From UHGV virus genome UHGV-1558314: a DNA stretch of 64,000 nt; one strand, 5' to 3'. The translations under genes were made by a program, and so were the position numbers. Positions within the stretch are counted from its first letter, which is position 1, and each line of letters begins with the position of its first letter. The notes under the pieces were generated by a model. It saw nothing but the letters and a program-made list of their open reading frames with translations, was not told the DNA's origin and did not search any database. The DNA is from a virus. Below, piece by piece: positions 1-64,000 of this stretch.

Positions 1-643
1 TCCACTCCCATCTACCAAGGTCAAGATGCGCCTCGATGTATGTAAAGTGTTCAGACTTACGACATTTGCTGACTTTTGCATCATCATGTCGACCCATATT
101 GTCATACCAGCAAATTTCAAGTTTTTTGCCATCTTTTGCTGTGATGACTTTGAATGACTTAGACATCACATTGACAAGTGATGCACCAAGCCCATTAGTG
201 CCAGACAATGCGCCGCGGTCAGCAACAAAATTTGAACCAGACCTCAATGAGCCAAACACCATCTGCGGTATGTACTCATTGTACTCTGGATGCATCACTA
301 CAGGAATACCACCGTTGTCCCATACTGCAAGCTTGCCTGTTTTAGGATTGACTGTGACTGATATGCGATTGACTACTTCTTGTGCATGACTTTGAATGTT
401 ACGTTGACGCTCATCAAAACTGTTATTTATGCACTCATTAAACATTGTGTTCAAGCCAATTGACTGATATGTGTCATAGACACGTCGAATCGGTCTTTCA
501 GCATCTTCATATGGACGATACAACTCACATTCTTGTTCCGCAAGAAATTCAAGCGAACCTATGTACATGCCAGGCTTCAGTAGACAATGCTCGCGCGATG
601 AAAGTTTTTTGAATTTTTCTGTCAGATTGTTTATGTCAGACAT
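1..643 (-). CDS. Type II DNA topoisomerase ATPase subunit (GyrB / T4 gp39-like), 5' complete, 3' end beyond window
   Basis: Hand translation from ATG at 641-643 (minus) gives MSDINNLTEKFKKLSSREHCLLKPGMYIGS...; GHKL motifs seen: PGMYIGS, ECINNSFDE (N box), WDNGGIPV (G1), SGTNGLGASLVNVMS (G2); frame open to position 1; not in ORF track because it runs off the edge. Confidence 0.85.
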   Translation of the reverse strand, partial: MSDINNLTEKFKKLSSREHCLLKPGMYIGSLEFLAEQECELYRPYEDAERPIRRVYDTYQSIGLNTMFNECINNSFDERQRNIQSHAQEVVNRISVTVNPKTGKLAVWDNGGIPVVMHPEYNEYIPQMVFGSLRSGSNFVADRGALSGTNGLGASLVNVMSKSFKVITAKDGKKLEICWYDNMGRHDDAKVSKCRKSEHFTYIEAHLDLGRWEW

Positions 644-673
644 ATCTGTAAATTGAGATGTTTGTATATGTAT

Positions 674-702
674 ATTGTACAACAAGAATGCAAAACTTGC
701 AC
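674..702 (-). promoter_or_regulatory. Sigma70-like promoter (GTGCAA -35 / N17 / TACAAT -10 within GTTGTACAATAT)
   Basis: Plus-strand attgtacaac at 674-683 and ttgcac about 17 nt beyond; about 30 nt upstream of topoisomerase start. Confidence 0.5.
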
Positions 703-830
703 TGAAAATATACACATTTTCACATAACAGCAAGCATAATGCCAAGCACTACTGCAAGACATATCAAACCTATGCCAAGAACAATAAAGTCCAGTATAGA
801 ATACGTGTCATTAGACTGTTTCATAAGTAG

Positions 831-1757
831 TTATCGCAATTGATTCTTTGCAATGAATGCATTGATGTGCTCTGGCTTGCATACAGCACGATAGTAGAGT
901 TCAAATACTCGTTTAGCAGATGGCAATTTGCATGCAGTCAAATCTTTATCTTGCATTACAACACCAGTAATGTACTTAATGTCATGCAGCTCAATGTCTG
1001 AACAATGATGCTTTGCTGCAAACTCAAATGCTTGCTTAACAATTTTTGAGCATTCTGCTGTAGTACATTGCTGAAATGCTGCACAAAACTCTGCATAAGT
1101 GCTGCAGTCATTTTGCAGATGTAATGTAACAGATGATTTCAACATTGCTTCTGTTAAGTACTTTGGCAGCTTGCACAAAAATTTGACATATCTGCACTTG
1201 TCATCTGTCACATGCACATAGCCAGACACTGCAAGCATTCTAACATATCGAACAAGTTCTCTATGCTGTAGCACTGTGCGCAATATGACATTGTTTTGCA
1301 GCAAAATCTCATTGTCAACTGTGCAGTTAAGTGGCAATGTATTGTATGCTACTTTAAGATATGATAGCTTCGTTAATTGTTGTAAGCCATCATAGCCAAC
1401 AAAATCTGCTGGCACAATCAGTGGCAGACTGGCAACAACTTGTCGATTATTTCTGTCAACAATTGTGATTGCTGGGTTTTGCAAGTCAAGCACAGATTTT
1501 GAGCAAAACACTTGCATTGTGTCTTGAACTATGACAAATCCGAAGTTCTTGCACAATTGCATATTGCATGTACGAGCTTCTGCTGCGCTAATTGTTGCAA
1601 TGGGCAATCGTTTGTCGCTACACACATGCATTGGAGTTGGCCATATTGGGTCTGCTCTCAATACAAACACGTGTTTATTGCGGTCATATATTGCAGCAAA
1701 ATCTGCAAGATTGCTGATGTATCTTAAAGTAGTGTTACAAATCCCATTCATATGCAT
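831..1757 (-). CDS. Hypothetical Cys-rich protein (start uncertain; ORF track extends to 1973)
   Basis: Long minus ORF; first ATG compatible with upstream gene stop at 1735 is at 1755-1757 (MHMNGICN...); no recognised motif. Confidence 0.5.
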   Translation of the reverse strand: MHMNGICNTTLRYISNLADFAAIYDRNKHVFVLRADPIWPTPMHVCSDKRLPIATISAAEARTCNMQLCKNFGFVIVQDTMQVFCSKSVLDLQNPAITIVDRNNRQVVASLPLIVPADFVGYDGLQQLTKLSYLKVAYNTLPLNCTVDNEILLQNNVILRTVLQHRELVRYVRMLAVSGYVHVTDDKCRYVKFLCKLPKYLTEAMLKSSVTLHLQNDCSTYAEFCAAFQQCTTAECSKIVKQAFEFAAKHHCSDIELHDIKYITGVVMQDKDLTACKLPSAKRVFELYYRAVCKPEHINAFIAKNQLR

Positions 1758-2568
1758 TGTCTTGTACAGGTCCGCTAATTTGAACATCGAGGCCAAAGCG
1801 CTCAAGATAGCCATCGCAGAAATCAAGCCCATATTTGTTGCACTGTCTGAATGCATACTGGAACTTATCCAAGATTGCCCATAGATAAGGCTTTGAGCCT
1901 TCTGTGGGATATCCACCCTTTCTGTAATGCCACCAGCGCATGATATCATGAAACTCCCAATCTTCTGCTTCACATTCTACTGTAAAGCAGTCATGATATT
2001 TTGCCATCTGAGGCCAGAGTTCAGTATTGATGCGTTGACGAGTTGCTGCGCAGTCATCAAGCAACTCAAGAAACTCTTCAGGCGCATCAATCATGGGCAG
2101 ATTTGCTTCATTGACATCGATTTCTGCATCATTCGACAGCAGCTTTGTGATACGACCATTGTGCTCCGCGATGTCCTCGTAGACTTTTTTGCGTGTTGCA
2201 TCCATAGTCGCAGTCCACTTCGTGCCCTCTTCAATTTTCGGAAGTTGCTTGTCTTTGTTTTCGTTCCATTCAGGTGACTGGTCGAATATCGCCTTGCGAC
2301 GAATGTCTACAAGCTCCAAAAAGAAGGGCTTCGTCAACATAACAGCGTCACCCAGAATTTCTTTTGCTTGTTCAAAGCCCTCAATTTTGATTGAGTCTGC
2401 TGCAGCACAAATCTGCTCCTGAATTTTGTCTGCAGCTTCAAGAATGATGCGAGCTTTTGTTTTGATGTCATAAGATGCAGAATGTAAGCCAAGCTGCTCT
2501 GCGATTTCTACGGAATTTTGAAGACGAGCCTGCATGGCTTCTTCATTGTTCTTCTTTCCTCGTGCCAT
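1735..2568 (-). CDS. Hypothetical protein (277 aa)
   Basis: ORF track 1735..2568, ATG start MARGKKNNEE; acidic, Cys/His-containing C-terminal half; no recognised motif. Confidence 0.6.
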   Translation of the reverse strand: MARGKKNNEEAMQARLQNSVEIAEQLGLHSASYDIKTKARIILEAADKIQEQICAAADSIKIEGFEQAKEILGDAVMLTKPFFLELVDIRRKAIFDQSPEWNENKDKQLPKIEEGTKWTATMDATRKKVYEDIAEHNGRITKLLSNDAEIDVNEANLPMIDAPEEFLELLDDCAATRQRINTELWPQMAKYHDCFTVECEAEDWEFHDIMRWWHYRKGGYPTEGSKPYLWAILDKFQYAFRQCNKYGLDFCDGYLERFGLDVQISGPVQDNAYEWDL

Positions 2569-2843
2569 AATATTGTTGTTTTGCTATATGAGACTTGTTA
2601 TGACTTCAAGCACATGTTCTTTTGAATAGCACTTATCAAACTTATGCTTGAAGTCAATTAGTGACTCAAGCTTTGTTAAGTACCATTGATTGTCATACTT
2701 GAACCAGACTCGAGCATTTGCCGAACATATTGCATGCATTGCAGCATTCTGGTCTTCTTCAGGATTACGTCACTTAGACCCAAAGTAATATTGCAATGTA
2801 ATGCCACATTTATGAATTTCGTGCAATTTCATTTTTATGCTTA

Positions 2844-3098
2844 CTAAAATGTTAACTGTAATGACTTGATATTGACGCATTCAATTTTTAACATGACAAG
2901 CTTATCATGTGCAGCCATTGCGTCATATTTGATGTTTGCAATTTCAAGCTTCTGTGCAATTTTGTATGCAGAGACGCCATCAGTAGATATGCAGATACAG
3001 TTGCCAATGACTACATTTGCTGCATCTGTTATGTTAACTTTGCATGCATTATCATTGTTATCAATGACTTCTATGCATTTGATTGAGCTAAAGTCCAT
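2844..3098 (-). CDS. Hypothetical small protein (84 aa)
   Basis: ORF track only; no motif. Confidence 0.35.
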   Translation of the reverse strand: MDFSSIKCIEVIDNNDNACKVNITDAANVVIGNCICISTDGVSAYKIAQKLEIANIKYDAMAAHDKLVMLKIECVNIKSLQLTF

Positions 3099-3111
3099 AT
3101 TGCGAATGCTT

Positions 3112-3342
3112 TTATTGTGCTGATTTTGCTACATTTGCATATACCATGCCATGACAGCATGGGCATGTCCAATATGCTTCGGGTTCTTCATATGCAGGAC
3201 CTGGTATAGGATTGCCAAGCGTCATGTGTAAATCAGAAGCTTCGATTTCTATAATAGAATTGCACATATAGCAGACCTTTCTGCCAAGTCGTTTATCTAT
3301 TTGTTGCGTAGGTGCTTTGTAGTTGTTTTCAATGATTTTCAT
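3112..3342 (-). CDS. Small zinc-ribbon-like protein (76 aa)
   Basis: CYMC ... CPCCH four-Cys pattern; preceded by AT-rich late-type promoter and AACCTCTAC leader motif. Confidence 0.5.
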   Translation of the reverse strand: MKIIENNYKAPTQQIDKRLGRKVCYMCNSIIEIEASDLHMTLGNPIPGPAYEEPEAYWTCPCCHGMVYANVAKSAQ

Positions 3343-3420
3343 AGATGTAGAGGTTTAGTATATTTGATAGTATATTATTTATAGATATATAATACTACAC
3401 ACTTGCAGATTTTGCACTTA
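3343..3420 (-). promoter_or_regulatory. Late-type AT-rich promoter (TATAAATA-like) with AACCTCTAC leader element
   Basis: Gene-sense reads ...CTATAAATAATATACTATCAAATATACTAAACCTCTACATCT-ATG. Confidence 0.35.
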
Positions 3421-3574
3421 GTTGATAAATAATTTGTAAACATTTTCACAAACTTTTAACAGCTCTTTCGCTTATGAAAACTACTCAACTCTGGTTTGAA
3501 CGCCAGCAGTCAATCGCGGGTGGGCTCTTCGTGCTCCTATCACTACTATTGATGTCAGACTGTATGACTATGAT

Positions 3575-4225
3575 ATGCCGACAAAGGCATACACGACTGG
3601 GACTCATAGCATCGTAGTATACTATGATGGCGGAATTGTTGCAAATGGCAACACACAAAATGGGCGTTGGTACTCATCTCGACTTCAGCTTCAGCAATCA
3701 AAGGGCGCAGTTATCACTATAGCATTGCAAGATGCAAGCATTAGCGGCGTTGGTTGTGCTACTGTGTCATTTTACGCAGATGATGCAAAGATACAAAATG
3801 GCACTATGCATGTCAAACTATATTGTCGTACACAATATGAGTTTGTATGGCCACAAGCATACATGACTCAGTATGTGAATGATTTAATGTATGCTGTTTA
3901 TGTAGAGCCAAGTGACGTAAGATTTAATACAAGAGCTTTTGTCAATTGTTGCGGTTGTGGTCAAGCATTGACTGACAACTTTAATGGAGAACTCTGGGAT
4001 AATGGCTATTCAATTGAAGACACTGACATTATGCAAGCTGACGCAGACGAATGGTGGCCAATGATTAGTAATGCCTATGCAGAATTTCCATACACTGTCA
4101 TAGCATCAAACATTCCGGAAGAGTCTATGGCATCTGGACTTGCAGCTTTTCTGCAAAGTGCTGGTGTTGGCAGTGTTTTCTATGTACAAGCATTGCAGCT
4201 TGGTGAACTTGTAAGTTCATTTTAG
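3575..4225 (+). CDS. Hypothetical protein (216 aa), plus-strand island
   Basis: ORF track; followed by bidirectional terminator; short upstream ORF from ATG 3474 with hydrophobic segment overlaps its start in another frame. Confidence 0.5.
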   Translation: MPTKAYTTGTHSIVVYYDGGIVANGNTQNGRWYSSRLQLQQSKGAVITIALQDASISGVGCATVSFYADDAKIQNGTMHVKLYCRTQYEFVWPQAYMTQYVNDLMYAVYVEPSDVRFNTRAFVNCCGCGQALTDNFNGELWDNGYSIEDTDIMQADADEWWPMISNAYAEFPYTVIASNIPEESMASGLAAFLQSAGVGSVFYVQALQLGELVSSF

Positions 4226-4240
4226 ACTGTAGCATGATAC

Positions 4241-4282
4241 AAAAAGAAAGCCGAACTGAATTTCAGTTCGGCTTTCTTTTTT
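4241..4282. terminator. Bidirectional rho-independent terminator
   Basis: A5 - gaaagccgaactg / cagttcggctttc stem (13 bp) - T6 between convergent genes ending 4225 (+) and 4301 (-). Confidence 0.75.
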
Positions 4283-4300
4283 GCATACGCTTATGCTATG

Positions 4301-7300
4301 TTAGAACAGAGCAATGATGTTGTCAACAAACATAAAGCACTTTTGCAGCAATTCAGCTGTCGGCGTCATCTCATATGCTTTGCCATCATACATAAATCGC
4401 ACAGTGACAATGGGTGACACTTCGTCTTTGAATGCAAGCACAGGAACATCTACACCTGCAGTCAATTGCACTTCAACATCCTTGTCAGCTGCTACATCTT
4501 TAGCAATCACTGCAATATCTTGACAACGACCAGCAGCTACTGCATATCTAACGTTTGTCAATGTAGCAGACATGTCAGCAAGAGCTTGCATGATTTGCTG
4601 TTGAGTAAATTGCTCAACCGACTTCTTTGCAGCCTTGACAGCTTCGATATCTTGCGTATTTGCAAGAATCAATGCTACCACTGCAGGGTCAGAAGTAGTC
4701 CACCAACGACCATCAATTGCAAGCCACAGTCGATTGCCATTGACGTCAATTGCATATGCATATTGAGTGTTTGGCGCCAATGTGACTTTTCGAGTGTTCT
4801 TTAAGAACTCTGCTGCATCAGGTGCTGCAACAATGTTCTTGACAAATGACGGCAGCATTTCAGCTTCAAATGTTTGTGTAGCTTCAAAGACACCGCCACG
4901 TGCATCGTCATCAATTCTGCCTGCAAAGCGTTTGCAGATTTGAATGATTGTAGCCATGCCTACTGTTGGAACGACTTGACGTTTCATTGCAGGCATTTGC
5001 AGAGGCATTGTATCTTGCGCAATGTACAATGATGTCGCATCAACAGTGTCAAGTACTCGTGCAATGTCTGCAGTATCAACAATTACAAACCAGTCGCCAT
5101 CATGGCAGACAATGAGTTGCTTGCTGTCATTTGCATATGTCAGCAATACTGCAATGTCATTTTTGATTGAGATTGCAGGAATCCATGCTTGTTGCAGAGG
5201 TAAGTCAAGATTTGGTGTGCCGCATGGATAAAGCGCAGATGGCTGCATAATTGAGCGGCAATCAAAACCTATTGAACTTACAAGCTGCAGAACTTCGCCA
5301 CGAATGCAAGCATTACTTTGATTCTGTGTCATGTCATATGCAAGCCAACTGCAAATTGCTTTGATTGATGACACTGGAAATGCTACGCCAATTGTGCTGT
5401 ATGCAATCTTGCCGTCTGCTGACAATGACTCATCAACTGCAATGCCAGCATCATTGAACAATGACATATCAATTGAACAATGGAATTCGCCACCAGGCAT
5501 TGGACCTGCAGCAATGCCATAGCCATGACCAAGTGACAGCCATTCTTTCATTGCATCTGAATTGTATGACGAGAACTTGTACAGCACATATGACTTATGC
5601 GGGTCACTAACTGACTTGCGAATCTCCATCTTGGCGCCTGCTTTCTTTGCAATTGCTTTAATGTTATCGGCATGCTTTTTTGCCTCAGACTTGTCAAATT
5701 TGCCTTCATCAAGTTGAGCAATCTTGCCAAGCGCATAAGCAGTCCATGCAATTAACAATTGATTCAGTGCACCAACTTCTGACCACGACTTTTCTGCAAA
5801 CCATGAGCCAAGACCAGATTTGTCAAGGGTTTCTTTGCGTTCAGCTTTTGTTGTGCTGTCCCACCACTTGCCAGTCGCAGGCAATACAATGTCTTTGATT
5901 TGCTCCTTACGAAGCTCATTGACACCAATTTTGCCCTCATGAACATGCGCATTTGCATGATATGCTCTAAGAGCAGCCAACGCAGCATCATATGAGTCAT
6001 AGTCTTGCGGCCAGAATTCCCCATTCTTGCCAATGATGCCCCATACACCCTTTGACTTTTCTTGGATGACAGAGTCTTTGTCACCGGCAGCTTCATTGAC
6101 AAATGCCGTGTTAAGATATGCAATGACATGCTGAAGCTCTTTGTCGTCTGCAGACTCATTGACGTTCTTAGCGTAATCACCAAGAATTGATTCAACTTTG
6201 CCACGCAAATTGCTTGGCATATCATCAAGGTCAAGATTGCCGTACTTCGTAACTTCTGGTTGAGACAATCCAAGCAATTTCAACACCTTATCGCGGTACT
6301 TATTTGCAAGCTTCTTCCAAATCCAGCGGAATGTTACAGCGCCAATCAAGAATTTGATGAGGCCCTCATCAAGTACATGTTGTTCACGCAAATATGCTGT
6401 AATGCATGAACGTTGACCATCAGTCAAGTCAACCCACATTTTATCAAGCAATATTGAATCTGGGTTGCTTGCAATGCCAGCGCCGCTGCGGTTGTACACA
6501 TTCATTCTGTCAATTGCTGGTGTTGCGTCATTGTCCCACCAAGCTTGTGCATATGAACATCCAGCAGGATTTGAGATTGCTTCATTAATGTACATGACAT
6601 TGAAGATTTCGCAAAGACGCTTGCGACATTCAGGTGACATAACTTGCCATTGTGTTGCAATTTTGTCTTCTGACCACTGCAACAGCATGTCTGCAAATTC
6701 TTTACCTGCGCATTGCTCAACTGCACCATGTTTCGAACGCCAATAATTGTCAGGCTCAATTTGTGCAATTGCATGAACAAATGAAGTCAGATTGTATGAC
6801 GCAGATTCGCAAATGCAATGCTGTTCAATGTAGCTACGAACAGCAAGTGCAGTGTCTTCCGGCAAGTTGCTATATGGTGACTCATAGATGTTTGCTTGCT
6901 GATTGAGCATATGTGGAGCAACTTCTGCAATGATTTGTTTGCGAACATTCAATGGCCATGCATTCCATGAAGATTCTACAGATTCATCAAGATGCATGCC
7001 AATTGCATCCATAACTGCATCAGCATCTTTGCCCGACAGTTCGTCAAACAATTTGTCTACTACTGCATAATCATATCGCAAATTTGGCTGAGCCTTTGCA
7101 AGAGCGTCCATCATTGCTTTGCGTTCTTGTTTTGACGCATTATTCCATGTGCCAGCATACAATTCTGCTGTCGCGCTTTCACAGACAATATCTGCAGCAG
7201 CATATGCTTGCTTCATAATGTCCATGAAGATTGACTTCATTTTTGGATGCATCACATGATACTTTTCATTGTAGATGTCAAGTACGCCATAAACATCTTT

Positions 7301-7507
7301 CAATGGTCGAATGCTTTCTGATGAGCCGAATGATGGCTTCAAAATTGAATTGCATACACGTTCAACGGTGCCACGCATAAACTTGACATCACTTCGCTTG
7401 TCACTGATAGACATAAATGCATCAATGACAGACTTGATGTTGTCATCTGCAGCTTCATTGACAAAGCCTACTGGTCGACCGCCAAACTTGTTTGTTTGTG
7501 TTGTCAT
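4301..7507 (-). CDS. Large hypothetical protein (1068 aa) with FVNE motifs; possibly a protease-processed virion protein
   Basis: Long ORF, ATG start MTTQTNKF; contains RPVGFVNEAADD near N-terminus and TAFVNEAAGD internally; no catalytic motif recognised. Confidence 0.8.
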   Translation of the reverse strand: MTTQTNKFGGRPVGFVNEAADDNIKSVIDAFMSISDKRSDVKFMRGTVERVCNSILKPSFGSSESIRPLKDVYGVLDIYNEKYHVMHPKMKSIFMDIMKQAYAAADIVCESATAELYAGTWNNASKQERKAMMDALAKAQPNLRYDYAVVDKLFDELSGKDADAVMDAIGMHLDESVESSWNAWPLNVRKQIIAEVAPHMLNQQANIYESPYSNLPEDTALAVRSYIEQHCICESASYNLTSFVHAIAQIEPDNYWRSKHGAVEQCAGKEFADMLLQWSEDKIATQWQVMSPECRKRLCEIFNVMYINEAISNPAGCSYAQAWWDNDATPAIDRMNVYNRSGAGIASNPDSILLDKMWVDLTDGQRSCITAYLREQHVLDEGLIKFLIGAVTFRWIWKKLANKYRDKVLKLLGLSQPEVTKYGNLDLDDMPSNLRGKVESILGDYAKNVNESADDKELQHVIAYLNTAFVNEAAGDKDSVIQEKSKGVWGIIGKNGEFWPQDYDSYDAALAALRAYHANAHVHEGKIGVNELRKEQIKDIVLPATGKWWDSTTKAERKETLDKSGLGSWFAEKSWSEVGALNQLLIAWTAYALGKIAQLDEGKFDKSEAKKHADNIKAIAKKAGAKMEIRKSVSDPHKSYVLYKFSSYNSDAMKEWLSLGHGYGIAAGPMPGGEFHCSIDMSLFNDAGIAVDESLSADGKIAYSTIGVAFPVSSIKAICSWLAYDMTQNQSNACIRGEVLQLVSSIGFDCRSIMQPSALYPCGTPNLDLPLQQAWIPAISIKNDIAVLLTYANDSKQLIVCHDGDWFVIVDTADIARVLDTVDATSLYIAQDTMPLQMPAMKRQVVPTVGMATIIQICKRFAGRIDDDARGGVFEATQTFEAEMLPSFVKNIVAAPDAAEFLKNTRKVTLAPNTQYAYAIDVNGNRLWLAIDGRWWTTSDPAVVALILANTQDIEAVKAAKKSVEQFTQQQIMQALADMSATLTNVRYAVAAGRCQDIAVIAKDVAADKDVEVQLTAGVDVPVLAFKDEVSPIVTVRFMYDGKAYEMTPTAELLQKCFMFVDNIIALF

Positions 7508-7567
7508 ATATCAACTATTTTGATTGTCAATCAATTGATTTGTTTGTTATATGTATGCAACAATGCA

Positions 7568-7601
7568 AAATGAACCTGCAAATTTCTTCGCAGGTTCATT
7601 T
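7568..7601 (-). terminator. Hairpin terminator downstream of RNR gene
   Basis: aaatgaacctgc / gcaggttcattt 12-bp stem, 10-nt loop. Confidence 0.6.
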
Positions 7602-7619
7602 TGAGTGTGTCATGCAACA

Positions 7620-10600
7620 TCAATTGCATGCTGAATGTCCGCAGTTGGTGCATCGAACACAGCCGTCAAACTTGACCATGTCACCACCGCATTCAGGGCA
7701 CTTTGCATACATTTTTGAGCCATCTTGAATATGCAGTTTCAATGCACGACCAATTGCTTTGCAGAATGTTCCGACAGATGCAAAGCTTTTTGCAGTTTGG
7801 TCGACAATTTCGCCAAGGTCAATACCATTGCGAAGCATCGTTGAGTATAGTCGAGTAATTGTTTGTTGCTCATCTGAACCAAGACGTTCTGATATATTGT
7901 CATAGTGCTGCAAGAATGACAAATTGTCACCAAGCTTGTAGTGCTTCTTATCAGTCTTTGTGATTGTCGTTTGTTCAATGCCTTGCAACTTGTCGAATTC
8001 ATCTTTGTCAAGTTCAAATGCAAAGATTTCATAAGGTCGACCGTCATCACAGCCTACAAGAATACACCACTTGCGCTTATACACTGACACGCAATACACT
8101 GCAGCAGGCAATACTGGTTTTCGTTTTGAGCGATGACCAGATTGCAAGATGTGCGACTTGTCTTTTGACTGCTTGTCATCTTTTACGAGAACACCTGCAC
8201 GTGAGCCGTCTCGATAAATTGTGCAGCCCTTGCAGCCAGATTTCCATGCAGTCATATAAATTTCACGAACGAGTTCTTTTGTTGCAGAGTTTGGAATGTT
8301 GACCGTTACAGAAATTGACGAGTCAATGTATTTTTGCAATGCACCTTGCAGTTTCACCTTGCCAATCCAGTCAACATCTTCAGTAGTTGCCTTGTAGTAT
8401 GGTGATTGAACAAGCAACTCATCAATGACTGCTTGTGGAGCATTTGATAGCCAAGCTTTGATACGAGACATTTCTGCTTCTGACCATTCAATGCCAGTAT
8501 CTTTGACAAGAGTAAATTTGCCATCGCCAAGCTGCAATCGTTTACAAATCCACTGCATCAATGGGTAGTGAACTACAGCATATTCAATGAACTTGTCACC
8601 AGTAGTCTCATCAATGAAGTTGATGTCAGCTTCATTATCAACTGCAGTAGGCTTGCGACGACGTTTATGCAGCGGCATAAAGACAGGTTCAATGCCAGAC
8701 GTTGTCTGAGTCATCAAAGCTGTAGTGCCTGTTGGCGCAATTGTGGTCGTGTTAATGTTTCGACGGCCAAATTGCTGATAAGTTTTGATATGCTCATCAT
8801 CAATCGGTTCAGATAGCATACGCTGTACGAACTTTGACTGCACATCTGTGTCATAGTCGAATATTGCAAATGCGCCACGAATCTTTGCTAAGTCAATCGA
8901 TGCTTCATAAGTAGCCTTTACAAGCCATTGTTGCATAGTGACTGCGAAGTCAATTGACTCTTGTGAACCATAGCGCAAGCCAAGCATTGCCATTGCATCG
9001 CCAAGTGCAAGGAAGCCCATGCCATATCTACGAGTATTTGTCAATTTGTCATAGACTTTGTGCCACAAGTCAAGTTCAGTCTTTTTGATGTCAAAGTCTT
9101 CTTTGTCTGACTGTACCTTTGCAATGATTCGTTGCACTGCTTCAATTTCAAGCTGTACAAGGTCATCCATGATGACTGCACAATCATACGTGTCTTTATA
9201 GAATGTCTCAAAGTCAAATGACGCATCAGCAGTCCAAGGATTAAGCACGTATGCAGTCAAATTGCGATGTGACAAAATGCAGCTTGCATATGCTGCAAGA
9301 GGTTGTTCACCACAATTTAATGTATTGACTACTTGCTTGTCATTGACTGCAATAAAGAAATTGTGGAAGTCTTCTACTGTACCATTGTACACATCTGCTT
9401 TGTTCATGTGACGTGTTGCAACGACTTTGACAATTGTATCACCAGTAGTGTCAATGTCTGCATATTTGCTGCAGCCACCTAATGCTGCACAAGCTTCACA
9501 GCAATATGACTGTTCACGATTGTCATAAGAGATTTCGAATTCTTTACCACAGCACTCGCATTGTTTGATAACTGTATTTCGTTCTGTTTTTACAAGCTCA
9601 TCAGTCTTCAATGCAATTGATAGCTTATCTGCGCTTGGCATATCAATTGCCCACAACGTGTCATTTGTCGCAAGGTCAATTGCATACTTGAAATCACCAT
9701 TAGCAAGTCTGAACTCATGATTTGCTGTGCAATTGATGACATGACCATCATCAAGCACAATCTGAATGATTTGTGCATTGTGTGCAGTCAATCTTGGTCG
9801 ACGCATTGTACGCACAACAAGCTTGCCATTAGCGTCAAGACAATACACTGGAATGTCTTCGCCGTTATCAGCAAGCTCTTTGAATGTCTTCAAGCCTGAG
9901 CCATCAGCAACAAGCACTTTTGTGTCACCAGTGAAGCATGGATTTGTTGAGCGCTCTTCATACATTTTGCCGTATGCTTTCGAGTTCGACTCTTCCATAA
10001 TGCGGTCCCAAAAGAATACACCAGGTTCTGCAGATGCCCATACATTATCAACAATTTTGTCAAACAATGCTTTTGCATCTGATGTCTTATGCAGCTCTTG
10101 ACCATTAGAGCCACGCCAAACATGCTCAAACTGTTGTTCTGCAAGCACTGCACGCATAAATGCATCAGTAAGCTTGATGGAAATGTTTGCGCATGTGATT
10201 TTCGTCAAGTCCTTTTTTGCATCAATGAACTTATCTGCATCAGGATGCTCAATTGACAATGACAACATCAATGCGCCACGCCTGCCATTTTGTGCAACTT
10301 CTTTTGTCGATGTTGAAAAACGTTCCATAAATGACACTACACCAGACGTCGTAACAGCACTGTTATGCACTTCTACGCCTTCTGGACGAATATGTGACAA
10401 ATCATGGCCGACACCACCACGACGTTTCATCAACTGAACTTGTTCTTCATCTATTTTGAAGATGCCGCCATATGAGTCTGCATCATTGCCTATTACATAG
10501 CAATTTGACATTGATGTGTAACCGCCAAGACCAATACCAGCCATTGGAGAACCACCAAGTACAAATCGCTTAAATGGCTCAAGCAAATATGCAAGTCGCT

Positions 10601-10841
10601 CTTTTGACAATACACGTTTGCCTGTCTGTTCTTCAAATTGTGATTCTATACGGTCAAATTCATTGACCCAGCGTTCATGCATATCAGACAATGAGTGTTC
10701 ATACAGATTGTCTTTGTCATGATGCAAGTATTTTGACATGCATATGTCAGCAGCCATTGAGTCGCCTGTAAATTCATGTGTCAGTGTAGTGTGCACTTCA
10801 GCATATTCAGGCGACCCAATTTGAATAGGACGTTTTGTCAT
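7620..10841 (-). CDS. nrdJ: Class II (adenosylcobalamin-type) ribonucleotide reductase with mini-intein and C-terminal zinc ribbon
   Basis: Motif STNP-[insert]-CGEQPL reconstitutes the NPCGEQ active-site loop; C-terminal CPECGG...CVRCTNCGH; ORF-track start at 10901 is TTG inside the promoter, true ATG (MTKRPIQ) at 10839-10841. Confidence 0.9.
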   Translation of the reverse strand: MTKRPIQIGSPEYAEVHTTLTHEFTGDSMAADICMSKYLHHDKDNLYEHSLSDMHERWVNEFDRIESQFEEQTGKRVLSKERLAYLLEPFKRFVLGGSPMAGIGLGGYTSMSNCYVIGNDADSYGGIFKIDEEQVQLMKRRGGVGHDLSHIRPEGVEVHNSAVTTSGVVSFMERFSTSTKEVAQNGRRGALMLSLSIEHPDADKFIDAKKDLTKITCANISIKLTDAFMRAVLAEQQFEHVWRGSNGQELHKTSDAKALFDKIVDNVWASAEPGVFFWDRIMEESNSKAYGKMYEERSTNPCFTGDTKVLVADGSGLKTFKELADNGEDIPVYCLDANGKLVVRTMRRPRLTAHNAQIIQIVLDDGHVINCTANHEFRLANGDFKYAIDLATNDTLWAIDMPSADKLSIALKTDELVKTERNTVIKQCECCGKEFEISYDNREQSYCCEACAALGGCSKYADIDTTGDTIVKVVATRHMNKADVYNGTVEDFHNFFIAVNDKQVVNTLNCGEQPLAAYASCILSHRNLTAYVLNPWTADASFDFETFYKDTYDCAVIMDDLVQLEIEAVQRIIAKVQSDKEDFDIKKTELDLWHKVYDKLTNTRRYGMGFLALGDAMAMLGLRYGSQESIDFAVTMQQWLVKATYEASIDLAKIRGAFAIFDYDTDVQSKFVQRMLSEPIDDEHIKTYQQFGRRNINTTTIAPTGTTALMTQTTSGIEPVFMPLHKRRRKPTAVDNEADINFIDETTGDKFIEYAVVHYPLMQWICKRLQLGDGKFTLVKDTGIEWSEAEMSRIKAWLSNAPQAVIDELLVQSPYYKATTEDVDWIGKVKLQGALQKYIDSSISVTVNIPNSATKELVREIYMTAWKSGCKGCTIYRDGSRAGVLVKDDKQSKDKSHILQSGHRSKRKPVLPAAVYCVSVYKRKWCILVGCDDGRPYEIFAFELDKDEFDKLQGIEQTTITKTDKKHYKLGDNLSFLQHYDNISERLGSDEQQTITRLYSTMLRNGIDLGEIVDQTAKSFASVGTFCKAIGRALKLHIQDGSKMYAKCPECGGDMVKFDGCVRCTNCGHSACN
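9315..9938 (-). other. Mini-intein (about 208 aa) inserted at the RNR catalytic cysteine
   Basis: Starts CFTGDTKVL, block F-like VYNGTVEDFHNFFIAVN, ends ...VVNTLN followed by +1 Cys; Cys-rich insert KQCECCGKEFEISYDNREQSYCCEAC; no LAGLIDADG domain seen. Confidence 0.7.
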
Positions 10842-10882
10842 TGTAACAGTGCATTTAAGTGTTTTAACAGTTTTATGTATAA

Positions 10883-10911
10883 ATTGTACAACAATGGGCA
10901 AAATTTTGCAT
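10883..10911 (-). promoter_or_regulatory. Sigma70-like promoter (ATGCAA-N17-TACAAT) for RNR
   Basis: Plus attgtacaac at 10883-10892, ttgcat at 10906-10911. Confidence 0.5.
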
Positions 10912-10958
10912 CAACTCAAAACAGCCAAGCAATGAATTGCTTGGCTGTTTTGAGTTGA
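10911..10958. terminator. 48-bp perfect palindrome (22-bp stem, 4-nt loop); terminator or protein-binding site
   Basis: tcaactcaaaacagccaagcaa tgaa ttgcttggctgttttgagttga. Confidence 0.65.
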
Positions 10959-10969
10959 TGCGCACCTGC

Positions 10970-11128
10970 TATTTTACTTGAACAGCTTCTGCAAGAATGA
11001 AACTGCAATCTACTACATCATCTTCTTCGCATTTAGAATTGAAGTACTGCTGAGCATCCTTGGCATTGTCAAATGCTTCATACCATCGATGGTCAATGTA
11101 GTCTACTAATACAAGATAGTGTTTCATA
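10970..11128 (-). CDS. Hypothetical small protein (52 aa)
   Basis: Hand-translated MKHYLVLVDYIDHRWYEAFDNAKDAQQYFNSKCEEDDVVDAVFILAEAVQVK; below ORF-track size cutoff. Confidence 0.3.
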
Positions 11129-11149
11129 GTTAGTTGCAGTTAGTTGTAG

Positions 11150-11605
11150 TTATTGTGCTTTGCCAGTATAATAAGTGATTGCGTCAATGTAAGGCTGTTC
11201 TTTAGACATTAGCCAATCAATGCCAAATACTGTATCTTGGCGAAATCTTCGTTGTGCAATCATTTGAACTTCTATAGGCATATCTACGTCCTTGCCAAAT
11301 CTTATTGTATTTGCAAGTTCTGTGATTGCATATCTGAGAATTTTATCAGTGCTCATTGTTAATGTACTTTCCGGCAATTGCCAGTAGCGTTCTTGGAATG
11401 CTCGATTTGCTGAGTAAGTCCAAAGTTCAAGTCTTGCATTTCTGCAATCATATGAAACAATCAGACTTAATCCTTTTGTCCAGCAATGTGCTATCTTAAT
11501 GATAGGGTTGTTGTCATTGATTGATGACATTGCTTGCAGTTTTTCGAAATCTTTAACATATCTGTTATCATTCGAAAGCTGTTCCATTATTTCACCGTAA
11601 GTCAT
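11150..11605 (-). CDS. Hypothetical protein (151 aa), late-promoter class
   Basis: ORF track; AACCTCTACTACA immediately 5' of ATG. Confidence 0.6.
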   Translation of the reverse strand: MTYGEIMEQLSNDNRYVKDFEKLQAMSSINDNNPIIKIAHCWTKGLSLIVSYDCRNARLELWTYSANRAFQERYWQLPESTLTMSTDKILRYAITELANTIRFGKDVDMPIEVQMIAQRRFRQDTVFGIDWLMSKEQPYIDAITYYTGKAQ

Positions 11606-11780
11606 TGTAGTAGAGGTTAAAATATATTAATATATAATAATTATACTACAAAGTTGCCAGATTTGCACCAGAATGTATAACAAGTTCACACAAAATTACA
11701 AACAAAAACAAGCAGACTGCAATTACAGCCTGCTTGCACCAAAACAGAAAAAGATGATAACTTAACCCAAAAACCTAACT

Positions 11781-13322
11781 TTATCTACTTACAGAATCTC
11801 GCATTGAAATCATAACTTGCTCTTGAATTGACATAGGTATGATGTTGAAGTCTGACACTTCAGCAACGTCATCAACATCAAGTGCTCTTAATGTGTCTGT
11901 GTTACAGCAAGTCACTATGATTGACTTGCGAACATACTCATCAGCAACATTCCACAACAGCTGACAAATTGCTCGATTGTCAAGACAAATTTCATTGACT
12001 GTGCGGACAAGGCTGTACCATGCAGTCACATTATTGCGCTTCAGAGTTTCAAGCATATATCGTGCAAGCCCAAAACCTGCTACATATGACCCAGTCTGCT
12101 TATTGAATGACTCAATTGCGTATGCATCAAACAATGCTTCTGTCATCAAGGGCATTGCAGCGGTCATTCGGTAGTATCGATAGTCAACACATACAATCAA
12201 CCAGTTAACATATGAATTGACTGCGTATGCATGCGCTTTGAACCCAAGGTCATTCAAGATTTTGCAGATGGCATTGTAAGTCGATTCATCAGCATTGCCA
12301 AAGTTTGCAAGCAGCTTAACTTTAAGAATGTCTTCACCAATTGCATTTCTTGTAGCAGTGAATGATGGTATGCATGCAAAGCTTCTTTTGCAGATGTCTG
12401 TGATAAGTTGCTGTGCATCATTCACAAGCTGTCTTGCAGCCTCAGCACGCTTTTCAGACTGTGCTTGATATTTTGGCCGCAACTGTGATGAGCCAGTTGC
12501 AGCACCATATCGCATAGCAGCTTGCCAGTCCTTGAGATTATTTTGCAATTCACGAACATAGTCTGCAGCGACCATTGCAGATGGAGTTCTTTGCTGTTCG
12601 ATGAGTTTGTTGATGTTTGCAAGCACATCTGATGCAAACATATCTTTTGGTTTGACTTTCGCAATTTCAGCAAGCACTGCAGGTACACGAGCAATGCCAC
12701 GAGGCTCATTTGAAACTACTACTGCATAATCTACAAGTGCCTCACATACAAGCTGTTCATCGACAAAGTACTCAGGATTCTGCACAGCGTCTTCAACAAC
12801 TGCAATCAATGTTGCTATACGATTGCCGTCAGGCTTATTGCCAAACAGCTCAATGTACAACATATCTGCTTGTTGGTCTGTCATTGAACCTGCAATGTCA
12901 ATTGACTTTGCCAGCTTATTAAGCAGTTCAGCTTGCTTACTCGACAATCTGACTTTGTATGATGACTCTACAGCTTCTTTGACTGCTTTGAGTTTTCTAT
13001 CAATGTCAAGACTACTTTCATTGACATTCATACCAACAATGCCAGCAGCGTCAGTGTTAAATTGCTCAACAGTTTCTGCTGCAGTTATTGGCGATGACAC
13101 AATAGATTGTTTTGCATTTGCTGCAAGCTGATTGAGTCGAGTGACTGCTTCAGAATCTTGCGCAACTGCAAGATATCTTACGCACAGCTCATCAATCTGT
13201 GAAAGATAACTTTGGGTCATGTTTATCGAAAAATTGTTGTTTCTTGACGAATAGCTGTTGGATGCAATTTGCAGAAACACTTCGACATTTCTAAGTTCCG
13301 ATGATGACAACAATGTTTCCAT
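11781..13322 (-). CDS. Hypothetical protein (513 aa) with one VNE site; possible virion component
   Basis: ORF track; GMNVNESSLD motif. Confidence 0.7.
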   Translation of the reverse strand: METLLSSSELRNVEVFLQIASNSYSSRNNNFSINMTQSYLSQIDELCVRYLAVAQDSEAVTRLNQLAANAKQSIVSSPITAAETVEQFNTDAAGIVGMNVNESSLDIDRKLKAVKEAVESSYKVRLSSKQAELLNKLAKSIDIAGSMTDQQADMLYIELFGNKPDGNRIATLIAVVEDAVQNPEYFVDEQLVCEALVDYAVVVSNEPRGIARVPAVLAEIAKVKPKDMFASDVLANINKLIEQQRTPSAMVAADYVRELQNNLKDWQAAMRYGAATGSSQLRPKYQAQSEKRAEAARQLVNDAQQLITDICKRSFACIPSFTATRNAIGEDILKVKLLANFGNADESTYNAICKILNDLGFKAHAYAVNSYVNWLIVCVDYRYYRMTAAMPLMTEALFDAYAIESFNKQTGSYVAGFGLARYMLETLKRNNVTAWYSLVRTVNEICLDNRAICQLLWNVADEYVRKSIIVTCCNTDTLRALDVDDVAEVSDFNIIPMSIQEQVMISMRDSVSR

Positions 13323-13334
13323 GTGATATGTATT

Positions 13335-13850
13335 TTAGCCTGCAAACTCATTGATTTTTAGGTCATTTGTCGTAACTGCAAAGCAATCAATGTGCAGCCA
13401 TGTGACGTCTTTTTCTATACGACAACGATGCGGCAATTCATCTGCATGTTCTTTAATGAGCTTTCGCATTTCTGCAGCAGTCATATCTGCAGACTGACAA
13501 TCAATTGCTGCACCATTACAATGTGCACTCAAATAAAGCTTGTTTGCAAGTGTCTTGTCTTTTGGGATTTGACAGATATTGCATCGTAAGCCACGTTGAC
13601 TCATTGTGCCGCCTTTAGCCCAATTATTGACACATAACGGCACTTTCAGCACAAATTTGCGTAATGCAAGCAGCAAGTCAAGCAGTTCTCTGTCAAGAAA
13701 CTGCCAAGAATTATCGCCAAACTTGTCATAGCAATGTTTGCATACAAGTTCTTTTATGCTGAAATATTGCTTAAGCTCTGCAATGACAGAGTCTCTTGAA
13801 GCACTTGCAATATCTGCAATGTTAGCTATGCTGTTGTTGCTGTTGTTCAT
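13335..13850 (-). CDS. Peptidase M15-type endolysin (L-alanyl-D-glutamate peptidase-like)
   Basis: Zn-ligand motifs LSAHCNGAAIDC (SxHxxGxAxD) and TWLHIDC; start set at ATG 13848-13850, overlapping holin-like ORF by 29 nt. Confidence 0.7.
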   Translation of the reverse strand: MNNSNNSIANIADIASASRDSVIAELKQYFSIKELVCKHCYDKFGDNSWQFLDRELLDLLLALRKFVLKVPLCVNNWAKGGTMSQRGLRCNICQIPKDKTLANKLYLSAHCNGAAIDCQSADMTAAEMRKLIKEHADELPHRCRIEKDVTWLHIDCFAVTTNDLKINEFAG

Positions 13851-14133
13851 GTTGTCTATCAAGTTCTTTGCATTTGCACTCATTTCGTTCACCCATGACT
13901 TTTGTAATGCCCGCAGTTGCAAACATGCCTGCGACTGCGCCAATTATGCCTGCAACTGCGCCAAGTTGCTCAGTTGTTTTGCCAGTTGCTACGACTTCCC
14001 ATATGATAGCAAAACAAACAACGAGCAATATAAAGATGCCTATAAAAGTCACAGCTACAACAAAAAATGATTTGACTGACACACCAGTGTCATTCGTCAC
14101 TAAGTTGCGCATTGTAAATTTGTTGTTATTCAT
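13822..14133 (-). CDS. Holin-like small membrane protein (2 TM helices, charged C-terminus)
   Basis: FFVVAVTFIGIFILLVVCFAIIW and LGAVAGIIGAVAGMFATAGI hydrophobic segments; directly upstream of endolysin. Confidence 0.55.
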   Translation of the reverse strand: MNNNKFTMRNLVTNDTGVSVKSFFVVAVTFIGIFILLVVCFAIIWEVVATGKTTEQLGAVAGIIGAVAGMFATAGITKVMGERNECKCKELDRQHEQQQQQHS

Positions 14134-14146
14134 ATGGATGGCGAAC

Positions 14147-14173
14147 TGTACACATTGTACACATTGTACACAC
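14147..14173. repeat. Tandem 9-bp repeat TGTACACAT x3 (three -10-like TACAAT units on minus strand)
   Basis: tgtacacat tgtacacat tgtacacac, 14-40 nt upstream of holin-like start. Confidence 0.7.
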
Positions 14174-14234
14174 TTATATTGTATGTGTTTGTATATGTAT
14201 TTTAACAGGCATTAGCAAACAATACAAAAATGCA

Positions 14235-14276
14235 AAATGAAAGTGGCTCAGATGTATATCTGAGCCACTTTCATTT
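14235..14276 (-). terminator. Hairpin terminator (19-bp perfect stem)
   Basis: aaatgaaagtggctcagat gtat atctgagccactttcattt. Confidence 0.65.
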
Positions 14277-14293
14277 GTCATATGAGTTGTCTA

Positions 14294-15949
14294 TTATGCA
14301 AGCAATGTTTGCAGCATGTAGCAGCCTTTTGCATATGCGACAATTGCTTTTGCAGGATTGTTCTTGATGTATGCAGGCAACTTGAGCCAAATCAGTGCTA
14401 CAAGAACTTTCTGTCGCAGCGTTAAATCAAGTTCATCAATGTTGTAGCCAATGACTTTTGCTCTGACATCGCCATCAACATAATCGAATTGCTGATATGC
14501 TGACTGATTGAATGCATCATAGCCAGACAAGCCATATGCAAACTTTGCAATGTCATAATCGATGTCACCAGTCATCTTGACGTCACCAAAGTAGCCTCTT
14601 GGGTCAATGAACATGCATTTTGATGAATCTGCACTGAACATTGTATTTGACGTATTCGGGTCACCATGAATGAATGACCAATTTTCGCATGCATAGTCAA
14701 TTGAATCTTCTTGTGACAAGAAGAATCTTAACTTGCTCATCAGTTCATCGAATGGCATCAATGCAATACCATTGAATGATTTGATGCCTGCTACAAGTGA
14801 CTTGACTTCAGCATATCTTGCAATAGTAGTCTCAATGTACTCTTTGCGCATTGCGTCAATCATTTGCTGTCTGCTAACTGGCCAAATCTCGTCATTGTCA
14901 AGATTACTTGCATGCAATTCATTGATTGACTGTTTGAATGTTGTCATGCAGCCACGAGCAATTGCAGCATATCTACGCTCAATATCAACTTTGTTGAGGA
15001 ACTGATGTACAGTCACTCCGTTAATTTTCGACATTTTGATGAAGTCTTCACCAGTTTCAAATATCGATGGAATGACTGTCGATTCTGCATTCATAGCATG
15101 ACGATACCATTCTTGTTCTTTCTGAATGAGTGCCAAACCACGAGCATTTGTAGCAGATTTCGTAACAATATCGCCATCAATGCTAATGCTATTGAAATAC
15201 CGCACTTCATTATCACGTGCAGCCTTGACTGCTTCACTGACAAATGCTCCGCGTTCGCCATATGAATGACAGCCAGCAATTTCATATCTGTCTACAAATG
15301 TAACGTTGGTCATTAAATCAGCAAAATCAGCATTGTTATCATTATGCTGCATATCAATGACATTGTTATGAAACGCTGCAGGTACATAATATGCGCCAAC
15401 AATGCCACTATGATATGTAGACTCATACAAATGGTCGAGCACATATGCTTCTGCATCTGCATAAGACCCTACTTTGTAGAATGCATCAGTAGGAATGAGA
15501 TGCAGTCTGCAATCAATGTCATTTGACGTGCAACAAGTTATGCAGCCATTTTTGAATTCTGCAAACGGCAATTCAATATCGCCAAGCCACACATCAGACC
15601 AATGATAGAATACATTGCAATCACCAATGTTGTTAGCAACAAACATTGCTACATCTGCGCATGCTTTTGCTGAGCCATCAGCTTTGTCATGCACAATAGT
15701 TGATAACTTGATATCTGGTGCAAATGCTGCAGCATGTTCATGAATCATTGCTACATGAGTGTCATTTGCACATGCAACAATGACTTCATCAAACTGTCGA
15801 GCATAGGATGTCAAAATCTTTGCAAGCACTGTTTGTTTGCCTGCATTTACAAGAGTTTTAGGGATGTAATTGTTGCCGGTCATTGTTGACATGCGAGTGC
15901 CCAACCCACATGCAATGATTGCTAACACATTTGGATATTGATGAGACAT
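14294..15949 (-). CDS. Bifunctional sugar-phosphate nucleotidyltransferase / APH-family kinase
   Basis: N-terminal VLAIIACGLGTRMSTMTGNNYIPKTLVNAGKQ (NTP-transferase G-loop); C-terminal FIHGDPNTSN and CMFIDPRG (APH/choline-kinase Brenner motifs); ATG at 15947-15949. Confidence 0.8.
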   Translation of the reverse strand: MSHQYPNVLAIIACGLGTRMSTMTGNNYIPKTLVNAGKQTVLAKILTSYARQFDEVIVACANDTHVAMIHEHAAAFAPDIKLSTIVHDKADGSAKACADVAMFVANNIGDCNVFYHWSDVWLGDIELPFAEFKNGCITCCTSNDIDCRLHLIPTDAFYKVGSYADAEAYVLDHLYESTYHSGIVGAYYVPAAFHNNVIDMQHNDNNADFADLMTNVTFVDRYEIAGCHSYGERGAFVSEAVKAARDNEVRYFNSISIDGDIVTKSATNARGLALIQKEQEWYRHAMNAESTVIPSIFETGEDFIKMSKINGVTVHQFLNKVDIERRYAAIARGCMTTFKQSINELHASNLDNDEIWPVSRQQMIDAMRKEYIETTIARYAEVKSLVAGIKSFNGIALMPFDELMSKLRFFLSQEDSIDYACENWSFIHGDPNTSNTMFSADSSKCMFIDPRGYFGDVKMTGDIDYDIAKFAYGLSGYDAFNQSAYQQFDYVDGDVRAKVIGYNIDELDLTLRQKVLVALIWLKLPAYIKNNPAKAIVAYAKGCYMLQTLLA

Positions 15950-15971
15950 TGTGTAGTATTGTTTATATGAA

Positions 15972-16000
15972 TATTGTACAATATGCATTGCTATTTTGCA
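15972..16000 (-). promoter_or_regulatory. Sigma70-like promoter (TTGCAA-N17-TACAAT)
   Basis: Plus attgtacaat at 15972-15981, ttgcaa at 15995-16000. Confidence 0.55.
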
Positions 16001-16248
16001 AGATGACAATGCTTACGCCATACTGCAATTTCAACATCTGTAGCAAAATCAAAGTGCAAGCCATGCAATTGTTTCATGTCATATTGACGTCTTGCAATAT
16101 ACTTATTGCCAACTCGCTCAACAACAGAACCAATTTCTACTACATTTTTAGAATGTCGTGGCTCATGTAATGGCACTCTGAATATGTATCTGCCATCTAA
16201 TGTTGACATTATGTCACCATTGTCAATTATGCCTGTTTGCCTGCTCAT
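15991..16248 (-). CDS. Hypothetical small protein (85 aa)
   Basis: ORF track only. Confidence 0.4.
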   Translation of the reverse strand: MSRQTGIIDNGDIMSTLDGRYIFRVPLHEPRHSKNVVEIGSVVERVGNKYIARRQYDMKQLHGLHFDFATDVEIAVWRKHCHLAK

Positions 16249-16263
16249 TGTTAAAGCATCAAG

Positions 16264-16938
16264 TTATTTTTGAATGTCTACAAGTTCTGCTGCAATTCTA
16301 TCATATGCTAGCATGTGCTTAATTGCGTCATCAAGCAGCTTGTTAAATTCAAGATACTGCTGCAGCACTTTGTCATTCTGCAATGACTGCTCAAGCGCAG
16401 CATAATCACCTGCAAACGGGCGATTCATTGACAGGCCAAAGTTCTTCGCACATTTAGCATAAAATGCATTGTACTCTGCAGCATCAATTGGTGTCGCGTC
16501 ATGAGCTTTAAGCGCACTTTCACTGAGCAACGGGATGGTTTGCTTTCTGCAACGAGTAAACTCGTCTTTGTCAACATACAACACAGAACAACGAACGACA
16601 TTGTCTTCTGCATTCATACCACCTGTCAACAAATCCATTTCCCAATCGAAGCAAATGTTGTAGATGTACAGCATCACAGTTCGATGCTTGTTATCAACAA
16701 ACTTCCAATATCGAGACTTTTTGCAGATAGCTTTGATATGCTGCAAGTCATGCATAAACTTATCATGCGATATCGCATCAAAGCGAGGCAATGATTTGTT
16801 GTCAATGAATGTGTTTGCTGCATCTGCACAACGTTTGAATTCTGCTTGATGCATATTCAGCTCTTCTATGCGCTTTGCTACAAGCGCTTCATATTCTGCT
16901 TTTGCAAGAGCAAGTCTTGCTTCATACAAACTTTGCAT
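16264..16938 (-). CDS. Hypothetical protein (224 aa)
   Basis: ORF track; no motif. Confidence 0.6.
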   Translation of the reverse strand: MQSLYEARLALAKAEYEALVAKRIEELNMHQAEFKRCADAANTFIDNKSLPRFDAISHDKFMHDLQHIKAICKKSRYWKFVDNKHRTVMLYIYNICFDWEMDLLTGGMNAEDNVVRCSVLYVDKDEFTRCRKQTIPLLSESALKAHDATPIDAAEYNAFYAKCAKNFGLSMNRPFAGDYAALEQSLQNDKVLQQYLEFNKLLDDAIKHMLAYDRIAAELVDIQK

Positions 16939-16963
16939 ATTTGTGTATGTTTATGAGTTTCTG

Positions 16964-17420
16964 TTAAAATTTGCCATCTGCTACTTGAAAACATTGATAG
17001 CCAAGCTCTCGCCATTTAGCGACCATGGAATCGCGGTCTTCAAGCACAAATGCAATTTGTTGCAGTTCGTCTTCAGACAATGTTTCTACAAGCAATTCAG
17101 GTTTGACAAGCGTATCATGACGTTTATCACCATCTTTTCGCATAAGAATTTGCGGATTGACGATTCTGCCATCTGTATGCTGTGCAAGCCAAACTTCTGT
17201 CATCTGTCTGCAGCTTTCACGACGACCTGTGCAGAATATGATTCTGTAGCCAACTTGCTGCAAATCGCAAAGCAAGTCAAGCACAGTCATAATAGGCTTG
17301 TCTTCATAACAGTGTGCATAAAATGCATCCCCAATCTTTGTTTGATTGTTGAAGATATTTTAGACGGTCGCCAACTTTTGAAATTGTTCCGTCAATGTCG
17401 CATATGATGATATTTGCCAT
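16964..17420 (-). CDS. HAD-superfamily phosphatase interrupted by an apparent frameshift (two ORF fragments)
   Basis: N-fragment from ATG 17418-17420: MANIIICDIDGTISKVGDRLKYLQQSNKDWG... (DxDGT motif I); C-fragment 16964-17290 has IIFCTGRRE, RKDGDKR, EDRD; frames differ, shift localises to C4 run at 17329-17332. Confidence 0.6.
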
Positions 17421-17439
17421 GATATGTATGCTTATGAAA

Positions 17440-17463
17440 GGAAGAGCTCAATTGAGCTCTTCC
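17440..17463 (-). terminator. Palindromic hairpin ggaagagctcaattgagctcttcc
   Basis: 24-nt perfect palindrome downstream of gene 17495..18367. Confidence 0.5.
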
Positions 17464-17494
17464 TGATAGTCAACTTGATAAACCTCTACGAAAA

Positions 17495-18367
17495 TCAAGC
17501 CTGACTACTTTTGTTGATTACGAGATACTTGTATCGTTCTTTGATTGTGATGTTCTTTGATTTTGCTGCCTCGAGTTCTTTACGTTCCTTGGAGGAATAG
17601 TTGAACTTGATGTAGTCGGAGAACAATTCGGGCTTATCTGCTACTTCATTGTTCTTGACTTCTTTTACAAGAGTTTGCTGAAACTCATTGATTGTAGTGA
17701 AACCAAGGAATGACTGGAACTTGTTAAGCGGAAACAACTTATCTGTGTTGTCCTCGAATGTCGGGAATTCGTCGGAATACGTAATTTCGATTTGGTCTAC
17801 GAAATATCTAAGTTTTTCCCAAGGTTCCTTGCCAATGAGGAGAATGTTCTGATGGTCAAGTTTTTCCTCGAACATTTCCAGGAGGCATTCGTATGATTTT
17901 ACGAGACGAACTCCAGGATATGTAATTGATGCAATTGAACGAGGTTTGTGAGTTGTCTTGACTTCTTTATTGTACGTTTCCTCATCAATGCAATAGATGT
18001 ATCGCTTGACCTTGTCGTATTCTTTCGGAAGATAGTTGTTGTCAAGGAATTGCTTGTCAACTACAATGAAACTGAAAGGATAGAGTTCATTGAATCGTTG
18101 ACGAAGCTGTTCTGTTGCAAGGAAGAAATGCGAGCCATCTTTTGCTGCAAATTCCATATTTGAATTGCATCCTGCATATGCAATGTATCTGTTTCGCTTC
18201 CATTTAAGGAATCGACTTACCAGATTCTTTTCGAAGATATCCTTGTATTTGAAGTTAGTGTCCCAGTACTCCTTAACAATTCCATCTTGCATTTTTCTTG
18301 ACAATTTTGAATTGTCTACCGGCCTATCAGTAAAAACTGAAGGTTTGTTTGCATTGTATAATCCCAT
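17495..18367 (-). CDS. Hypothetical Lys-rich protein (290 aa), late-promoter class
   Basis: ATG at 18365-18367 (MGLYNANKPSVF) preceded by AACCTCTACTACA; ORF-track N-terminal extension crosses the promoter. Confidence 0.7.
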   Translation of the reverse strand: MGLYNANKPSVFTDRPVDNSKLSRKMQDGIVKEYWDTNFKYKDIFEKNLVSRFLKWKRNRYIAYAGCNSNMEFAAKDGSHFFLATEQLRQRFNELYPFSFIVVDKQFLDNNYLPKEYDKVKRYIYCIDEETYNKEVKTTHKPRSIASITYPGVRLVKSYECLLEMFEEKLDHQNILLIGKEPWEKLRYFVDQIEITYSDEFPTFEDNTDKLFPLNKFQSFLGFTTINEFQQTLVKEVKNNEVADKPELFSDYIKFNYSSKERKELEAAKSKNITIKERYKYLVINKSSQA

Positions 18368-18461
18368 TGTAGTAGAGGTTTTTGTTAAATTTATTATATA
18401 TGTATATATTACAACGACAGTGCAAAATTTGCACTGTCGTAGCATAAAAGTTTACACATTT

Positions 18462-18806
18462 TTACAAATATGAGTACAGTTTGTTCATAACTCGTTCAAT
18501 TGCAAATTCAACACCATATTGCAACAACTGTTCAGTGCTAAATGTCTTTGCTGCATGTGCATGCGCAACAATATGCTTTGTCTGTGCATATAATATCCAA
18601 GTATCAGTTGGCCTGTCATAAGTTACTGTCAGTCTACATGTTTGCAACACAAACTCTTGACTAAAGTATTCTCTTCGCCAAAACTCTGGTTCTGCAATAT
18701 GCAAATCAAGCCAAGCAAACTCAAACAGAATTTGTTTAAGTTGACGTTGATGCTTACGTTCAGCACGATATGAGTTGCTGAATAGCCATTTAATGATGTT
18801 CATCAT
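18462..18806 (-). CDS. Hypothetical protein (about 114 aa)
   Basis: ATGA start/stop overlap with upstream SIS gene. Confidence 0.5.
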   Translation of the reverse strand: MMNIIKWLFSNSYRAERKHQRQLKQILFEFAWLDLHIAEPEFWRREYFSQEFVLQTCRLTVTYDRPTDTWILYAQTKHIVAHAHAAKTFSTEQLLQYGVEFAIERVMNKLYSYL

Positions 18807-19519
18807 TTGCAATCATTATGCTGAGTATGAATTGCGTTGCCCTGTGAATCCAAGCGAATCGCAGTTTGCATTGCGACTTCAGATTGTGTTTGTTCTGCTT
18901 GACGAGCTCTTTGAAGTCCACCTCCAGGGTGACATGTGTAAAATCTATCAAAGTCAGTGCCAAGCTGTTCAGCAACAGACAACATGATGTTATCACCAAT
19001 GAGCTGAGATGCTAGCAGAGAATTCGTCGGAATTCGTGGATTGCGTGAGTCCTCGTCAATTGCTGGCAATGATACAAGCAAGTCTGCCCAAGCATTCATA
19101 TCAGTGACCTTGCCACCAGCAAAGTTAATGCCGATGATTTGGCAATTCGGTGCAAGCAATTCACGATGTTCACGAAGATATGTCATTGCAGTTGCAAGTT
19201 CAGATGTGTTGCCTGTTTTGCTGAATGCTACAATAACATCATTGTTTCGAATCATACCAAAGTCACCATGCATTGCATGTACTGCATCAAAGAACGCAGC
19301 ATCAAGTGAAATTGAATAGCATGTTGCAGCAAGTTTTTCACAGCAATGCACATTTTTGCCAATGCCAGTGAACAATACTTTGCCATCAGACTTCAATGCA
19401 TTTGCAATAATGTCTGCTGCAATGCCAAGAACATCATATTGCGCATCTGAAATGTTGTTGTGCCATGCTACAAGCGACTCGACTGATGCAGCAATGCCTT
19501 TGTGTACAAGTGTTTTCAT
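18803..19519 (-). CDS. SIS-domain sugar-phosphate isomerase (arabinose-5-phosphate isomerase KpsF/GutQ-like, no CBS domains)
   Basis: GKVLFTGIGKN...KLAATCYSISLDAAFFDAVHAMHGDFGMI...DVIVAFSKTGNTSEL matches the KpsF/KdsD SIS signature. Confidence 0.8.
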   Translation of the reverse strand: MKTLVHKGIAASVESLVAWHNNISDAQYDVLGIAADIIANALKSDGKVLFTGIGKNVHCCEKLAATCYSISLDAAFFDAVHAMHGDFGMIRNNDVIVAFSKTGNTSELATAMTYLREHRELLAPNCQIIGINFAGGKVTDMNAWADLLVSLPAIDEDSRNPRIPTNSLLASQLIGDNIMLSVAEQLGTDFDRFYTCHPGGGLQRARQAEQTQSEVAMQTAIRLDSQGNAIHTQHNDCK

Positions 19520-19537
19520 TTTGTGATGTTTGAAGGT

Positions 19538-20221
19538 TCAAAGAAACTTGAGTTTTGACAGCATTTCAGTGTCTTGTTCTGTGTTGATGCCAAGCTCTTG
19601 CATGACATCAAGCAACGCAGACCATAATTGCTCATATGATTGCCCACCCCCATTCATGACAACTGCATCAACGAACAACTCGTCGATGTGCTGCTCACTT
19701 GAATGATTGATGTTTTGCATGACATCATCATTAACAATCTTTATGAGTTTGAAGCCTCTTGAGCGCAATGCGGTCGCTTCATTTGGATATCGACAGTCAC
19801 CAACACAAATGAGAGCTTCATTATGACAGTTGTCAAGTCGATACAACAAACTATTGACAAAGAAGTCTTCACCATACAGTTTCTTGAGCACATCTGAAAC
19901 ATCAAGATGCACATTGCGAATCGATGAACCTGCAAACTCTACAAAGTGTTTTTGTTTGAATGCATTGTTATGCAAGTCTTGCAAATTGTAGCCCAGTGTA
20001 CTTGCAATAAATGCTTTCAGTGGCTTTGCAAAGCACTCATATGCAAGATTGCAGCCACATGACCAGTATGGATTTGCTTCAATTTGCTGCAAAGTTGATG
20101 TGTAAATGCTATCAATTACAGTGAACTTGCATTTAGTCATGACTCGAATCATCGCCCAAGCCAAATCTTTGCCTACGCCTGCATGACCAACAAGCGCAAT
20201 TTTTGTTATGTCATCATTCAT
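19538..20221 (-). CDS. P-loop kinase, deoxynucleoside monophosphate kinase-like
   Basis: Walker A-like IALVGHAGVGKD at N-terminus; size and position resemble T4 gp1-type dNMP kinases; function tentative. Confidence 0.6.
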   Translation of the reverse strand: MNDDITKIALVGHAGVGKDLAWAMIRVMTKCKFTVIDSIYTSTLQQIEANPYWSCGCNLAYECFAKPLKAFIASTLGYNLQDLHNNAFKQKHFVEFAGSSIRNVHLDVSDVLKKLYGEDFFVNSLLYRLDNCHNEALICVGDCRYPNEATALRSRGFKLIKIVNDDVMQNINHSSEQHIDELFVDAVVMNGGGQSYEQLWSALLDVMQELGINTEQDTEMLSKLKFL

Positions 20222-20603
20222 TGCACCACTGTTTAAGAGTCACAAAATTGTTGAAGTCTGCATAAAAGTCATCGCCACCGTTAAGCATTGCGACATTCTC
20301 AAGTTCATTGAGAATGATTTGCTTATCAATGACTATTGCAAGAGCGTCAAAGTCTTCTTTTGATTGCAAATCAAGTAGCACAGGATGACCTTTGAGTCTT
20401 GTAGTTAATGTTGTTGGCAGTCTATGCACAGACTTCTTTTTCTTTGACTGCGTAGGATGTTTTGAGCGCTTTCTTGTAGCAGTCAGCTGAATATCATAGT
20501 CAATTTCAAGCAAACCTGCATCTTGCATTACAAAGTTGAGATTGACATACACAGGATGCTTTTGCTGAATGTCTATGAATTCTTGTAATTTGTCGTTTAT
20601 CAT
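20214..20603 (-). CDS. Hypothetical protein (129 aa)
   Basis: ATG at 20601-20603 (MINDKLQEF) downstream of promoter; ORF-track start crosses hairpin and promoter. Confidence 0.5.
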   Translation of the reverse strand: MINDKLQEFIDIQQKHPVYVNLNFVMQDAGLLEIDYDIQLTATRKRSKHPTQSKKKKSVHRLPTTLTTRLKGHPVLLDLQSKEDFDALAIVIDKQIILNELENVAMLNGGDDFYADFNNFVTLKQWCNE

Positions 20604-20626
20604 TTGAAATGCATTTGTATATGATA

Positions 20627-20655
20627 ATTGTACCACGTATGCATCAACTTTGCAC
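20627..20655 (-). promoter_or_regulatory. Sigma70-like promoter (-10 TACAAT)
   Basis: Plus attgtacca at 20627 and tttgcac at 20649-20655. Confidence 0.45.
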
Positions 20656-20661
20656 ACAAAA

Positions 20662-20689
20662 CAAGACCAACTCAATTGAGCTGGTCTTG
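20662..20689 (-). terminator. Hairpin with GCTCAATTGAGC-like core
   Basis: caagacca actcaattgagc tggtcttg, one mismatch. Confidence 0.5.
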
Positions 20690-20707
20690 CGGTCATATGT
20701 AGACTTC

Positions 20708-21265
20708 TTAAAATTTGGATAGACTCGTAGTTGAATCAATGCGCAAAGAATCTGCTATAGGTGCGCAATCATCAATTGGGCGACTTGCAGGCTTAACTTT
20801 GAGCATGTACATTCTGCAGTTGCCAATATCTATAAGGGAACCAGAACGTGTCATATAATCACAACCCAAAATGCCAACAACTTCATGACCAAGTGCTTTG
20901 CTAAGCTGAACTAAAATAGGCGAAATGTCGTCAATAAACATGTCCAGCTGTACAGAACCATTTGCGATAGTAATGTCTGCATCTATTGCATGAGATACTT
21001 GAAGAGCTCCTGTGACATATGATAGTCGCTTAACTGAACGCTCTTTGCCAACCATGTCATGAGTTGCAACAAATGTGCTGTCAATCAATGACAATGATGC
21101 GCCAGTGTCAAGCAAAAGCCATGTGTCGACACCATTGACATTTGCATGCACAAATGGCAGGCTCTTCAAAACAATCGGTGACTGTGATTGCTGCAATGCT
21201 TCATTACACATTGTCAGCGTCATAATCGCAAGTAGCGATATAAGAAACAATTTGAATGTTTTCAT
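20708..21265 (-). CDS. Retropepsin-like aspartic protease with signal peptide / possible lipobox
   Basis: N-terminal MKTFKLFLISLLAIMTLTMC; active-site LLDTGAS; GILGCDYM downstream. Confidence 0.75.
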   Translation of the reverse strand: MKTFKLFLISLLAIMTLTMCNEALQQSQSPIVLKSLPFVHANVNGVDTWLLLDTGASLSLIDSTFVATHDMVGKERSVKRLSYVTGALQVSHAIDADITIANGSVQLDMFIDDISPILVQLSKALGHEVVGILGCDYMTRSGSLIDIGNCRMYMLKVKPASRPIDDCAPIADSLRIDSTTSLSKF

Positions 21266-21269
21266 AAGG

Positions 21270-23222
21270 CTACTCTGCTTTTGTTGCTTGCATCAGTTCA
21301 GCAAAGCTTACAGTGTAAGCATCTTCACCAACAGTCACATATGCTGCATCAACATTGGAGTCATTGCCTGTGTATGTAACCAAGGTGCCTGCAGGAATTT
21401 CTACACCGTCAATTGTTCGCATCGAATTGACAAGCTTATATGTCTTGTTGTCTTCGAAGTTCTCATTGACATATGCGGCAGCAATCATTGTTGAACGCTT
21501 ACGAGATGCAGACTCATTGACAAAGCTTGCGCCAACAAGTTCTGACAGCTTCTTCTTTGTTGCTGCAGAACACTTGTCATATGCAATGTCAATTGCAAGG
21601 TCTACATCGCCAAGTTCCTTTGCAATGAGTTCATCAATCTGAGACAGCTTCTTGTCATCTTTGACAGCGACAAAATTCATTGCAAACTTGCGAGCGTTGT
21701 CTGACAATGATTCATCAATGTTCCACTGTTTCATCAATGTCTGCTTCAGTACCTTGTCAAGTTCCGACCAGTCCTTATCTGCAAGAGTAGTTGCATCAAA
21801 GTCTTCATTGCTGAACTGCTTCAGCACTTTGACTTTGTCATCATGTGACAATGCTGACCACTTGTTTGCAGCGTCTTCAGCAGATTCAAGCAGAGGCTTG
21901 ATTGCATCTTTGAGTTCTTGCGGCCAAGTTTCAGGCGCTTTGAGCAGCATCTCAGATGAGTTGTACTTAAGCATGTCGGTCATGATTGCAAGCTTAACAT
22001 TGTTAGCTTTCTCCTCAGGTGACAGAGCTTTGAACTTTTCAGCCCAGTCTTCAGATTCAGTCACGATTGATACTGGCTTTGCAAAACCAGCGACAAAGAC
22101 AAGCTTATACATGATGTTCGTCATGAATGAACAAACTGCATCAATATCAGACTGAGTTGCTGCAGATTGAGCATCACGAATGTTAAGCAATGCTTGACGA
22201 AGAGACATAATGCCTACAACAGGGTCAGACCATGTCAATACAACTGAACTATCGATTGTGATGCCCTTGTCAAATCGCATATTTTCTGCAATGCGGTCAG
22301 CAAGTTCAGGCAGTTCAGTGTAGTACTGCTCAAGTGCTGCATGTGTAGCAGGAATAGAAACTTTTGCAGCATCAAATGGGTTATTGATGTGCATAACATG
22401 TGCAGTTTGAATTGACTGCATCAGCATCGACACTACTGCAGATTCTATTGCAACATCATCTGCAGCAGCTTCATCAAGATTTGCAATTTTTAGCAATGCC
22501 TTTTTGTCTGCATCTGACAATCGCAGCCAAATGTATTCCCATTGACTGTTTGCATCATAGCCACGGTCAGTAGCAAACTTGGTGAGTTCTGCAGATTTCT
22601 TTGCTGCGTCATCGTCATCAAGCCAATCCAAGAATGCTTTCAGTTTGTCGTCAAATGCTTCATTGACAAATGACGCCATCGCATTTTGCAACAAATATTG
22701 ATGGTCTCGTACTGGTGACTCAACAATTTCAAAGCCTTCAAGAGACTTTGGCGAGTCAGTTGCTGAACCAGCTTCAAGACACTTCTTTGATGCATTGTCA
22801 ATGACAAACCACATCTTTTGTGCTTTGAGTGCAATGTAAGTCTTGTCTTTTGATTGCTGAACAGTCATGTTGTCAAGAGCCAATGCACTGATTGGCAAAT
22901 TCTTGACTGCTGACTTGTCAAGTGCTTCATTGACTGCTACATTGTCATCACTCATTAACTGAGTATTTGCAGCAAATGTTGCAGAATCAATGCTAAGCTC
23001 TTTGCCATCGGGCATAGCGAACTTAACTGCATCTGCAACATCAAGCACTTGCACCATGGTGCCTGCTTCGACTTTGTCGTCACCAACAGCGAACTCAGTT
23101 ACAACCTGATATGCTTTGTTAGCTTCAACAGTCTCAACAGACTCCATAATGAACTTTGCTGTGCTGCAAGAGATTTTGTGCTTTTTCATGTTCATGTATG
23201 AATTTGAGTGTTTGTTGTTCAT
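21270..23222 (-). CDS. Acidic 650-aa protein with several xVNE sites; candidate scaffold/internal head protein
   Basis: ASFVNEAFDD, ASFVNESASR, AAYVNENFED, VAVNEALDK. Confidence 0.75.
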   Translation of the reverse strand: MNNKHSNSYMNMKKHKISCSTAKFIMESVETVEANKAYQVVTEFAVGDDKVEAGTMVQVLDVADAVKFAMPDGKELSIDSATFAANTQLMSDDNVAVNEALDKSAVKNLPISALALDNMTVQQSKDKTYIALKAQKMWFVIDNASKKCLEAGSATDSPKSLEGFEIVESPVRDHQYLLQNAMASFVNEAFDDKLKAFLDWLDDDDAAKKSAELTKFATDRGYDANSQWEYIWLRLSDADKKALLKIANLDEAAADDVAIESAVVSMLMQSIQTAHVMHINNPFDAAKVSIPATHAALEQYYTELPELADRIAENMRFDKGITIDSSVVLTWSDPVVGIMSLRQALLNIRDAQSAATQSDIDAVCSFMTNIMYKLVFVAGFAKPVSIVTESEDWAEKFKALSPEEKANNVKLAIMTDMLKYNSSEMLLKAPETWPQELKDAIKPLLESAEDAANKWSALSHDDKVKVLKQFSNEDFDATTLADKDWSELDKVLKQTLMKQWNIDESLSDNARKFAMNFVAVKDDKKLSQIDELIAKELGDVDLAIDIAYDKCSAATKKKLSELVGASFVNESASRKRSTMIAAAYVNENFEDNKTYKLVNSMRTIDGVEIPAGTLVTYTGNDSNVDAAYVTVGEDAYTVSFAELMQATKAE

Positions 23223-23268
23223 ATGATATGATATATATCAAGTGCAGCAATTGAACAGATTGCAAAAA

Positions 23269-23298
23269 CAATGCTCAGACTGTAAAGTCTGAGCATTG
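23269..23298 (-). terminator. Hairpin (12-bp stem)
   Basis: caatgctcagac tgtaaa gtctgagcattg. Confidence 0.55.
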
Positions 23299-23339
23299 AA
23301 CGACTAAATTGTGCATCTTCCACAATGATATAGAATCAT

Positions 23340-23470
23340 TGTTAATATTGTATTGATATTGTACAACATGCATTGCATATTTGCAATGATACAACATGCA
23401 AAATGCGCTTGCACTTTGATGCAAAGTGCTGCGTATACAACATGCATCGCGTATTCGCATTTGATGCAAT
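23340..23470 (-). repeat. Cluster of three tandem promoter-like repeat units (TTGCAN-N17-GTTGTA[CT]AAT variants)
   Basis: attgtacaacatgcattgcatatttgcaatg / atacaacatgcaaaatgcgcttgcac / gtatacaacatgcatcgcgtattcgcatttgatgc; related copies at 24515-24590 and 48250-48360. Confidence 0.55.
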
Positions 23471-23474
23471 GTCA

Positions 23475-24494
23475 CTATTGCTTATGCCAGCCATATGATG
23501 CCTGACCAGCATCATACACTTCTACAAAACCATGGTCGTACATAAAATCTTCATTACGAGTGCCCTTGCCCCCATTAGTACCAAGAATACGGTCTGCACC
23601 ATGCATAAGCAGCATATTATTTGTGATATGTTGCTTTGTCAGCATATTGAACCAATGTTTGCTATATGACAAGCCAAGACCATCAAAGCCCAGCTTTGTG
23701 TACACGCCACCATCAAACTTGCTCAAATCACAATACGACAACACAGATTCAGGGTCATATGTCTTGATAAAGTGCTTGAATATGCGTTCGGCGCCACCTA
23801 CGACTTTTGTTGCTGCACAAAGACGCAGTAGTTCATACTGATATCGCTTATTGTATCGTGGACGACCAAATGTCATAAGCTGATGTATGACATAGCCGCC
23901 AAGCAATTCAAGTGGATGGCCTTCAATCAACGCAAGATTGATAAAATTGCCTGAGCACTTGCCTTGCAAATGATGTTCAATCAAAAATTGATTTGCAGTA
24001 TACTTGTCAATTTCAACAACTTTAAGCTTGCGAGCATATACAATCTTTGATTTGTCTACGATTTGATGCTTGATGTGATTGATAACTTTCTTGGCGTCAT
24101 CCCAATCCCACACATGAATGCAATGAAAGCCTGCAGCTTTTGCAATGTCTGTTTTCTTTGCATGAATATCACAAGGCAAATGCGAATCTTTTGCAGCATG
24201 CATAAATAGATGCTCAAATGAATGCGTGCTATTATGTGAAAATGTGGGATTGATGTTGATGACGATGTTGTCATGTCTAAAATCGAAGACTTCATCACCA
24301 ATAACAAAGTTGCGCTCAAAATCTATACCGACATGTTTGAGTAATACTTGATGCCACACATCTTTATAGGCTGATTCAAGATTGCTTAGCTCATCACAGT
24401 TTGCAATATTTTTGTAACGTTGAATAGCAGCATCAAAGTCAAGATTGACTTCAGCGTAGTCTGCATTTTTATCGTAGTGAAATTTTGAGCTCAT
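23475..24494 (-). CDS. Homing-endonuclease-like protein, family paralog 1 (Vsr/DUF559-like nuclease motif)
   Basis: IVININPTFSHNSTHSF ... GFHCIHVWDWDD and C-terminal VEVYDAGQ shared with paralogs; ATG at 24492-24494. Confidence 0.75.
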   Translation of the reverse strand: MSSKFHYDKNADYAEVNLDFDAAIQRYKNIANCDELSNLESAYKDVWHQVLLKHVGIDFERNFVIGDEVFDFRHDNIVININPTFSHNSTHSFEHLFMHAAKDSHLPCDIHAKKTDIAKAAGFHCIHVWDWDDAKKVINHIKHQIVDKSKIVYARKLKVVEIDKYTANQFLIEHHLQGKCSGNFINLALIEGHPLELLGGYVIHQLMTFGRPRYNKRYQYELLRLCAATKVVGGAERIFKHFIKTYDPESVLSYCDLSKFDGGVYTKLGFDGLGLSYSKHWFNMLTKQHITNNMLLMHGADRILGTNGGKGTRNEDFMYDHGFVEVYDAGQASYGWHKQ

Positions 24495-24515
24495 GTGTAT
24501 AATTTGTATGAGATT

Positions 24516-24544
24516 ATTGTACAACATGCAAATGCATGTTGCAT
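24516..24544 (-). promoter_or_regulatory. Sigma70-like promoter (ATGCAA-N17-TACAAT)
   Basis: Plus attgtacaac at 24516-24525, ttgcat at 24539-24544. Confidence 0.5.
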
Positions 24545-24598
24545 TTGATGCAAAGTACTGCGTACACAACATAAAGTACAAGTTTGCTTTTGACAGAC

Positions 24599-25621
24599 TT
24601 ACTTTGTATTGCTACGCGTCATTGTTAAATGACCGCAATCATACACATCAACTTCTGTTTTGCCAAGCATGCATGTATGACAATTTATTTTGAAATCTAC
24701 TGCAGTGTAGTCAGGATAGTTTAGCGGAGATTCTTTTGACAAATCAATTTCAATTGTGTCAGTAGTTTTAAGTTGTTCAGTGCCTGCAATGATATCTGCA
24801 ATGAGATTGATAACATCTTCTTGTGAATCCCAGTCAAACACAGTTATGCAACGATAGCCTGCATCAAGCGCAAGTTTTGTTTTGTTGTAATGGTATTGCG
24901 CATCAAGTGGCTCATTTTTGTCAGACAATTTTGTTGCATATCGAAACCCAAGCGTGCTGTTATGCGATACGGTAGGATTGATTTCTACAAGCAATTTATG
25001 TGTGCCATCAATATCATATGACAAATCATATGAATAACGTTGAATTCTAACTGCGTCAAGCTGCATGTCAATGTGTAAATGACGCAATATTATTGCATGC
25101 CAATGCTTGTTGATGCCCGATATTATATTTGCAGCTTCCATGCATTTTGGATGCATTACAAAATACGGCACGCCAAAGCGTTCTTGTATTGTTTTGTATG
25201 CTTTTGCATTAGAATCTTTACCATAAATGCTGCCATAACGCTTAAGCTTTGTAGCAATCAACTTGTCTATGTCACCCATAGCATTGCCAAAGCGCTCAAT
25301 CTTATGCTGTTTAATGGCATCTTTGTCGCCAAACATATGACCATATCGAGACATCTTTGTTGCTTTGACTGCATTGATGTTGCAACCTGCACCATATCGA
25401 GCATGCATAGTTTGCATGCGTTTAGCAATGTGCTCTTGTGATTGCTTAATTTGTTCGGTGCCAAATTTGCGCAAATTATTGATACGCTTAGTAACATCTT
25501 GTTTAATGACTGAATGCGTGGTTGTTCGCTTGCCAAGTCTTACACATTCTGTAGTTTTGAGCAATGTATCTCGTTCAAACTCAATTTGTGCAATTCGTGC
25601 AACAATTTCTTTAGATGTCAT
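24599..25621 (-). CDS. Homing-endonuclease-like protein, paralog 2 (tandem K/R-Y/F-G repeats + Vsr-like nuclease motif)
   Basis: Repeats ...MSRYGHMFGD...IERFGNAMGD...LKRYGSIYGKD...; LLVEINPTVSHNSTLGF ... GYRCITVFDWD ... VDVYDCGH; ATG at 25619-25621. Confidence 0.75.
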   Translation of the reverse strand: MTSKEIVARIAQIEFERDTLLKTTECVRLGKRTTTHSVIKQDVTKRINNLRKFGTEQIKQSQEHIAKRMQTMHARYGAGCNINAVKATKMSRYGHMFGDKDAIKQHKIERFGNAMGDIDKLIATKLKRYGSIYGKDSNAKAYKTIQERFGVPYFVMHPKCMEAANIISGINKHWHAIILRHLHIDMQLDAVRIQRYSYDLSYDIDGTHKLLVEINPTVSHNSTLGFRYATKLSDKNEPLDAQYHYNKTKLALDAGYRCITVFDWDSQEDVINLIADIIAGTEQLKTTDTIEIDLSKESPLNYPDYTAVDFKINCHTCMLGKTEVDVYDCGHLTMTRSNTK

Positions 25622-25640
25622 TTTTAATAGCATATTGATA

Positions 25641-25670
25641 ATTATACAACATACAAATGAGTTTTGCATT
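25641..25670 (-). promoter_or_regulatory. Sigma70-like promoter (-10 TATAAT variant)
   Basis: Plus attatacaac at 25641-25650, ttgcat at 25665-25670. Confidence 0.4.
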
Positions 25671-25700
25671 TTTGATGTAGCAATTGCTTGCACAGTTTGC

Positions 25701-25737
25701 AAAAAAGAACCGCTTGCAATCTAATTGCAAGCGGTTC
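25701..25737 (-). terminator. Rho-independent terminator (14-bp stem + U tract on minus strand)
   Basis: aaaaaa gaaccgcttgcaat cta attgcaagcggttc. Confidence 0.7.
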
Positions 25738-25966
25738 AATGAATACGTTTGTCAGAAACTGTCAATGGTGCAATCGCTTGAAGAGTTAACTGAACAACTT
25801 GTTGATGCGATTGCTGCATTGGTGACTACCAAGCAGCCCATTGAACATTGGATTCGACATCAACGTCTTTGTGGTTGTTGTTGAACTCCCCAAGCCAGCA
25901 AGTATCATTTAGCAAGTTTCCAAACTTAACGTACTTGTCGTTCCCCGGCTTGGGTGGTGCAGGTTG

Positions 25967-27682
25967 TCAAATCCAGCCGTAGTCGCTGTGGATAGCGAAG
26001 GTGAGGTAAGCCAACTCGGGATACATACCCGTCTCCGCGAGAGCGTAATCCGACTCAATCAGCAACTTTGGCGCTGCTGTTCCTTCGGCTGTTAATTCCA
26101 CACTTGATGCAAGGTCATATGGCATGAATACACATCCCTGGTTGACATTCTCTACGTCAACACCGTCAGCAGTCTTGTTCGTACGAAGAACGAGAACAGT
26201 GTTGTCGTTCAGCGGCTGCTTAGGATTGCAATAGATTTTAATGCCAGCAAGGTCACCTGCGTAATACAGGTTTTTGTTGTCCTGTACCAGCGTATTGTCA
26301 AGAGCTGCAACAAAGTTTTTCTGAGCCTTAATTGCAACCAAGGCAATCGTATTGACCACAGCAGCATCACCAGCACCGAAACGCGACAGGTTGCCAATGA
26401 TTGCCGAAGCAGCCAGGATACGCGTTGCGATACGAGCCTGACGGGTAATCTGGTTCTCAGCCGAGCTGTTCGATTCAGCGTTCGGAACCATGCCGAATTC
26501 AGCCGTACGGTCTACACCCATCTTGTCGACAAATGCAGGAGCTTGGAATTCCGAGAATGCCTTGGCAGTCGAACCAGCGTAGCCAATGTACAAGTTCAGG
26601 TTGTAGCCCTGAGCAGCCAACAGCTGAGCATGTGTCGTAACACCAAGTGCACGCATGCGCTTCAGACCATTGTCATTGATTGACTGCGTGATTTCATTCT
26701 GCATTGCATTCTTGATGATTGCAACTGCATCCAAACCGCGAGCACGGAGGTCCTTAACCTGGCGACGAGTCAGAGCGCCCCAAGTCTGGTACGTCTTAAC
26801 TTCGATAGCCTTTGAGAAGGTGCGGAGCTCCAGCATGTTCGGGTTGCCAGCCTCAGCCTCAGAACGAGACATTGGGTTGCCGTCAAGGTCATCCATTGCA
26901 GCGAAGCCGTGGATGTGTTCGTCACCAGCCGAAACCAGGTCGAACATAACCTCAGTCATACCAGTCAGCAAGTCAGTTACAGCACCTGCAGCGTCAACCG
27001 AGTAGATTTTCGATGCAGCCATTGCAACATCAGCCAACGACTTGTCAGGAGCAACAGTCATTGCGCCACCTGCGCCTACAGTGTACACGCCCTCATTGCG
27101 AACTACGAGGTAGCCTGCAACACGCGATACCTGTACAAACGTTACTTTGGCAGCAAGCTCACCAGCAGCTGAACCGCCGATGTACAGAACTTGACCCTTC
27201 TTGAGGCCACGAACCATTGTCTGCGAAGCAACATTGTACAGTTCCTTCCACTTGATGAGGAAGTAGCGAGGACCCTTGGCAACATTCAGCTTGCCGCCAC
27301 CATACACGTAGTCTACATAGTCCAGCTGAACCAGCGGGCTGTAAACAGGAATGGTCGGGAGCAGGTCGAACAGAATCGTGTTGGCTGCGATGTTCATGTT
27401 CAGAGCCAGAACATTGGCAGCTACATCGATTGAACCACGCTTACGCGACGGGTCATGGAACTGTGCTTGCGTGCCTGGGTCAGCAGGGAAAGCGACCGGA
27501 CCTACGCCATTGAGATTCTGCGAATACGTCGACTCAAACGACTCGTTCATATACTGAACGTTCTGAGCGATTGATGCGAGCAGATACTTCTTAGCGGGCG
27601 AGAGCTTGGAGTCAAACGACTCATCAAGAACAGGGCCCCACTTTTTCAGCAATGCATCAATCTGTGTACGTTTTGCGTTCAT
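25967..27682 (-). CDS. Putative major capsid protein (571 aa) with N-terminal propeptide cleavage motif
   Basis: Markedly GC-richer codon usage than neighbours; N-terminal ...NVQYMNE/SFEST matches the recurrent xNE motif; late-type promoter upstream; family assignment not verified. Confidence 0.7.
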   Translation of the reverse strand: MNAKRTQIDALLKKWGPVLDESFDSKLSPAKKYLLASIAQNVQYMNESFESTYSQNLNGVGPVAFPADPGTQAQFHDPSRKRGSIDVAANVLALNMNIAANTILFDLLPTIPVYSPLVQLDYVDYVYGGGKLNVAKGPRYFLIKWKELYNVASQTMVRGLKKGQVLYIGGSAAGELAAKVTFVQVSRVAGYLVVRNEGVYTVGAGGAMTVAPDKSLADVAMAASKIYSVDAAGAVTDLLTGMTEVMFDLVSAGDEHIHGFAAMDDLDGNPMSRSEAEAGNPNMLELRTFSKAIEVKTYQTWGALTRRQVKDLRARGLDAVAIIKNAMQNEITQSINDNGLKRMRALGVTTHAQLLAAQGYNLNLYIGYAGSTAKAFSEFQAPAFVDKMGVDRTAEFGMVPNAESNSSAENQITRQARIATRILAASAIIGNLSRFGAGDAAVVNTIALVAIKAQKNFVAALDNTLVQDNKNLYYAGDLAGIKIYCNPKQPLNDNTVLVLRTNKTADGVDVENVNQGCVFMPYDLASSVELTAEGTAAPKLLIESDYALAETGMYPELAYLTFAIHSDYGWI

Positions 27683-27770
27683 GATTGAATTTGTTTGTTA
27701 TTGAAAGTGAAACATATATTTCTGTATAATATGTATAGAACTACTGATATTGATTGAATTGTGAAAATGG

Positions 27771-29060
27771 TCATTTTTCAATCTTTTTGAGCAATGCATG
27801 ACCGCAATCATAGACTTCGACGAAGCCTGAAGCAATCAATGAGTCAACATCTATAGAAGACGTTCGTATAATATGTTCGTGTGTCTTGATATTGTATAGA
27901 TGACACTGAACCCATGTTTTGACGACTTCATAATTTGGATACAATCGAGGGTCTTCTTTTGACAAATCAAGTTCTATGACATCATCAGTTTTGAGCTGCT
28001 CAGTTTTGTTTATGACATCTCTAATGTGCAGCAACATATCATATCTACAATCCCAGTCAAATATTGTTATACATCGATAGCCATTGCGTGCTGCAACATC
28101 TGTTTTGAATTTGTGAGCATACGCAGGTTTGGCGTCATTATCAACAGAATGCCCAGTTATGTAACCAAAGCCCTTTGTTGCATTGTGTGTAACAGTTGGA
28201 TTGATTTCAATTACAACAGCATCTTTTCGCAAATCATATAACAAGTTCTCAATAGGATGCTCAGTAACAAAATCAAGATTGCAAGAATGTTTCAAATCCC
28301 ATTGCCACGACATATTGATGTTTGATGTCAACCTTGCAGATGCTTGCGGCAATTGCAATGCATGTTCTACACCATAGCGTTCACGTAATGTTGCATGAGC
28401 CCTTTGCATATTTTGCATTGCGGGACCCCAATGCTCAAATTTTGTAGCATTTATCTTTGCAATTTTGTCTGGTAGCTTATTTGTACTATCTACACCATAT
28501 TTAATAAGACAACTGATGCGAATATTGTATTGTCGTTTTATTCGAGAATGTGACGTAGCACATCTACTAAATCGTTCAAATGGTGTTGATGCAATCAATG
28601 CATCTCGTTCTGACTCAAGAGCTTTGACATGTTCAAGCACTTCTGCTGGTACATTATCATAGTCAATCACATATTGCTGACGTGGTTGCGTTACATGAGT
28701 TTTGCCGTGTGTCTTAAGCTTATTGATTTGTATGCTATACTTTCTGCGTATATGTGGATGTCTTGATGCATCAGATTGCGCAATTTCATGCTCTCGTTGC
28801 TCTTCAAGTTTAGCTATTTGCTCAACAATAGCTGGTTCAATGTCTGGTTTGTCTGATATGACTATGTTTTTAAGCTCATCAAGACGCTTGTTGAGATATT
28901 TGACACGTCTTGTATATGTTATCTTTGCAACTTGATGGTTTGTATGATGCTTGCCTACTTGCTGTTCTGGTTGATTCAGCGTGTCATCAAGGCGTTGCTT
29001 AGCGAGCTCAAATTCATTATCAAGCCATGCTTTATGCGCATCAAATTCATCTTGTGTCAT
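27771..29060 (-). CDS. Homing-endonuclease-like protein, paralog 3
   Basis: VVIEINPTVTHNATKGFGY ... GYRCITIFDWDCRYD ... VEVYDCGHALL. Confidence 0.75.
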   Translation of the reverse strand: MTQDEFDAHKAWLDNEFELAKQRLDDTLNQPEQQVGKHHTNHQVAKITYTRRVKYLNKRLDELKNIVISDKPDIEPAIVEQIAKLEEQREHEIAQSDASRHPHIRRKYSIQINKLKTHGKTHVTQPRQQYVIDYDNVPAEVLEHVKALESERDALIASTPFERFSRCATSHSRIKRQYNIRISCLIKYGVDSTNKLPDKIAKINATKFEHWGPAMQNMQRAHATLRERYGVEHALQLPQASARLTSNINMSWQWDLKHSCNLDFVTEHPIENLLYDLRKDAVVIEINPTVTHNATKGFGYITGHSVDNDAKPAYAHKFKTDVAARNGYRCITIFDWDCRYDMLLHIRDVINKTEQLKTDDVIELDLSKEDPRLYPNYEVVKTWVQCHLYNIKTHEHIIRTSSIDVDSLIASGFVEVYDCGHALLKKIEK

Positions 29061-29125
29061 ATGTGTGTGTAGTGCTTGTTAATCATGTTATATATCATAT
29101 GACAAATTACTACTTTGCATATAAC

Positions 29126-29159
29126 AAAAAAGAAGCCAAGTCGTTTTGACTTGGCTTCA
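29126..29159 (-). terminator. Rho-independent terminator
   Basis: aaaaaa gaagccaagt cgttttg acttggcttc. Confidence 0.6.
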
Positions 29160-29189
29160 AATTATTCTAACTTATTGATAGTTAATAAG

Positions 29190-29765
29190 TTAAAATTGAG
29201 AACCTACGACACGTGGCACTGCAAGTTCGCTGGTAAGAACGGCTTGACAAGTGTAAATGTCGTCACTATTCTTGTCATGTGAATCGACTGCGCTGATAGG
29301 ACCCTTAGGGAATCCATTCTTGTACGACGTTACTCTCCAGGCTGTTCCAACCTGATTATTTTCAACGAGAATCCAAGAACCCACATAGTTTTTCTTGAGA
29401 CCCATGGCTCCCGTGAGAGGATTCCTGCGTTTCGCATTCCAACTTTGGAATGCATTGTAAATCACAGGGTCATTGGTGTCTGGTCCATGCAAGTTCAGAT
29501 TCATTGTGATAGTCAGGTTGTGAATGTTGCTGACTGTCAATGCTGAGAACTGACGAGACTGATTTTGCGCAACTTTTTGTGAAACCACATCAGGCGCATT
29601 GTCAAGTGTGCCCAAACCTGAAATTGACTGAATTTGCTCATCAATTGTATCTGGAATCACAACGCCTGCAGGTGGCATAAGTGTGAGCTCGAACAATGAA
29701 CTGAACACGGGTTCAGCATATTCGGCAGTCACTTCGCTGTTTTTGATATGCGGTAACTTCGGCAT
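29190..29765 (-). CDS. Hypothetical protein (191 aa); possible tail tube protein
   Basis: Size and position near sheath-like gene; weak FELTLMPPAGVV resemblance to gp19-type tubes; tentative. Confidence 0.55.
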   Translation of the reverse strand: MPKLPHIKNSEVTAEYAEPVFSSLFELTLMPPAGVVIPDTIDEQIQSISGLGTLDNAPDVVSQKVAQNQSRQFSALTVSNIHNLTITMNLNLHGPDTNDPVIYNAFQSWNAKRRNPLTGAMGLKKNYVGSWILVENNQVGTAWRVTSYKNGFPKGPISAVDSHDKNSDDIYTCQAVLTSELAVPRVVGSQF

Positions 29766-29806
29766 GATTGTAATGTGTTATTAAATTGTTCTTGTTTTGT
29801 TATGCG

Positions 29807-30556
29807 TCATCGTACAGTGAATGACTTATCATCATCTTCTGTAGTAGTCGGGTCATCAATTACATCGTGGCCAATGCCTGACTCTGGTTCTGGTTCTGGT
29901 TCCGGTTCCGGTTCCGGTTCTGGTTCTGGTTCCGGTTCTGGTTCCGGTTCTGGTTCCGGTTCTGGTTCCGGTTCTGGTTCCGGTTCTGGTTCAGGTTCTG
30001 GTTCCGGTTCCGGTTCTGGTTCTGGTTCCGGTTCTGGTTCCGGCTTGGGCTCTGGCTTGGGCTCTGGCTTGGGCTTCGATGAATAATCAAACATCTTATG
30101 AATCCATTTGCACCACCATTTGCGACATACATGTGTGCCATCATGATAATACGCTTGCAGCTCCATTGGAATTGCATGATATGCTTTGTCATGTGACATA
30201 CCTTTGAATACTCGCAAGTACACATAGCACAAGCAATATGCAATGTAGTACATAAGCGGTGATGCAAGCAGCCACCACCAGCTAAGCACATTGCATGCTG
30301 CAAGCACAATAAGTACAAGCAACGTCGCAAGTGTTACGAAGATGAATTGCTTTGCATGCACAGCTTCATGCTTCAATGTCTCAGAATATCTACTAAGTGT
30401 GTCATCATATGACTTATCACTTCTTATGAAGCACATTGCACACAACGACATTGCATAATAATGTGAAAATGGAATGTATGGCTGGTCGATGACAAGCATT
30501 GGTCCAGCAAACCACAGTCGCCACTGAGATTTCTTTGGCAGTGTTGCAGTTTTCAT
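29807..30556 (-). CDS. HExxH-motif membrane protein with C-terminal (KPEP)/(PE)n repeat tract
   Basis: [10 protein letters not shown] followed by hydrophobic helices; C-terminal about 60-aa PE repeat encoded by the hexanucleotide SSR. Confidence 0.7.
29884..30074. repeat. Hexanucleotide microsatellite (GGTTCY)n about 30 units plus (GGCTTGGGCTCT)n
   Basis: Direct reading of ggttctggttccggttcc...; encodes (PE)n on minus strand. Confidence 0.9.
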
Positions 30557-30619
30557 AAAATGATGTTTATTGTTGATGATGAAGACTGAAGAGCTTTGGC
30601 TCTTCAGTCTATCAATTTG

Positions 30620-33457
30620 CTACTCTGCAGATGCGCCTTGCAGTGACAATGTTGTACGATGTACACCAATTCGAATGCCTTGAGCATTGATAATTTCAGT
30701 GTCAAGTACAATGAATCCGCGAGCAATCGTTTCATCATCATTGTTGCTGCTATCACAGACATTCGTGTACGAAACTGCGCCACCGGCTGCAACGATGCCA
30801 TCCATGAAATTGTCTGCTTTAGTCTTAACCTGCAAACGAACATTTGCAGTGTTTCGCTTGTACTGGGCAGACTTCAAGTATGGCTCGATGTTGTCAGCGA
30901 CGTAGATGAGCAACTCGAGATTTTCGATGTAGCTGAATGCGCTGGTGTAAGCTACTTGTGCAGAACGAGATGTCAGCATTGTGATGACGCCTTGGTCTGA
31001 ACGAGCAAGCATATTCCAACCTGCAGGTTCAAGGTCATCCATATCAGACCCTTCACCTTGTGAGACAATCATGTCAATGTCGGTTACGCCAACACCAGAC
31101 AGTGGCCACTCATCACCAGCAACGACGTCAAAGACATGCTTGCCTGCTTCTATATGCTTTCTCATGAAGACATTCGACAAGATACCTGTTGCAGGAATCG
31201 TCATATCATCAATGCCATCATTGTAGCGAACATTGGCTACATATGTGATGAACGGTGCGCCATCAGTTTGACCTGCGAAGCTGAACAACTTGCTGTATGG
31301 TTTATCGGTGTTACCACCTGCAGCACAGTACTTAGACTCAATTGGGTCACCTGCATTGTCCTTGAAGTACGGGTCAGTTGAGCGGAACAAGTCATACTTG
31401 GTTGGCAGAGCAGAGAATGCGATTGCACGTTTTGAATCATTGCAAATCTTTGCAAACTCGTACTTTTGATTTGCTGCAATGTATGTCTTGAATGGGTCAA
31501 CTACGTAACGCCATTGACATTGATTGTGGTCCATCAAGCTACGATAAACGCCGCCTGAAATGAGAGCTTGCAGTACTTCTGTCTGACGTGCAGATGTGCC
31601 ATCAACAAATTGAGTTGCACGAAGAGCTACGCCATGCAGATATGCGCCCTTGAAGAACTTAACTTGGTCAACAAGCTTCGTCAATGACCAAACAGACGCC
31701 TGCGAGGCGTACTTCATCATTGAGCCATCTGCAAGTTCAAATTCGCCTTCAGCACCCGCAGCTTTGTATGCCAATGCACCAGTGAATTGATATTCAATCA
31801 ACACTTTGTTTTCTGCAAATGCATCGTAGACATTCTTCTTCTCAAGTGGCGACAAATCAGCTTCAGTGATTGTGATTGGCATGCCACCATACTTGAGCGG
31901 CTTATCCAACGGCAGACCATTAGAATCATATTCAACAAGGTCACCACCATATGAAATTGTCTCACCTGCAGCTCTTGCTTTACGAGCTTTCGTTGATGAA
32001 GTTTCTACATCTGCAGACTCTTCGCCGCCAATTGTGACTGTTGAGCCTTGCGGATAGATGAAGTTGCCCTTTGCATCCTGAGGGAATGCAACCTTTGCAC
32101 CTGATTCGTCAATGTACATTGGAATGCCGTCTTCCTTGCCAATGACAGGAACTGCGCGATATTCAGCTACAACTGCGCGACTTGTGCAGCGTACTGGTGA
32201 ACCATCAGCGCCAATGAAGATGTCGCCAAGTGAAATTGGCAACACTGGTGCAACAAATGAAGTCTTTGAAGCTTCACCTGGCTGCACAAATGGAACCATC
32301 ACATTAACAAACTCAGATGACACGAAGTCCTTGAGCTGTTCTTTTGTGATTGCGACATCTGTTGCTGTTGGCGTGCAGTCAATCTTTTCAGGATTGATGT
32401 CAGTTGACGGACGAGCCATGCCAAGATATTGATGTGTAGCATCATCAGCAAACAATGGACCCGCAGCTTCATCTACAGAAATGTAGTTCGAACCAAAGAT
32501 GTCCACTGCACGTTGGAAACGAGCGTCTTCAATGTCATTTGAATTGTAGAACTCGTCAACCTTGTCAGGGTCAATCTTACACATGATACCTGTCGTGTCT
32601 GACACTGCATTCACAGCAGTTTCCAATGACAGTTTGTTGCCATTGATATCAAGCAAGTCAGGAATCAATGAGCCAGATACACGACCCATGTAGCCAGATG
32701 CTGCAAGCTTTGACAGTGCCTCAGGACCATACATGCCATCAACTTGTGCACGGATGCCATCCTTTGTGAAGTACTTGCCATATACAGTCGAACCTGCAAG
32801 TGATTCATAGTTCGTCAGTTTTTCAGAGAAAAACCAAACATCAACCATATAGTCTGACACAAGGTCATTGCAGTTCACGCCGGGTACATACATTGATGGG
32901 AAGCGGTCTTGAACTGACTTGATGTCATAATCATAGCCAGTCAATGTTGTCGGCGTAATGAAGATTGTTGCAGACTTGTTTGTAAGTGTTGAGAAGTTGA
33001 GCAGCTGTACGGGGTCAGCGCCAACAGCATTGAGCAGATTCAATGGCTCAGCTTTCCAGAAGTTTGATGTATCATAGACATCCTTAAATGGAACGTCTAC
33101 AGGTGAGCCATCTTCTCCTGAGCTGTTTGCAGCAAAAGTCACTCGTGACAACACATCGCTATCATTGAATGAGCGCAAGTTCAACACAAGAATTGGGCTT
33201 GTTGCAAGCATTTGCTCTGCAATGAGACCAGCGAAACAGCCGGCACGCTCCAAACGCTTGTCACGTTGACCGAAAATTTCATGCAGCTGGTCTGCATCTT
33301 CAACAAGCACGGCGCGATTGACCGGACCGTTCTTCCACTGGCCTGGCAGCAATCGAAGTGTTTGAGCGGGCAGTGAGTCAAGGTGACTTGCGTCAATGAA
33401 CAGACGATATGTCCCGACTGACTTGAACCGTTCAAATAAAGAAGTGTTATTTGCCAT
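30620..33457 (-). CDS. Putative tail sheath protein (946 aa)
   Basis: N-terminal GQWKNGPVNRAVLVEDADQLHEIFG resembles sheath motif; ATG at 33455-33457 (MANNTSLF); late-type promoter; tentative. Confidence 0.65.
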   Translation of the reverse strand: MANNTSLFERFKSVGTYRLFIDASHLDSLPAQTLRLLPGQWKNGPVNRAVLVEDADQLHEIFGQRDKRLERAGCFAGLIAEQMLATSPILVLNLRSFNDSDVLSRVTFAANSSGEDGSPVDVPFKDVYDTSNFWKAEPLNLLNAVGADPVQLLNFSTLTNKSATIFITPTTLTGYDYDIKSVQDRFPSMYVPGVNCNDLVSDYMVDVWFFSEKLTNYESLAGSTVYGKYFTKDGIRAQVDGMYGPEALSKLAASGYMGRVSGSLIPDLLDINGNKLSLETAVNAVSDTTGIMCKIDPDKVDEFYNSNDIEDARFQRAVDIFGSNYISVDEAAGPLFADDATHQYLGMARPSTDINPEKIDCTPTATDVAITKEQLKDFVSSEFVNVMVPFVQPGEASKTSFVAPVLPISLGDIFIGADGSPVRCTSRAVVAEYRAVPVIGKEDGIPMYIDESGAKVAFPQDAKGNFIYPQGSTVTIGGEESADVETSSTKARKARAAGETISYGGDLVEYDSNGLPLDKPLKYGGMPITITEADLSPLEKKNVYDAFAENKVLIEYQFTGALAYKAAGAEGEFELADGSMMKYASQASVWSLTKLVDQVKFFKGAYLHGVALRATQFVDGTSARQTEVLQALISGGVYRSLMDHNQCQWRYVVDPFKTYIAANQKYEFAKICNDSKRAIAFSALPTKYDLFRSTDPYFKDNAGDPIESKYCAAGGNTDKPYSKLFSFAGQTDGAPFITYVANVRYNDGIDDMTIPATGILSNVFMRKHIEAGKHVFDVVAGDEWPLSGVGVTDIDMIVSQGEGSDMDDLEPAGWNMLARSDQGVITMLTSRSAQVAYTSAFSYIENLELLIYVADNIEPYLKSAQYKRNTANVRLQVKTKADNFMDGIVAAGGAVSYTNVCDSSNNDDETIARGFIVLDTEIINAQGIRIGVHRTTLSLQGASAE

Positions 33458-33560
33458 GTTCGTTATCGTATTTGTAAATTGTGAAATGTTGCTTTGTTTG
33501 ATTATAACTTGATATATGTATGTATATGATGACATCAAACATGTTGTTGACCAAAATCAA

Positions 33561-33588
33561 AAAGACCAGCTCAATTGAGCTGGTCTTT
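33561..33588 (-). terminator. Palindromic hairpin aaagaccagctcaattgagctggtcttt
   Basis: 28-nt perfect palindrome with GCTCAATTGAGC core. Confidence 0.6.
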
Positions 33589-33611
33589 CAAATGCTGTTT
33601 AACTATCATCA

Positions 33612-36600
33612 TTAGCCACGAATCAAGTCAACCAAGCGTTGCTGTTCAGGAGTCAATGACGACTTTCCACTGCCATCAACGTTTTCGTTAACGAAACCGA
33701 CTGGCTGCTTAGTCGAATATGACTTGATTGCAGCCCAGTTACGTGAACGATAGAATGCTGCGACATCTGACTCATTTACGAAAGTGCGAACTGCTGCCTG
33801 AGTAGCAATCAATGACTTCTGTTCAGGAGTCAAGCTTTCATAAATGTACTTGTATGCTGTTGGCATGTGCTTCAGATACAATGGCGTATGGTCAATTGGC
33901 TGCAGATTCTCATCCAAGACTGCCACACCTGCAGCATCATAGCGAGTTGCAAGCTGCTTTGTTTGACGACGCAATGCAGCAATTTCATGCTTGATGTTTG
34001 TCAAGCATTCATCTGTTGCTTGCGCGCCAAGATATGTGCGAAGCATATCAGACAGCATCTTCTGATTTGCGTCAGTCAAATCACCTGCGACTTCGATGCC
34101 AGTCAGCTGGTCATCCTTACTGATGACTACAGAAATTGTAGAGCCATCACGCTCAACTGTGCGGAAGTCAAAGTCATCATATGACTTATCCTTAAGAACA
34201 GCTTCACGAATATTGTCATCTACGCCTTCATTGACCATGCTCATGCATTCCTCAACATCTACGTCAAGTCCAAGCTCTTCTGCAGTTTCAGCAATCTTTT
34301 CTGCAAGTTGAGCTTTGTTTTCAACTTTGTCGAGGTCTGCTGCATCTGATACAGCATCGACAAGTTCATCTGCCTGTGCACGAGTAATCGTTGAAGCATC
34401 AACAAGGCCATCAATGATTTGCTCTACATCTGCAGGCGTCGGCTTATTGTCTTCTGTAGCTTCATTGATAAACTTAGCAGTCTTTGGCTTGTAGCTAAGC
34501 TTGCCCTCATTAACCATCTCATCCTGCAATTGTGCAGCGATGTATGCAATCAGCAATGACTTGTTGGCTTCAAGTTCATCGACTGCTTCAGCAGACTTTT
34601 GAGCTTTGATGAGTTCATCGTAAGCTGCTGCAACTTTGTCATCCATCGTAGACTTGTCAGGGTCAATGTTTTTGATGCATGTCTTGACAATGTCATCCTG
34701 ATAGAACTTGTCAATGATTGACTTGTCAGTGTCAGAGTACGTTGCATACAGCTTGTCAGCAACAATTGACTCATTGACAATCTTGCCAGGCTCAGATGCA
34801 GGAACAAGAGTCCACTTACCATCAACTTCTGCAACAATGCCTGATGTCGATTCACCATAAGTGACTGTCAGACGAGTACCAGCTTCATTGTTATCAATTG
34901 TGTTGACGACTGCTTCGAATTCATTGCCATCTGCATCATAGATTTTGATGTTGTCACCGACAGCAGCTTCATCTACTGGTGCTTCGAAGAACTCTTTGAC
35001 AAAGTTCTGAACATCAACGGGCAGACTGTCATATGGCTGTGATGCATAGTACTCTGAGTCAGCGTCAAGGTAGTTCTTTGACAGCAGCCAAGTTTTTCGA
35101 GCAGCAACATCTGCAGCATTCCAAGCATCGACTGACTCATCGCAGTCATCAACAAGTGCAAGATACTCAGGGTCTTTCTTGTCATCAAAACGAAGAGTAA
35201 ACTTTTGCTCGGGCTTGCCAGCAGGCCAAACTTCGACTTCAATTTTTGTAGTGCCTGCAACATTTTTGACTGCGCCTACAACAATCTTGTCGCCTTTGTT
35301 GATGCCATTAGACATGTCGTATGGTGCTTCAATAGATTCATCTGTCGACTGTGCTCGAATTGCAGCTGCAATAGCGTTACGAGATTCATTGTCAAACATC
35401 TCCCATGTAGCATTTGCAGCATCTTCTACGCCAATCTTGTCTTTGCCAATCTGCTCAATTAACTGATTGCGGTCAGCTACTGAAGCATTGTACCACCAGT
35501 CTGCTGCAGGGTCAGAAGCTTCATCAAGCGCTTTGACAGTTTCATATCGACCGTCATACAGCATGTACTTATCACCTTCTTTGATGGCTACAGACTCCTT
35601 GCCATTGTACTTGAATGACACTTTGTCTTCATTGAAGCCAGTCAATTCAGCTGTGATTTTGTCACCGTTCTTGTCATAAACTTCGACAGTTTGTGCTTCA
35701 TCAATGTTCAAGTGCTTCTTGAGTGCATCTACAAGTTCTTTGCCAAGTGCATCTTCATTGTCATGAGCATGTTGGAAGCAATCTTCATCTGACTTATCAG
35801 GCTGAACAGCTTTCAATGCTGTGGCACGATTGAGCATTGACATTGTGCCCCAGATTGATACGAAGCTTTTGCCCTCATTGTCTTGTGCTTTGGCTTCGTC
35901 AATTGCATCAATGTCTTTCTCAAGCATTGCATGATGAGCAATGTCGATGCCAGCCCATTTCGTCTTTGCATTATATGGCAAACCAATATGCTTCGACAAA
36001 ATTGACTGACGCTGGTCATCTGTGAATGAATCCCAAGCTTCGCCAAGTGTTGCATGCTTTGCTTCATCAGCAGCAAATTCAGCTTCAATCTTGAGTTTGT
36101 GGTCCTTGTCAATCAGTTGCCACTTGGCATTTGGACGATAAAACTCAGACAATGACAGCTTGTCAAGAATGACTTTGCGTTCGTCATCTGACAATTCGTC
36201 CCACTTGTTGTCAGCAGATTCATCGATGTTGACGAGTTCTTTCTCAATGAGATTCTTGTCAAGCATTGCATCAATGATTGGCTGCTGGGCTTCTGCTGGA
36301 ATGTCTTTGAACGACTTAATTGCAATGACAGCGTCTTTGTCATCAACTTTAGCAGCTTCAACAATTTCTGTCTTCACTTCATCAGTCAAAGCGCCCCAAG
36401 CAGCATCGAGATAATCAAAGTTGAGAGCTTCATCACATTCAACAATGCCATACTGCTTTGCAATGTCATTGTGCTTGTCAAGATTGCTGTCGAGTTCAGC
36501 TTCAATTGCTGCTTTGATGTCATCAATTGACTTATCTTCAACTTCAAACTCAAGAGCTTTTGCAAATTCAGTCAATGCTGCATCATCAAGCTTGCTAATG

Positions 36601-37562
36601 TCATAAGGCTTAGCATCTTCATTTGTGAAGTCAATGCCAAGCAAAGACATTGCTTGTTTTTTGTTTTCTTCTGAGAGTGCATCGAATGCAGTTGCAAGAC
36701 CGACATCGGTATAGTCACACCCAACTTCGTCAAGCAATGCTTCGACTTTCTGGATGTTTTCTACACCAACTTCATTAGCATCAGCATTGTTGTATGCCTC
36801 AATAAAACGTGATTGGTTTGTCATGGTAGTGAAATCTTCTATTGATTCGTTTATGAGTTGCTGTTTGAGTGCATCCAATGATGCTGAGCCAATCAATGCA
36901 TCAGGGAATAGCTTCTGCAACATGCCTGTACGTGCAAGCTCAATCAATTGGAGCATCAATGAGTTTGGCGAGTCTTCGTCATCTACAGATTCACAAATGA
37001 GAGTGTCTTTTGATTCATTAACTGAACCGACAAGATTGAACTCTGCTTCAGGAAATGACGGCTCGCATACTAAATCGTATGTAATCAACTTTAGTAGAGT
37101 CGTTGCACCTGTAGTAGGATTAACTATACCAAGAGCTCGACTTGATACAAACAATGGTGAGCCTGCAGCCACAACTGCCCATGCAATACGACCTGCTGGC
37201 GTATCAAGAATAGTAATCCAGCCTTCAAATCGTTGCTTATCAGGATTCCATTCAATACTGTCAATGCGGTGTGATACATTCCCATACTTCACAGTACGTC
37301 GCTTAACATGCTCAAGCTCGCCAAATAGACGCTTAGCTTTGATTGCTGATTGCAATGTTTGTACTTGCGCAAAATAATTTTCGAAATTGTATGTTCGACC
37401 ATTACGATTACGCTCGCCAATAGTTGCATATGTACCGAACAATCTACCAAGCGCGCCACTTGGCACATGTTCATCTACAGCTTCAGCAACAAATTGACAA
37501 TCCTGGCGGCTTTCTATAATAAGCTGCGCAGGCTTGCCTTTGTATGTTATTGGTTTTGCCAT
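33612..37562 (-). CDS. Prohead protease (T4 gp21 / S77-like) fused to a long acidic scaffold/internal-protein-like region (1316 aa)
   Basis: N-terminal NGRTYNFENY ... LFGELEHVKRR ... SHRIDSIEW ... ILDTPAGRIAWAVVAAGSPLFVSSRALG ... YDLVCEPSFP; downstream GSVNE, LINESIED, MSMVNEG, KFINEA, KIVNES, TFVNES, GFVNEN. Confidence 0.8.
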   Translation of the reverse strand: MAKPITYKGKPAQLIIESRQDCQFVAEAVDEHVPSGALGRLFGTYATIGERNRNGRTYNFENYFAQVQTLQSAIKAKRLFGELEHVKRRTVKYGNVSHRIDSIEWNPDKQRFEGWITILDTPAGRIAWAVVAAGSPLFVSSRALGIVNPTTGATTLLKLITYDLVCEPSFPEAEFNLVGSVNESKDTLICESVDDEDSPNSLMLQLIELARTGMLQKLFPDALIGSASLDALKQQLINESIEDFTTMTNQSRFIEAYNNADANEVGVENIQKVEALLDEVGCDYTDVGLATAFDALSEENKKQAMSLLGIDFTNEDAKPYDISKLDDAALTEFAKALEFEVEDKSIDDIKAAIEAELDSNLDKHNDIAKQYGIVECDEALNFDYLDAAWGALTDEVKTEIVEAAKVDDKDAVIAIKSFKDIPAEAQQPIIDAMLDKNLIEKELVNIDESADNKWDELSDDERKVILDKLSLSEFYRPNAKWQLIDKDHKLKIEAEFAADEAKHATLGEAWDSFTDDQRQSILSKHIGLPYNAKTKWAGIDIAHHAMLEKDIDAIDEAKAQDNEGKSFVSIWGTMSMLNRATALKAVQPDKSDEDCFQHAHDNEDALGKELVDALKKHLNIDEAQTVEVYDKNGDKITAELTGFNEDKVSFKYNGKESVAIKEGDKYMLYDGRYETVKALDEASDPAADWWYNASVADRNQLIEQIGKDKIGVEDAANATWEMFDNESRNAIAAAIRAQSTDESIEAPYDMSNGINKGDKIVVGAVKNVAGTTKIEVEVWPAGKPEQKFTLRFDDKKDPEYLALVDDCDESVDAWNAADVAARKTWLLSKNYLDADSEYYASQPYDSLPVDVQNFVKEFFEAPVDEAAVGDNIKIYDADGNEFEAVVNTIDNNEAGTRLTVTYGESTSGIVAEVDGKWTLVPASEPGKIVNESIVADKLYATYSDTDKSIIDKFYQDDIVKTCIKNIDPDKSTMDDKVAAAYDELIKAQKSAEAVDELEANKSLLIAYIAAQLQDEMVNEGKLSYKPKTAKFINEATEDNKPTPADVEQIIDGLVDASTITRAQADELVDAVSDAADLDKVENKAQLAEKIAETAEELGLDVDVEECMSMVNEGVDDNIREAVLKDKSYDDFDFRTVERDGSTISVVISKDDQLTGIEVAGDLTDANQKMLSDMLRTYLGAQATDECLTNIKHEIAALRRQTKQLATRYDAAGVAVLDENLQPIDHTPLYLKHMPTAYKYIYESLTPEQKSLIATQAAVRTFVNESDVAAFYRSRNWAAIKSYSTKQPVGFVNENVDGSGKSSLTPEQQRLVDLIRG

Positions 37563-37707
37563 ATTGTTAAATGTGTTATTTGAAAGTTTGCAACATTTTT
37601 GTTGTTATTGATTATATATGCAAGGCAGACTTGTGTGTTGAAAAATTGCAAATTTTCAGTAATTTGTACATACATAAAATACAAAACCATCCAAATCAAT
37701 TCATTGT
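37563..37707. promoter_or_regulatory. Divergent promoter region between minus protease gene and plus RuvC-like gene
   Basis: AT-rich, contains atatatgcaagg (late-like, minus) and taatttgtacatacataaaat (plus). Confidence 0.35.
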
Positions 37708-38376
37708 ATGTCAACAAACAATCATGGCAAGCTCAGATTACTTGAGCTCAAAGAAGCACAGCCATATGATACACTCAAAATTGGCATCGACGTATCAGTA
37801 GATGCTACTGGCATGTGCATGATATTTGGCAAGACTGTCGCATTGTTCAAATTTACACCACATTTGCCGCCAGAAGATGACAGTTCAGATGATGTGAACT
37901 TTGTGCAGTTCAACAAAATCTATCTGCAAACATCATCTTCTGCAAGAGAACGCTCAAAAATGCATACTCGACATACGCTTGCAAATAAGATTGTTGATGC
38001 TATTGACATGTTCATGCAGGAAATCTGGCCGAACAGTCCAGCAAACATTCAAATTGTCACAGAAGGGTCTGCATATGGCTATGCTGCGCATAACTCTAAC
38101 AGCTTAGTTGAACTTGCTGAATTTAGAAGCGTGATTTTAGAAAGAGTCTATCATCGTTGGCCTCTTGGTACACATCTAAGTCTTGATGTCATTGCGCCAA
38201 AATCATTGAAGAAACACGCGACTGGTGATGGCAAAGCAGACAAACTAAAGATGATTGAAGCTGCAATCGCTAAGTTGACACGCATTCATTGGGCAGGCAA
38301 AATTGACGATGAATGTGACGCATTGCATCTTTGTATGTATGAGCCATTAAGCAATCCTGAACCACGACTTTGGTGA
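37708..38376 (+). CDS. RuvC-like Holliday junction resolvase
   Basis: LKIGIDVSVDATGM (first Asp), VTEGSAYGY (Glu), DDECDALHLCMYE (Asp/His). Confidence 0.8.
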   Translation: MSTNNHGKLRLLELKEAQPYDTLKIGIDVSVDATGMCMIFGKTVALFKFTPHLPPEDDSSDDVNFVQFNKIYLQTSSSARERSKMHTRHTLANKIVDAIDMFMQEIWPNSPANIQIVTEGSAYGYAAHNSNSLVELAEFRSVILERVYHRWPLGTHLSLDVIAPKSLKKHATGDGKADKLKMIEAAIAKLTRIHWAGKIDDECDALHLCMYEPLSNPEPRLW

Positions 38377-38497
38377 CATTACATCATACAACATAAGTTT
38401 CATTTCAAAAACTCAATTCATATGCAAATCCCTCGTAACTGGGGGAGGGGCACAACAAGCCCTCCAAAGCAAGTCAAAGATTCTTGCAAAAGTTGAC

Positions 38498-38773
38498 GTG
38501 TATTTAATGCCAAGCGCAAACATTGACACGCTTATCAAACAAGGCTTTAAGTACATTGTGTATCGCAACACTAATACAATGTCAGCGTATCAATACACGA
38601 ATAGAATGTTTGCTGATTCGTCAACAATGGCAATGCTAACATTGACAGACGTTGAAATTGGCGACATGCATTCGTTTGGCTTGCATAACACAACAAATAA
38701 TACAACAAAGCCTATGCAAATGCGTCAAGTAACAATTACACCAACCTCCACTGTTGTAACTGTGCAATGGTGA
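38498..38773 (+). CDS. Hypothetical small protein (91 aa)
   Basis: ORF track; followed by hairpin terminator. Confidence 0.4.
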   Translation: MYLMPSANIDTLIKQGFKYIVYRNTNTMSAYQYTNRMFADSSTMAMLTLTDVEIGDMHSFGLHNTTNNTTKPMQMRQVTITPTSTVVTVQW

Positions 38774-38794
38774 GCGCTCATTAGCATATGCATC

Positions 38795-38829
38795 AAAAAA
38801 ACTCCGACAGAATTGTTCTGTCGGAGTTT
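38795..38829 (+). terminator. Hairpin terminator ending the plus-strand island
   Basis: aaactccgacag aattgtt ctgtcggagttt. Confidence 0.6.
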
Positions 38830-39111
38830 GCTGTTGTTATAAACAGTTATCTTAACAACACTGTTATCTCAAAATGTTTTGCAATCTACTGCATGATTCA
38901 ATTTTGTGTGGCACTGTCATCAGATGTTGCAAAGTCAACTTCACCAGTAGACTTTACTGCAGACTTAAATGCATTCAAGCCGCATGTAACAATGCAGATA
39001 ACTACAATTTTTAATGCCAAACAGCTTATAAACTGTTACGACACCATTGTCAATCTTGCGGTTATACGTAATTATTTTCTTAAAAAGTGCATGCTTCGTT
39101 TTCATATGTCA

Positions 39112-40908
39112 TTAGCTTTGTGATGTTTTGGCAGGTTCATCATCAATAGGCTCATCATCAACTGACTCATCATCACCTGTATCAATGCCAGAAGCCGCAG
39201 CAAGTGAAACATCATTAGCGACGCCTTGCTGTTCAAGTTGTTGTTGAGCTTGTTTTGTTTGAATTGCGACAAGTCTTGCAGCTTCCATTGCAAGCTTAAG
39301 ATTCTCTTGAAGTTCGATATCAAGCTGTTCAGCATTAGCTTGCATGTCTTCTTTGCTTAAGCCAAGGTACTTGTTGATAAGCCAATTGCTCGAGAAGAAC
39401 GGGCGTTCAGTGTCAGACATGTTAAGTGAACGAACAAGTGAACTGCGAATATCTTCGATTGTATGTATACGCTTCTGAAGCAATGTGAGCTCCATTTGCG
39501 TTTGGAAGTGATTGTATCGATTGAACTTAAGTTTTAGTGCATTCAACACATCATTGTCACCAATGTAGTTATTGTTTTTGATGCACATCAAAACATACAC
39601 AGGCTTCAATATGATTGCAACGCCAAATCTACGCATCAAAGCTGAAATGAAGATAGCAAAGCGCCGCTCATCACGTTGAATTGACTCTTCAGAAACATTC
39701 CACATGCCACCGCCGTCATCGAATCTGCTTAGAGGCAGCTTTGACAAGCGTTGCAAGTTATTGCGGAAATATGTGACTGCTGAAGTGTCAGATAAGTCAG
39801 GCATGCCTGTGCCAATTGTTTGAATGTTGGGTTTGCCTGCATTAGTATCAGCCAGCCAAAATTCGCTATTGAAGGGCACAGATGCTTCACCGTTAACTTG
39901 GAGTTCGCCGGTTTGATTGTCGAATTCAATTTTTTCGTGGTACTTATTCATTGCTTTACGCAATGTTTCCTGTGCAGCAGCTTTCAGTTTACCGCCAGTA
40001 GGAATTGTGATAAGTGAACGAAAACGAGCAGCTGTCGTAGCATATGCAATGCGGCTTCGCTCCAAAATTCTAAGTAAGTTAAACGCACGAACAAGACGCT
40101 CAAAGTATGACATAGACCCAACCATGTCATCATTCCACTGCAAATATGCTACTTGCGAATCAAGCAAGTTGATTTTTTCTGAATTATTAGACACAAATGC
40201 TGGTGCTTTAACATCAAACATTGTATGTGTCTTAAACATATCTTGTTGAGACTTATCATACTGCCAGAAGAACATGTCGCCCTTCTTCATAGGTGTCAAT
40301 GCAAACGCGTTCAACTTTCTGATGCCAACAACATCAGTTGGCTCATCTGCATTATCAAACACAATCTCATAGCCAAGTCTACCTCGTACAAGATATTCAC
40401 GCAACAATGCTTTGACATCTTGTTTACGAGGTTCTGAGTTCAACCCATTGAATGCATACATCAAATAGACTTGCTTGAATGCATCCATAAAGTCATCTTT
40501 GATTGTCTGCTTTGTTGCGTCATCTATCTCAAGTTTATCGATGTCGCAAAAATCAGGCTCGCAAAAGAAATTGCTATCAGAATTGAACACGATGCACTCA
40601 TCAATCATGCGGTCAAGAATGTCATCGAGTTCCGGTTCTGCACTTAAGATGTCATATTTTTTGGCTCGAAGATAACTTGTCAATCCAAAAAGATTCTTTT
40701 TAGGTGACTCTTTCTGATTGAACACGTCATCAGTAGACAACACAACAACTTCTTGGTCATTGATGTTATGCTCACCTGTATATGCTGCTTTCTCCAAATC
40801 TGCATCAGACCCAGACTTGTGCACGTTCAATTGCTGCAATGGGCTGTCTTTTGGAATTGAGCGCAATGCATCAGTCCCCAGATATGTTCGTTTGGTCTTT
40901 TTAGCCAT
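39112..40908 (-). CDS. Hypothetical protein (598 aa) with acidic C-terminus; possible portal protein
   Basis: Size and acidic C-terminal tail DDESVDDEPIDDEP; no Walker A, so not terminase; function tentative. Confidence 0.65.
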   Translation of the reverse strand: MAKKTKRTYLGTDALRSIPKDSPLQQLNVHKSGSDADLEKAAYTGEHNINDQEVVVLSTDDVFNQKESPKKNLFGLTSYLRAKKYDILSAEPELDDILDRMIDECIVFNSDSNFFCEPDFCDIDKLEIDDATKQTIKDDFMDAFKQVYLMYAFNGLNSEPRKQDVKALLREYLVRGRLGYEIVFDNADEPTDVVGIRKLNAFALTPMKKGDMFFWQYDKSQQDMFKTHTMFDVKAPAFVSNNSEKINLLDSQVAYLQWNDDMVGSMSYFERLVRAFNLLRILERSRIAYATTAARFRSLITIPTGGKLKAAAQETLRKAMNKYHEKIEFDNQTGELQVNGEASVPFNSEFWLADTNAGKPNIQTIGTGMPDLSDTSAVTYFRNNLQRLSKLPLSRFDDGGGMWNVSEESIQRDERRFAIFISALMRRFGVAIILKPVYVLMCIKNNNYIGDNDVLNALKLKFNRYNHFQTQMELTLLQKRIHTIEDIRSSLVRSLNMSDTERPFFSSNWLINKYLGLSKEDMQANAEQLDIELQENLKLAMEAARLVAIQTKQAQQQLEQQGVANDVSLAAASGIDTGDDESVDDEPIDDEPAKTSQS

Positions 40909-41053
40909 TTTTGTATTGCTTTGAATATCTATACACGTCTTGTCAATTTGACATGACCGCAGTCATCTGCAATTATTTAGTAGTGTGTATATGCGTAATT
41001 TGCGTTGCAATTTGTAGTCAAATCACGAACTTCATATGTTGTAGCAGACTCAT

Positions 41054-42172
41054 TCATAGTAATGATGCTTGTAAAATGTCTATAATGTGCTCATCAGTTT
41101 CACATAAATCTGTATCACTTATTATGCAATATGCAGACAATTCAGTAGATGCATTAACATATGCAGTCATTGCAGCAGCTTTTGCTATGACTATATCATC
41201 ATGCAGCCATTTAGCAGGCTTTATTTCAACAACAATTTGCGCGTTATTAAAATGCACAACAAAATCCGCGATATATACATGTGTAGCACTATTGAACACA
41301 TACTTACACCTTGCAGTTTCTATTGAATAGTGTAACTTATTGCGTTCACAAAAGTGTATAAATTTGCGTTCATTGTTTGAACGAAACGACGCTTTAGCTG
41401 ATAAACAGTATTTTGCAGTTTGAACATAGCCTCTCATGCAGTTCATAAATGGCTGCAATGACATTATGTCTCGACCATTTAACAATGCTCTATGCTGTGC
41501 TTCTGCACGTCTACGTTTAACTTCTGGTTTAGCATCTGTAATTTTGCGAGTAGCACGTATACGTTCTTTAACACCAGGTCGAGCCATGATTGCTTTTGCA
41601 GAAGCACTTCGATGCGCATGTGTTTCAGGCCTTGCGTTAGCAATTAGCATCCCATGCAATTGAGTGTCTTTAACTTCTTGACGCTGCATTGCTATTCGAG
41701 TGCTCTGTGAAATCTTTTGCCTAACTGCAGGATTTGACATTGCACGTTTTGCGCGTTCTGACGCCTTTACACGTAGTTCTGTATTATTTGCATACATGGC
41801 ACGTTGAGTATTACTAATTTTGGTGCCAATGCGTTGTTTATATTCTGCATCTGCAAAGTATTTTGCATTTCTGCATGCATGACTGCAAACATCGCCGTCA
41901 CCATAGCCACGTGTTACACACCACCATGTTAATTGCTTGCCACATATAGAACATGTTGGGATATCTGAGTCATCTTTAATTTCACATAGATATTTGTCAT
42001 ACCATTGCTTCAATGAATAGCCTACAATAGGTTCAGCCTTTCTACTAAAATACGTGCTAAATATCCATGTATCAAGTTCAGGCACGTATAACTGAAACTT
42101 TGTACGTGTTATTTGCTTAACAAATTTGTCCCAATTCTTAGCGGCATTGCGCTTAGCGTCTTCAGCAGTCAT
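41054..42172 (-). CDS. Zinc-finger / tandem-repeat DNA-binding protein with C-terminal PD-(D/E)xK nuclease domain (homing-endonuclease-like)
   Basis: CSICGK...CSHAC; four to five about 17-aa repeats (KISNTQRAM, KASERAKRAM, KISQSTRIAM, SASAKAIMA); YIADFVV...QIVVEIKP. Confidence 0.7.
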   Translation of the reverse strand: MTAEDAKRNAAKNWDKFVKQITRTKFQLYVPELDTWIFSTYFSRKAEPIVGYSLKQWYDKYLCEIKDDSDIPTCSICGKQLTWWCVTRGYGDGDVCSHACRNAKYFADAEYKQRIGTKISNTQRAMYANNTELRVKASERAKRAMSNPAVRQKISQSTRIAMQRQEVKDTQLHGMLIANARPETHAHRSASAKAIMARPGVKERIRATRKITDAKPEVKRRRAEAQHRALLNGRDIMSLQPFMNCMRGYVQTAKYCLSAKASFRSNNERKFIHFCERNKLHYSIETARCKYVFNSATHVYIADFVVHFNNAQIVVEIKPAKWLHDDIVIAKAAAMTAYVNASTELSAYCIISDTDLCETDEHIIDILQASLL

Positions 42173-42179
42173 TAGAGCA

Positions 42180-42926
42180 TCAAATCATTCTGTTATCACT
42201 AACTGCAAAGTTGATATTGTTGTCTTTCAGATATTGCATGTACATTGCAAATACTTGTTCTGCTGTCATTTTGTTGTACTTTGATGATGGTATGAAAATT
42301 GCTTTCGACCAGTTCTCATAAGTTATTTCAATCAAACCTGTAATGCGTTCTGGAATGTATTCACGAAATGCAAACGCGCCGCCATATGGCTGTACAATTG
42401 GCGCGATTTTGTGCCAATCAACAAACACAGGTGTTTGTTCTGTTCTATAAAGCTCGCCTTTATATTTTGATGCAAATGCTCTAAAAATTGCTTCTGCAAT
42501 CACAAAGCGAACTTCAAGTGGCACAAAGTGTAAGCTTAAGCCAACAGAACGCCATTCACCAGATTGTGTGTAAAAGCCGCCCATACAAAAACATAGGGGC
42601 GTTTCGTCCCACACTGCAAGCCAATCTTTTGTTTTAGGGTCACTGTATACAAACATATACAGCTTCCCAGGCTCCATGTACTTTCTGCGAATCTGCACAT
42701 CAGGATTCGTAGCATATGATTTGAACCATGCAGCAGCTTCTCTACCACCGTTTGGCATTTTGTACCACGGATTGCTTCGAATTTCTTTGCCAAGGTCATA
42801 TTGACCAGACTTTACCAAACGATTGAATAATCGTTGTGCTGCAGTCAATATTGAACGTCCTACTGACTTCGCTTTGTCAATAAAAGACGTTTTTGCTTGT
42901 GTATCTAATGAATTAAACTTTGCCAT
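42180..42926 (-). CDS. Hypothetical protein (248 aa)
   Basis: ORF track; no motif. Confidence 0.65.
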   Translation of the reverse strand: MAKFNSLDTQAKTSFIDKAKSVGRSILTAAQRLFNRLVKSGQYDLGKEIRSNPWYKMPNGGREAAAWFKSYATNPDVQIRRKYMEPGKLYMFVYSDPKTKDWLAVWDETPLCFCMGGFYTQSGEWRSVGLSLHFVPLEVRFVIAEAIFRAFASKYKGELYRTEQTPVFVDWHKIAPIVQPYGGAFAFREYIPERITGLIEITYENWSKAIFIPSSKYNKMTAEQVFAMYMQYLKDNNINFAVSDNRMI

Positions 42927-43073
42927 ATCATCATCGTTTCGGCTTTGTGACTACGTGCCAAGCATTGCATTCTTGACACCACACAGCTCTCTTTGTTTGT
43001 TTAGCATTTAGCACTGCTTGCTTAGCTACTTCTGCATTTGCAGCAATCTTATCATAGCATTTCTTTGTGCAAC

Positions 43074-43523
43074 TCATTTGAAGAATCGTTCAGTTATGAT
43101 TTTGAACTTAACATTTTGTTGTTTGCAATATGCAATTGCGGCATTCCACTTTGCGACATTTTTGCAATATGTTTCTTTCGCATAATTTGACGCAGACCGA
43201 CTTGGGCATTGCGTTTCATGCCATGGTTTCACCTCAACGACATATGTAGAATCTGCGGTTTTGAACAAAAAGTCGGGCCAATATGTGTGCGTTACGCCAT
43301 CAAGCTCATATGCAATTGGCAGTGTCTCAGATGACCAAGCAAGAACCTTTGAACTCATATCGCAAAGCTTGCAAAATCTGAATTCAAGTGAACTGCGGTA
43401 TATGATTGTCTTGTCTGTCGCGTCTTTGCCTTTGTACTTATCTGGGTTCATGCATCTGTAGTAGCCTTGCTTGTAGGGCCCTGATTTGTTTGGCTTAAGT
43501 TGCTTAATGTTCATTGCAGTCAC
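43074..43523 (-). CDS. PD-(D/E)xK-family nuclease (149 aa)
   Basis: YWPDFLF ... YVVEVKP (PD ... ExK) core. Confidence 0.7.
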   Translation of the reverse strand: MTAMNIKQLKPNKSGPYKQGYYRCMNPDKYKGKDATDKTIIYRSSLEFRFCKLCDMSSKVLAWSSETLPIAYELDGVTHTYWPDFLFKTADSTYVVEVKPWHETQCPSRSASNYAKETYCKNVAKWNAAIAYCKQQNVKFKIITERFFK

Positions 43524-43765
43524 TCATTGTCAGGTTTGACGTCTTTGCAGCCAAACTTATGCACAGCGTATTCAAGACCAAGTTGTTGCAATTCTGCAAA
43601 TGTCTTATCTTGCACATATTCTTTTGGAAATCTGCCATGCCATTTACCTATCATAGGCGCACATTCTGAACACATTCGAGGCATATTCTGTAAACGTGCA
43701 GACCAATAATAGCCAAGCGCAGTGTTTTCAATTGCGCCACACTTTTCACATACAAATAAAGGCAT
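43520..43765 (-). CDS. Small zinc-ribbon protein
   Basis: CEKCG ... CSECAP; ATG at 43763-43765 just downstream of upstream gene stop. Confidence 0.5.
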   Translation of the reverse strand: MPLFVCEKCGAIENTALGYYWSARLQNMPRMCSECAPMIGKWHGRFPKEYVQDKTFAELQQLGLEYAVHKFGCKDVKPDNE

Positions 43766-43769
43766 AATA

Positions 43770-45149
43770 TTAGCTATTAACTTCCCACATATTGTCAATA
43801 TCAAGTACAGGCCACATTCTACGTTGAAGCTCAACTGTTTGTGACAGTTTGCCTGACTTTGTGTAGTTCCATTTCAATGCAGTGCTTATGTATTTGCCGC
43901 TCAATCGCAAATTCTTTGCATTTTGAGATACACTTGGCTGTCGCTTTGGCGAATCTGTAGCCTTTTCATCAGGTTTTGTTGGCTCTTCAAGCTTGTTCTT
44001 GATTGACCATATCTCAACGTTTAGTGTTTTGAATGCATATAGCTGGTTCAGTGTTCGTTGTAATGTGCATGACAAAATTACTCTATCAAGCATGCCTTGA
44101 GACCAATCATACATTGCAGCAGCTTCATAAAAATGCTCATGCACATTTGAGTGGTCTGGGTCTCGTTTAGCAAGTTGAATTGCAGTTTGCTCTGTATAAT
44201 CTGCAAAAGTGTCCCAAATCTTATCTGTAGATTCTTGTTTGATGACAGGCTGAGACGTCTGCACATTTATGCTTTGTTCACCCAAATTATGCTGCATTGA
44301 CACAACATTGACTGCCGATGGCCTACGCATAGACGCTGAATTGTATGTCATGCCATATTTTGTGAATCTTGACATCCAATTTTCACCATTGACATTGTTA
44401 TTCAAGATGAGCTTTTGCGGCTTTGGCAATTCTTTGCCATCAATGTTGTCAATTGTTATTGTGTCATCAAGCGGAGTCTCTTCCATTTCTGCAAACACAT
44501 CAACAATCGTCAAACGATACCAAGGGTCAATGAATGCTTTGACAACTTTGTTTTTGCCAAGCCACATATGTCGTAATACATGACGCCTAATGAAGCTTAG
44601 ATATGTTTCATTGCATTGCAGCCATGTCATTTTGTCATCTGTGCCATCGATATTTGTGACAAGGCCAAGACCTGTATCTTCGCAAATCTTCTTGATGACA
44701 TCAATGCTTGTCATGTCATCAAATGATTGAACCATTGTTTGCTTCAATGCATCATCAACAAACAAATGCGCAGAAATTCGAATGTTGCCATTGTCTTGTT
44801 CTGCATTATCAATCAAAAAGTCAGCTTTGATGACCTTGAATTCTGTGTCAGCAGTATTGCCAATGTAAAGTGTTGCAATGTCGTGTACAAGTGGAAAGTC
44901 ATTGAACATAAAGTTTGCATTGTCATTAAATGACAACTCAAATTGTGGCAAAAAGTCCTTGCCATATGACAGCTCAAAGTACTGAATTGACCCAAAGGGC
45001 ACATTCGTGTTGCACACATACACAAGTGGCACAAGTTTACCTGCAGACTTCAGCACAGATTTTGTCGAGTCTTCATTGACAGGGTCATAATTGACCATTA
45101 TGTCTCGCACTTCATCAATCAAAGTGCCCTTCAGAACTTCTTTGAGCAT
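43770..45149 (-). CDS. Hypothetical protein (459 aa), possibly structural
   Basis: ORF track; no motif. Confidence 0.7.
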   Translation of the reverse strand: MLKEVLKGTLIDEVRDIMVNYDPVNEDSTKSVLKSAGKLVPLVYVCNTNVPFGSIQYFELSYGKDFLPQFELSFNDNANFMFNDFPLVHDIATLYIGNTADTEFKVIKADFLIDNAEQDNGNIRISAHLFVDDALKQTMVQSFDDMTSIDVIKKICEDTGLGLVTNIDGTDDKMTWLQCNETYLSFIRRHVLRHMWLGKNKVVKAFIDPWYRLTIVDVFAEMEETPLDDTITIDNIDGKELPKPQKLILNNNVNGENWMSRFTKYGMTYNSASMRRPSAVNVVSMQHNLGEQSINVQTSQPVIKQESTDKIWDTFADYTEQTAIQLAKRDPDHSNVHEHFYEAAAMYDWSQGMLDRVILSCTLQRTLNQLYAFKTLNVEIWSIKNKLEEPTKPDEKATDSPKRQPSVSQNAKNLRLSGKYISTALKWNYTKSGKLSQTVELQRRMWPVLDIDNMWEVNS

Positions 45150-45150
45150 A

Positions 45151-45639
45151 TCAAAAGATGATTTTGCCTGCTTGCTGATTGATAATTACATGTGATGTGC
45201 TTCGCCTGTTTGCAACAATTGATGCATTTGACGCTTGTGCTTCAACTTTATCAGTTGTAGTTTTGTTGACTGTTTGCGGAACCGTTTTTGCATCTGCATT
45301 CTGCTTGTATGTCAGCACTGTTATGGCATCATATACAGAAGTCTCAGGCACAAGTAAGATGTCATCAGGCTCAAAATCAAAGGGCGATTTGCGATTATTG
45401 AATGTCATCAATTGCTCAATGCCACGTTTATGCGCATACACATATTCAGATAAGCCAATGGGATTTGCTGCATACACAGGATGCACAAGAGCAACGCCAC
45501 CAACGCCTACTGTGTCAAATTGTCTTGATTGTGTAGCTGTTATGCGTTCATCTGAGTGCAATGTAACATTGTCAAGCAATGGCATTGCAATATCATCATA
45601 ATTATCTGTGACCATTGTTGTGATGATGTTTATGTTCAA
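45151..45639 (-). CDS. Hypothetical protein (about 150-162 aa; start uncertain)
   Basis: ORF track; N-terminus overlaps lipoprotein gene end. Confidence 0.55.
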   Translation of the reverse strand: MNINIITTMVTDNYDDIAMPLLDNVTLHSDERITATQSRQFDTVGVGGVALVHPVYAANPIGLSEYVYAHKRGIEQLMTFNNRKSPFDFEPDDILLVPETSVYDAITVLTYKQNADAKTVPQTVNKTTTDKVEAQASNASIVANRRSTSHVIINQQAGKIIF

Positions 45640-45850
45640 TCAAAATGAGTGTGCCTGCTTGCAATTTGAACAACTCTTGCATAACATGCATTTGCAAACC
45701 ATATTGAGTATGATGTTGTCTGTTTGCTTCAATGTCTTTTGCAAGCCATGCTTCTGATTCAGAACTTGTTGTCAAGTAGCATGACAGCGTCATTGTACTG
45801 CAGCCAATGCAACATAGTACACACATAAATGCAACAATGAGCTTTGCCAT
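45602..45850 (-). CDS. Small putative lipoprotein (82 aa)
   Basis: MAKLIVAFMCVLCCIGCS signal/lipobox-like N-terminus; His-rich C-terminus. Confidence 0.5.
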   Translation of the reverse strand: MAKLIVAFMCVLCCIGCSTMTLSCYLTTSSESEAWLAKDIEANRQHHTQYGLQMHVMQELFKLQAGTLILIEHKHHHNNGHR

Positions 45851-45856
45851 GACAAT

Positions 45857-46480
45857 TTACGCTTTGTTGATTTCAGATGGCATTCTGAACTTGATGTCAT
45901 TGTACACAAATGTCAATGTGAATGTCATCACGTTCTGGTCTACACGAGTTTTGTCATATGTGAGTTCAGAAATTGCAGAAAACACGACATCAATGAAGTC
46001 GATGCCAAACAATGGTTTCTTTGCACCACCATATGTTGCTACAAATCTGCAAGGCTGAAAGTAGATAGTTTCACGTTTATCATTAGCGTACACAAACAGC
46101 GACTCCAAGCAACAAAAATAATTGAGCCCACCATTCGTCAATCTGCATGTCACTTGGATTCGCTTATCAAGTGCTTGATGAATTGTTTTGCTGCCCTTAT
46201 GAAACTGTGTAATCGACTTCTTCATGCCGCTGTCATCAAGAACTTTATTGACATTTTGAGTGACAATGGGCATTGATATGCCCATCAATGACACAGACTG
46301 AATTGAATCATGCAACAAGTCATTGATGTCATAAATGATTTGTGTTGGTTGTTGCACAAACACTTTATTGTATGTCTCAGCAATGTCTTGCGGAATCAAA
46401 TCAATTGGCAAGTCAAAGCGAAACTGGTCAGAACGTGTATCGAGAATGAGCATATTTTTGATAATTTGTTTATGTACCAT
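45857..46480 (-). CDS. Hypothetical protein (207 aa)
   Basis: ORF track; no motif. Confidence 0.65.
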   Translation of the reverse strand: MVHKQIIKNMLILDTRSDQFRFDLPIDLIPQDIAETYNKVFVQQPTQIIYDINDLLHDSIQSVSLMGISMPIVTQNVNKVLDDSGMKKSITQFHKGSKTIHQALDKRIQVTCRLTNGGLNYFCCLESLFVYANDKRETIYFQPCRFVATYGGAKKPLFGIDFIDVVFSAISELTYDKTRVDQNVMTFTLTFVYNDIKFRMPSEINKA

Positions 46481-47736
46481 TAACTGTCATACGACCAGTG
46501 ACCACAGTCATACACTGGCACAAATCCAGTGTCAAGCATTTCTTGCTCATTAAAGTCATCATCAAGCAAGTGTTCACCCGATTTTGTATTAACCCAGTGC
46601 TTCTTAATTGTGCATTCATCAACCGCAAAGGGATTAAGTACATTGTCAGTACAGTCAATGAACGCATCATTCAAATGCGCTTCAATGATATGAAGCACAA
46701 TTTCTTGGTCGTGCCAATCAAATATCATGAGTGGCGTGTAGCCACATGCAATTGCAAGTTGTTGCTTCCACCAATGATAGTTTGGCTATTTTGCTTCTGC
46801 AGCATTTCGTTTAAAGCCATACACGCTATTATGAGTATGCGTCGGGTTAACGTCAATTAGCAGATTGCCATAATACAGGTCATATGACGTTATGCCAACA
46901 CCATGTTCAAACTCAAAATGCACACCAAGATGTTCTTCAATGTATGATTGCCACCATCTGTTTGGCGCAGATATGATTTGCCCATTTGCTTGCATACATT
47001 TATTTGTCATGCAAAACCATGGCACACCGTAACGTTCCATACAGGTTTTTGAAATTGCAGCAAGCCATTCATCTTTGTCTCTATGCGGCCATGCATAACC
47101 ATAACGCAGACGGCATGTTTGTTGAGCTTTAGCAACGATTGGCGCTAAACGTTCACCGTATATTTCACGTTTAGTTGCGATGGCTTTGCGTGGATTAGTC
47201 CATCCAGCATCACCCCATCGCTCAAGCTTCGTTTGCTGAGATTTTTCAACAATCAGTTCAAGATTCTCACCATATTTTTGACGACGAGTTTGCATTGCTG
47301 CAACATAATCTGTAATGCATCTATGGCCATACAAACGTTCTTTTGTCGCACATTGAACATCTACTGGACCTTGTGGATAGCCATAGCGTTCCATATTCGT
47401 TTGACGAATATGTGCTTTATCGCCATATGAACTGCCGTAGCGTGCAACTTTAGTGGCAATTGTTTGCTTGATGTTGCCTGCTTTAGAACCATAACGAGCT
47501 TCTTTAGTTGCTACGCATTTTTGTTTGACTTCTGCTCTGTTCCAATTATGCTCAACGCCATGTTTACGAAGATGGCCAATTTTCATGTTGTACACGTTTT
47601 TGATATGACCATGAGATGTCTTACGTGGTGCATATCGTACAAATGGTGTTTCTGCAAGCAACTTATCTCGTTCAGCTTCAAGCTCTTTAATTCGAGCTTC
47701 AAGAGCTTCACCAGTCAAAGGCTCTACATGTTTCAT
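46480..47736 (-). pseudogene. Homing-endonuclease-like paralog 4 interrupted by a single in-frame TAG (46786-46788)
   Basis: ORFs 46786..47736 and 46480..46728 are in the same frame; intervening codons read *PNYHWWKQQLAIACGYTPLMIFDW and align with intact paralogs. Confidence 0.7.
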
Positions 47737-48233
47737 TCGTGTTTGCCAGTTTGAAATAACGAATCAATTGGGATGTGAATACCAGGTTTGGATTGAATGT
47801 TCCATCCGCGCGCCAAACCATTAAGTACGCAGCTCGTAAGGTAAGAAAACGCGTTTTGAGTTACTGTTGGGTCAAACATTTGCCACTTTGACGCCAAAAT
47901 TAGCATGGCTTCTGCTGCGACATCTGCTTGCAAGTCTTTGTCTCTGTAGTATAAACGTCTCTGCACATGTTTGATAAGCAACTCAAACATGTGTATAAGT
48001 TTATCTGACAGCTGCCCAGATACTTTGCATGCGCATATTTCTGCACAAAGTTCTTTGTTGTTAATGTAATAGTTTGATGGCTGACCACGTTTCTTTGTGT
48101 TTGCTGCTTCTTCACGAAGTTGGTCTTCAAGCTGTGTCAACATGTCATCATCTGACACATATTGAATATGCTTATCTTCTGGCAGTTTAGATTCTATTGG
48201 TTGTAAGTTTTGCAGTGGCATAACAGTGAGCAT
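47733..48233 (-). CDS. Late-transcription sigma factor, T4 gp55-like
   Basis: PSNYYINNKEL matches T4 gp55 N-terminal KYNYVNNKEL; QNAFSYLTSCVLNGLARG region similar; ATG at 48231-48233. Confidence 0.7.
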   Translation of the reverse strand: MLTVMPLQNLQPIESKLPEDKHIQYVSDDDMLTQLEDQLREEAANTKKRGQPSNYYINNKELCAEICACKVSGQLSDKLIHMFELLIKHVQRRLYYRDKDLQADVAAEAMLILASKWQMFDPTVTQNAFSYLTSCVLNGLARGWNIQSKPGIHIPIDSLFQTGKHE

Positions 48234-48249
48234 TAAAATTCCTATATAA

Positions 48250-48360
48250 ATTGTACAACATGCAAAATGTTTTTGCACCATTTTGATACAACATGCATTG
48301 CATATTTGCAATGATGCAAAGTACGATGTACACAACATGCATTGCATATTTGCAATCATA
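48250..48360 (-). repeat. Three tandem promoter-like repeat units (about 35-40 bp each)
   Basis: attgtacaacatgcaaaatgtttttgcacc / gatacaacatgcattgcatatttgcaatg / gtacacaacatgcattgcatatttgcaatc. Confidence 0.55.
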
Positions 48361-48390
48361 AAAAAGCTCAGCCAATTACGGCTGAGCTTT
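48357..48390 (-). terminator. Rho-independent terminator
   Basis: aaaaa agctcagcc aattac ggctgagcttt. Confidence 0.6.
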
Positions 48391-48437
48391 CATTGAGATG
48401 CAACTTTTACGTTGACAGCAAACCTAACTATGTTCGG

Positions 48438-49727
48438 TTATTCTTTTGGCAGAAGTTCAGCAATGCGTGACTGCAATTGCTCTTTCTGCTTCAAATAGCT
48501 GTCAAGAATTTGCTGATGAGCTGCATAGCCCTCTGATGTTGGGTCCATACTCTGCATTGTGACTTGAACTGCAGCAATGTCTGATTCGACATTGTTGAGC
48601 ACTGTCTGATATGCGTCGACTTGTGCAGATGCACGAATTGCAGCTTTCATTGCAGTGTCATAATGTTCGCGCCACATTGACTTGATGCATTCGATTTCTG
48701 GTGTGCTTACAGAAATTGACTGCAATGCTGCAATGAGTGCAACAATGCCGCCGTATACTGTAATGACGCCAGACTGAGTGTCAAGCATGTTGAAGTGATT
48801 GCCATCAACTGCGTATACAATGATAGGCGCAGATTGCAGCTTGACTGAATTGTCGAGAACTGCAAGCTTTGTGAACTGCTGCGCTACTGTAATGACTGCA
48901 TTGCAAATTGCCTCTGCAGTCTCAAATTCGCCTGCAACTTGCATGCTAACTTGATTGAGTTGCATATAAGTCTTGACTTTCTCAGCGAATTCAAGTGCAG
49001 TCATAACTTGCGAATCAAGCTCAACTGCATCTTGGCCAACAATGCGAACATGGCCGACAATTGTGTCAGCAAAGAATGCTTCAGTCTTTGGACAATACTG
49101 AACAAGAGACATCGCATCCATCAATGCAACAGATTCTGCAGATGGCTCAGATGCTGTAGCATACAGCAAATTACCATCAGATACAGTGAACCACTTGCCA
49201 ACTACAGGCAGACCCATGATGTCGCCTTCAATAATTGCAAGCACATGCTGGCAATCACCTGTAGCAATGATGTGCTCAGGATTTGCTGCATAGTAGATGT
49301 CTTTTGCCTGCTTAATGAGCGACTTCACCTCAGGGTACATGTCATAATTGTCAAGCACGCCATCAACTGCAATTGCTCGAATGATTGGCTCATCAGTTGA
49401 TGCAACATCTACTGCATCTTCGATTGCTGACGCAGCCCTTTGCATATTTGCAGAGCCATCACTCATCAAATCTTCCATGACAAGTGACGCCTTGAAACCA
49501 AAGCCATCTGCGCCAATTGCTGCTTTCTGTGATTTTGCAAATGCGCGTACAGCAGCATCTTTGCTATTTGCAGCGCTTTCCAAAATCATTGCAGCTTTTC
49601 GAAGAGTCAGACCAGACTTTTTGATTTGTGCAAGTGACTCATTGACAAAGTTTGCACCGCCAAAAGTCAATGCTTTGATGCCTTTGATACCTTGAACAAA
49701 TGCATCAACGTTTACAGTATGTTTCAT
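48438..49727 (-). CDS. Hypothetical protein (429 aa) with N-terminal FVNE site; candidate processed virion protein
   Basis: GGANFVNESLAQ about 27 aa from N-terminus. Confidence 0.75.
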   Translation of the reverse strand: MKHTVNVDAFVQGIKGIKALTFGGANFVNESLAQIKKSGLTLRKAAMILESAANSKDAAVRAFAKSQKAAIGADGFGFKASLVMEDLMSDGSANMQRAASAIEDAVDVASTDEPIIRAIAVDGVLDNYDMYPEVKSLIKQAKDIYYAANPEHIIATGDCQHVLAIIEGDIMGLPVVGKWFTVSDGNLLYATASEPSAESVALMDAMSLVQYCPKTEAFFADTIVGHVRIVGQDAVELDSQVMTALEFAEKVKTYMQLNQVSMQVAGEFETAEAICNAVITVAQQFTKLAVLDNSVKLQSAPIIVYAVDGNHFNMLDTQSGVITVYGGIVALIAALQSISVSTPEIECIKSMWREHYDTAMKAAIRASAQVDAYQTVLNNVESDIAAVQVTMQSMDPTSEGYAAHQQILDSYLKQKEQLQSRIAELLPKE

Positions 49728-49734
49728 AGTCTAC

Positions 49735-51225
49735 TTATGCCTTTTTAGATTTACGCTTTGCAGCAACTACGACTTCTGCTACGATAGCTTCTACAGTAGC
49801 TTCAGTTACAACAGACTTGTCTGCAACTTTTACAAGAGCTGCATGCAACTTGTAGTTGCCGACTTTGCTGAAAATGCACTTGAATTCTGTTGTTGCATTG
49901 TATTCTGCAGGTACTGCAAAACCACTGTCAGGACCCCATACACCACTATCTTCGAATGTCCAAGGCTGACCCTGTGAATCTGTTGCAGTGAATGTCACAT
50001 GACCATCTTCAGGTGCTTCTACAATTTCATATTGCAGCTGAACGCCATCAACACCAGCTGTGCCAACTACTTCAGTTGCAAGTGTTGCATTGATTGCAAC
50101 TTCTGTTGCAGGCTGAATGCTTGCAGGGACATCTACAGAAATCTTGTATTCTGATACTTCAGGCTGAACTGGCTCAGCAACAACTACTGTAGACTCTGTT
50201 TCAACAACTACACTGTCATCAGCAACCTTGGCAAGAACTGCATGCAATTTGTATGTGCCTGCCTTGCTAAAGATTACAGTGAACTTTGTAGTTGCATTGT
50301 ATTCTGCTGGAATGTCAAAGCCTACTGCAGGACCCCATGTGCCATTGTCGACAAACGTGTATTCCTCGCCAGTTGTGTCAGTAGCCTTGAATGTCACATG
50401 GCCATCTTCAGGTGCTTCGTCTACACCATAGCGGAACTGAACTTTGTCAACACCGACATCACCAACAGTCTTCGTTTTGAATGTTGCATCAAGCTCAACT
50501 TCAGTGTTTTCGATGATTGTTTCAGGCGCAGACATTTCAAACTCATACTCAGATACTGTTTGCACAGCTTGTTCAAGTTTGATGTTCTTTGTCTTGTTTG
50601 AAATCATAGTTTCACGACCAGCCTGGCTAACGTAGCCCTCTTTAGACACTTCCCAGACAATTTCTTCGCCTGACAAAACAGTCAACGAATTGCGAACTTC
50701 ACCATTCATCTTGACAACTGCATCTGCAGGTTCTACATTGATTGTCAGTGTAGCTTTGCTGAGCTCAACAAGCTCCACTACTTGAATGACATCATGGTTT
50801 GTGAGCGTGATTGTGCCCTCCTGAGATTCATAGCCCTCTTTCGACACTTCCCACTTAATTGGAATGCCTGCAGGCACATTCTCAAGCATCTTTGTAGCCT
50901 CACCATTGATTTCTACGTGAGCATCTTCAGGCACAGGCTGAATTGTGATGCTGAACTTATCTTTGCCAGGTTCAGGGTCTGGTCCTGGTCCTGGGTCATC
51001 ACCAGTAATTGCAGGGATGATAGTGTTTTCGATGACTTTCTGAGCTTCTGCAGTTGTGCCATAGAATTTGAGCGTTTTCTTGGCTTCTTCTACAGACATT
51101 TTCTCAAGATTGTCTGCAAGATATGTCAGACCAGTGACTGCAGCAATTTTCTGCCGCATTTCTGGGCTAATGACTACACCAGTAGATTTGACTACTGGAG
51201 CAGCTTGTTTTTGTTTCTTTGCCAT
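49735..51225 (-). CDS. Ig-like-repeat protein (about 496 aa); possible capsid decoration protein
   Basis: Two about 110-aa repeats (VSEYEFEMSAPETI...YKLHAVLAKVAD and VSEYKISVDVPASI...YKLHAALVKVAD) plus two shorter repeats; ATG at 51223-51225 (MAKKQKQ). Confidence 0.7.
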   Translation of the reverse strand: MAKKQKQAAPVVKSTGVVISPEMRQKIAAVTGLTYLADNLEKMSVEEAKKTLKFYGTTAEAQKVIENTIIPAITGDDPGPGPDPEPGKDKFSITIQPVPEDAHVEINGEATKMLENVPAGIPIKWEVSKEGYESQEGTITLTNHDVIQVVELVELSKATLTINVEPADAVVKMNGEVRNSLTVLSGEEIVWEVSKEGYVSQAGRETMISNKTKNIKLEQAVQTVSEYEFEMSAPETIIENTEVELDATFKTKTVGDVGVDKVQFRYGVDEAPEDGHVTFKATDTTGEEYTFVDNGTWGPAVGFDIPAEYNATTKFTVIFSKAGTYKLHAVLAKVADDSVVVETESTVVVAEPVQPEVSEYKISVDVPASIQPATEVAINATLATEVVGTAGVDGVQLQYEIVEAPEDGHVTFTATDSQGQPWTFEDSGVWGPDSGFAVPAEYNATTEFKCIFSKVGNYKLHAALVKVADKSVVTEATVEAIVAEVVVAAKRKSKKA

Positions 51226-51315
51226 AAGATATTGTGAATTTGGTTGTTTATTCTTAACAAAATATGTACATACAGATGCAACAGATGATATGTCAGATAC
51301 ACAAAGCTGCATAAA

Positions 51316-51355
51316 ATGACCAGACTTGCAAATAAATTTAAGCAAGTCTGGTCAT
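51316..51355 (-). terminator. Hairpin terminator downstream of polymerase C-part
   Basis: atgaccagacttgc aaataaatttaa gcaagtctggtcat. Confidence 0.6.
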
Positions 51356-51369
51356 CAGTTTTGATTGCA

Positions 51370-52662
51370 CTACAACAATGACGGCACTCGTTGAGTTTCA
51401 AGTGGGTCGCTGACATTGATGCCTGTGTATGCAACAAGTCGTTGTATTGGGCCAAGTACGAGTTTTTCGAACATGAGTCGTTTGTTCATTGGCGGCACAT
51501 CTGGCATATACTTCGGTGTCGGCATTTCGCCTGGTGCAAAGCCAAATGCATCGCAATATTGACGAGAGCCAATTGGGATATTTGACAAATCTGACTTTGC
51601 TCTGTCAACAAAGTAGTAGAACACTCGACCGCCTTCAATCAATGGGTATCGTGTTTCCAATCCATGAGCTTTTACAAGACGATTATGCCAACAACATGCC
51701 CTGTACTGAGGCAGTACACCTTTTGCTAACTGCCATTCGCCATCATAGCTTAACACATAGTCATGATACTTGTTTGCATTGACATATGCACAAAGTTTTT
51801 CCAAGTCTTGCTCAGCTTCAAAGCGTTTCCATAATTTCTGTATGAGCTTTGGATATGTCGCAGAAGTCAATTCACCTCTGAACATTTTTTTGAATGCATA
51901 ATCAAGCATTTGCCTAACAAGCATTGATGAGCCTGTTTGAATAAGTTCGATGCCCTTACCTTGAATATGCTCAGTAGGGTCTTCAAATACTCGACCATCT
52001 ACATATATTTGAGACTTCAAATACTTTTTCTTTTGGGCAAATAATGCAGTATCAGAAATCGTCTCAAGGTCGAACATTAGCACAGAATCTCCATGACGCT
52101 TTGCAAGGTCATTTGCATATGACCTATTGAACAGTTCTTCCATACGATATTTGAATATCGCAAGAATCAAGTCATACCAATTTTTGCCTGTGTAACCAAT
52201 TGACTTAACTGTCGGCTCAAAGTGAATGTACAAAGAGTCTGTGTCAATATACAGCACTTTGTCTTCATAGGGTTCTTGCTTTGGCGACACAGACAAATCA
52301 AAATTGCCTTTCAATTTGGGGTCATTGCGCAGCTTTTCATGCAATTCATAATCACACCACCATTTATTGTTGAGATAGTCATTTGCTACTCGTTCGCCAA
52401 AGTGAATGAAGTTACGCCCTTCTGCAGTAATTGATTCTGCAACTGCCATATTGAAGAAGTGATAGAATCGATTACTTGTCGCACCATAAATACTGTTCCT
52501 TAGTGTTTTGAACGTCACCTGCAATGACGCATGTTTAAGCGACTCTTGTATTGCAAAGCCACGTAATTCAAATAGACGCTCAGTAGACAACTGACTCAAA
52601 TCGCCAGTTAAATCTACTCCATCTATTTCAATTTTTGACATGTCTATCTGAGCTTCTGCCAT
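51370..52662 (-). CDS. Family-B DNA polymerase, C-terminal part (motifs B and C)
   Basis: FKTLRNSIYGA (KxxxNSxYG) and LYIDTDSLYI (DTDS). Confidence 0.9.
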   Translation of the reverse strand: MAEAQIDMSKIEIDGVDLTGDLSQLSTERLFELRGFAIQESLKHASLQVTFKTLRNSIYGATSNRFYHFFNMAVAESITAEGRNFIHFGERVANDYLNNKWWCDYELHEKLRNDPKLKGNFDLSVSPKQEPYEDKVLYIDTDSLYIHFEPTVKSIGYTGKNWYDLILAIFKYRMEELFNRSYANDLAKRHGDSVLMFDLETISDTALFAQKKKYLKSQIYVDGRVFEDPTEHIQGKGIELIQTGSSMLVRQMLDYAFKKMFRGELTSATYPKLIQKLWKRFEAEQDLEKLCAYVNANKYHDYVLSYDGEWQLAKGVLPQYRACCWHNRLVKAHGLETRYPLIEGGRVFYYFVDRAKSDLSNIPIGSRQYCDAFGFAPGEMPTPKYMPDVPPMNKRLMFEKLVLGPIQRLVAYTGINVSDPLETQRVPSLL

Positions 52663-52683
52663 AAGGTATCTTATTTAATTATT

Positions 52684-52712
52684 ATTGTACAACACACATT
52701 GCAATTTTGCAA
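52684..52712 (-). promoter_or_regulatory. Sigma70-like promoter (TTGCAA-N17-TACAAT)
   Basis: Plus attgtacaac at 52684-52693, ttgcaa at 52707-52712. Confidence 0.55.
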
Positions 52713-52726
52713 TATGTGTGTTAAAC

Positions 52727-52762
52727 AAAAATGCAGCAGCAGAACATCTGCTGCTGCATCGG
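52727..52762 (-). terminator. Rho-independent terminator
   Basis: aaacaaaa atgcagcagcag aacat ctgctgctgcat. Confidence 0.6.
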
Positions 52763-52801
52763 CAGGTATCTTCACATGTATTTGAGTTGATTACGATGTG
52801 A

Positions 52802-53629
52802 TTAGAATGGCAGGTCACCATCGTCACCTGCAGCGCCAAATTCAGCTGCAATGTCATATACCAACGTCATTGCGATTCGCAAATCGCGCTTCTTAGACTT
52901 CAGGCGCATGATATCATGACCAGAATTGTTTGTGATGACTGAACATTCAAACTCTTCATTGCCATCAATAAATGACAACATTGATTTGTGAATTGTGATT
53001 GGCGATAAATCAGATGGGTAATTTGCATCAATCACATATTCAAAGTTGTTGTTCTTGGCAATTAGTCCTCGTTCAGTCGTACGAATCTCAATGCCGGGCA
53101 ATTCCTTATCACCAGTATTCAATGAGCCATACGATGACATGATGCCAAAGTGATTTGACGTCAAATCGAGTTTTCTTAGATTTGTTGTGCTGTCAAACAA
53201 CATTGACATATCATTGTCAGACAGCTCAAAGTAGCCAAGTGATGGCATTGAACAAACCTGATTGATTTTGAGCTGATTGTTTGAGATTACAATGAGCTCT
53301 GCAATTGTATCTGTGCCAATTTGTTTGACATAGATTTCAATCATTGCAGATGAGCCAAATGCAGCAAGTACTCGATTGTTAAACTGTGTGCCGTTGTAAA
53401 TGAGCGCCTTGACTGTGACATCTTTGAGCGTCGACTCATAATGCTCACAAATATCAAGAACATTGAGCGTCTGTGATTTTACAAAGCTGCTGTTGCCAGC
53501 ATCAGTTCTGATTCGCTGGTCATTAAGTGAAAAGCTAAGCTTGCCATCGCACTTTAATGATGATGCAAACAATGCTCGCAGCATATCAATGTTTGCATTG
53601 CGTAACGTAATTTTGTTCAAAGTTTCCAT
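52802..53629 (-). CDS. Hypothetical protein (275 aa) with SSB-like acidic C-terminal tail
   Basis: C-terminus ...GAAGDDGDLPF resembles the DDDIPF SSB tail; body not recognisably OB-fold; function unknown. Confidence 0.65.
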   Translation of the reverse strand: METLNKITLRNANIDMLRALFASSLKCDGKLSFSLNDQRIRTDAGNSSFVKSQTLNVLDICEHYESTLKDVTVKALIYNGTQFNNRVLAAFGSSAMIEIYVKQIGTDTIAELIVISNNQLKINQVCSMPSLGYFELSDNDMSMLFDSTTNLRKLDLTSNHFGIMSSYGSLNTGDKELPGIEIRTTERGLIAKNNNFEYVIDANYPSDLSPITIHKSMLSFIDGNEEFECSVITNNSGHDIMRLKSKKRDLRIAMTLVYDIAAEFGAAGDDGDLPF

Positions 53630-53697
53630 CTTGTATCTATGTTGTTGATTTTCAATTTAATATATTGAACAACATTTGTTGACATTTTGCAACATTG

Positions 53698-54072
53698 TCA
53701 TCGATTGTCGCCTGACCCATGCAGTACGCCTCGTAATTTTCGAGACTGTAGTTTCTGAATGTTAAGCTGACAAATGTCAGTTAAGCTGTAGCCCAAATCA
53801 TGTGCAAGAGTTGCAGCATACCACATGACATCGCTAAGCTCTTTTGCGATTTCCTTGCGAATGTCTTCATTGTCAAAATCACCATTCTTGTCTCGAATGA
53901 CTTTTTTGACTTTGTCTGCAACTTCGCCTGCTTCACCCGTCAAGCCAAGCGTTGGATAGACAATTGCAGCTGATTTAGGATACACTGCGCTATCAAGTGC
54001 AGCAGTCTGATATTCATCAATGGTTGAAATACAAGTGTGGTCAATTACACCATGTTCATCTCGTTTAAGCAT
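53698..54072 (-). CDS. mazG: MazG-like nucleotide pyrophosphohydrolase
   Basis: LTGEAGEVADKVKK ... KELSDVMWYAATLAHDLGYSL. Confidence 0.75.
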   Translation of the reverse strand: MLKRDEHGVIDHTCISTIDEYQTAALDSAVYPKSAAIVYPTLGLTGEAGEVADKVKKVIRDKNGDFDNEDIRKEIAKELSDVMWYAATLAHDLGYSLTDICQLNIQKLQSRKLRGVLHGSGDNR

Positions 54073-54073
54073 A

Positions 54074-54565
54074 TCATTTACGTTTTTGTTTGACTCTTAA
54101 TCGTTTTTGCATAAATGCTCTTGTAGCTTCACCAAAAGCCATCTCGTCTCGTTCGCCACCACAAAGCTTTGCAAGCTTATTGAATGTGTCTTGGTCAATC
54201 ATTGTGTACGTTGAGTTGTTGACCACATGCAATGCAAACTGAATCAGCGGTGCGCCTGGCTGCAAGCAGAACGGCTCTTTGCCCGCATTGTACACTGCAA
54301 GATGAATCTCGCCATGATAGTCTGAATCTACAAACTCACTTGTTTTGATGATAAGATGATTTCGTGAAATGCCCGACTTATTGTAGGCAATCAATGCATG
54401 ACAGGCAGGCACAAGTGCTTTGATGCCAGATGGAATTGCAATGCCCTCACCAGGTTGCAGCATTGTTTGCACAAAATCATTGGGTATGCAAAAGTCCCAT
54501 GCGCCAGATTCTGCTGTTGACTTAAAAGGACTTTCTACATTTCTGCATTTTGCAAAGAATAACAT
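54074..54565 (-). CDS. dUTPase / dCTP deaminase superfamily protein
   Basis: GAWDFC (motif 1-like), IAIPSGIKAL, VDSDYHGEI (motif 3), PGAPLIQFAL (motif 4-like). Confidence 0.75.
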   Translation of the reverse strand: MLFFAKCRNVESPFKSTAESGAWDFCIPNDFVQTMLQPGEGIAIPSGIKALVPACHALIAYNKSGISRNHLIIKTSEFVDSDYHGEIHLAVYNAGKEPFCLQPGAPLIQFALHVVNNSTYTMIDQDTFNKLAKLCGGERDEMAFGEATRAFMQKRLRVKQKRK

Positions 54566-54588
54566 ATTAAGTATGTGTTTGTATGTTG

Positions 54589-54939
54589 TTAGTACATTTC
54601 TCGTTTAACAAGAGCTTTGCGTTTTGAGCGTAACCCTGCCCTATTACGTAATTCTACTGACCAATCACGAATCATTTGCCATGCAATCCCACCACGTTGA
54701 ATACCACCGTGCTTGAACATTTCATTGCAAATACCTTGAATAAACACCGCATCAGACTTTGTCAATGCGTCAACAATTTGACCATGGTTGTCTTCTGTCT
54801 TGACATCATTACAGAGCTTAAGTTCATCTACTGAAAGTTCGCCAAGCAGCTCATAGTAGTATATGAGAGCTTTGCGTGCGGCAATTGCTTTTCTTGAATT
54901 GCCAGAATAAGACAAAGTTACATGTTTGCTCATATTCAA
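54589..54939 (-). CDS. Hypothetical protein (116 aa)
   Basis: ORF track; no motif. Confidence 0.55.
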   Translation of the reverse strand: MNMSKHVTLSYSGNSRKAIAARKALIYYYELLGELSVDELKLCNDVKTEDNHGQIVDALTKSDAVFIQGICNEMFKHGGIQRGGIAWQMIRDWSVELRNRAGLRSKRKALVKREMY

Positions 54940-54959
54940 TTATTGTTATTATATGTTGA

Positions 54960-54988
54960 TATTGTACAACATGTGTTAACTTTTTGCA
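54960..54988 (-). promoter_or_regulatory. Sigma70-like promoter (ATGCAA-N17-TACAAT)
   Basis: Plus attgtacaac at 54960-54969, ttgcat at 54983-54988. Confidence 0.5.
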
Positions 54989-56175
54989 TGACCACAATCA
55001 TACACCGCAACATAGCCAGCATCAATCATCTCTTGCTCATCTTGTCCGCAATCTTCAATATGTTCTTTTGTCTTCAAATGACACCAGTGTTTGCGAATTG
55101 TTGACTTGTCATCTGACAATTGCGGATTGAGTGCGAAGTCAGTTGAGTCTACTGGTTCACCTGCAAGATGCTTTCTAATGACATCAATGACAACATCAAA
55201 TGGCATCCAGTCAAACACTGTAATGCAAGTGTAGCTGTGTTTGATAGCAAGTTGTGTTTTGTTAAAATGGTTGTCATATGGTCGTTGCCAATTATGATTT
55301 GCATTGAACACAATATTTGCAAAACTACGCGTGCTATTATGAGAAATAGTTGGGTTAAGTTCAATTAGCAACTTATGCGATTTGCAAACAATGTCATATG
55401 ACAATGACGTGTTCTCAAATGTAAATTCTTGCTCAAAATGCACATCAAGGTTATCAAATAGCATGTTAAGCCTTGTGCATATTTTTGTATTGTGTGCAGA
55501 CTTTGCTTTAGATTTTGCTCTGCATTGAGGCAATTGGCATGGCCACACTACACCATGACGTGACAATGTTGTTGCACGAATTGCGTCAAGATTCGTTGAT
55601 GGATTGCCATATCGAGCTATTCGAGTTTGCCTTGCTTTGTCTATATTGCCTGGGCCTGCATTGCCCCATCGCTGCAACTTTGTTTGTCGAGCTTGTTCAT
55701 GATTGCTGTAATATGGGTCTCCATATCGTTCAAGCTTTGTTTGCTTTAACTTACTCATGTCGCCAAGCCCATTGCCATACTTAGCACGCTTTGTTTCTAT
55801 GCCTTTCTTTAGATTGCCTCGTTTGTTGCCATATTTTGCAATGTTGTGTGCATTACGTTTTTCAATGTCACCAAACCCATTGCCATATCGTGCAAATTTT
55901 GTTGCTTGCGCTTTTTCAAAATTGACTGCTAATGTGCCATAACGAGCATACTTAGTTGCTTTGCCCTTATCAACGACTTCTTTACGATGCAATGCAGCTT
56001 CAACACCATATTTTCGCAAATTTGTAATTTTTGCATTGTATCGTCGTCTAATTGTTGCATGAGTGTTGTTACGAGACCCTGTTCTGACATATTCAGTTGC
56101 AGCAAGTTCAGCATCACGTAACTGCTCAAGTTCTGCAATTCGTTGTTCAAGTTCAGCGCCTACAAGTGGTTTCAT
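54976..56175 (-). CDS. Homing-endonuclease-like protein, paralog 5, between the two polymerase ORFs
   Basis: Seven about 17-aa repeats with (K/R)YG core; LLIELNPTISHNSTRSF ... SYTCITVFDW ... VAVYDCGH. Confidence 0.75.
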   Translation of the reverse strand: MKPLVGAELEQRIAELEQLRDAELAATEYVRTGSRNNTHATIRRRYNAKITNLRKYGVEAALHRKEVVDKGKATKYARYGTLAVNFEKAQATKFARYGNGFGDIEKRNAHNIAKYGNKRGNLKKGIETKRAKYGNGLGDMSKLKQTKLERYGDPYYSNHEQARQTKLQRWGNAGPGNIDKARQTRIARYGNPSTNLDAIRATTLSRHGVVWPCQLPQCRAKSKAKSAHNTKICTRLNMLFDNLDVHFEQEFTFENTSLSYDIVCKSHKLLIELNPTISHNSTRSFANIVFNANHNWQRPYDNHFNKTQLAIKHSYTCITVFDWMPFDVVIDVIRKHLAGEPVDSTDFALNPQLSDDKSTIRKHWCHLKTKEHIEDCGQDEQEMIDAGYVAVYDCGHAKS

Positions 56176-56183
56176 GTGTTGTT

Positions 56184-57689
56184 TTACAATTTGATTGCGC
56201 CTCTACGAGCAAGCTCTTCTTCAATCAATCGAACATGATTGTTAGAATACCAGAACTGAATTTTTTTGTGATAATTACGCTTGTCTCCAAGTTCTTCCTG
56301 TACTGCTTTGTACATGCTTTTTTCATGATTGTCATACAAGCAGTCATTAACGGACACAAAGTACTCTGGCAATGACTTGTAATGCGCAATTTCATCAGGA
56401 TTTGTCAGACGTCTGATAAAGTTATCCGGTGATACATTGCATGATTTCATTGAACTTGGATAGAGTGAATTTGCATCAACACAAACAACTTTATGAGCCC
56501 AATGGTTAAATGGTTGCTTCACAAAGCCACCTTCAAATGCATGCACAACATTTTCTGGACCGCCTTGAGCACATACGACTTTGCCACCATATTTGTTGTA
56601 CAAATATGTCATCATGACGCCCTCAGATTGCTTAACTGGGCCTTGACAGTGGTTCATATCAATGTTTGACACATTTGACAAGCCCATCACATTTGATATC
56701 AAGTCAGTTTTTGCAGCAATCATCGCATTGACCATCGTATCGACAGCATTATATGCAATGAACGTGCATGGATGATACAAATACAGCTCTTTAAGTGTAC
56801 AATCATAGGGCAGCTTACCTACACCGAACATACGATGTGCAATATAGTCAAGTCGCAATGACTCTTTTTGCCACACTGAATAGTCGTATGTGTCCATGAG
56901 CTGCATGTAGTCATCAATGTACTTGTGATATGGCATACCATTGCCCCAGACAGTTCTGCCAACTGGAGATGCCAATGCTAAATCAATATTGTGCATTGCG
57001 CATCGATTTTTGACATAGATGTTGTCGAAGCCATTGATGTTCCAGCCTGTCAATGCAGGAATGTTTTTGAAGAGCTTAGTCACCCAAAAATGCAACAATT
57101 CATGCTCATTTGCATGTTGAAAGATTTTGACAGTTGGATGTTCTTTCAAATACGCAGCAAAGCAATGTTGACCCATGTACTCTTGAATGATGCCATTGAC
57201 AAACTCAAATGCATCATCCAGTGTTGGGTTTTGTTTGCCACAGCTTTTGCGCAAATCATCATCATTCAACAAGTCAACAGTAGTCTGAATGACACAATTG
57301 CATTGTTCATCGCATGTACTTATTGCATTAATGGGCATTTCAGCTTTGTCAGGCTTTGGAAAGCCATTGCCAATTTCAGTCTCAATATCGTAAAAGTATA
57401 ACTTTGGTCTACGATAAGCAAACAATTCAACTTTGTCAGCTTCAGGCAATTCAAATAAGAATTGCAGCAAGTCAAATTGATTGAATCGTTTTGCTGTGAC
57501 TCGAGTCACAGGCAATTTGCGCCAATCTTGAATATCTGCATATTGCGGCTCTACATGGTCTGATATTTGCCATACTGGAAATTGATATGGCTGTTCACAG
57601 ACTGGGTATGTTTTGATGTCAATGCCACCTTGCTCATTAACGTATGAAACTTCAATGCCATGTGACAAATATGCTACGTCGACAATCAT
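56184..57689 (-). CDS. Family-B DNA polymerase, N-terminal part (3'-5' exonuclease motifs + polymerase motif A)
   Basis: LYFYDIETE (Exo I), NINGFDNIYV (Exo II), YNAVDTMV (Exo III), VCVDANSLYPSS (motif A); ATG at 57687-57689. Confidence 0.9.
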   Translation of the reverse strand: MIVDVAYLSHGIEVSYVNEQGGIDIKTYPVCEQPYQFPVWQISDHVEPQYADIQDWRKLPVTRVTAKRFNQFDLLQFLFELPEADKVELFAYRRPKLYFYDIETEIGNGFPKPDKAEMPINAISTCDEQCNCVIQTTVDLLNDDDLRKSCGKQNPTLDDAFEFVNGIIQEYMGQHCFAAYLKEHPTVKIFQHANEHELLHFWVTKLFKNIPALTGWNINGFDNIYVKNRCAMHNIDLALASPVGRTVWGNGMPYHKYIDDYMQLMDTYDYSVWQKESLRLDYIAHRMFGVGKLPYDCTLKELYLYHPCTFIAYNAVDTMVNAMIAAKTDLISNVMGLSNVSNIDMNHCQGPVKQSEGVMMTYLYNKYGGKVVCAQGGPENVVHAFEGGFVKQPFNHWAHKVVCVDANSLYPSSMKSCNVSPDNFIRRLTNPDEIAHYKSLPEYFVSVNDCLYDNHEKSMYKAVQEELGDKRNYHKKIQFWYSNNHVRLIEEELARRGAIKL

Positions 57690-57700
57690 ATTATTATCTT

Positions 57701-58111
57701 TTAGAATAGAGATATTGTACAACAATTTGATTCAGGTTGCCATTCTACAATATGCGCATCAAAGTGTTTGTTAAGCCAATGTGCAAGTATGTGTCTATGA
57801 CAAAATGCAGATGGTCTGCACCAACATAACAATACAATGTCTCGTTCGCCTGCAAAAATCTTTATGCGATGCAGCATCAAACTTATCTGTGACAATGCAG
57901 CGTCAAGTTTTGCTGCATATTGCTCTGCATATTGTGCATTGTCAAGCAAGCCTGCTTTATGCAAACGAACAAGTGACATGTAATCAGGCATGACGTCAGT
58001 CCATGTAAAATCTGCTATGAAGCCCTTAGGCTTTGTTGCAGACACTTGAACAAGAAATGCGTTATCAGGCAGATGCCTGCATGCATAATATGAAGTCAAG
58101 ATTCTTGTCAT
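57701..58111 (-). CDS. Hypothetical protein (136 aa), DUF488-like
   Basis: DIVLLCWCRPSAFCHRHILAHWL resembles the conserved DUF488 core; tentative. Confidence 0.55.
   Translation of the reverse strand: MTRILTSYYACRHLPDNAFLVQVSATKPKGFIADFTWTDVMPDYMSLVRLHKAGLLDNAQYAEQYAAKLDAALSQISLMLHRIKIFAGERDIVLLCWCRPSAFCHRHILAHWLNKHFDAHIVEWQPESNCCTISLF
57714..57742 (-). promoter_or_regulatory. Sigma70-like promoter (-10 TACAAT) for polymerase N-part
   Basis: Plus attgtacaac at 57714-57723; -35-like ttgcca at 57737-57742. Confidence 0.45.
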
Positions 58112-59031
58112 TCTACAGTAATTGTTGCAAGTTTGTTAATTGGCTGTATGAACACATCAAAGCTTTTAACAGTGCCAAACGCATTTCGTTTAACTGCATA
58201 TAACATTGTAGTGTTCACATCATGCTTTGCATAGCGAGTTTCAATGACTTGACTGATGTAGCCTTTTGAATCTCGAATGTATTCTATGCTTGTAGCAATT
58301 TTGTTTGCTTTGATAGAGTTTACTGTAATCAATGCGCCATTCTGACCATATGCATATTGCATTGTTGCTGTAGATGGCTTTGCAGCATTCACACTTAACT
58401 GCTGAATGACTTGCATTTTGCGACCATGCGAATCATAGTAATATGTGAATGTGCATGGAAACTTGCCAACCAAACTGTTCAAATGACGCAACTGCTCATA
58501 ATGATAGCTGAACTGCACTACACTACTATTAGATTCACAAATGCTGCTTGGTCTGTAGTAGCCATTGAAGCACCCATACTGAATTGTGTATGTTTCAAAA
58601 TGACCTCTACGATACAAACTAAGCAAACTAAGCATAGTCGTAGCCTCATCAACATGCAAGAACTTAATGTCTGCGCATGCATTGCTCTTGGCATAATCAG
58701 CTGCATTCCACTTATCAACGACTTTCCAAGAGTAGCATTTGATGCTTTGATTGCGCTCATTGACAAAGTGTATGCCATTTGACTGCACCTTTACAATGTC
58801 ATAGCAATTCAAATGACCATTACTGTCAATGAATTTTTGCAGCCAGTTTAAGGCCATAATATTTGTTGCAAATGTCTGTGCAAATGCAATTTGACCATCT
58901 GCAAATGCTGCTGTGTATGTCTTGTTCTTATCGTAGATTGGCAATGTTGCATCTGCATATGATGCTGCTACAAACGCATAGCCAATCACATTATTCTCAG
59001 AACTTAAATTAGAATGTCTCAACTGTTCCAT
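58108..59031 (-). CDS. Hypothetical protein (307 aa)
   Basis: ORF track; no motif. Confidence 0.65.
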   Translation of the reverse strand: MEQLRHSNLSSENNVIGYAFVAASYADATLPIYDKNKTYTAAFADGQIAFAQTFATNIMALNWLQKFIDSNGHLNCYDIVKVQSNGIHFVNERNQSIKCYSWKVVDKWNAADYAKSNACADIKFLHVDEATTMLSLLSLYRRGHFETYTIQYGCFNGYYRPSSICESNSSVVQFSYHYEQLRHLNSLVGKFPCTFTYYYDSHGRKMQVIQQLSVNAAKPSTATMQYAYGQNGALITVNSIKANKIATSIEYIRDSKGYISQVIETRYAKHDVNTTMLYAVKRNAFGTVKSFDVFIQPINKLATITVE

Positions 59032-59240
59032 GTGCCATTACGCTTACGACGTTCAATTTCTGCCTCAACGTCATCAATGTCATGATTTATTTGAGCAAGA
59101 CGAATGTCATTGTCATACTCTTTAAGTAGCTGTTCAAACAAATCTTCTTTGAACTGCTTCAAACGTTCATTTGAAAATGCTCTTACGTTCATATCAAAGT
59201 CTACATTCTTTTTCAAGTTTCTTGTCATTGATGACAACAT
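59019..59240 (-). CDS. Hypothetical small protein (73 aa)
   Basis: ORF track only. Confidence 0.4.
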   Translation of the reverse strand: MLSSMTRNLKKNVDFDMNVRAFSNERLKQFKEDLFEQLLKEYDNDIRLAQINHDIDDVEAEIERRKRNGTWNS

Positions 59241-59763
59241 TCAACAAATAGTTGACATGTTTGCATGAATGACGATACATAAAGCCTGGGCAATCACAAT
59301 ACGCTTGCATTGATTCAGGATATAACACAAGTACATGTGAATTGCCTCGTGAGCCAAAGACTTTGTACTTGACCGGTACTGTCGGCAAGCCAATCAAATT
59401 ATTGACGTCTTGTGAATGTCTGATGTTATGCAGCTGTTTAAGTGAAACCCAGTGTTCTGCGGCTTCAGTAGCAGACATCAAATTAATGCCAAATGCTTGT
59501 TTATATTGCTGTTTGCAAAACAACTGCCATTTGTGTGCATATACAGAGTTCTTTTGCAGTATCTCTTTATGCAACAAATACTCTTCAATATATCTTGGTT
59601 GCCAACGAGTCGACCATGACGCAAATTCAGGCACAAACTGAATGTCTTCAAGAGTTGTGCCTGCTGGTACAGAATGCCAAGCATCACCTGTACATGCATA
59701 AGTGCCTGTTGTTGTTACAATTATTGCCGGATTACATTTGCCAATGATTTGAATCTTGTCCAT
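59194..59763 (-). CDS. SWIM zinc-finger protein (189 aa)
   Basis: CDCPGFMYRHSCKHV (CxC...CxH). Confidence 0.65.
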   Translation of the reverse strand: MDKIQIIGKCNPAIIVTTTGTYACTGDAWHSVPAGTTLEDIQFVPEFASWSTRWQPRYIEEYLLHKEILQKNSVYAHKWQLFCKQQYKQAFGINLMSATEAAEHWVSLKQLHNIRHSQDVNNLIGLPTVPVKYKVFGSRGNSHVLVLYPESMQAYCDCPGFMYRHSCKHVNYLLNVVINDKKLEKECRL

Positions 59764-59806
59764 CTTATTTATGATTTGATGTCTTGTATTTATATTATAT
59801 GTTGAT

Positions 59807-59834
59807 ATTGTACAACGCTAAGTGTCATTTTGCA
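59807..59834 (-). promoter_or_regulatory. Sigma70-like promoter (GTGCAA-N16-TACAAT)
   Basis: Plus attgtacaac at 59807-59816, ttgcac at 59829-59834. Confidence 0.5.
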
Positions 59835-59975
59835 CTGTCGTCACCAATTGTTATTGATGGTGTTGCAAACAATGCAAGCAAACACCAACCACTTTTAGTA
59901 ACTGCACAAGCAACTGCTATTGCAGCAAAGAAGCTTGCATAAATGATTGCTGCAGCAAGCCAACTTGTTTTATCG

Positions 59976-60266
59976 CTATATTTGTTGTTCGATGAGTTCT
60001 CCATTGATAATGTCTTTTCTGATGTAAACGCCCTTTAATGTTGGATGCTGCTGTACAAACGTCATGTGACCAATAACATGCACTTTGTGATTTTTAGGCA
60101 GTACAATGCCATGCTCAAATATAGCATGAGTATCTGTAAATTGCAACAGTTTCACCGGTGCTGTAATACAATTGACAAAGTACAACTTGCCAACTTGCGC
60201 ATCTGCTGCTTTGATTTTGTCTTTCATTGTTATGCAATTTGAGTACTGGCGTATTTTACAAGCCAT
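59976..60266 (-). CDS. Hypothetical protein (96 aa)
   Basis: ORF track. Confidence 0.5.
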   Translation of the reverse strand: MACKIRQYSNCITMKDKIKAADAQVGKLYFVNCITAPVKLLQFTDTHAIFEHGIVLPKNHKVHVIGHMTFVQQHPTLKGVYIRKDIINGELIEQQI

Positions 60267-60508
60267 GCATACACATCATAGTGAAAAATCTTCACATAAT
60301 GCGGCATGCTAAAGCATTCACCACAACTGCAATGCGCATCAATGTTGCCTGTAATAACGTTGTATGTTAGCCGAACAATTTCATATGACTCAGAGCCCAT
60401 TTGACAATGCTGCTTAATGTCAATTGTTCTGCCAAATCGTTTGCGAAACCATATAACAAGTTGTGCATACAAATCATCAATGTTTGATGTCATTGAGCAG
60501 TCTTTCAT
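60230..60508 (-). CDS. Hypothetical protein (92 aa), Cys/His-containing
   Basis: ORF track; HCSCGEC motif. Confidence 0.45.
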   Translation of the reverse strand: MKDCSMTSNIDDLYAQLVIWFRKRFGRTIDIKQHCQMGSESYEIVRLTYNVITGNIDAHCSCGECFSMPHYVKIFHYDVYAWLVKYASTQIA

Positions 60509-60532
60509 ATGCGTAAGGATAGTCGGGATTTG

Positions 60533-60979
60533 TCAGCAAACGCTTAATAAACTGTTGAGCTCAAATTTGCTGTCAAATGATTGAACTGCAGGCCTGCCAA
60601 CAAATTTGAGATATTTGATTGCTTCTTTAGCAAATTTGCCTGCAGAATTACTGTCAAGCATTATGTATGATGTCAAAGTGTCAATCATAAAAATGCTTCG
60701 CCAACTTGGTGCGCCACAAATGACTTCTACTGCATTCCTGTTAGGAATGCGTCGTACACGTACATTAAGAATGGTCATCAAGTCATTCCAAGATGCGTCT
60801 CTGCATGTACATGGCTGCAAATTCCACTGACGTGTCATATGACACCAATATAGAATTGTGTTTGCAGGCAATTCTGCTCGTTCAGCTTTGCTAAGCTTAT
60901 GGCCATCTGCTGCATAGACAGCTTGTCTGCTAATCTGAACAGAGCTAAGCTTGCCTCGTTTGTGTGTAACTGCTACCAT
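60533..60979 (-). CDS. Hypothetical protein (148 aa)
   Basis: ORF track. Confidence 0.55.
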   Translation of the reverse strand: MVAVTHKRGKLSSVQISRQAVYAADGHKLSKAERAELPANTILYWCHMTRQWNLQPCTCRDASWNDLMTILNVRVRRIPNRNAVEVICGAPSWRSIFMIDTLTSYIMLDSNSAGKFAKEAIKYLKFVGRPAVQSFDSKFELNSLLSVC

Positions 60980-61371
60980 GTCTTTGCATAGTTAATGAGC
61001 TGCTTAACATCAAAGAATGCAGGATTGTCGTACGTAGACTTGCTGTAGTCAAAGATGACACAAATGTTGTTGCCAAGCAATCTGCAGTTGCCATAGATTT
61101 TTGCAATCTTTGTGTTACGTTTCTTGTCAACGCAAATATTGATTGCTTGTACTTTCATGACATCAAGCCACTGACCAGTGTATTCATTCTGAACTGCAGA
61201 TGGTTCACAAGTTGGCAATGCAAGCACATATGTCTTACCACTGTCAAGTCGTTCAATGACTTCACCATGATATTGAGGTTCAAGAATGTTGACGCCATTG
61301 ACATCAGGATTTGCTGTTCGTAATGCAACTTTCAATTCTTCTGTAGTTGCGTTGTAATTTATTCTGTACAT
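60973..61371 (-). CDS. Hypothetical protein (about 132 aa)
   Basis: ATG at 61369-61371 (MYRINYNATTEELK); ORF-track extension overlaps upstream membrane protein gene. Confidence 0.5.
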   Translation of the reverse strand: MYRINYNATTEELKVALRTANPDVNGVNILEPQYHGEVIERLDSGKTYVLALPTCEPSAVQNEYTGQWLDVMKVQAINICVDKKRNTKIAKIYGNCRLLGNNICVIFDYSKSTYDNPAFFDVKQLINYAKTW

Positions 61372-61387
61372 ATCTATTGATATTTTG

Positions 61388-61618
61388 TTATTCGAAATCC
61401 GTGTCATCTGCATTTTCATTAGGGTCATAGATAAGCCATACAAATGCTGCACAGCCAAGTATGAATAAGCCTCCGCCAATGATTGTAGTGAAGATTGAGC
61501 CAATGTAGTGTTTTACAATATCGCCAAGCGGATTCAGTGTTTCGTAACCCATCATAAATGCGACAAATACAACTATTATTGCTGCTATTGCTTTGTTTGT
61601 CGTGTTTCGTTTTATCAT
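61388..61618 (-). CDS. Small membrane protein (2 TM helices)
   Basis: AIAAIIVVFVAFMMG and IIGGGLFILGCAAFVWLI; ATG at 61616-61618 preceded by AAAACCTCTACAA. Confidence 0.5.
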   Translation of the reverse strand: MIKRNTTNKAIAAIIVVFVAFMMGYETLNPLGDIVKHYIGSIFTTIIGGGLFILGCAAFVWLIYDPNENADDTDFE

Positions 61619-61741
61619 TATTGTAGAGGTTTTAGTGTTCTGTATATTATGTTCGAATATATGGGGGCATATATTATATATAGATATATTACAACACACA
61701 AATCATTTTTGCACACTTTTATAAACCAAAATTTCACAAAA

Positions 61742-62050
61742 ATGCAAACACAAGAAGTTTTAACGGATGTCATTGACATGTCACAATCAGCTCGCAATTA
61801 TGCGCTTGGCACTGTATGTGACGCAGAAGAGCATGAAGATGCTGTTGACGCAGTTATCGAAGATTACATGCAAGGCGCAAGAGAAATGTACGTCAAGTTG
61901 ACTACATTTGTCAATGTCAATGATGCAGTGCCTACAAATAACTACCCAGTCATTGCAAAGCTTGCAAATGATTCATATGCAATTGCAACATTTGAAAATG
62001 ACATGTGGTCAGTTGACCATATTGTTGCGTGGCGCAAGTTGCACATTTAA
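61742..62050 (+). CDS. Hypothetical acidic protein (102 aa), plus-strand island
   Basis: ATG at 61742 (MQTQEVLTDVIDMSQ); followed by bidirectional terminator. Confidence 0.45.
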   Translation: MQTQEVLTDVIDMSQSARNYALGTVCDAEEHEDAVDAVIEDYMQGAREMYVKLTTFVNVNDAVPTNNYPVIAKLANDSYAIATFENDMWSVDHIVAWRKLHI

Positions 62051-62064
62051 GATTACAGCACAAC

Positions 62065-62095
62065 AAAAAAGTCCGAGCAATGCTCGGACTTTTTT
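62065..62095. terminator. Bidirectional rho-independent terminator
   Basis: aaaaaagtccgagc aat gctcggactttttt. Confidence 0.75.
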
Positions 62096-62111
62096 GTTGT
62101 GCACTGATTGT

Positions 62112-63995
62112 CTATCGAACAATCGATGTAATTGATGCTACTGGTATCGTACCAATGATTGATGTAGTTGAGCGGAAGTCTGCATAGACTTTAATGTCAA
62201 ATGTGAACTCCTTGCCACCAATGTAGCATATGAAATTCATTGTTTTTGTGTATGACAACTTGTTTTGTTGAGTATTGCTGTCAATGTCAGATGAACCAAC
62301 TGCATCAGTCATACGAGCCTGGAACAACAATGGTATCAGCAATGCATTGTTTTCACCAGGCTTAACTACATAAGCTGCAGAATCAGTACTATTCGAAACT
62401 TGCATTTGATTGACTGTTGTCGGATTCAACAGCAAGAATGCGCCACGACTATTTGCGCCGACTGCATAGACGTCGTTGTCTGTGAATGCGCATTTAGGTG
62501 CGTTTTCTGCAGTAAGTTCAAGTGGCAGAATCTGCTGATACTTTGACTTAATAACAGAATTGAACTTAGCAAGTTCTGCAAATGCAGCAGTCAATGCTGC
62601 TTTTGTTTGTTCATTCTTATTTGCTGAGTATGCAATCCATGCAGGATGCTGAACAGACAGCAGATTATATGCGTCTGGTGATACTGTCGACTTCAATGCA
62701 ATCGCTTCATAATCATCGTCATTCTTATGAACAAATTTGCGATTTGCTGCTTGTGCAGAAGTGTCAATGTTTTGTGTTTCTACAGTAGACGATGATGGTG
62801 TTTCTGCAGCAATGTACAGCTTTTCTGTGCCTGTTACGTTTTTCAAACCAGCATACAATGCTTGTCCCATGTATTGACGAGTGCCATACGGCGCCAAGAT
62901 GTCATTGCTGTCATATGCATCGCTGTTAAGCACTACAGGCACATCATAGACATCTGCAAAATCTTGTAGCTTGTCTGTAATATGCTGTGACAAGTCACCA
63001 TGATATCGTGGGTACAATGAAATGTTTTCTGCACCAATGTTGTAGAACTTCAGCCAATATTGTCGAGTAAGCACTTTACCATAGTTGTCTGCTGAAGTGA
63101 TGTCAAACTTATCTGCATAAGTGCCAGCAAACAAAACATTGCTTGAGCCATTCAGAATTTCTGTTTGATTGCCTTCGTCATCTATGATTGCAACTCGAAG
63201 CATCGAGCCTTGATTCAGAATGATGTCTTTGAGCTGCGCGACTTCATTGCTAAGTGACAACAGTTTTTCGTATGTCGTCACTTTTGCAAGCTCTGATGTA
63301 AAGAAGCCTGATGCGATGTTTTGAGCATTGTGAGCATAGTAGATGTTGTTTTCTGAGAATGCATCTGCAATATGCTTGATAAGACCTTTGTTCTCAAGCA
63401 TATTTTCAAGAGCTACATTTTGCTTATCAATTGCAAGTTCATCTTTAAGTGTGACAAACATTGCAGAAGCTGCAAGACTTTCTGGGAATTGAATGCTAAC
63501 AATATTCGACCACTCAGATTCATTGAGTACATTTGGATAGCCTGCTTCGCCAATCGCTTTAACACGGAACTGAACAATCTCATTAGCAGAAATTGGAATT
63601 TCAAGCTGATTGCATGAGATTGCATCAATGGATTCTGAATTGATTGGTTCCCATTGAATGCTACCATCGACAATGATTTTGCGACGAAGTGGCGTAAATA
63701 CTTCATTCCATGTGCTAAATGCTGCTGTCGTAATTGTGCCTGCTGCGTTTTCGATGTCAAATGTGTCTGCCTTTGCTACTGTGCCATTCAATGATGCATA
63801 TCTGTACTGCACCTTGAATTGCACAATGTTTTGTGCTGCAGTAAACCTACTGATTGCAGGGTCTTGTACCGGTAAGAAGCCTCGAACTCTGAACTTTGGA
63901 TTGTACAATGCGTCATATGCAGCACCATTGATATTCAGCATCTCATCAATGATATTTGTGAGTGTTTGCAGTCGTTCTGCTCTTTGCTGAGTCAA
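62112..63995 (-). CDS. Hypothetical large protein (627 aa), probably structural
   Basis: Long ORF with ATG start MTQQRAERLQ; no catalytic motif; NVLNESEW motif. Confidence 0.8.
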   Translation of the reverse strand: MTQQRAERLQTLTNIIDEMLNINGAAYDALYNPKFRVRGFLPVQDPAISRFTAAQNIVQFKVQYRYASLNGTVAKADTFDIENAAGTITTAAFSTWNEVFTPLRRKIIVDGSIQWEPINSESIDAISCNQLEIPISANEIVQFRVKAIGEAGYPNVLNESEWSNIVSIQFPESLAASAMFVTLKDELAIDKQNVALENMLENKGLIKHIADAFSENNIYYAHNAQNIASGFFTSELAKVTTYEKLLSLSNEVAQLKDIILNQGSMLRVAIIDDEGNQTEILNGSSNVLFAGTYADKFDITSADNYGKVLTRQYWLKFYNIGAENISLYPRYHGDLSQHITDKLQDFADVYDVPVVLNSDAYDSNDILAPYGTRQYMGQALYAGLKNVTGTEKLYIAAETPSSSTVETQNIDTSAQAANRKFVHKNDDDYEAIALKSTVSPDAYNLLSVQHPAWIAYSANKNEQTKAALTAAFAELAKFNSVIKSKYQQILPLELTAENAPKCAFTDNDVYAVGANSRGAFLLLNPTTVNQMQVSNSTDSAAYVVKPGENNALLIPLLFQARMTDAVGSSDIDSNTQQNKLSYTKTMNFICYIGGKEFTFDIKVYADFRSTTSIIGTIPVASITSIVR

Positions 63996-64000
63996 TGTAA

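Follow-up and report, generated by a model that had tools for sequence, protein, structure and literature searches.

A family of Hef-like, probably homing, endonuclease genes in a human-gut jumbo phage and its variation among near-identical relatives

The 64,000-nt stretch of the virus genome UHGV-1558314 analyzed here (the window) belongs to an uncultured human-gut jumbo phage and carries, between conserved phage genes, five similar genes (g1 to g5) that an initial annotation, made from the sequence alone, had described as a paralogous family of free-standing homing-endonuclease-like genes. The question raised by this locus is what these genes encode and whether they move. The evidence makes it likely that they belong to the Hef-like lineage of free-standing homing endonuclease genes, whose products fall within the PD-(D/E)xK nucleases, in the Vsr-like "EDxHD" branch. 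The five genes and the capsid gene among them are the following:

23475..24494, minus strand: g1, 339 aa, without repeats
24599..25621, minus strand: g2, 340 aa, with an N-terminal helix, ~6 DUF7487-type repeats, a predicted Vsr-like core and a short tail ending VDVYDCGH
27771..29060, minus strand: g3, 429 aa, with a triplicated N-terminal leader module, ~3 degenerate repeats, a predicted Vsr-like core and a tail
46480..47736, minus strand: g4, 418 codons, with ~10 repeats and an in-frame TAG at 46786-46788
54976..56175, minus strand: g5, 399 aa, with an N-terminal helix, ~9 repeats, a predicted Vsr-like core at ~aa 240-340 and a small beta-rich tail
25967..27682, minus strand: conserved major capsid protein gene, with g3 upstream and g2 and g1 downstream

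All five were found on the minus strand at the coordinates originally given, except that 46480..47736 (g4) is not a single ORF. When each ORF was compared by BLASTP with the six-frame translation of the window, the other four were recovered (E values of 1e-10 to 1e-79), and nothing beyond the five paralogues matched at E<0.01. An HMM of the conserved core likewise matched five loci (E values of 1e-35 to 1e-8); profile scans detected no sixth copy in the window, the next HMM match having an E value of 0.23. The five-member family is thus borne out, and the shared motifs that had been quoted for it are real, namely, hhIE(I/L/V)NPTxxHN(S/A)T and G(Y/F)xCIxhh(F/W)DW in the core and V.VYD(C/A)G in the tail. 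Within the family, D (YD), N (INP), H (HN), and D (DW) of the core are invariant or nearly so, and an upstream E (FExEF) is common; g2, g3, and g5 keep all the family-invariant core residues (D, E, P, H, N, H, K, and D/W).

As a type, these genes are nothing out of the ordinary, and a name for the family already exists, Hef-like free-standing homing endonuclease genes. PHROG 3339 ("homing endonuclease") is matched by g1 (1.5e-42), g5 (2.2e-7), and g4 (6.6e-5); g2 and g3 have no direct PHROG match and are tied to g5 by BLASTP (3e-50 and 2e-26, respectively). A tblastn search with g1 reached 396 phage records, including NCTC12673 Hef34, LIMEstone1 F-LimVIII, and several "Hef-like homing endonuclease" genes, and genes annotated as Hef-like were matched in Campylobacter, Dickeya, Acinetobacter, and Klebsiella phages. 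The initial label is upheld by these PHROG 3339 and Hef-like matches. Homologues of g1 among the Hef-like genes (T4-related; Campylobacter NCTC12673 Hef34 and CP81; Dickeya LIMEstone1 F-LimIII/VII/VIII/X; Klebsiella RaK2; Vibrio) show 27-30% identity over ~90% of the length and resemble g1 to g5 in that they stand alone among conserved phage genes, are present many times in a genome, and supplant each other at individual sites. Unlike the known carriers, the phage studied here is a human-gut jumbo phage, distant kin of Sphingomonas PAU, Chryseobacterium MA9V, and Tenacibaculum PTm1. Hef of phage U5 is a homing enzyme that cleaves nrdB (PMC2988022); the link from g1 to g5 to this protein runs through database annotations and PMC3296691.

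Hef-type phage enzymes were placed in the Vsr-like EDxHD family by Taylor et al. 2011 (PMC3239194). The shared segment had been called Vsr/DUF559-like at the outset, and this description holds at the level of predicted fold but not of sequence profiles: Pfam Vsr (PF03852) and DUF559 (PF04480) matched none of the five genes at E values up to 1, profile searches of PDB sequences with the core did not reach Vsr, 3hrl, or 3r3p, and no sequence or profile match of g1 to g5 to I-Bth0305I (3R3P), Vsr (1VSR/1CW0), or DUF559 (3HRL) was detectable. Because sequence profiles miss Vsr, DUF559, and 3r3p, the nuclease assignment rests on predicted structure and the literature. The AF2 model of g5 (pLDDT 81) matches 3hrl, 3r3p, and 1cw0 in fold, which suggests that the core is a Vsr-like variant of the PD-(D/E)xK fold, and no assignment of the core to a non-nuclease family was found. 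The D-N-H spacing matches D196, N208, and H213 quoted in PMC3239194, a correspondence in spacing that covers three positions.

The repeats are real as well, although their period is 18-19 aa, with ~3-10 copies per repeat-bearing gene, rather than 4-7 tandem copies of ~17 aa in three genes, as first described. The initial annotation matched them to no named family; they correspond to Pfam DUF7487 (PF24308; gathering score, 27 bits), with g4 (40.4 bits) and g5 (36.0 bits; E value of 9.2e-9) above the cut-off and g3 (22.7 bits) and g2 (15.1 bits) below it. In g5, the repeat unit consists of a 12-residue helix plus a 6-residue loop. No DUF7487 match was obtained for g1. I-Bth0305I is intron-encoded and binds DNA via NUMOD/HTH motifs, whereas g1 to g5 are free-standing and the family carries the DUF7487 array, which is predicted to bind DNA and could serve as a modular scaffold for DNA recognition. 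The HPR/FASTK-RAP proteins of organellar ribosomes (9I05 chain Xv), which are eukaryotic and RNA-binding, have no detectable sequence relationship to g1 to g5, and the resemblance to them is probably convergent or very ancient.

Canonical Hef-like proteins are 470-700 aa long and combine DUF7487 repeats, a nuclease, and a Mom-like GNAT domain. None of the five copies has this three-part architecture: g1 lacks the repeats, and g2 to g5 lack the GNAT core, retaining only Mom-like profile positions ~117-140 and 160-180. In g1, the putative Vsr-like core (~aa 55-150; ~24045-24332), in which Asn replaces the nearly invariant Glu of "IEINP" (IVININPT), is followed by a Mom-like domain (~aa 151-339; 23478-24044). 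The AF2 model of g1 (pLDDT 86) has Mu Mom (8bv8_A; Foldseek E value of 5.2e-8) as its top PDB match, followed by many GNAT acetyltransferases, and on this basis the C-terminal 190 aa are predicted to adopt a Mom-type GNAT fold; identity to Mu Mom (8BV8; PF25680) is ~14%. The Mom-like phrog_1384 is matched at 0.0045. Pfam Mom does not match g1 itself; the homologue P0088 matches PF25680 at 44 bits (cut-off, 27.1; 2.5e-11). Many polar residues of the Mom-like domain are invariant across 56 homologues, and g1 keeps every invariant GNAT-domain residue. Of the four residues known to be essential in Mom (R111, S124, D149, and R151), a weak hhalign alignment of the family profile with Mu Mom (E value of 0.066) matches R111 to R224 and D149 to D256, positions that are family-invariant, and leaves S124 and R151 unmatched.

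Whether the genes move can be read from closely related phages. The clearest case is g5, which is precisely absent from the relative L007 (IMGVR_UViG_3300045988_152288; flanking genes 95-100% identical) and is present at the same intergenic point in the window and in L001. The features of this region are the following:

56184..57725, minus strand: N-terminal part of a family-B DNA polymerase (PolB), comprising the exonuclease domain and the start of the polymerase domain (Pfam DNA_pol_B_exo1; phrog_2062, 1e-59)
51370..52662, minus strand: C-terminal part of the family-B DNA polymerase (phrog_1918, 1.7e-48)
54955..56183, minus strand: g5 cassette, inserted relative to L007, which lacks the gene; the ORF plus ~20 nt with the TGTTGTACAAT element for the downstream gene
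54961..54971, minus strand: TGTTGTACAAT element downstream of g5 and upstream of a 116-aa gene, within the inserted cassette and absent from L007
56216..56650, minus strand: divergent tract of ~430 nt at the 3' end of the PolB N-terminal part, directly upstream of g5

A three-way alignment of the window, L001, and L007 (boundaries good to ~5 nt) places the cassette exactly in the 17-nt spacer between the stop codon of the PolB N-terminal part and the start of the next gene, with clean junctions; 8 nt separate that stop codon from the start of g5. Comparison with a relative lacking the insertion, which had been proposed as a way to define target sites, thus fixed the insertion point of g5 but yielded no target site. 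The gene had been placed inside the split polymerase; it does lie between the two parts, but only loosely so, as one of five genes there, and the polymerase split predates g5. The divergent tract, which spans the codons of DANSLYPS (motif A), has 71-87% nucleotide identity to both L001 and L007, compared with 96-100% elsewhere. L001 carries g5, yet its PolB flank is the same as in L007, so the tract cannot simply be read as a resistant target allele. With a dN/dS of 0.12, g5 is under purifying selection.

The capsid protein (tblastn, 37% identity to the Chryseobacterium phage MA9V-2 MCP; phrog_28442 and phrog_138 matched) has copies on both sides of its gene, as first reported. The window and the close relative L005 are 93-100% identical in nucleotide sequence, dropping to ~50-60% in two islands, which are g3 and the 5' part of g2: L005 has a divergent allele in place of the 5' two-thirds of g2 (~24830-25645) and a 463-aa allele in place of nearly all of g3 (~27850-29200). 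L014 holds a 95.6% identical copy of g3, and g3, with a dN/dS of 0.07, is likewise under purifying selection. Across relatives, the site downstream of the capsid gene occurs in five different states, and the upstream site is empty in L006, L011, and L012. At the corresponding genomic site, L013 encodes a full 605-aa form with repeats, nuclease, and Mom-like domain. Relatives thus do not all have these genes in the same places, with g5 absent and g2 and g3 replaced in some.

The g4 gene is a nonsense pseudogene that arose by a single C-to-T mutation. Its TAG separates one half of the nuclease core from the other and leaves pieces of 316 aa and 82 aa. L019 has an intact 418-aa allele with CAG at this codon and 4 nt differences, L018 has the identical nonsense allele, and L007 has an allele that is intact but one repeat shorter (399 aa). 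The g4 reading frame overlaps both neighbors, its start with the stop of an upstream sigma-like gene and its stop with the start of the gene that follows; the dN/dS of g4 is 0.28.

Each gene had also been credited with its own TACAAT promoter, which applies to g1 and g2 only. The promoter-like element, TGTTGTA(C/T)AAT, occurs 18 times in the window, where 4.1 occurrences would be expected, and the following features accompany these two genes:

24516..24526, minus strand: TGTTGTACAAT promoter-like element, 22 nt upstream of the g1 ATG
25641..25651, minus strand: TGTTGTATAAT promoter-like element, upstream of g2
23415..23464, unstranded: spacer repeat downstream of g1, with a partner at 24544-24593 downstream of g2 (76% identity; spacing, 1129 nt)

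The element of g2 is preceded by the terminator hairpin of the capsid gene (25707-25737). The element does not precede g3, g4, or g5: other sequence lies upstream of g3, and the TACAAT element near g5 lies downstream of it, before the next gene. The spacer repeat and the repeated promoter element show that g1 and g2 are arranged in tandem as cassettes of ~1128 nt. The dN/dS of g1 against L005 (0.03) indicates very strong purifying selection. Given that g1 is the most strongly conserved copy yet has no repeats and carries Asn for Glu, a retained non-homing role fits it better than a selfish one.

Since individual copies are lacking, swapped, or inactivated in near-identical phages, these comparisons of sequence support the mobility of the copies. 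Ordinary recombination at variable accessory loci would also yield presence/absence and allele swaps. If the genes home, then upon coinfection of gene-plus and gene-minus phages the protein would bind a long site through its 18- to 19-aa helical DUF7487 repeats, the Vsr-like domain would cut the genome lacking the gene in or near the neighboring conserved gene, and recombinational repair templated by the gene-bearing genome would transfer the cassette, along with part of the adjoining sequence, to the gap between the genes. We infer from the analogy with Hef of U5 and I-Bth0305I that the proteins cleave DNA at target sites and that their repeats bind it. The copies appear to be at different stages of the life cycle, with g5 polymorphic for presence, g2 and g3 being overwritten, g4 freshly inactivated, and g1 stably kept.

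Another reading is that these are restriction-type weapons, REase-fold nucleases ancestrally fused to a Mom-type GNAT, which would attack host or superinfecting-phage DNA while momylation protects the phage's own. This is stated explicitly for the jumbo-phage Mom-REase fusions of Iyer et al. 2021 (PMC7824862), which share the GNAT plus REase-fold nuclease architecture of g1 and were noted to occur in multiple copies; the Mom-family domain of the canonical architecture (PF25680 on P0088 and the 8bv8 match of the g1 model), its invariant polar residues, including the pairs weakly aligned with Mu Mom, and the very strong purifying selection on g1 agree with it. However, the GNAT core has been lost from g2 to g5, leaving two terminal segments, so their own genome would not be protectable by modification; moreover, intergenic presence/absence, cassette replacement, and nonsense decay together are what is classically seen with homing endonuclease genes, and the family prototype, Hef, homes on nrdB (PMC2988022). 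Restriction weapons are therefore an unlikely explanation. The two readings are nonetheless not exclusive, in that marker exclusion by homing enzymes is itself interphage competition.

More doubtful still is the idea that Hef-like elements are single-chain "cut and protect" homing modules, in which the nuclease cleaves naive genomes and the Mom-type GNAT marks the target adenines of the carrier, with the two functions split here between g1, a trans-acting protector or regulator, and g2 to g5, with repeats and nuclease. To our knowledge, no modification activity has been found for any Hef-like protein. If such a split were true, it would amount to a division of labor within one selfish-gene family.

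Least probable is that the genes are domesticated or inactive relics, i.e., homing-endonuclease-derived DNA-binding regulators, maturase-like factors, or copies decaying without cutting, an account that suits the nonsense allele of g4, the E-to-N change and missing repeat array of the nevertheless conserved g1, and the degenerate repeats and triplicated leader of g3, but not the intact family-invariant core of g2, g3, and g5 or the presence polymorphism of g5 and replacement of g2 and g3, which speak for ongoing mobility and not the fixation of a domesticated gene.

Homing endonuclease genes of this kind resemble in their biology the T4 seg (GIY-YIG) and mob (HNH) genes, which are intergenic cassettes by essential genes, with presence/absence polymorphism, coconverted flanks, and different endonuclease genes per site; the catalytic folds and DNA-binding modules of seg and mob are unrelated to those of g1 to g5. 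The current understanding of homing endonucleases is left unchanged by the five genes. The window nevertheless gives an unusually clear picture, taken from nature, of how such genes pass through their life cycle, with invasion, allele replacement, tandem stacking, and fresh inactivation all seen among otherwise ~97% identical genomes, and the pair of genomes with and without g5 provides a concrete substrate for a target-site search. It also documents the domain makeup of the poorly characterized Hef-like family, with a DUF7487 helical repeat array, a predicted Vsr-like nuclease, and a Mom-like GNAT. On a 181-kb phage contig, family members occupy other sites, adjoining terminase, helicase, and sigma genes. 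The short form devoid of GNAT recurs within the Hef-like family.

The five open reading frames that the initial annotation had grouped as a paralogous family were all found at the coordinates claimed, on the minus strand:

23475-24494, minus strand, g1
24599-25621, minus strand, g2
27771-29060, minus strand, g3
46480-47736, minus strand, g4, broken by an in-frame TAG
54976-56175, minus strand, g5

In a BLASTP search against the six-frame translation of the window, each of these recovers the other four and none besides, and with a hidden Markov model (HMM) of the shared nuclease segment (the core), the matches to the five loci range from 1e-35 to 1e-8 and the next one is at 0.23. Thus, the family is genuine and has exactly five members within the window. 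The members share a core of ~100 amino acids (...F-E-x-E-F ... Y-D ... h-h-I-E-I-N-P-T-x-x-H-N-S-T ... Y-H-x-x-K-T ... G-Y-x-C-I-x-h-(F/W)-D-W) and a C-terminal tail (...K-H-W ... G-(F/Y)-V-x-V-Y-D-C-G). The tandem repeats reported at ~17 aa exist but have a period of 18-19 aa, with ~6 units in g2, ~10 in g4, ~9 in g5, and ~3 degenerate units in g3; g1 has no repeats. Their architecture, previously not assigned to a named family, fits Pfam DUF7487, with g4 and g5 above the gathering threshold; a literature search found no published mention of DUF7487.

The g1 protein matches PHROG 3339 ("homing endonuclease") at 1.5e-42, and g5 and g4 match it more weakly. A tblastn search with g1 matched 396 phage records, in which the genes annotated as Hef or Hef-like include those of Campylobacter phage NCTC12673 (Hef34), Dickeya phage LIMEstone1 (F-LimVIII), and Acinetobacter, Klebsiella, Vibrio, and Proteus phages; genomes of the NCTC12673 group carry 10-11 Hef copies each. 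Hef ("homing endonuclease-like function") was defined in the T4-related phage U5, where it cleaves nrdB (PMC2988022; PMC3296691), and Hef-type enzymes have been placed in the Vsr-like "EDxHD" family, with I-Bth0305I as the prototype (Taylor et al. 2011; PMC3239194). The superfamily of g5-type proteins is large, because a g5-type profile matched 11,234 cluster representatives at E ≤ 1e-3 among 1.84 billion proteins; most members are 500-700 aa long. When PDB sequences were searched with the proteins or their profiles, none of Vsr, DUF559, I-Bth0305I, and Mom was reached; fold comparison alone reached them, and a search of NCBIfam matched nothing useful. The AlphaFold model of g5 (pLDDT 81) contains a compact domain, and its fold matches support the "Vsr/DUF559-like" call at the level of the predicted fold. 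Within the core, the Asp of YD, the Asn of INP, and the His of HN are spaced D-x(11-13)-N-x4-H, like D196, N208, and H213 of I-Bth0305I, and may be the equivalent active-site residues.

A second domain was found in the AlphaFold model of g1 (pLDDT 86), with phage Mu Mom (8bv8, E 5e-8) as its top PDB match, followed by many GNAT acetyltransferases, and canonical homologues match Pfam Mom above threshold. Therefore, the canonical Hef-like order is repeats, Vsr-like nuclease, and Mom-like GNAT domain. In the window, no copy has all three parts. The Mom-like domain HMM matches just two short C-terminal segments of g3-g5, so the GNAT core has been deleted in these genes; this GNAT-less short form is a minority of the family (roughly 40 among the best 150 of the 11,234 representatives). 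In the g1 core, Asn replaces the nearly invariant Glu of the family (IEINP to ININP). The domain composition bears on the main rival explanation, a restriction- or modification-type weapon: Mom-REase fusions of jumbo phages have been read as restriction-modification-like weapons (Iyer et al. 2021; PMC7824862), but four of the five family members here no longer have the GNAT core, which weakens such a reading, and we consider it unlikely. The homing-endonuclease-like interpretation is the best supported, and family membership, fold, genomic behavior, and selection are shown: g1-g5 are probably Hef-like genes for free-standing homing endonucleases with a Vsr fold. By analogy with homologues, the repeats would bind DNA and recognize a long site, a genome lacking the gene would be cut within the neighboring conserved gene or close to it, and the cassette would be copied during recombinational repair.

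The genes had been described as lying between conserved genes, and the neighbors are indeed structural and replication genes:

25967-27682, major capsid protein gene
30620-33538, tail sheath gene
47733-48359, late-sigma-like gene adjoining g4
51370-52662, second part of the family-B DNA polymerase
56184-57725, N-terminal part of the family-B DNA polymerase

Near-identity DNA searches of the deposited phage collection found no close match to the window, and relatives were therefore sought through proteins. Two of the comparison loci, L005 and L007, belong to one 174.6-kb IMG/VR contig whose neighbor proteins are 95-100% identical to those of the window. L007 lacks g5: between the stop of the polymerase N-part and the next gene it has a spacer of just 17 nt. 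In the window and in the related locus L001, a ~1,229-nt cassette is placed exactly in that spacer and comprises g5 and a TGTTGTACAAT element serving the downstream gene. The location of g5 "inside the split polymerase" holds insofar as g5 lies in the gap, which contains five genes, g5 being just one. The polymerase halves are separate genes ~3.5 kb apart within 51370-57725, with g5, a 116-aa ORF, a dUTPase/dCTP-deaminase-like gene (54074-54565), a MazG-like gene (53698-54072), and a 275-aa ORF between them. g5 did not cause the split: in the relative without g5, the polymerase is divided in the same way and the other four genes again lie in the gap, and PHROGs assigns each half to a family of its own. 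The ~430 nt of the polymerase gene just upstream of g5, including the codons of motif A (DANSLYPS), are 71-87% identical to both relatives versus 96-100% elsewhere, and this looks like a co-conversion or recombination tract. It cannot be taken simply for a resistant target allele, since L001 carries g5 without the tract.

Replacement was found around the capsid gene. Over 16 kb, nucleotide identity to L005 is 93-100% save for two sharp-edged islands of ~50-60%, namely, g3 (~27850-29200) and the 5' two-thirds of g2 (~24830-25645). At these places L005 carries different family members (463-aa and 353-aa proteins) that have only their ends in common with g3 and g2. L006, L011, and L012 have an empty site upstream of the capsid gene; the site downstream has five states across more distant relatives:

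Window: g2 and g1
L005: variant g2 and g1
L013: one canonical 605-aa repeats-nuclease-Mom gene
L011 and L012: a 427-aa gene with the same core and an unrelated C terminus
L006: a truncated remnant of the 427-aa gene

The 427-aa protein (L011, 7856-9139, and L012; human gut contigs UEOR01000361 and UEPJ01001615) has a Vsr-like core, YSFDL...IEYCPTISHN...FFVWSWD, as in the window family; its ~270-aa C-terminal domain matches nothing in Pfam or PHROG and does not resemble Mom. The L006 copy (9923-10786) is N-terminally truncated. In the window, g1 and g2 form two tandem cassettes of ~1,128 nt with repeated spacer and promoter elements between them. Two neighboring genes also vary in length. A 650-aa protein encoded 3' of g1 (21270-23222), with a DUF5856/starvation-inducible-regulator-like segment, differs from its L005 counterpart (12506-14263) by an internal indel of ~65 aa, at 78% protein identity, with most of the DNA >93% identical. 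A predicted membrane protein (ORF 29807-30556) contains a long hexanucleotide/dodecanucleotide tandem repeat (29883-30076) encoding a Pro-Glu (PEPEPE...) tract that is not of the same length in the close relative L005 (249 aa in the window versus 231 aa in L005).

The g4 region, annotated as one gene, is a family member split in two by an in-frame TAG (46786-46788) that is a single C-to-T change from CAG. The almost identical contig L019 (4 nt differences) has an intact g4 of 418 aa, the L007 allele is also intact but one repeat shorter (399 aa), and the independently assembled L018 has a nonsense allele identical to that of the window. All relatives found through viral contigs and exact-protein look-ups carry g4, intact or nonsense. 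Recoding of TAG as Gln was considered, as relatives have CAG at the position of the g4 TAG and L005 has a Gln codon at that of the terminal TAG of g1. It was rejected because the window contains no tRNA and TAG is the stop codon of 12 of 63 long ORFs, the sheath and polymerase genes among them.

Each gene had also been assigned its own TACAAT promoter, which is true of g1 and g2, both preceded by TGTTGTA(C/T)AAT, and not of g3, g4, and g5: the sequence upstream of g3 differs from this element, the start of g4 and the stop of the late-sigma-like gene before it overlap, and g5 begins 8 nt past the polymerase stop. At ≤1 mismatch, the window contains 18 copies of the element TGTTGTACAAT (often CATGTTGTACAAT) versus 4.1 expected, and most of them directly precede genes on the coding (minus) strand. 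Examples are as follows:

674-684, 10883-10893, 23358-23368, 24516-24526
48250-48260, 52684-52694, 54961-54971, 57714-57724

The element is probably a promoter specific to the phage, and the sigma-like factor that the phage encodes (47733-48359) may recognize it. Most minus-strand genes have no recognizable Shine-Dalgarno sequence before the start (e.g., 24495-24515, 25622-25640, and 27683-27700). Together with capsid relatives that infect Bacteroidota and related contigs from the human gut, this points to a Bacteroidota host.

Relative to the closest allele, dN/dS is 0.03 for g1, 0.07 for g3, and 0.12 for g5, values similar to those of the capsid (0.05) and sheath (0.04) genes; for g4 it is 0.28. 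Hence, g1, g3, and g5 encode maintained proteins, and g4 looks relaxed. The explanation as domesticated or dead relics could hold for g4, and perhaps for g1, but is implausible for g2, g3, and g5; overall it is the least probable explanation and a very improbable one. The very strong constraint on g1 despite the lost repeats and core Glu, and its fixity while its neighbors are swapped, suggest a role beyond simple homing.

The gene class and the fold assignment are published, and multicopy Hef-like genes are common in large phages. New here are the lineage, a human-gut jumbo phage, a clear population-level record of gene gain, replacement, and decay, and an explicit description of the GNAT-less short form beside a repeat-less, GNAT-bearing paralogue. 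For the major capsid protein, identity to the counterparts in Chryseobacterium phage MA9V, Sphingomonas phage PAU, and Tenacibaculum phages is 33-37%; the genomes of these phages are ~220 kb, and closer relatives come from human-gut metagenomes. A 181-kb contig carries three family members adjoining terminase, helicase, and sigma genes; its sampled loci have no other genes in common with the window, so it shows only that family members occupy other contexts. Two other nuclease-type genes of the window lie at 43074-43523 and 37708-38376: one has a Tn7 TnsA-like N-terminal (PD-(D/E)xK) domain, by a precomputed Pfam match on its identical counterpart in L018 and L019, and one is an ORF on the plus strand whose match to RuvC is borderline, with 22.2 bits at the cut-off.

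What the first reader, a model, noticed from the sequence alone, without database searches (positions are those of the whole stretch)
25967..27682. Putative capsid gene is a compositional outlier flanked by homing-endonuclease-like genes
This ORF is visibly GC-richer than its surroundings, which fits a highly expressed structural gene or foreign origin. It has homing-endonuclease-like paralogs 2 and 1 downstream and paralog 3 upstream, suggesting the capsid gene is a hotspot for selfish-element insertion. A 230-nt ORF-poor 3' region (25740-25966) with a long-range inverted repeat separates it from the terminator.
Basis: seen in the sequence. Interest (0 to 1): 0.4.

Follow-up and report, generated by a model that had tools for sequence, protein, structure and literature searches.

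The report
Codon-optimised capsid gene ringed by homing endonucleases
This is the major capsid gene of a large human-gut phage, GC-rich because its codons and amino acids are tuned for very high expression, and it sits between mobile homing-endonuclease genes that are swapped between near-identical phages; this is a clear example of known phage biology, not a new kind of system.

Summary
Observation confirmed. ORF 25967-27682 (-) is the only gp23-type major capsid gene in the window: Pfam Gp23 scores above its cut-off, and the AlphaFold model matches T4 gp23* at E 4e-16. It is the strongest compositional outlier. GC is 0.515 against 0.409 ± 0.024 for windows of the same size, and GC3 is 0.547 against 0.366.

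The excess comes from avoiding A-ending codons (A3 0.13 against 0.23-0.35) while T3 stays unchanged, plus an Ala/Gly-rich protein. The capsid gene is the GC-richest, and nearly always the GC3-richest, gene in every related locus examined. Capsid and portal identities between lineages agree. I therefore favour selection on a very highly expressed gene over foreign origin.

The 3' region is a lineage-specific, strongly folding insertion of about 195 nt whose role is unknown. Overall this is a known kind of arrangement (a "HEG island") involving an uncharacterised endonuclease subfamily.

The parts
25967..27682 (-). Major capsid protein gene (gp23 / HK97-fold type), 571 aa. It is the GC and GC3 outlier.
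   Evidence: Pfam PF07068 E 4e-11, above the cut-off. tblastn to annotated capsid proteins. AlphaFold model pTM 0.74, matching T4 gp23* at E 4e-16. GC and codon data. It is the only gp23-like gene in the window.
25772..25966 (-). Insertion of about 195 nt between the capsid stop codon and the pre-terminator segment, found only in this lineage. It is predicted to fold strongly as RNA, and its function is unknown. The boundaries are approximate.
   Evidence: Absent in L002, L006 and L008, where the stop codon is followed within about 35 nt by the terminator. RNA fold z -6.4. Inverted repeats. Exact-match scans find it only in the L001 contig. No Rfam family reaches threshold.
25829..25966 (-). 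46 sense codons in frame with the capsid gene directly after its TGA (QPAPPKPG...WAAW), ending at TAG 25826-25828. Speculative read-through extension.
   Evidence: Translation. Codon index 0.48, reached by 4.7% of out-of-frame windows. Allele differences are 2 synonymous and 1 Asp/Asn. No homologue in two protein libraries. An extension of this length is not unusual among the window's genes.
25707..25737 (-). Intrinsic terminator of the capsid transcript (14-bp perfect stem, 3-nt loop, T-run).
   Evidence: Conserved in all close alleles.
24599..25621 (-). Endonuclease paralogue B, 340 aa from ATG 25621 (the mechanical ORF extends to TTG 25702). Helical DUF7487-type repeats, a Vsr-like nuclease core and a short C-terminal beta domain.
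23475..24581 (-). Endonuclease paralogue A, 365-368 aa. A Vsr-like core followed by a domain whose homologues in relatives match Pfam Mom (GNAT-like).
   Evidence: PHROG 3339 'homing endonuclease' E 7e-42 and PHROG 559 E 5e-35, both over the C-terminal part. Core shared with B and C. Pfam Mom PF25680 hits in homologues P0013 and the PTm1 endonuclease; for paralogue A itself only a weak PHROG 'Mom-like' hit, E 0.005.
23269..23298 (-). Terminator closing the B+A endonuclease block, ahead of the 650-aa gene.
27771..29060 (-). Endonuclease paralogue C, 429 aa, directly upstream of the capsid gene. An N-terminal coiled-coil-like region, then repeats and the Vsr-like core.
   Evidence: Replaced by a 29%-identical allele in L001 and by a chimeric 612-aa allele in L019.
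27683..27850 (-). Block conserved in all three haplotypes: the last ~27 codons of the upstream endonuclease plus the 88-nt capsid leader. It presumably carries the capsid gene's expression signals, and it is the right-hand edge of the cassette.
   Evidence: Alignment of window, L001 and L019. Identity profile. There is no terminator between paralogue C and the capsid gene.
29132..29158 (-). Terminator after the tail-tube gene. It marks the left-hand edge of the upstream endonuclease cassette.
54976..56175 (-). Endonuclease paralogue D, 399 aa, directly after the N-terminal fragment of a split family-B DNA polymerase.
46492..47736 (-). Endonuclease paralogue E. It is full length but has one in-frame stop inside the nuclease core, so it is a probable pseudogene.

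Best explanation
The ORF is the single gp23-type major capsid gene of a gut phage of about 175-180 kb. The lack of Shine-Dalgarno sequences and the hosts of related phages suggest a Bacteroidota host.

Its GC excess has two causes. About 55% comes from third codon positions and about 45% from an Ala/Gly/Val-rich protein. At third positions the gene specifically avoids A-ending codons and uses C- or G-ending ones, or GCT, GTT and CGT. This is the signature of selection for efficient translation of the most abundantly made virion protein. It is not a trace of import from a GC-richer donor.

The neighbouring genes are free-standing homing endonucleases of the Vsr-like (EDxHD/Hef) superfamily. Inferred mechanism: during mixed infection the enzyme cuts a conserved site in or next to the capsid gene of a phage that lacks that allele. 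Recombinational repair then copies the endonuclease cassette, together with adjoining capsid-flank sequence, into the cut genome.

The intergenic slots just after the tube terminator and just after the capsid terminator tolerate such cassettes, so alleles invade, replace each other, recombine into chimeras, decay and get deleted. The AT-rich, poorly adapted endonuclease genes make the capsid gene's composition stand out even more.

Shown here: capsid identity, the codon pattern and its conservation, the nuclease fold, and cassette turnover. Inferred: expression level, match to host-preferred codons, endonuclease activity, and the cleavage target.
For: Capsid identity.

Composition:
- GC and GC3 are the highest of 57 ORFs, z about 4.5 for gene-sized windows.
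- Codon table: GCT 0.56 against 0.26, CGT 0.71 against 0.33, CTG 0.44 against 0.14, CAG 0.87 against 0.35, TCG 0.59 against 0.08; no AGA, CGA, ATA or CTA.
- A3 is 0.13 against 0.23-0.35, while T3 stays at about 0.33.
- GC3 is raised along the whole gene.
- On a capsid-referenced codon index, four of the five genes ranking next are virion genes (a head-fibre-like protein, the protease/scaffold, the tail sheath and a likely capsid-associated gene).

Conservation of the bias:
- The capsid gene is the GC-richest and, except in the most distant relatives (MA9V-2, PAU, PTm1, L014), the GC3-richest and A3-poorest gene in every related locus, across locus GC from 0.24 to 0.42.
- Synonymous sites between window and L002 are close to saturated: 208 of 427 identical residues use a different codon.
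- The sister lineage prefers a different codon set (TCT, ACT, GAA).
- Capsid and portal identities are congruent across three sub-clades.
- Literature: phage structural genes carry host-preferred codons (PMC2266997).

Endonucleases:
- Five paralogues in the window, with invariant D226, P243, T244, H247, N248, H271 and W291.
- hhalign 96%, E 3e-9, to the PTm1 'Hef-like homing endonuclease'.
- Hef-type enzymes belong to the EDxHD family (PMC3239194).

Turnover:
- Sharp drops to about 40% identity confined to the endonuclease ORFs inside a 95-100% identical backbone.
- Three haplotypes around capsid genes that are 96.8-100% identical at nucleotide level.
- Defined cassette edges.
- The downstream site is occupied in L006, L007, L008, L011, L012 and L013, truncated in L002 and emptied in L010.
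- Paralogue E is a pseudogene.
- MA9V-2 and PTm1 also carry an endonuclease next to their capsid gene.

Precedent: T4 segD lies between genes 23 and 24 (PMC2988022), and endonucleases bracketing essential genes have been described as 'HEG islands' (PMC10448857).
Against: - The host is unknown, so the match of the capsid's preferred codons to host-preferred codons or tRNAs was not tested.
- The strong TCG and ACG preference is unusual, and it differs from the sister lineage.
- The capsid gene is a discrete outlier rather than the top of a smooth gradient. The next genes score 0.57 on the index against 0.73 for the capsid gene, which is a self-referenced value.
- No cleavage activity, target site or homing event has been demonstrated for any member of this subfamily.
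- The glutamate of the EDxHD motif has no clear counterpart, and the position of the last aspartate is uncertain.
- The only endonuclease-free allele found (L010) looks like a deletion derivative, not a naive site.
Confidence: 0.72

Rival explanations
1. Foreign origin. The capsid gene is cargo of a 'HEG island', brought in recently by the flanking endonucleases from a GC-richer phage, and it has not yet drifted to the composition of the resident genome.
For: Endonucleases sit on both sides, which is the architecture described for HEG islands (PMC10448857). The capsid gene is a discrete compositional outlier. In this lineage a tail sheath-tube block and paralogue C sit between the protease and capsid genes, unlike in L002, L006 and MA9V-2, so the region has been rearranged.
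Against: - Capsid and portal divergence are congruent in every pair of lineages.
- The same gene is the GC-richest gene of its neighbourhood, and usually the GC3-richest, in relatives spanning locus GC 0.24-0.42.
- T3 is unchanged, and GCT, GTT and CGT are preferred, which a plain GC shift does not predict.
- Capsid nucleotide identity between sub-clades is only about 72%, not anomalously high.
- Synonymous sites are near saturation, yet the bias persists.
Confidence: 0.08
2. The flanking genes are not selfish homing elements. They are domesticated nucleases or DNA-binding proteins retained for a phage function, such as exclusion of competitors, host DNA degradation or regulation of late genes. 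Their allelic diversity would then reflect diversifying selection.
For: Invariant residues are kept across distant paralogues. Four intact copies are maintained in one 64-kb window. Each has its own promoter-like motif and terminator. The conserved 3' end of the upstream gene overlaps the capsid leader block. Marker exclusion by T4 endonucleases is itself a competitive function (PMC2988022).
Against: Presence, absence, truncation and pseudogene states and whole-cassette replacement between near-identical phages are the classic life cycle of homing genes. Their codon usage is the least adapted in the window. They lie next to the capsid and DNA polymerase genes, as known homing endonucleases do.
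Confidence: 0.12
3. The 3' 'ORF-poor' region is coding. Leaky read-through of the capsid TGA (context TGA-C, followed by a stable stem-loop) adds a 46-residue tail, with a Pro-rich linker and an aromatic-rich module, to a fraction of the capsid subunits. This would be comparable to Q-beta A1 or T7 10B.
For: - 46 in-frame sense codons follow the stop.
- The peptide opens with QPAPPKPG, which looks like a linker.
- Frame-0 codon index is 0.48, against 0.34-0.36 for the other two sense frames, and only 4.7% of out-of-frame windows reach it.
- GC3 is 0.54 and A3 0.17, similar to the capsid gene.
- Among alleles there are 2 synonymous changes, 1 Asp/Asn change and no indel in the 138 nt, whereas the next 95 nt have 3 substitutions plus an indel.
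- A strong structure starts about 12 nt after the stop.
Against: - An open frame of this length after a stop is not unusual here: roughly 10 of 50 genes have one as long.
- The codon index is below almost every window of the capsid gene itself (0.74 ± 0.08).
- The peptide has no homologue among 5.8 billion and 1.8 billion proteins.
- TGA and TAA alternate freely as the capsid stop in relatives that lack the insertion.
- Only three variable sites are available, and there is no covariation support for the RNA structure.
- All three stop codons are used normally in the window.
Confidence: 0.08

Closest known systems
T4 gp23 major capsid protein (Pfam PF07068, HK97 fold), and the capsid proteins of Sphingomonas phage PAU (gp156), Chryseobacterium phage MA9V-2 and Tenacibaculum phage PTm1
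   Same: Significant profile match, 33-37% identity to the jumbo-phage capsid proteins, and a predicted fold that superposes on gp23* and gp24. The gene order portal - prohead protease - capsid gene is ancestral in the relatives.
   Different: Only about 13-16% identical to T4 gp23. In this lineage a tail sheath-tube block and an endonuclease lie between the protease and capsid genes. The third-position bias is much stronger than in PAU, MA9V-2 or PTm1.
EDxHD / Vsr-like homing endonucleases: I-Bth0305I (PDB 3R3P) and the phage Hef-type free-standing endonucleases (phage U5 Hef; 'Hef-like' genes of T4-like and jumbo phages)
   Different: - The core motif is E-I-N-P-T-x-S-H-N, not the E-F-D-G-x-x-W-H of Hef-like proteins.
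- There is no clear counterpart of the first Glu, and the last Asp is uncertain.
- The DNA-binding part consists of DUF7487-type 'TKxxRYG' helical repeats, not NUMOD or zinc-finger modules.
- The family is not intron-encoded.
- No member has been tested biochemically.
Free-standing endonucleases beside capsid genes, and 'HEG islands' (T4 segD between genes 23 and 24; ICP1 and T5-like phages, Barth et al. 2023)
   Same: Endonuclease genes occupy the intergenic slots on both sides of an essential, conserved, highly expressed gene. Different endonucleases replace each other at one locus while the backbone stays nearly unchanged. Domain-swapped chimeras occur.
   Different: The nuclease family differs (Vsr-like, not GIY-YIG, HNH or T5orf172). 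All copies point the same way as the capsid gene, unlike the antisense segD. There is no sign that the bracketed capsid gene itself has moved between lineages.
Translational selection on phage structural genes (Lucks et al. 2008)
   Same: Third-position composition and codon choice of the most abundantly made structural gene deviate from the rest of the genome in a consistent direction.
   Different: Host-preferred codons could not be compared because the host is unknown. The effect is concentrated almost entirely in one gene.

Membership tests
gp23-type (HK97-fold) major capsid protein | Significant match to the Gp23 profile above the curated threshold | tested here: met
   PF07068 at 43.3 bits against a cut-off of 24.4, covering residues 99-554. 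Nearly all of the 88 homologues (all but the weakest) carry PF07068.
gp23-type (HK97-fold) major capsid protein | HK97-like fold with the gp23 insertion domain | tested here: met
   Model pTM 0.74. Foldseek hits to T4 gp23* 8gmo at E 4e-16, T4 gp24 1yue at 3e-11 and HK97 at 2e-8.
gp23-type (HK97-fold) major capsid protein | It is the shell-forming (major) protein, not a vertex paralogue, and is present in virions | not testable with these tools
   It is the only gp23-like gene in the 64-kb window, and its homologues are annotated as major capsid proteins. Virion proteomics would be needed.
EDxHD / Vsr-like (Hef-type) homing endonucleases | Vsr-like variant of the PD-(D/E)xK nuclease fold | tested here: met
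EDxHD / Vsr-like (Hef-type) homing endonucleases | Conserved catalytic residues E...D...(N/H)...H...D | tested here: inconclusive
   D226, N242 and H247 are invariant or nearly so, and they align with D, D(N) and H of the PTm1 Hef-like protein and, by spacing, with D196, N208 and H213 of I-Bth0305I. No conserved Glu is found at the first position (S195 and N198 are conserved there). The counterpart of the last Asp (D288, D290 or H271) could not be assigned without a residue-level structural superposition.
EDxHD / Vsr-like (Hef-type) homing endonucleases | Sequence homology to recognised family members | tested here: met
   hhalign of the family alignment against the PTm1 'Hef-like homing endonuclease' gives probability 96%, E 2.7e-9. 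A core HMM hits the same protein at E 9e-6.
EDxHD / Vsr-like (Hef-type) homing endonucleases | Site-specific double-strand cleavage of the endonuclease-free allele, and biased inheritance (homing) | not testable with these tools
   Only indirect evidence is available: cassette presence, absence and replacement in near-identical backbones, a truncated copy and a pseudogene copy.
HEG island (endonucleases bracketing an essential gene that is mobilised as cargo) | Endonuclease genes on both sides of an essential gene | tested here: met
   Paralogue C lies upstream and paralogues B and A downstream of the capsid gene.
HEG island (endonucleases bracketing an essential gene that is mobilised as cargo) | The bracketed region is much more conserved at nucleotide level between otherwise dissimilar phages | tested here: not met
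   Capsid nucleotide identity between sub-clades is about 72%, in proportion to portal divergence. Within the species-level cluster it is 97%, against 94-96% for the flanks.
Programmed stop-codon read-through capsid extension (Q-beta A1-like) | An in-frame ORF after a leaky stop, with evidence of coding constraint and a translated product | tested here: inconclusive
   The open frame exists and shows weak coding signals. It has no homologues, and its length is not exceptional. The product cannot be tested here.

The most novel reading that the evidence does not exclude
The lineage-specific insertion of about 195 nt directly after the capsid TGA may not be an untranslated region. It could be a programmed read-through module: a weak TGA-C stop followed by a strong stem-loop would let a minority of ribosomes add a 46-residue tail, made of a Pro-rich linker and an aromatic-rich module, to the gp23-type capsid protein. 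That would be a minor surface-displayed capsid variant acquired very recently by one gut-phage lineage.
Probability: 0.08. Interest if true: 0.7.

Novelty: new member of a known kind. Interest (0 to 1): 0.3.

Why it matters
The finding mainly resolves an apparent anomaly. The sharp GC island is what a heavily translated capsid gene looks like when it sits between AT-rich selfish genes, so compositional scans should not read such islands as horizontal transfer.

It also gives three usable results:
- A functional assignment for an uncharacterised protein family. DUF7487-type repeats combined with an 'EINPTxSHN' core form a Vsr-like, Hef-related nuclease. The family is found almost only in metagenomic phages.
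- A natural series of endonuclease alleles around one conserved capsid gene: three haplotypes, chimeras, a truncation, a deletion and a pseudogene. Such a series could be used to map target sites and study competition between homing genes in human-gut phages.
- The capsid flanks are recombination hot spots. This matters when the capsid gene is used as a phylogenetic or diagnostic marker for these phages.

Tried and rejected
- Near-identity DNA search of the 6.5-kb region against GenBank phages: no match.
- Sequence search of the capsid protein and of paralogues A and B against PDB sequences: nothing meaningful.
- NCBIfam: nothing meaningful.
- Rfam on the whole window, and permissively on the 3' region: nothing except a chance GlmZ hit at 19 bits against a cut-off of 60.
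- tRNA scan of the window and of 13 loci: none, so phage tRNAs cannot be linked to the codon bias from the sequence available.
- Search for other copies of the 3' insertion in the window, in related loci and in IMG/VR: only the orthologous site.
- Covariation in the 3' structure: three substitutions, none compensatory.
- Homologues of the 46-residue read-through peptide: none in two libraries.
- Alternative genetic code (TGA recoding): rejected, because TAA, TGA and TAG all serve as stops (23, 19 and 8 genes) and the long ORFs are intact.
- The small plus-strand ORF in the 3' region (39 aa): considered, then dropped. It has no plausible promoter, and an indel in L001 hits its ATG.
- An intron or intein in the capsid gene: rejected. 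The protein is collinear with 571-aa homologues.
- A common late-promoter motif upstream of the capsid gene: none recognised.
Full report
**1. What is at the coordinates**

Its GC is 0.515. The 57 ORFs of the window average 0.406 (sd 0.028), and none is higher. Among all 1716-nt windows of the 64 kb the mean is 0.409 (sd 0.024), and the highest value outside this gene is 0.464, in the tail-sheath gene.

The two flanks are among the most AT-rich coding stretches (GC 0.38), which sharpens the contrast.

A perfect 14-bp-stem terminator lies at 25737-25707. As RNA this stretch folds much better than shuffled sequence (-97.8 kcal/mol, z -6.4).

**2. The ORF is the major capsid gene**

- Pfam Gp23 (PF07068) matches residues 99-554 at 43 bits, against a cut-off of 24.4. 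PHROG 138 'major head protein' also matches.
- tblastn finds 33-37% identity over the whole length to the annotated major capsid proteins of Chryseobacterium phage MA9V-2, Sphingomonas phage PAU (gp156) and Tenacibaculum phage PTm1. Weaker matches reach the Lak megaphages.
- Nearly all of the 88 database homologues (all but the weakest) carry the Gp23 domain.
- An AlphaFold model built on 37 sequences (pTM 0.74) matches T4 gp23* (E 4e-16), T4 gp24, the jumbo phage S6 capsid and HK97.
- It is the only gp23-like gene in the window.
- Neighbouring genes fit a virion module: T4-type portal (39112-40908), a 1316-aa prohead protease/scaffold (33612-37562), tail sheath (30620-33538) and a tube-like gene (29190-29765).
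- Related contigs come from human-gut metagenomes and are 155-181 kb long.

**3. Why the gene is GC-rich**

About 55% of the excess sits at third codon positions (GC3 0.547 against 0.366). The rest comes from an Ala-, Gly- and Val-rich protein.

The third-position shift is not a general GC shift. A3 falls to 0.13, against 0.23-0.35 in other genes, while T3 stays at about 0.33. The codon table shows the following:
- TCA, ACA, CCA, CAA, GAA and AAA give way to their G-ending partners.
- GCA gives way to GCT, and CTT/TTG to CTG.
- Two-fold pyrimidine-ending codons switch to C.
- CGT and GTT are favoured.
- AGA, CGA, ATA and CTA are absent.

The bias runs along the whole gene. On a codon index referenced to the capsid gene, four of the five genes ranking next are virion genes (a head-fibre-like protein, the protease/scaffold, the sheath and a likely capsid-associated gene), but the capsid gene stands well apart.

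The comparative evidence favours selection:
- In every related locus, with locus GC from 0.24 to 0.42, the capsid gene is the GC-richest gene of its neighbourhood. Except in the most distant relatives (MA9V-2, PAU, PTm1, L014) it is also the GC3-richest and A3-poorest.
- Between the window and the L002 lineage (74% amino-acid identity), 208 of 427 identical residues use a different codon. Synonymous sites are therefore close to saturation, yet both genes are biased.
- The sister lineage prefers a partly different codon set (TCT, ACT, GAA).
- Capsid and portal identities are congruent for all pairs of lineages: 74-76% against 56-61%, and 41-43% against 28-31%.

This pattern is what long-term selection on a very highly expressed gene predicts, as documented for phage structural genes in general (PMC2266997). 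It is not what a recent import predicts. The match to host-preferred codons could not be tested because the host is unknown. No tRNA genes occur in the window or the fetched loci.

**4. The flanking genes**

The window holds five paralogues:

| Paralogue | Coordinates (minus strand) | Note |
|---|---|---|
| A | 23475-24581 | downstream of the capsid gene |
| B | 24599-25621 | downstream; the mechanical ORF runs to 25702 and overlaps the terminator |
| C | 27771-29060 | upstream of the capsid gene |
| D | 54976-56175 | directly after the N-terminal fragment of the DNA polymerase |
| E | 46492-47736 | one in-frame stop, probable pseudogene |

They share a core of about 120 residues with invariant D226, P243, T244, H247, N248, H271 and W291 (numbering of the 367-aa ORF of paralogue B). 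The signature is E-I-N-P-T-x-S-H-N ... Y-H-x-N-K-T ... F-D-W-D.

Paralogues B, C and D carry N-terminal tandem 'TKxxRYG' helical repeats (weak Pfam DUF7487 hits). Paralogue A, and many homologues, carry a C-terminal domain that Pfam calls Mom in those homologues; for A itself only a weak PHROG 'Mom-like' hit supports this.

A profile comparison aligns the family core with the nuclease domain of the PTm1 'Hef-like homing endonuclease' (96% probability, E 3e-9). It pairs D226, E240, N242 and H247 with D, E, D and H of the canonical L-D ... E-F-D-G-x-x-W-H motif. I-Bth0305I has Asn at the same place (N208, five residues before H213), and Hef-type enzymes are assigned to its EDxHD family (PMC3239194).

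The family is thus a divergent branch of the Vsr-like homing endonucleases. The first Glu and the last Asp of the motif could not be placed, and no activity has been measured.

**5. Evidence that the capsid flanks are a homing hot spot**

Against L001 (IMG/VR contig, backbone 94-99% identical), identity collapses to about 40% exactly over paralogue C (about 29250-27850) and over the N-terminal two thirds of paralogue B (about 25640-24930). It returns abruptly on either side.

Among six phages whose capsid genes are 96.8-100% identical at nucleotide level there are three haplotypes:

| Haplotype | Loci | Upstream gene | Downstream genes |
|---|---|---|---|
| 1 | window, L017, L018 | 429 aa | 340 + 365 aa |
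| 2 | L001 | 463 aa (29% identical to haplotype 1) | 353 aa (57%) + 357 aa (95%) |
| 3 | L019, L020 | 612 aa, chimeric (92% over 230 aa) | 447 aa (32-41%) |

The cassette edges are defined. The left edge is the tube terminator plus the first few codons of the endonuclease gene. The right edge is the last ~27 codons of the upstream gene, around the shared GFVEVYDCGH motif, together with the 88-nt capsid leader.

In the two sister sub-clades the slot just after the capsid terminator holds different states:
- a full-length family member in L006, L007, L011, L012, L013 and L008;
- a 5'-truncated remnant in L002;
- nothing but a leftover promoter-like stub in L010.

More distant phages, MA9V-2 and PTm1, also carry an endonuclease next to their capsid gene.

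The endonuclease genes have the least adapted codon usage in the window. This is the familiar cycle of invasion, replacement, decay and loss. It parallels T4 segD between genes 23 and 24 (PMC2988022) and the endonuclease-bracketed essential genes of ICP1 and other phages (PMC10448857).

The 'cargo mobilisation' aspect of HEG islands is not seen here.

**6. The 3' region**

In L002, L006 and L008 the capsid stop codon is followed within about 35 nt by the terminator. The window and its 97-100% relatives have an extra ~195 nt (about 25772-25966) inserted right after the stop. The insertion is unique to this lineage and matches no Rfam family. The few substitutions give no covariation.

In frame with the capsid gene it reads 46 sense codons, QPAPPKPGNDKYVKFGNLLNDTCWLGEFNNNHKDVDVESNVQWAAW.
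- Its codon index is reached by 4.7% of out-of-frame windows, but it is below almost every window of the capsid gene itself.
- Among alleles there are two synonymous changes and one Asp/Asn change.
- The peptide has no homologue in two very large libraries.
- An open frame of this length after a stop is not unusual in this window.
- The genetic code is standard.

I treat read-through as a low-probability possibility. The default reading is an insertion scar that now forms a structured, perhaps stabilising, 3' end of the capsid mRNA.

**7. Verdict**

Both the observation and the interpretation hold, with 'highly expressed' preferred over 'foreign'. The arrangement is a well-documented kind of phage genome feature. 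What is new is the particular endonuclease subfamily and the rich allelic series around one gut-phage capsid gene. Interest is modest.

Noticed in passing
window 51370-52662 and 56184-57689 (minus strand), with 54976-56175 between them: The family-B DNA polymerase is split. The exonuclease domain and the start of the polymerase domain are in one ORF, and the rest of the polymerase domain is in another ORF about 3.5 kb away. Endonuclease paralogue D directly follows the first fragment, and a dUTPase-like gene and three small ORFs lie between the two fragments.
   Followed up: partly
window 7620-10841 (minus strand): The ribonucleotide reductase large subunit (1073 aa) has a weak intein-splicing-domain hit at residues 318-497, below the Pfam cut-off. 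This may be another selfish element in an essential gene.
   Followed up: no
window 41054-42172 (minus strand): A 372-aa ORF with a weak TnsA-like endonuclease hit and the least adapted codon usage. It lies beside the portal gene and is absent from the syntenic position in L002, so it is a candidate for a second type of mobile nuclease.
   Followed up: partly
window 27771-33538 compared with L002, L006, L013 and MA9V-2: In relatives the order is portal - protease - (small ORF) - capsid gene. In this lineage a block of about 5.8 kb (tail sheath, PE-repeat membrane protein, tube, paralogue C) sits between the protease and capsid genes, so a module has been rearranged next to the endonuclease site.
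   Followed up: partly
window 29807-30556 (minus strand), repeat about 29860-30090: A predicted membrane protein with a long Pro-Glu dipeptide repeat. Its length differs between close relatives: 249 aa here, 231 aa in L001 and 217 aa in L017.
   Followed up: no
window, upstream of 24599-25621, 7620-10841, 51370-52662, 59194-59763 and 11150-11605; also after the capsid terminator in L010-L012: A recurrent promoter-like motif, GTTGTA(C/T)AAT or TAGTATAAT, lies about 20-40 nt upstream of several start codons, including those of endonuclease cassettes. No Shine-Dalgarno sequences are visible, which fits a Bacteroidota-type host.
   Followed up: no
window 23475-24581; L005 10138-11535; P0013: Many members of this endonuclease family, including an annotated Hef-like enzyme, carry a C-terminal domain that matches Pfam Mom, the phage Mu DNA-modification family (PF25680). 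For paralogue A itself only a weak PHROG 'Mom-like' hit was found. Whether the domain binds DNA, modifies it or is inert is unknown.
   Followed up: partly
window about 22480-22730 within 21270-23222: The 650-aa DUF5856-containing gene downstream of the endonuclease block has an indel of about 200 nt relative to L001 (585 aa there). Its length also varies in relatives, from 561 to 753 aa.
   Followed up: no
window 37708-38376 (plus strand): One of the few plus-strand ORFs. It has a borderline RuvC-like hit and lies between the portal and protease genes, where L002 has no gene.
   Followed up: no

Follow-up and report, generated by a model that had tools for sequence, protein, structure and literature searches.

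The window, the whole 64,000-nt stretch of virus genome UHGV-1558314 analysed here, carries within its head module, between the genes for a T4-like portal and a Gp23-type major capsid protein, a long open reading frame encoding an N-terminal serine protease of the T4 gp21 type (MEROPS S77) followed by a very large extension (Table 1). A sequence-only reading of this DNA had proposed a protease fused to a protein of some 1300 residues, and the reading frame is indeed real, a single frame of 1316 codons and 3,951 nt without an internal stop. The next gene downstream encodes a tail sheath rather than the capsid protein, and together with several mobile-looking genes it intervenes between the fusion and capsid genes. 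Two relatives, L004 and L005, have gp2, portal, fusion and Gp23 in that sequence, the corresponding order in T4 being 20-67-68-21-22-23.

Table 1. Features of the fusion gene, its neighbours and the candidate substrates (window coordinates; an arrow in a motif marks the presumed point of cutting)
Feature	Coordinates	Strand	Remarks
Protease-extension polyprotein ORF	33612..37562	minus	ATG start, 1316 aa + stop
Putative N-terminal pro-peptide, residues 1-17	37512..37562	minus	ends L-I-I-E↓S
S77 (T4 gp21-type) serine protease domain, residues 18-183	37014..37511	minus	profile, BLASTP, AF2/Foldseek
V181-N-E183, predicted release (autocleavage) site immediately following protease	37014..37022	minus	11/11 homologues
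I237-N-E239 site	36846..36854	minus	specific to close clade
Helical region, residues 240-378	36429..36845	minus	pLDDT 80-90
Variable module array, residues 379-931	34770..36428	minus	ten modules of 52-70 aa
V929-N-E931 site	34770..34778	minus	7/11 homologues; linker
Conserved C-terminal block, residues 932-1316	33615..34769	minus	module order same in 70/70 family proteins
V1017-N-E1019 site	34506..34514	minus	8/11 homologues; linker
I1032-N-E1034 site	34461..34469	minus	8/11 homologues; linker
V1110-N-E1112 site	34227..34235	minus	11/11 homologues; linker
V1262-N-E1264 site in conserved C-terminal anchor motif (RTFVNE↓SDVAAFYRSRNW)	33771..33779	minus	11/11 homologues
V1291-N-E1293, last site	33684..33692	minus	23 aa from C-terminus; 10/11 homologues; linker
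C-terminal peptide, residues 1294-1316	33615..33683	minus	ends in conserved helix LTPEQQxLVDxIRG
T4-like portal gene	39112-40908		
Tail sheath gene, downstream of fusion gene	30620-33538		972 aa
Gp23-type major capsid gene	25967-27682		
Y-M-N-E47↓S in capsid protein	27542..27553	minus	predicted end of 47-residue propeptide
1068-aa protein	4301..7507	minus	four strict sites (E18, 309, 451, 472)
513-aa protein	11781..13322	minus	one strict site (N-V-N-E102↓S)
650-aa DUF5856 protein	21270..23222	minus	four strict sites (E99, 188, 570, 587)
429-aa protein adjoining head-fibre gene	48438..49727	minus	N-F-V-N-E30↓S near N-terminus

The N-terminal domain is homologous to T4 gp21 by profile, pairwise alignment and fold. 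The phrog_207 profile matches it with an E-value of 7e-34, while the Pfam S77 profile (PF03420) gives 26.9 bits (E 3.9e-6), 0.1 bit short of its gathering score of 27.0; for P0001, an identical protein encoded on a 175.6-kb metagenome contig, a precomputed PF03420 match is listed. BLASTP against T4 gp21 (E 5e-5, 25% identity over 150 aa) places GELEH in register with GELNH, and VSSRALG with VSSRGLG, so that the catalytic His85 and Ser140 are numbered alike in the two proteins, and H85, S140 and S141 are invariant across the 36 sequences of alignment A1. All the motifs from which a gp21-like signature had been read in the first 170 or so residues are present, namely NGRTY at 54, GELEH at 81, SHRIDS at 97, SSRALG at 140, DLVCEPS at 163 and GSVNE at 179-183. 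In tblastn searches, 600 phage records match the fusion protein, all within its N-terminal quarter (the matches listed cover residues ~6-290), and many of these are annotated as gp21, with E-values down to 1e-26. The protease core is modelled by AF2 at pLDDT 80-90, and the top three Foldseek matches are chains of the T4 gp21 structure 5JBL (E 8e-7, probability 1.0, target TM 0.67-0.70, rmsd 2.1-3.2 Å), with herpesvirus proteases appearing lower in the list as weak fold matches. In T4, gp21 is activated when it cuts nine residues from its own N-terminus (PMC9958956). The putative pro-peptide of the fusion ends in QLIIE↓S, in agreement with QLLIE↓T in the opening residues of T4 gp21, and the majority consensus of alignment A1 reads LIxES here.

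The extension (residues 184-1316, 1,133 aa) is acidic, as had been claimed for its last 1100 or so residues, with 20.6% D+E against 10.5% K+R and a pI of 4.3, and is predicted to resemble beads on a string, the beads being small acidic domains. Neither solved nor predicted structures show detectable similarity to it. Spaced along the protein are [V/I]-N-E tripeptides, previously counted as seven; these are genuine and strongly enriched, and their positions are for the most part conserved, but they number eight, QLINE239 having been missed (Glu at 183, 239, 931, 1019, 1034, 1112, 1264 and 1293). P4 is hydrophobic in seven of them and P1' is S, G, A or N in every one. The count lies far beyond chance, since only 0.22 occurrences of [VIM]NE[SAGN] are expected and none of 20,000 residue shuffles reaches eight; V or I stands before half of the protein's 16 NE dipeptides. 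Across 11 homologues, with overall identities as low as ~35%, four sites are kept in 10 or more, and the V, N and E of the site ending at E1112 are invariant in the C-terminal alignment, A3. Together with a weaker form, x-D-E↓[S/A], the tally is eight strong and nine to ten weaker sites, and low-confidence linkers, which make up 29% of residues, hold 14 of 16 sites and junctions (P = 2e-6). The proposal that GSVNE is a plausible autocleavage site gains from its setting in a predicted disordered linker (residues 179-198, pLDDT<50 in the AF2 model), from the invariance of N182, E183 and S184 in alignment A1, and from its BLASTP alignment with I-T-E↓S, a stretch close to the C-terminal end of T4 gp21.

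The strict motif is also found elsewhere in the window, 11 times outside the fusion gene against 2.1 expected, always in one of five non-enzyme proteins that include the capsid protein and never in a recognisable enzyme. In the capsid protein it takes the form QY[IM]NE↓[SGA], present in 45 of 45 homologues of 73-99% identity and at least 530 aa, and its place is taken in more distant Gp23 homologues by F[IV]NE or [HY]E↓S; the end of the Gp23 propeptide is a known point of cutting in T4 (PMC9958956). Among the other candidate substrates, the DUF5856 protein has an orthologue in L005 with seven strict-form sites, the 429-aa protein has counterparts at the corresponding gene position in L004 and L005 that retain the N-terminal FVNE (aa 28 and aa 21, respectively), and the 513-aa protein is the weakest candidate.

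The extension shares the traits of a gp22-type scaffold in being acidic, in holding multiple predicted sites and, in L004 and L005, in lying before the capsid gene, and no separate gp22-like gene is called in the gp2-portal-fusion-Gp23 region of these two relatives. The earlier label 'scaffold-like' stands on the position of the gene and on the acidity and domain architecture of the protein, and does not extend to homology: hhalign of A3 against T4 gp22 gives a probability of 0.6%, and no scaffold family in Pfam or PHROGs matches the fusion protein. From these traits we infer a scaffold or core role for the extension. Its C-terminal block is a candidate prohead-targeting or capsid-binding region. 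Profile A3 (positions ~245-370) matches the C-termini of the S77 fusions P0085, P0086, P0088, P0090, P0091 and P0094, as well as the protease-less proteins P0083, P0089, P0092 and P0095, all with E-values of 2.6e-6 to 4.7e-4, and the anchor motif is common to S77 fusions of 476-703 aa, to protease-less proteins and to phages MA9V-2 and pT24. In the terminal LTPEQQxLVDxIRG, which is predicted to be helical from 1305 to 1315, T, E, Q, Q, L, D, I and G are invariant in A3. The C-terminus may serve as a targeting element.

Each component of the earlier interpretation that was open to computational testing stood up to it. We therefore favour, with a probability of about 0.72, a gene that encodes a self-processing prohead polyprotein, in which protease and scaffold or core chain are made as one and cut after the shell has closed. 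A His85/Ser140 protease would be tethered to an acidic chain of ~15 small folded domains on flexible linkers, and the C-terminal block would most likely anchor the protein within the prohead during assembly, either as a component of the scaffolding core or attached to it. Once the shell is closed, cutting is predicted after Glu in hydrophobic-[V/I/M]-N-E↓[S/A/G/N], a narrower version of the T4 rule L/I-X-E, and the x-D-E↓[S/A] junctions would probably be cut too, although they may simply be linkers. This would free an 18.5-kDa mature protease (residues 18-183), detach the C-terminal 23-residue peptide, divide the extension into nine to ~19 pieces small enough to exit or rearrange in the head, remove the 47-residue propeptide from the capsid protein and trim several other candidate substrates. 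Against this reading stand the 1:1 ratio of protease to scaffold that a single chain would impose, unlike T4 with its ~55-100 copies of gp21 and ~580 of gp22, the Pfam score just below its cut-off, the lack of detectable likeness of the extension to gp22 or to any structure, and the tail sheath and mobile-looking genes that in this window come between the fusion and the capsid gene.

Comparison with T4 brings out both the family likeness and the departures from it. Besides the homologous fold and the similar motifs at the start and end of the protease (ITE↓S in T4, VNE↓S here), the predicted cuts follow Glu with an aliphatic P3, the gene follows that for the portal and in relatives immediately precedes gp23, an acidic partner carries multiple sites, and the capsid propeptide ends in the motif. 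However, T4 has separate genes for protease (212 aa) and scaffold (269 aa), the extension is four times longer than gp22 and includes folded beta-barrel and alpha/beta modules, and P2, which may be any residue in T4, is fixed here as Asn (or Asp). The proteases of T4, phiKZ and SPN3US all self-cleave and cut after Glu in short motifs (PMC9026906, PMC5694885). Those of phiKZ (gp175) and SPN3US (gp245) are diverged gp21 homologues that recognise S/A-X-E and A-X-E, respectively, and remove their own C-terminal region, an inferred prohead-targeting element (PMC5694885, PMC9026906); they resemble the fusion in ancestry and in the predicted cuts after Glu, but are ~260 aa long with a short C-terminal tail, and each of their many substrates has a gene of its own.

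The size of the fusion, described earlier as unusual, is so only in part. An entire PHROG family consists of S77 fusions of ~500 aa, Chryseobacterium phage MA9V-2 has an annotated homologue of 1207 aa, and ~70 metagenome protein clusters contain the fusion as a continuous frame of 1316-1661 aa. The protease-scaffold design is already known from shorter relatives. The phrog_207 fusions (~470-700 aa), among them the 527-aa 'prohead core scaffold' of Tenacibaculum phage pT24 (BAV39266) and the 'Prohead core scaffolding protein and protease' of Tenacibaculum phage PTm1, likewise join an N-terminal S77 domain to an acidic extension and have the C-terminal anchor motif in common with it (ESLTxxQKxxIxxQAxxRxFxxExDVxxFWxSRN), beyond which one final Glu site lies near the end; they are two to three times shorter, their middle consists of short 'W-V-x-x-E-F-A-P' helical repeats rather than diverse folded modules, and they are not known to vary by cassettes. 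The MA9V-2 protein, WNN12458 ('prohead core protein serine protease'), which goes unmentioned in the paper on MA9V-2, gives the strongest hit in the deposited phage genomes, with 32% identity across residues 25-290, and is encoded directly upstream of the capsid gene. It carries ~20 [I/L/F/A]-N-E-[S/A/G] motifs and has a related C-terminal end, and the MA9V-2 capsid protein contains FINE↓A and FLNE↓S, but the middle modules differ and only the protease and extreme C-terminus can be aligned.

Herpesvirus UL26/HCMV UL80, lambda gpC and P2 gpO also unite protease and scaffold in one chain, which has a release site behind the protease and a maturation site some 25 residues short of the C-terminus. 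The predicted sites at E183 and E1293 mirror this layout, although the protease families differ save for a distant assemblin-like fold. In those systems a nested in-frame gene additionally supplies the scaffold on its own. A search for T4 late-promoter or local promoter-like motifs inside the fusion gene found none, and the sequence gives no sign of a nested scaffold gene expressed independently; Shine-Dalgarno signals are missing from the genome, however, so its sequence gives no basis for judging internal starts.

The middle of the extension suggests another possibility, that it is mainly a cargo polyprotein whose modules are internal head proteins, freed, kept with the DNA and injected in the manner of T4 IPI*, IPII and IPIII, with protease and C-terminal block serving only for delivery into the prohead. 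While the helical region after E239 is one module family (20) kept in most close-clade proteins, the array that follows contains five two-helix 'W-x2-L-[ST]-D-x2-[RK]' modules, three small beta-barrels and others, modelled as independently folded domains of 6-8 kDa, bounded by nine x-D-E↓[S/A] junctions (E378, 448, 500, 556, 622, 681, 742, 809 and 865) and closed by V-N-E931. Relatives that are 87-98% identical elsewhere differ here always by insertion or deletion of whole modules at the junctions, 63 module families occur among 70 family proteins, and one module type of other fusion-protein variants recurs at 57% identity in residues 599-697 of the 1068-aa protein. This parallels the internal proteins of T4, which are variable, enter the core by means of a cleavable targeting sequence and include IPI*, which counters host restriction (PMC9958956, PMC9026906). 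Against cargo, the strong acidity of the modules (pI ~4.3) fits an expelled scaffold better than proteins packed with DNA, none matches a known anti-defence or enzymatic family in Pfam, PHROGs or structure searches, relaxed constraint on a space-filling core could equally give the variability, and the fusion protein is the only scaffold candidate found. Acidic folded modules could still be cargo instead of scaffold, and we regard this as an unlikely alternative that nonetheless deserves some weight.

We give far less credence to the idea that the [V/I]-N-E and x-D-E sequences are conserved linker or helix-capping elements of an intact, large internal or tethering head protein. Their cleavage is a prediction, they lie where domains meet, and conserved capping residues are common in such places, and the x-D-E form is frequent in other window proteins as well; yet the motif also stands at the homologous Gp23 propeptide end cut in T4, immediately after the protease in register with ITE↓S of T4 gp21, and near the N-termini (residues 18 and 30) of unrelated window proteins without repeat architecture, and is missing from recognisable enzymes. 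An assembly error or frameshift joining the protease gene to a downstream gene, conceivable for a metagenome-type sequence without an isolate, can be practically dismissed given the uninterrupted frame, its identical or near-identical full-length copies on many independent contigs and samples (JGI, ENA, Logan), and the same architecture in the isolated phages MA9V-2 and pT24.

What is new within the proposed self-processing polyprotein is the division of its middle into modules by x-D-E-[S/A] junctions, together with the whole-module differences between near-identical relatives. Tentatively, and at rather long odds, the variable middle can be read as a set of small internal head proteins, arranged as a hypervariable cassette array within one cleavable polyprotein. 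If so, modules of 6-12 kDa, each bounded by the protease recognition sequence, would be freed inside the capsid and delivered with the DNA, and would be swapped between phages and with the multi-site head protein at 4301-7507, in a process resembling the arms race of T4 internal proteins against host defences.

The sequence-only reading had described an open reading frame at 33612-37562 as a prohead protease with a T4 gp21-like signature, fused to an acidic scaffold-like extension. The frame is borne out, on the minus strand with an ATG start and 1316 codons, and the protease strings quoted from it are all present, at residues 54, 81, 97, 140, 163 and 179. When the gene was compared with 50,697 phage genomes by megablast, no match emerged; tblastn of the protein matched 600 phage records, many of the genes concerned being annotated gp21, but all via the N-terminal quarter (approximately residues 6-290 in the matches shown), with nothing matched in phage genomes beyond the first ~290 residues. 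In profile searches, residues 10-243 fall in PHROG 207 (head maturation protease; E 7e-34), and residues 52-173 score 26.9 bits against Pfam Peptidase_S77, missing the curated cut-off of that family by 0.1 bit. Residues 1-260 were modelled with AlphaFold, the core at residues 32-178 being confident (pLDDT 80-90), and the sole significant PDB matches of this protease model in Foldseek are three chains of 5JBL, T4 gp21 (E 8e-7, probability 1.0, TM 0.67-0.70). In a pairwise BLASTP alignment with T4 gp21 (from NC_000866), 25% of 150 residues are identical (E 5e-5); His85 of the two proteins is aligned through GELEH and GELNH, and Ser140 through VSSRALG and VSSRGLG, the motif residues at His85 and Ser140 being invariant across a 36-sequence alignment. 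As phmmer with residues 1-260 found no match among PDB sequences and the family profile reached 5JBL at E 0.07 only, it is the fold search and the pairwise BLAST that tie the domain to T4 gp21. We assign the N-terminal domain to the T4 gp21-type proteases with high confidence. Near the N-terminus, QLIIE17↓S (↓, predicted cut) resembles QLLIE9↓T of T4 gp21, an enzyme that, according to a review, becomes active by cutting off its own first nine residues (PMC9958956); residues 18-183 of the fusion would have a mass of 18.5 kDa.

The extension is acidic, as the sequence-only reading had proposed (D+E 20.6% vs K+R 10.5%; pI 4.3), and its model (residues 240-1316) takes the form of beads on a string, with a mean pLDDT of 62 and a pTM of 0.26 (see table). 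Foldseek with this 1,077-residue model returned nothing at E < 0.01 from PDB and BFVD, the small beta modules resembling Sm/SH3-like barrels at no better than E ~1, and in a phmmer search of PDB the extension hit nothing above noise. Nine junctions of the weaker form x-D-E↓[S/A] (E378, 448, 500, 556, 622, 681, 742, 809 and 865) together with V-N-E931 divide the middle of the fusion into modules of 52-70 residues. Self-BLAST gave no off-diagonal alignment, and windowed Smith-Waterman comparison found one pair beyond the shuffled range (426-496 vs 496-566, score 67, null maximum 59); the repeats of the extension are too diverged for simple methods.

The recurrence of a cleavage-type motif along the fusion stands, but its count has changed, there being eight V/I-N-E sites rather than seven (E183, 239, 931, 1019, 1034, 1112, 1264 and 1293), with QLINE239 having been overlooked. 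P4 is hydrophobic at seven of the eight, and P1' is S, G, A or N at all of them; in 20,000 residue shuffles of the fusion, [VIM]NE[SAGN] occurred 0.22 times on average and three times at most. A search of 5.8 billion proteins yielded ~70 clusters of 1316-1661 aa, and site conservation was scored in an alignment of 11 of these, whose overall identity falls to ~35% (see table). E183 lies within a disordered stretch, residues 179-198, in the model of residues 1-260, and in the model of residues 240-1316, segments of pLDDT <50 account for 29% of the chain and hold 14 of the 16 sites and junctions (P = 2e-6). T4 gp21 cuts after L/I-X-E, and the phiKZ and SPN3US proteases after S/A-X-E and A-X-E, respectively (PMC9026906, PMC5694885); the predicted motif of the fusion obeys the same rule, but with P2 fixed as Asn.

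Outside the fusion gene, the strict motif ([VIM]-N-E with a small residue at P1') occurs 11 times in the window vs 2.1 expected, all in five proteins (see table), with none in the ribonucleotide reductase, the DNA polymerase pieces, the portal or the sheath. In the capsid protein, the site is retained as QY[IM]NE↓[SGA] in 45 of 45 homologues (73-99% identity, at least 530 aa), the same position in more distant Gp23 proteins reading F[IV]NE↓ or [HY]-E↓S, and it is at the corresponding position that T4 gp23 sheds a 65-residue N-terminal piece (PMC9958956). Two related phage loci, L004 and L005, keep the N-terminal sites seen in the 429-aa protein. The 650-aa protein, which matches DUF5856 at 32.3 bits, just under the Pfam cut-off of 34.6, and also phrog_858, could be a major core protein or an internal head protein; its larger L005 orthologue has 880 aa and seven strict sites. 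The 1068-aa protein probably represents a second head protein that is built of modules and cleavable. An endolysin-like protein (phrog_894) at 13335-13943 (-) carries W-V-N-E21 near its N-terminus, where Met at P1' fails the strict motif; it might be a packaged, processed lysin. Since the sites are conserved in position, lie between domains, belong to a motif that is selective in the window and include a capsid site homologous to a known cut, they behave as protease sites, and we have good confidence in cleavage at the predicted [V/I/M]-N-E positions.

Features of the head region, the predicted substrates and the fusion (window coordinates for genes, residue numbers for the fusion; conservation as homologues with the motif; ↓, predicted cut)
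Feature	Position	Strand	Remark
gp2-like DNA end protector	42180-42926		upstream of fusion
T4-type portal	39112-40908		upstream of fusion
RuvC-like gene	37708-38376	+	between portal and protease
Tail sheath, 972 aa	30620-33538	-	between protease and capsid genes
Gp23-type capsid protein			strict site QYMNE47↓S
650-aa DUF5856 protein	21270-23222	-	four strict sites
1068-aa protein	4301-7507	-	four strict [V/I]-N-E↓[S/A] sites, first at residue 18; no family match
429-aa protein			adjoins head-fibre gene; FVNE30↓S
513-aa protein			one strict site
Fusion, confident helical region	~249-444		model
Fusion, two-helix modules	extension		model; W-x2-L-[ST]-D-x2-[RK] motif
Fusion, three small beta-barrels	~625-669, 760-793, 885-919		model
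Fusion, helical domains	934-1107		model
Fusion, alpha/beta domain	1131-1207		model
Fusion, final helix	1305-1315		model
Fusion, predicted site	E183		11/11
Fusion, predicted site	E931		7/11
Fusion, predicted site	E1019		8/11
Fusion, predicted site	E1034		8/11
Fusion, predicted site	E1112		11/11
Fusion, predicted site	E1264		11/11
Fusion, predicted site	E1293		10/11

Relatives with 87-98% identity elsewhere vary in length by entire modules, with all but one of the indels of at least eight residues starting directly after ...D-E or ...N-E and ending in ...[N/D/S]-E, as in one case where precisely the beta-barrel module 621-679 is missing. Cutting all 70 proteins at such junctions and clustering the pieces gave 63 module families, the N-terminal protease part and the C-terminal order (4-.-2-3-5-6-.) being constant and the middle variable. 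The junctions have in common at the DNA level the codons alone (GAT/AAT GAA KCN), and no extended DNA homology that could explain cassette exchange was found at them. For cleavage at these putative x-D-E junctions our confidence is low to moderate. A module that the window's own fusion lacks but the fusion variants P0019-P0023 possess shares 57% identity (E 1e-22) with residues 599-697 of the 1068-aa protein, so modules appear to move between the two multi-site proteins; this module is the solid sequence link between them. A helical 'W' module type common to the fusion and other multi-site proteins was also considered, but it is not claimed, as a five-module HMM matched the 1068-aa protein marginally (E 0.014) and did not find the 650-aa protein.

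For the C-terminal block, a profile of residues 932-1316 found strong matches among 1.84 billion representative proteins in this family only. The last ~80 profile positions (...MPxAYKxIxESLTxEQKxLxxxQAxxRTFVNExDVAxFYRxRNW...) recur at the ends of S77-starting proteins of 476-703 aa and in proteins without the protease, and the proteins of phages pT24 and MA9V-2 have the same end; the last 14 residues of the fusion (LTPEQQxLVDxIRG) are nearly invariant. Cutting at the final site, E1293, would release this C-terminal peptide. By analogy with shell-binding scaffold C-termini, the block is probably the targeting or docking element, and for SPN3US it was inferred that the protease is directed into the prohead by the C-terminal part that it removes from itself (PMC5694885). 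In hhalign, the block showed no relation to T4 gp22. Stretches of T4 gp22 (L008, the T4 locus, 8118-8927), which has DLTESQKEKVSALVEG and NFVTE↓AVED, resemble ESLTPEQKSLIATQ / SLTPEQQRLVDLIRG and FVNE↓S of residues ~1240-1316 of the fusion; as profile comparison gave no support for homology, this may be coincidence.

The gene adjoining the fusion is the tail sheath and not, as had been supposed, the capsid protein; downstream of the sheath follow a membrane-like (EP)n protein, homing-endonuclease-like genes and the capsid gene. The order in L004 and L005 is gp2, portal, fusion, (one small ORF in L004) and Gp23, which matches T4 20-67-68-21-22-23 with 21 and 22 merged. The RuvC-like gene and the tail sheath are missing from the corresponding places in both loci, and thus the head module of the window is interrupted. 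No separate scaffold candidate was recognised. The window's 191-aa ORF at 29190-29765 is unrelated (E 15) to the 177-aa ORF between fusion and capsid gene in L004, and neither matches a scaffold family. Because no relation of the extension to gp22 can be detected, 'scaffold' here describes position and character rather than family membership, and we hold a scaffold or core role with moderate confidence. Its main rival is that the modules that vary between near relatives are packaged cargo, not scaffold. The mechanism that we propose for the fusion is that of a self-processing prohead polyprotein.

Several further features of the region were observed. The 249-aa protein at 29807-30556 (-) has a hydrophobic N-terminal half, its C-terminal half being a perfect long (Glu-Pro)n dipeptide repeat (29775-30086) that reads (Ser-Gly)n on the plus strand. 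Homing-endonuclease-like ORFs flank the capsid gene at 23475-25702 and 27771-29060 (-); 27771-29060 and 24599-25702 have a common C-terminal domain (INPTV[TS]HN...GYRCITxFDWD), and 23475-24581 matches HNH / homing-endonuclease PHROGs. The DNA polymerase is seemingly split between 51370-52662 and 56184-57725 (-), which match phrog_262 positions 505-842 and 111-490, with ~3.5 kb between them in which a homing-endonuclease-like gene (54976-56175) is also found. Promoters for a nested scaffold gene were sought: matches to the T4 late promoter TATAAATA number 2 vs 1.7 expected, which is no enrichment, with none inside the fusion gene, where a local upstream motif is likewise absent. No Shine-Dalgarno-like sequences precede the window genes, minus-strand upstream regions being A/T-rich; this and the nearest cultured relatives, which are Chryseobacterium and Tenacibaculum phages, hint at a Bacteroidota host.

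Herpesviruses, lambda and P2 offer classical examples of protease-scaffold fusions, and S77 fusions of ~500 aa constitute PHROG 207, being annotated 'prohead core scaffold and protease' in Tenacibaculum phages. Chryseobacterium phage MA9V-2 has a deposited 1207-aa homologue with ~20 [I/L/F/A]-N-E motifs, not discussed in the publications on this phage, and its capsid protein carries FINE↓A. A literature search found no published study of the long S77 fusion forms. Fusions as such are not rare, and the 1316-1661-aa size class is new, as are the sharply defined motif with its predicted substrate set and the cassette-like array of modules bounded by cleavage-type junctions. With the site count, the neighbouring gene and the rarity of fusions corrected, the interpretation as a protease-scaffold fusion is supported overall.

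If the sites are real, this family would have an unusually well-defined prohead-protease motif, hydrophobic-[V/I/M]-N-E↓small, which marks six proteins in the window, and the processed head proteome of an uncultured T4-like group of ~180 kb could therefore be read from sequence. The family shows growth of a head-assembly polyprotein to 1,300-1,660 residues by the addition of whole domains at cleavage-site junctions, with domains coming and going freely between near-identical phages, and so bears on how the cores of large capsids get built and cleared, and on whether small proteins are packaged by phages in variable sets and delivered to the host.
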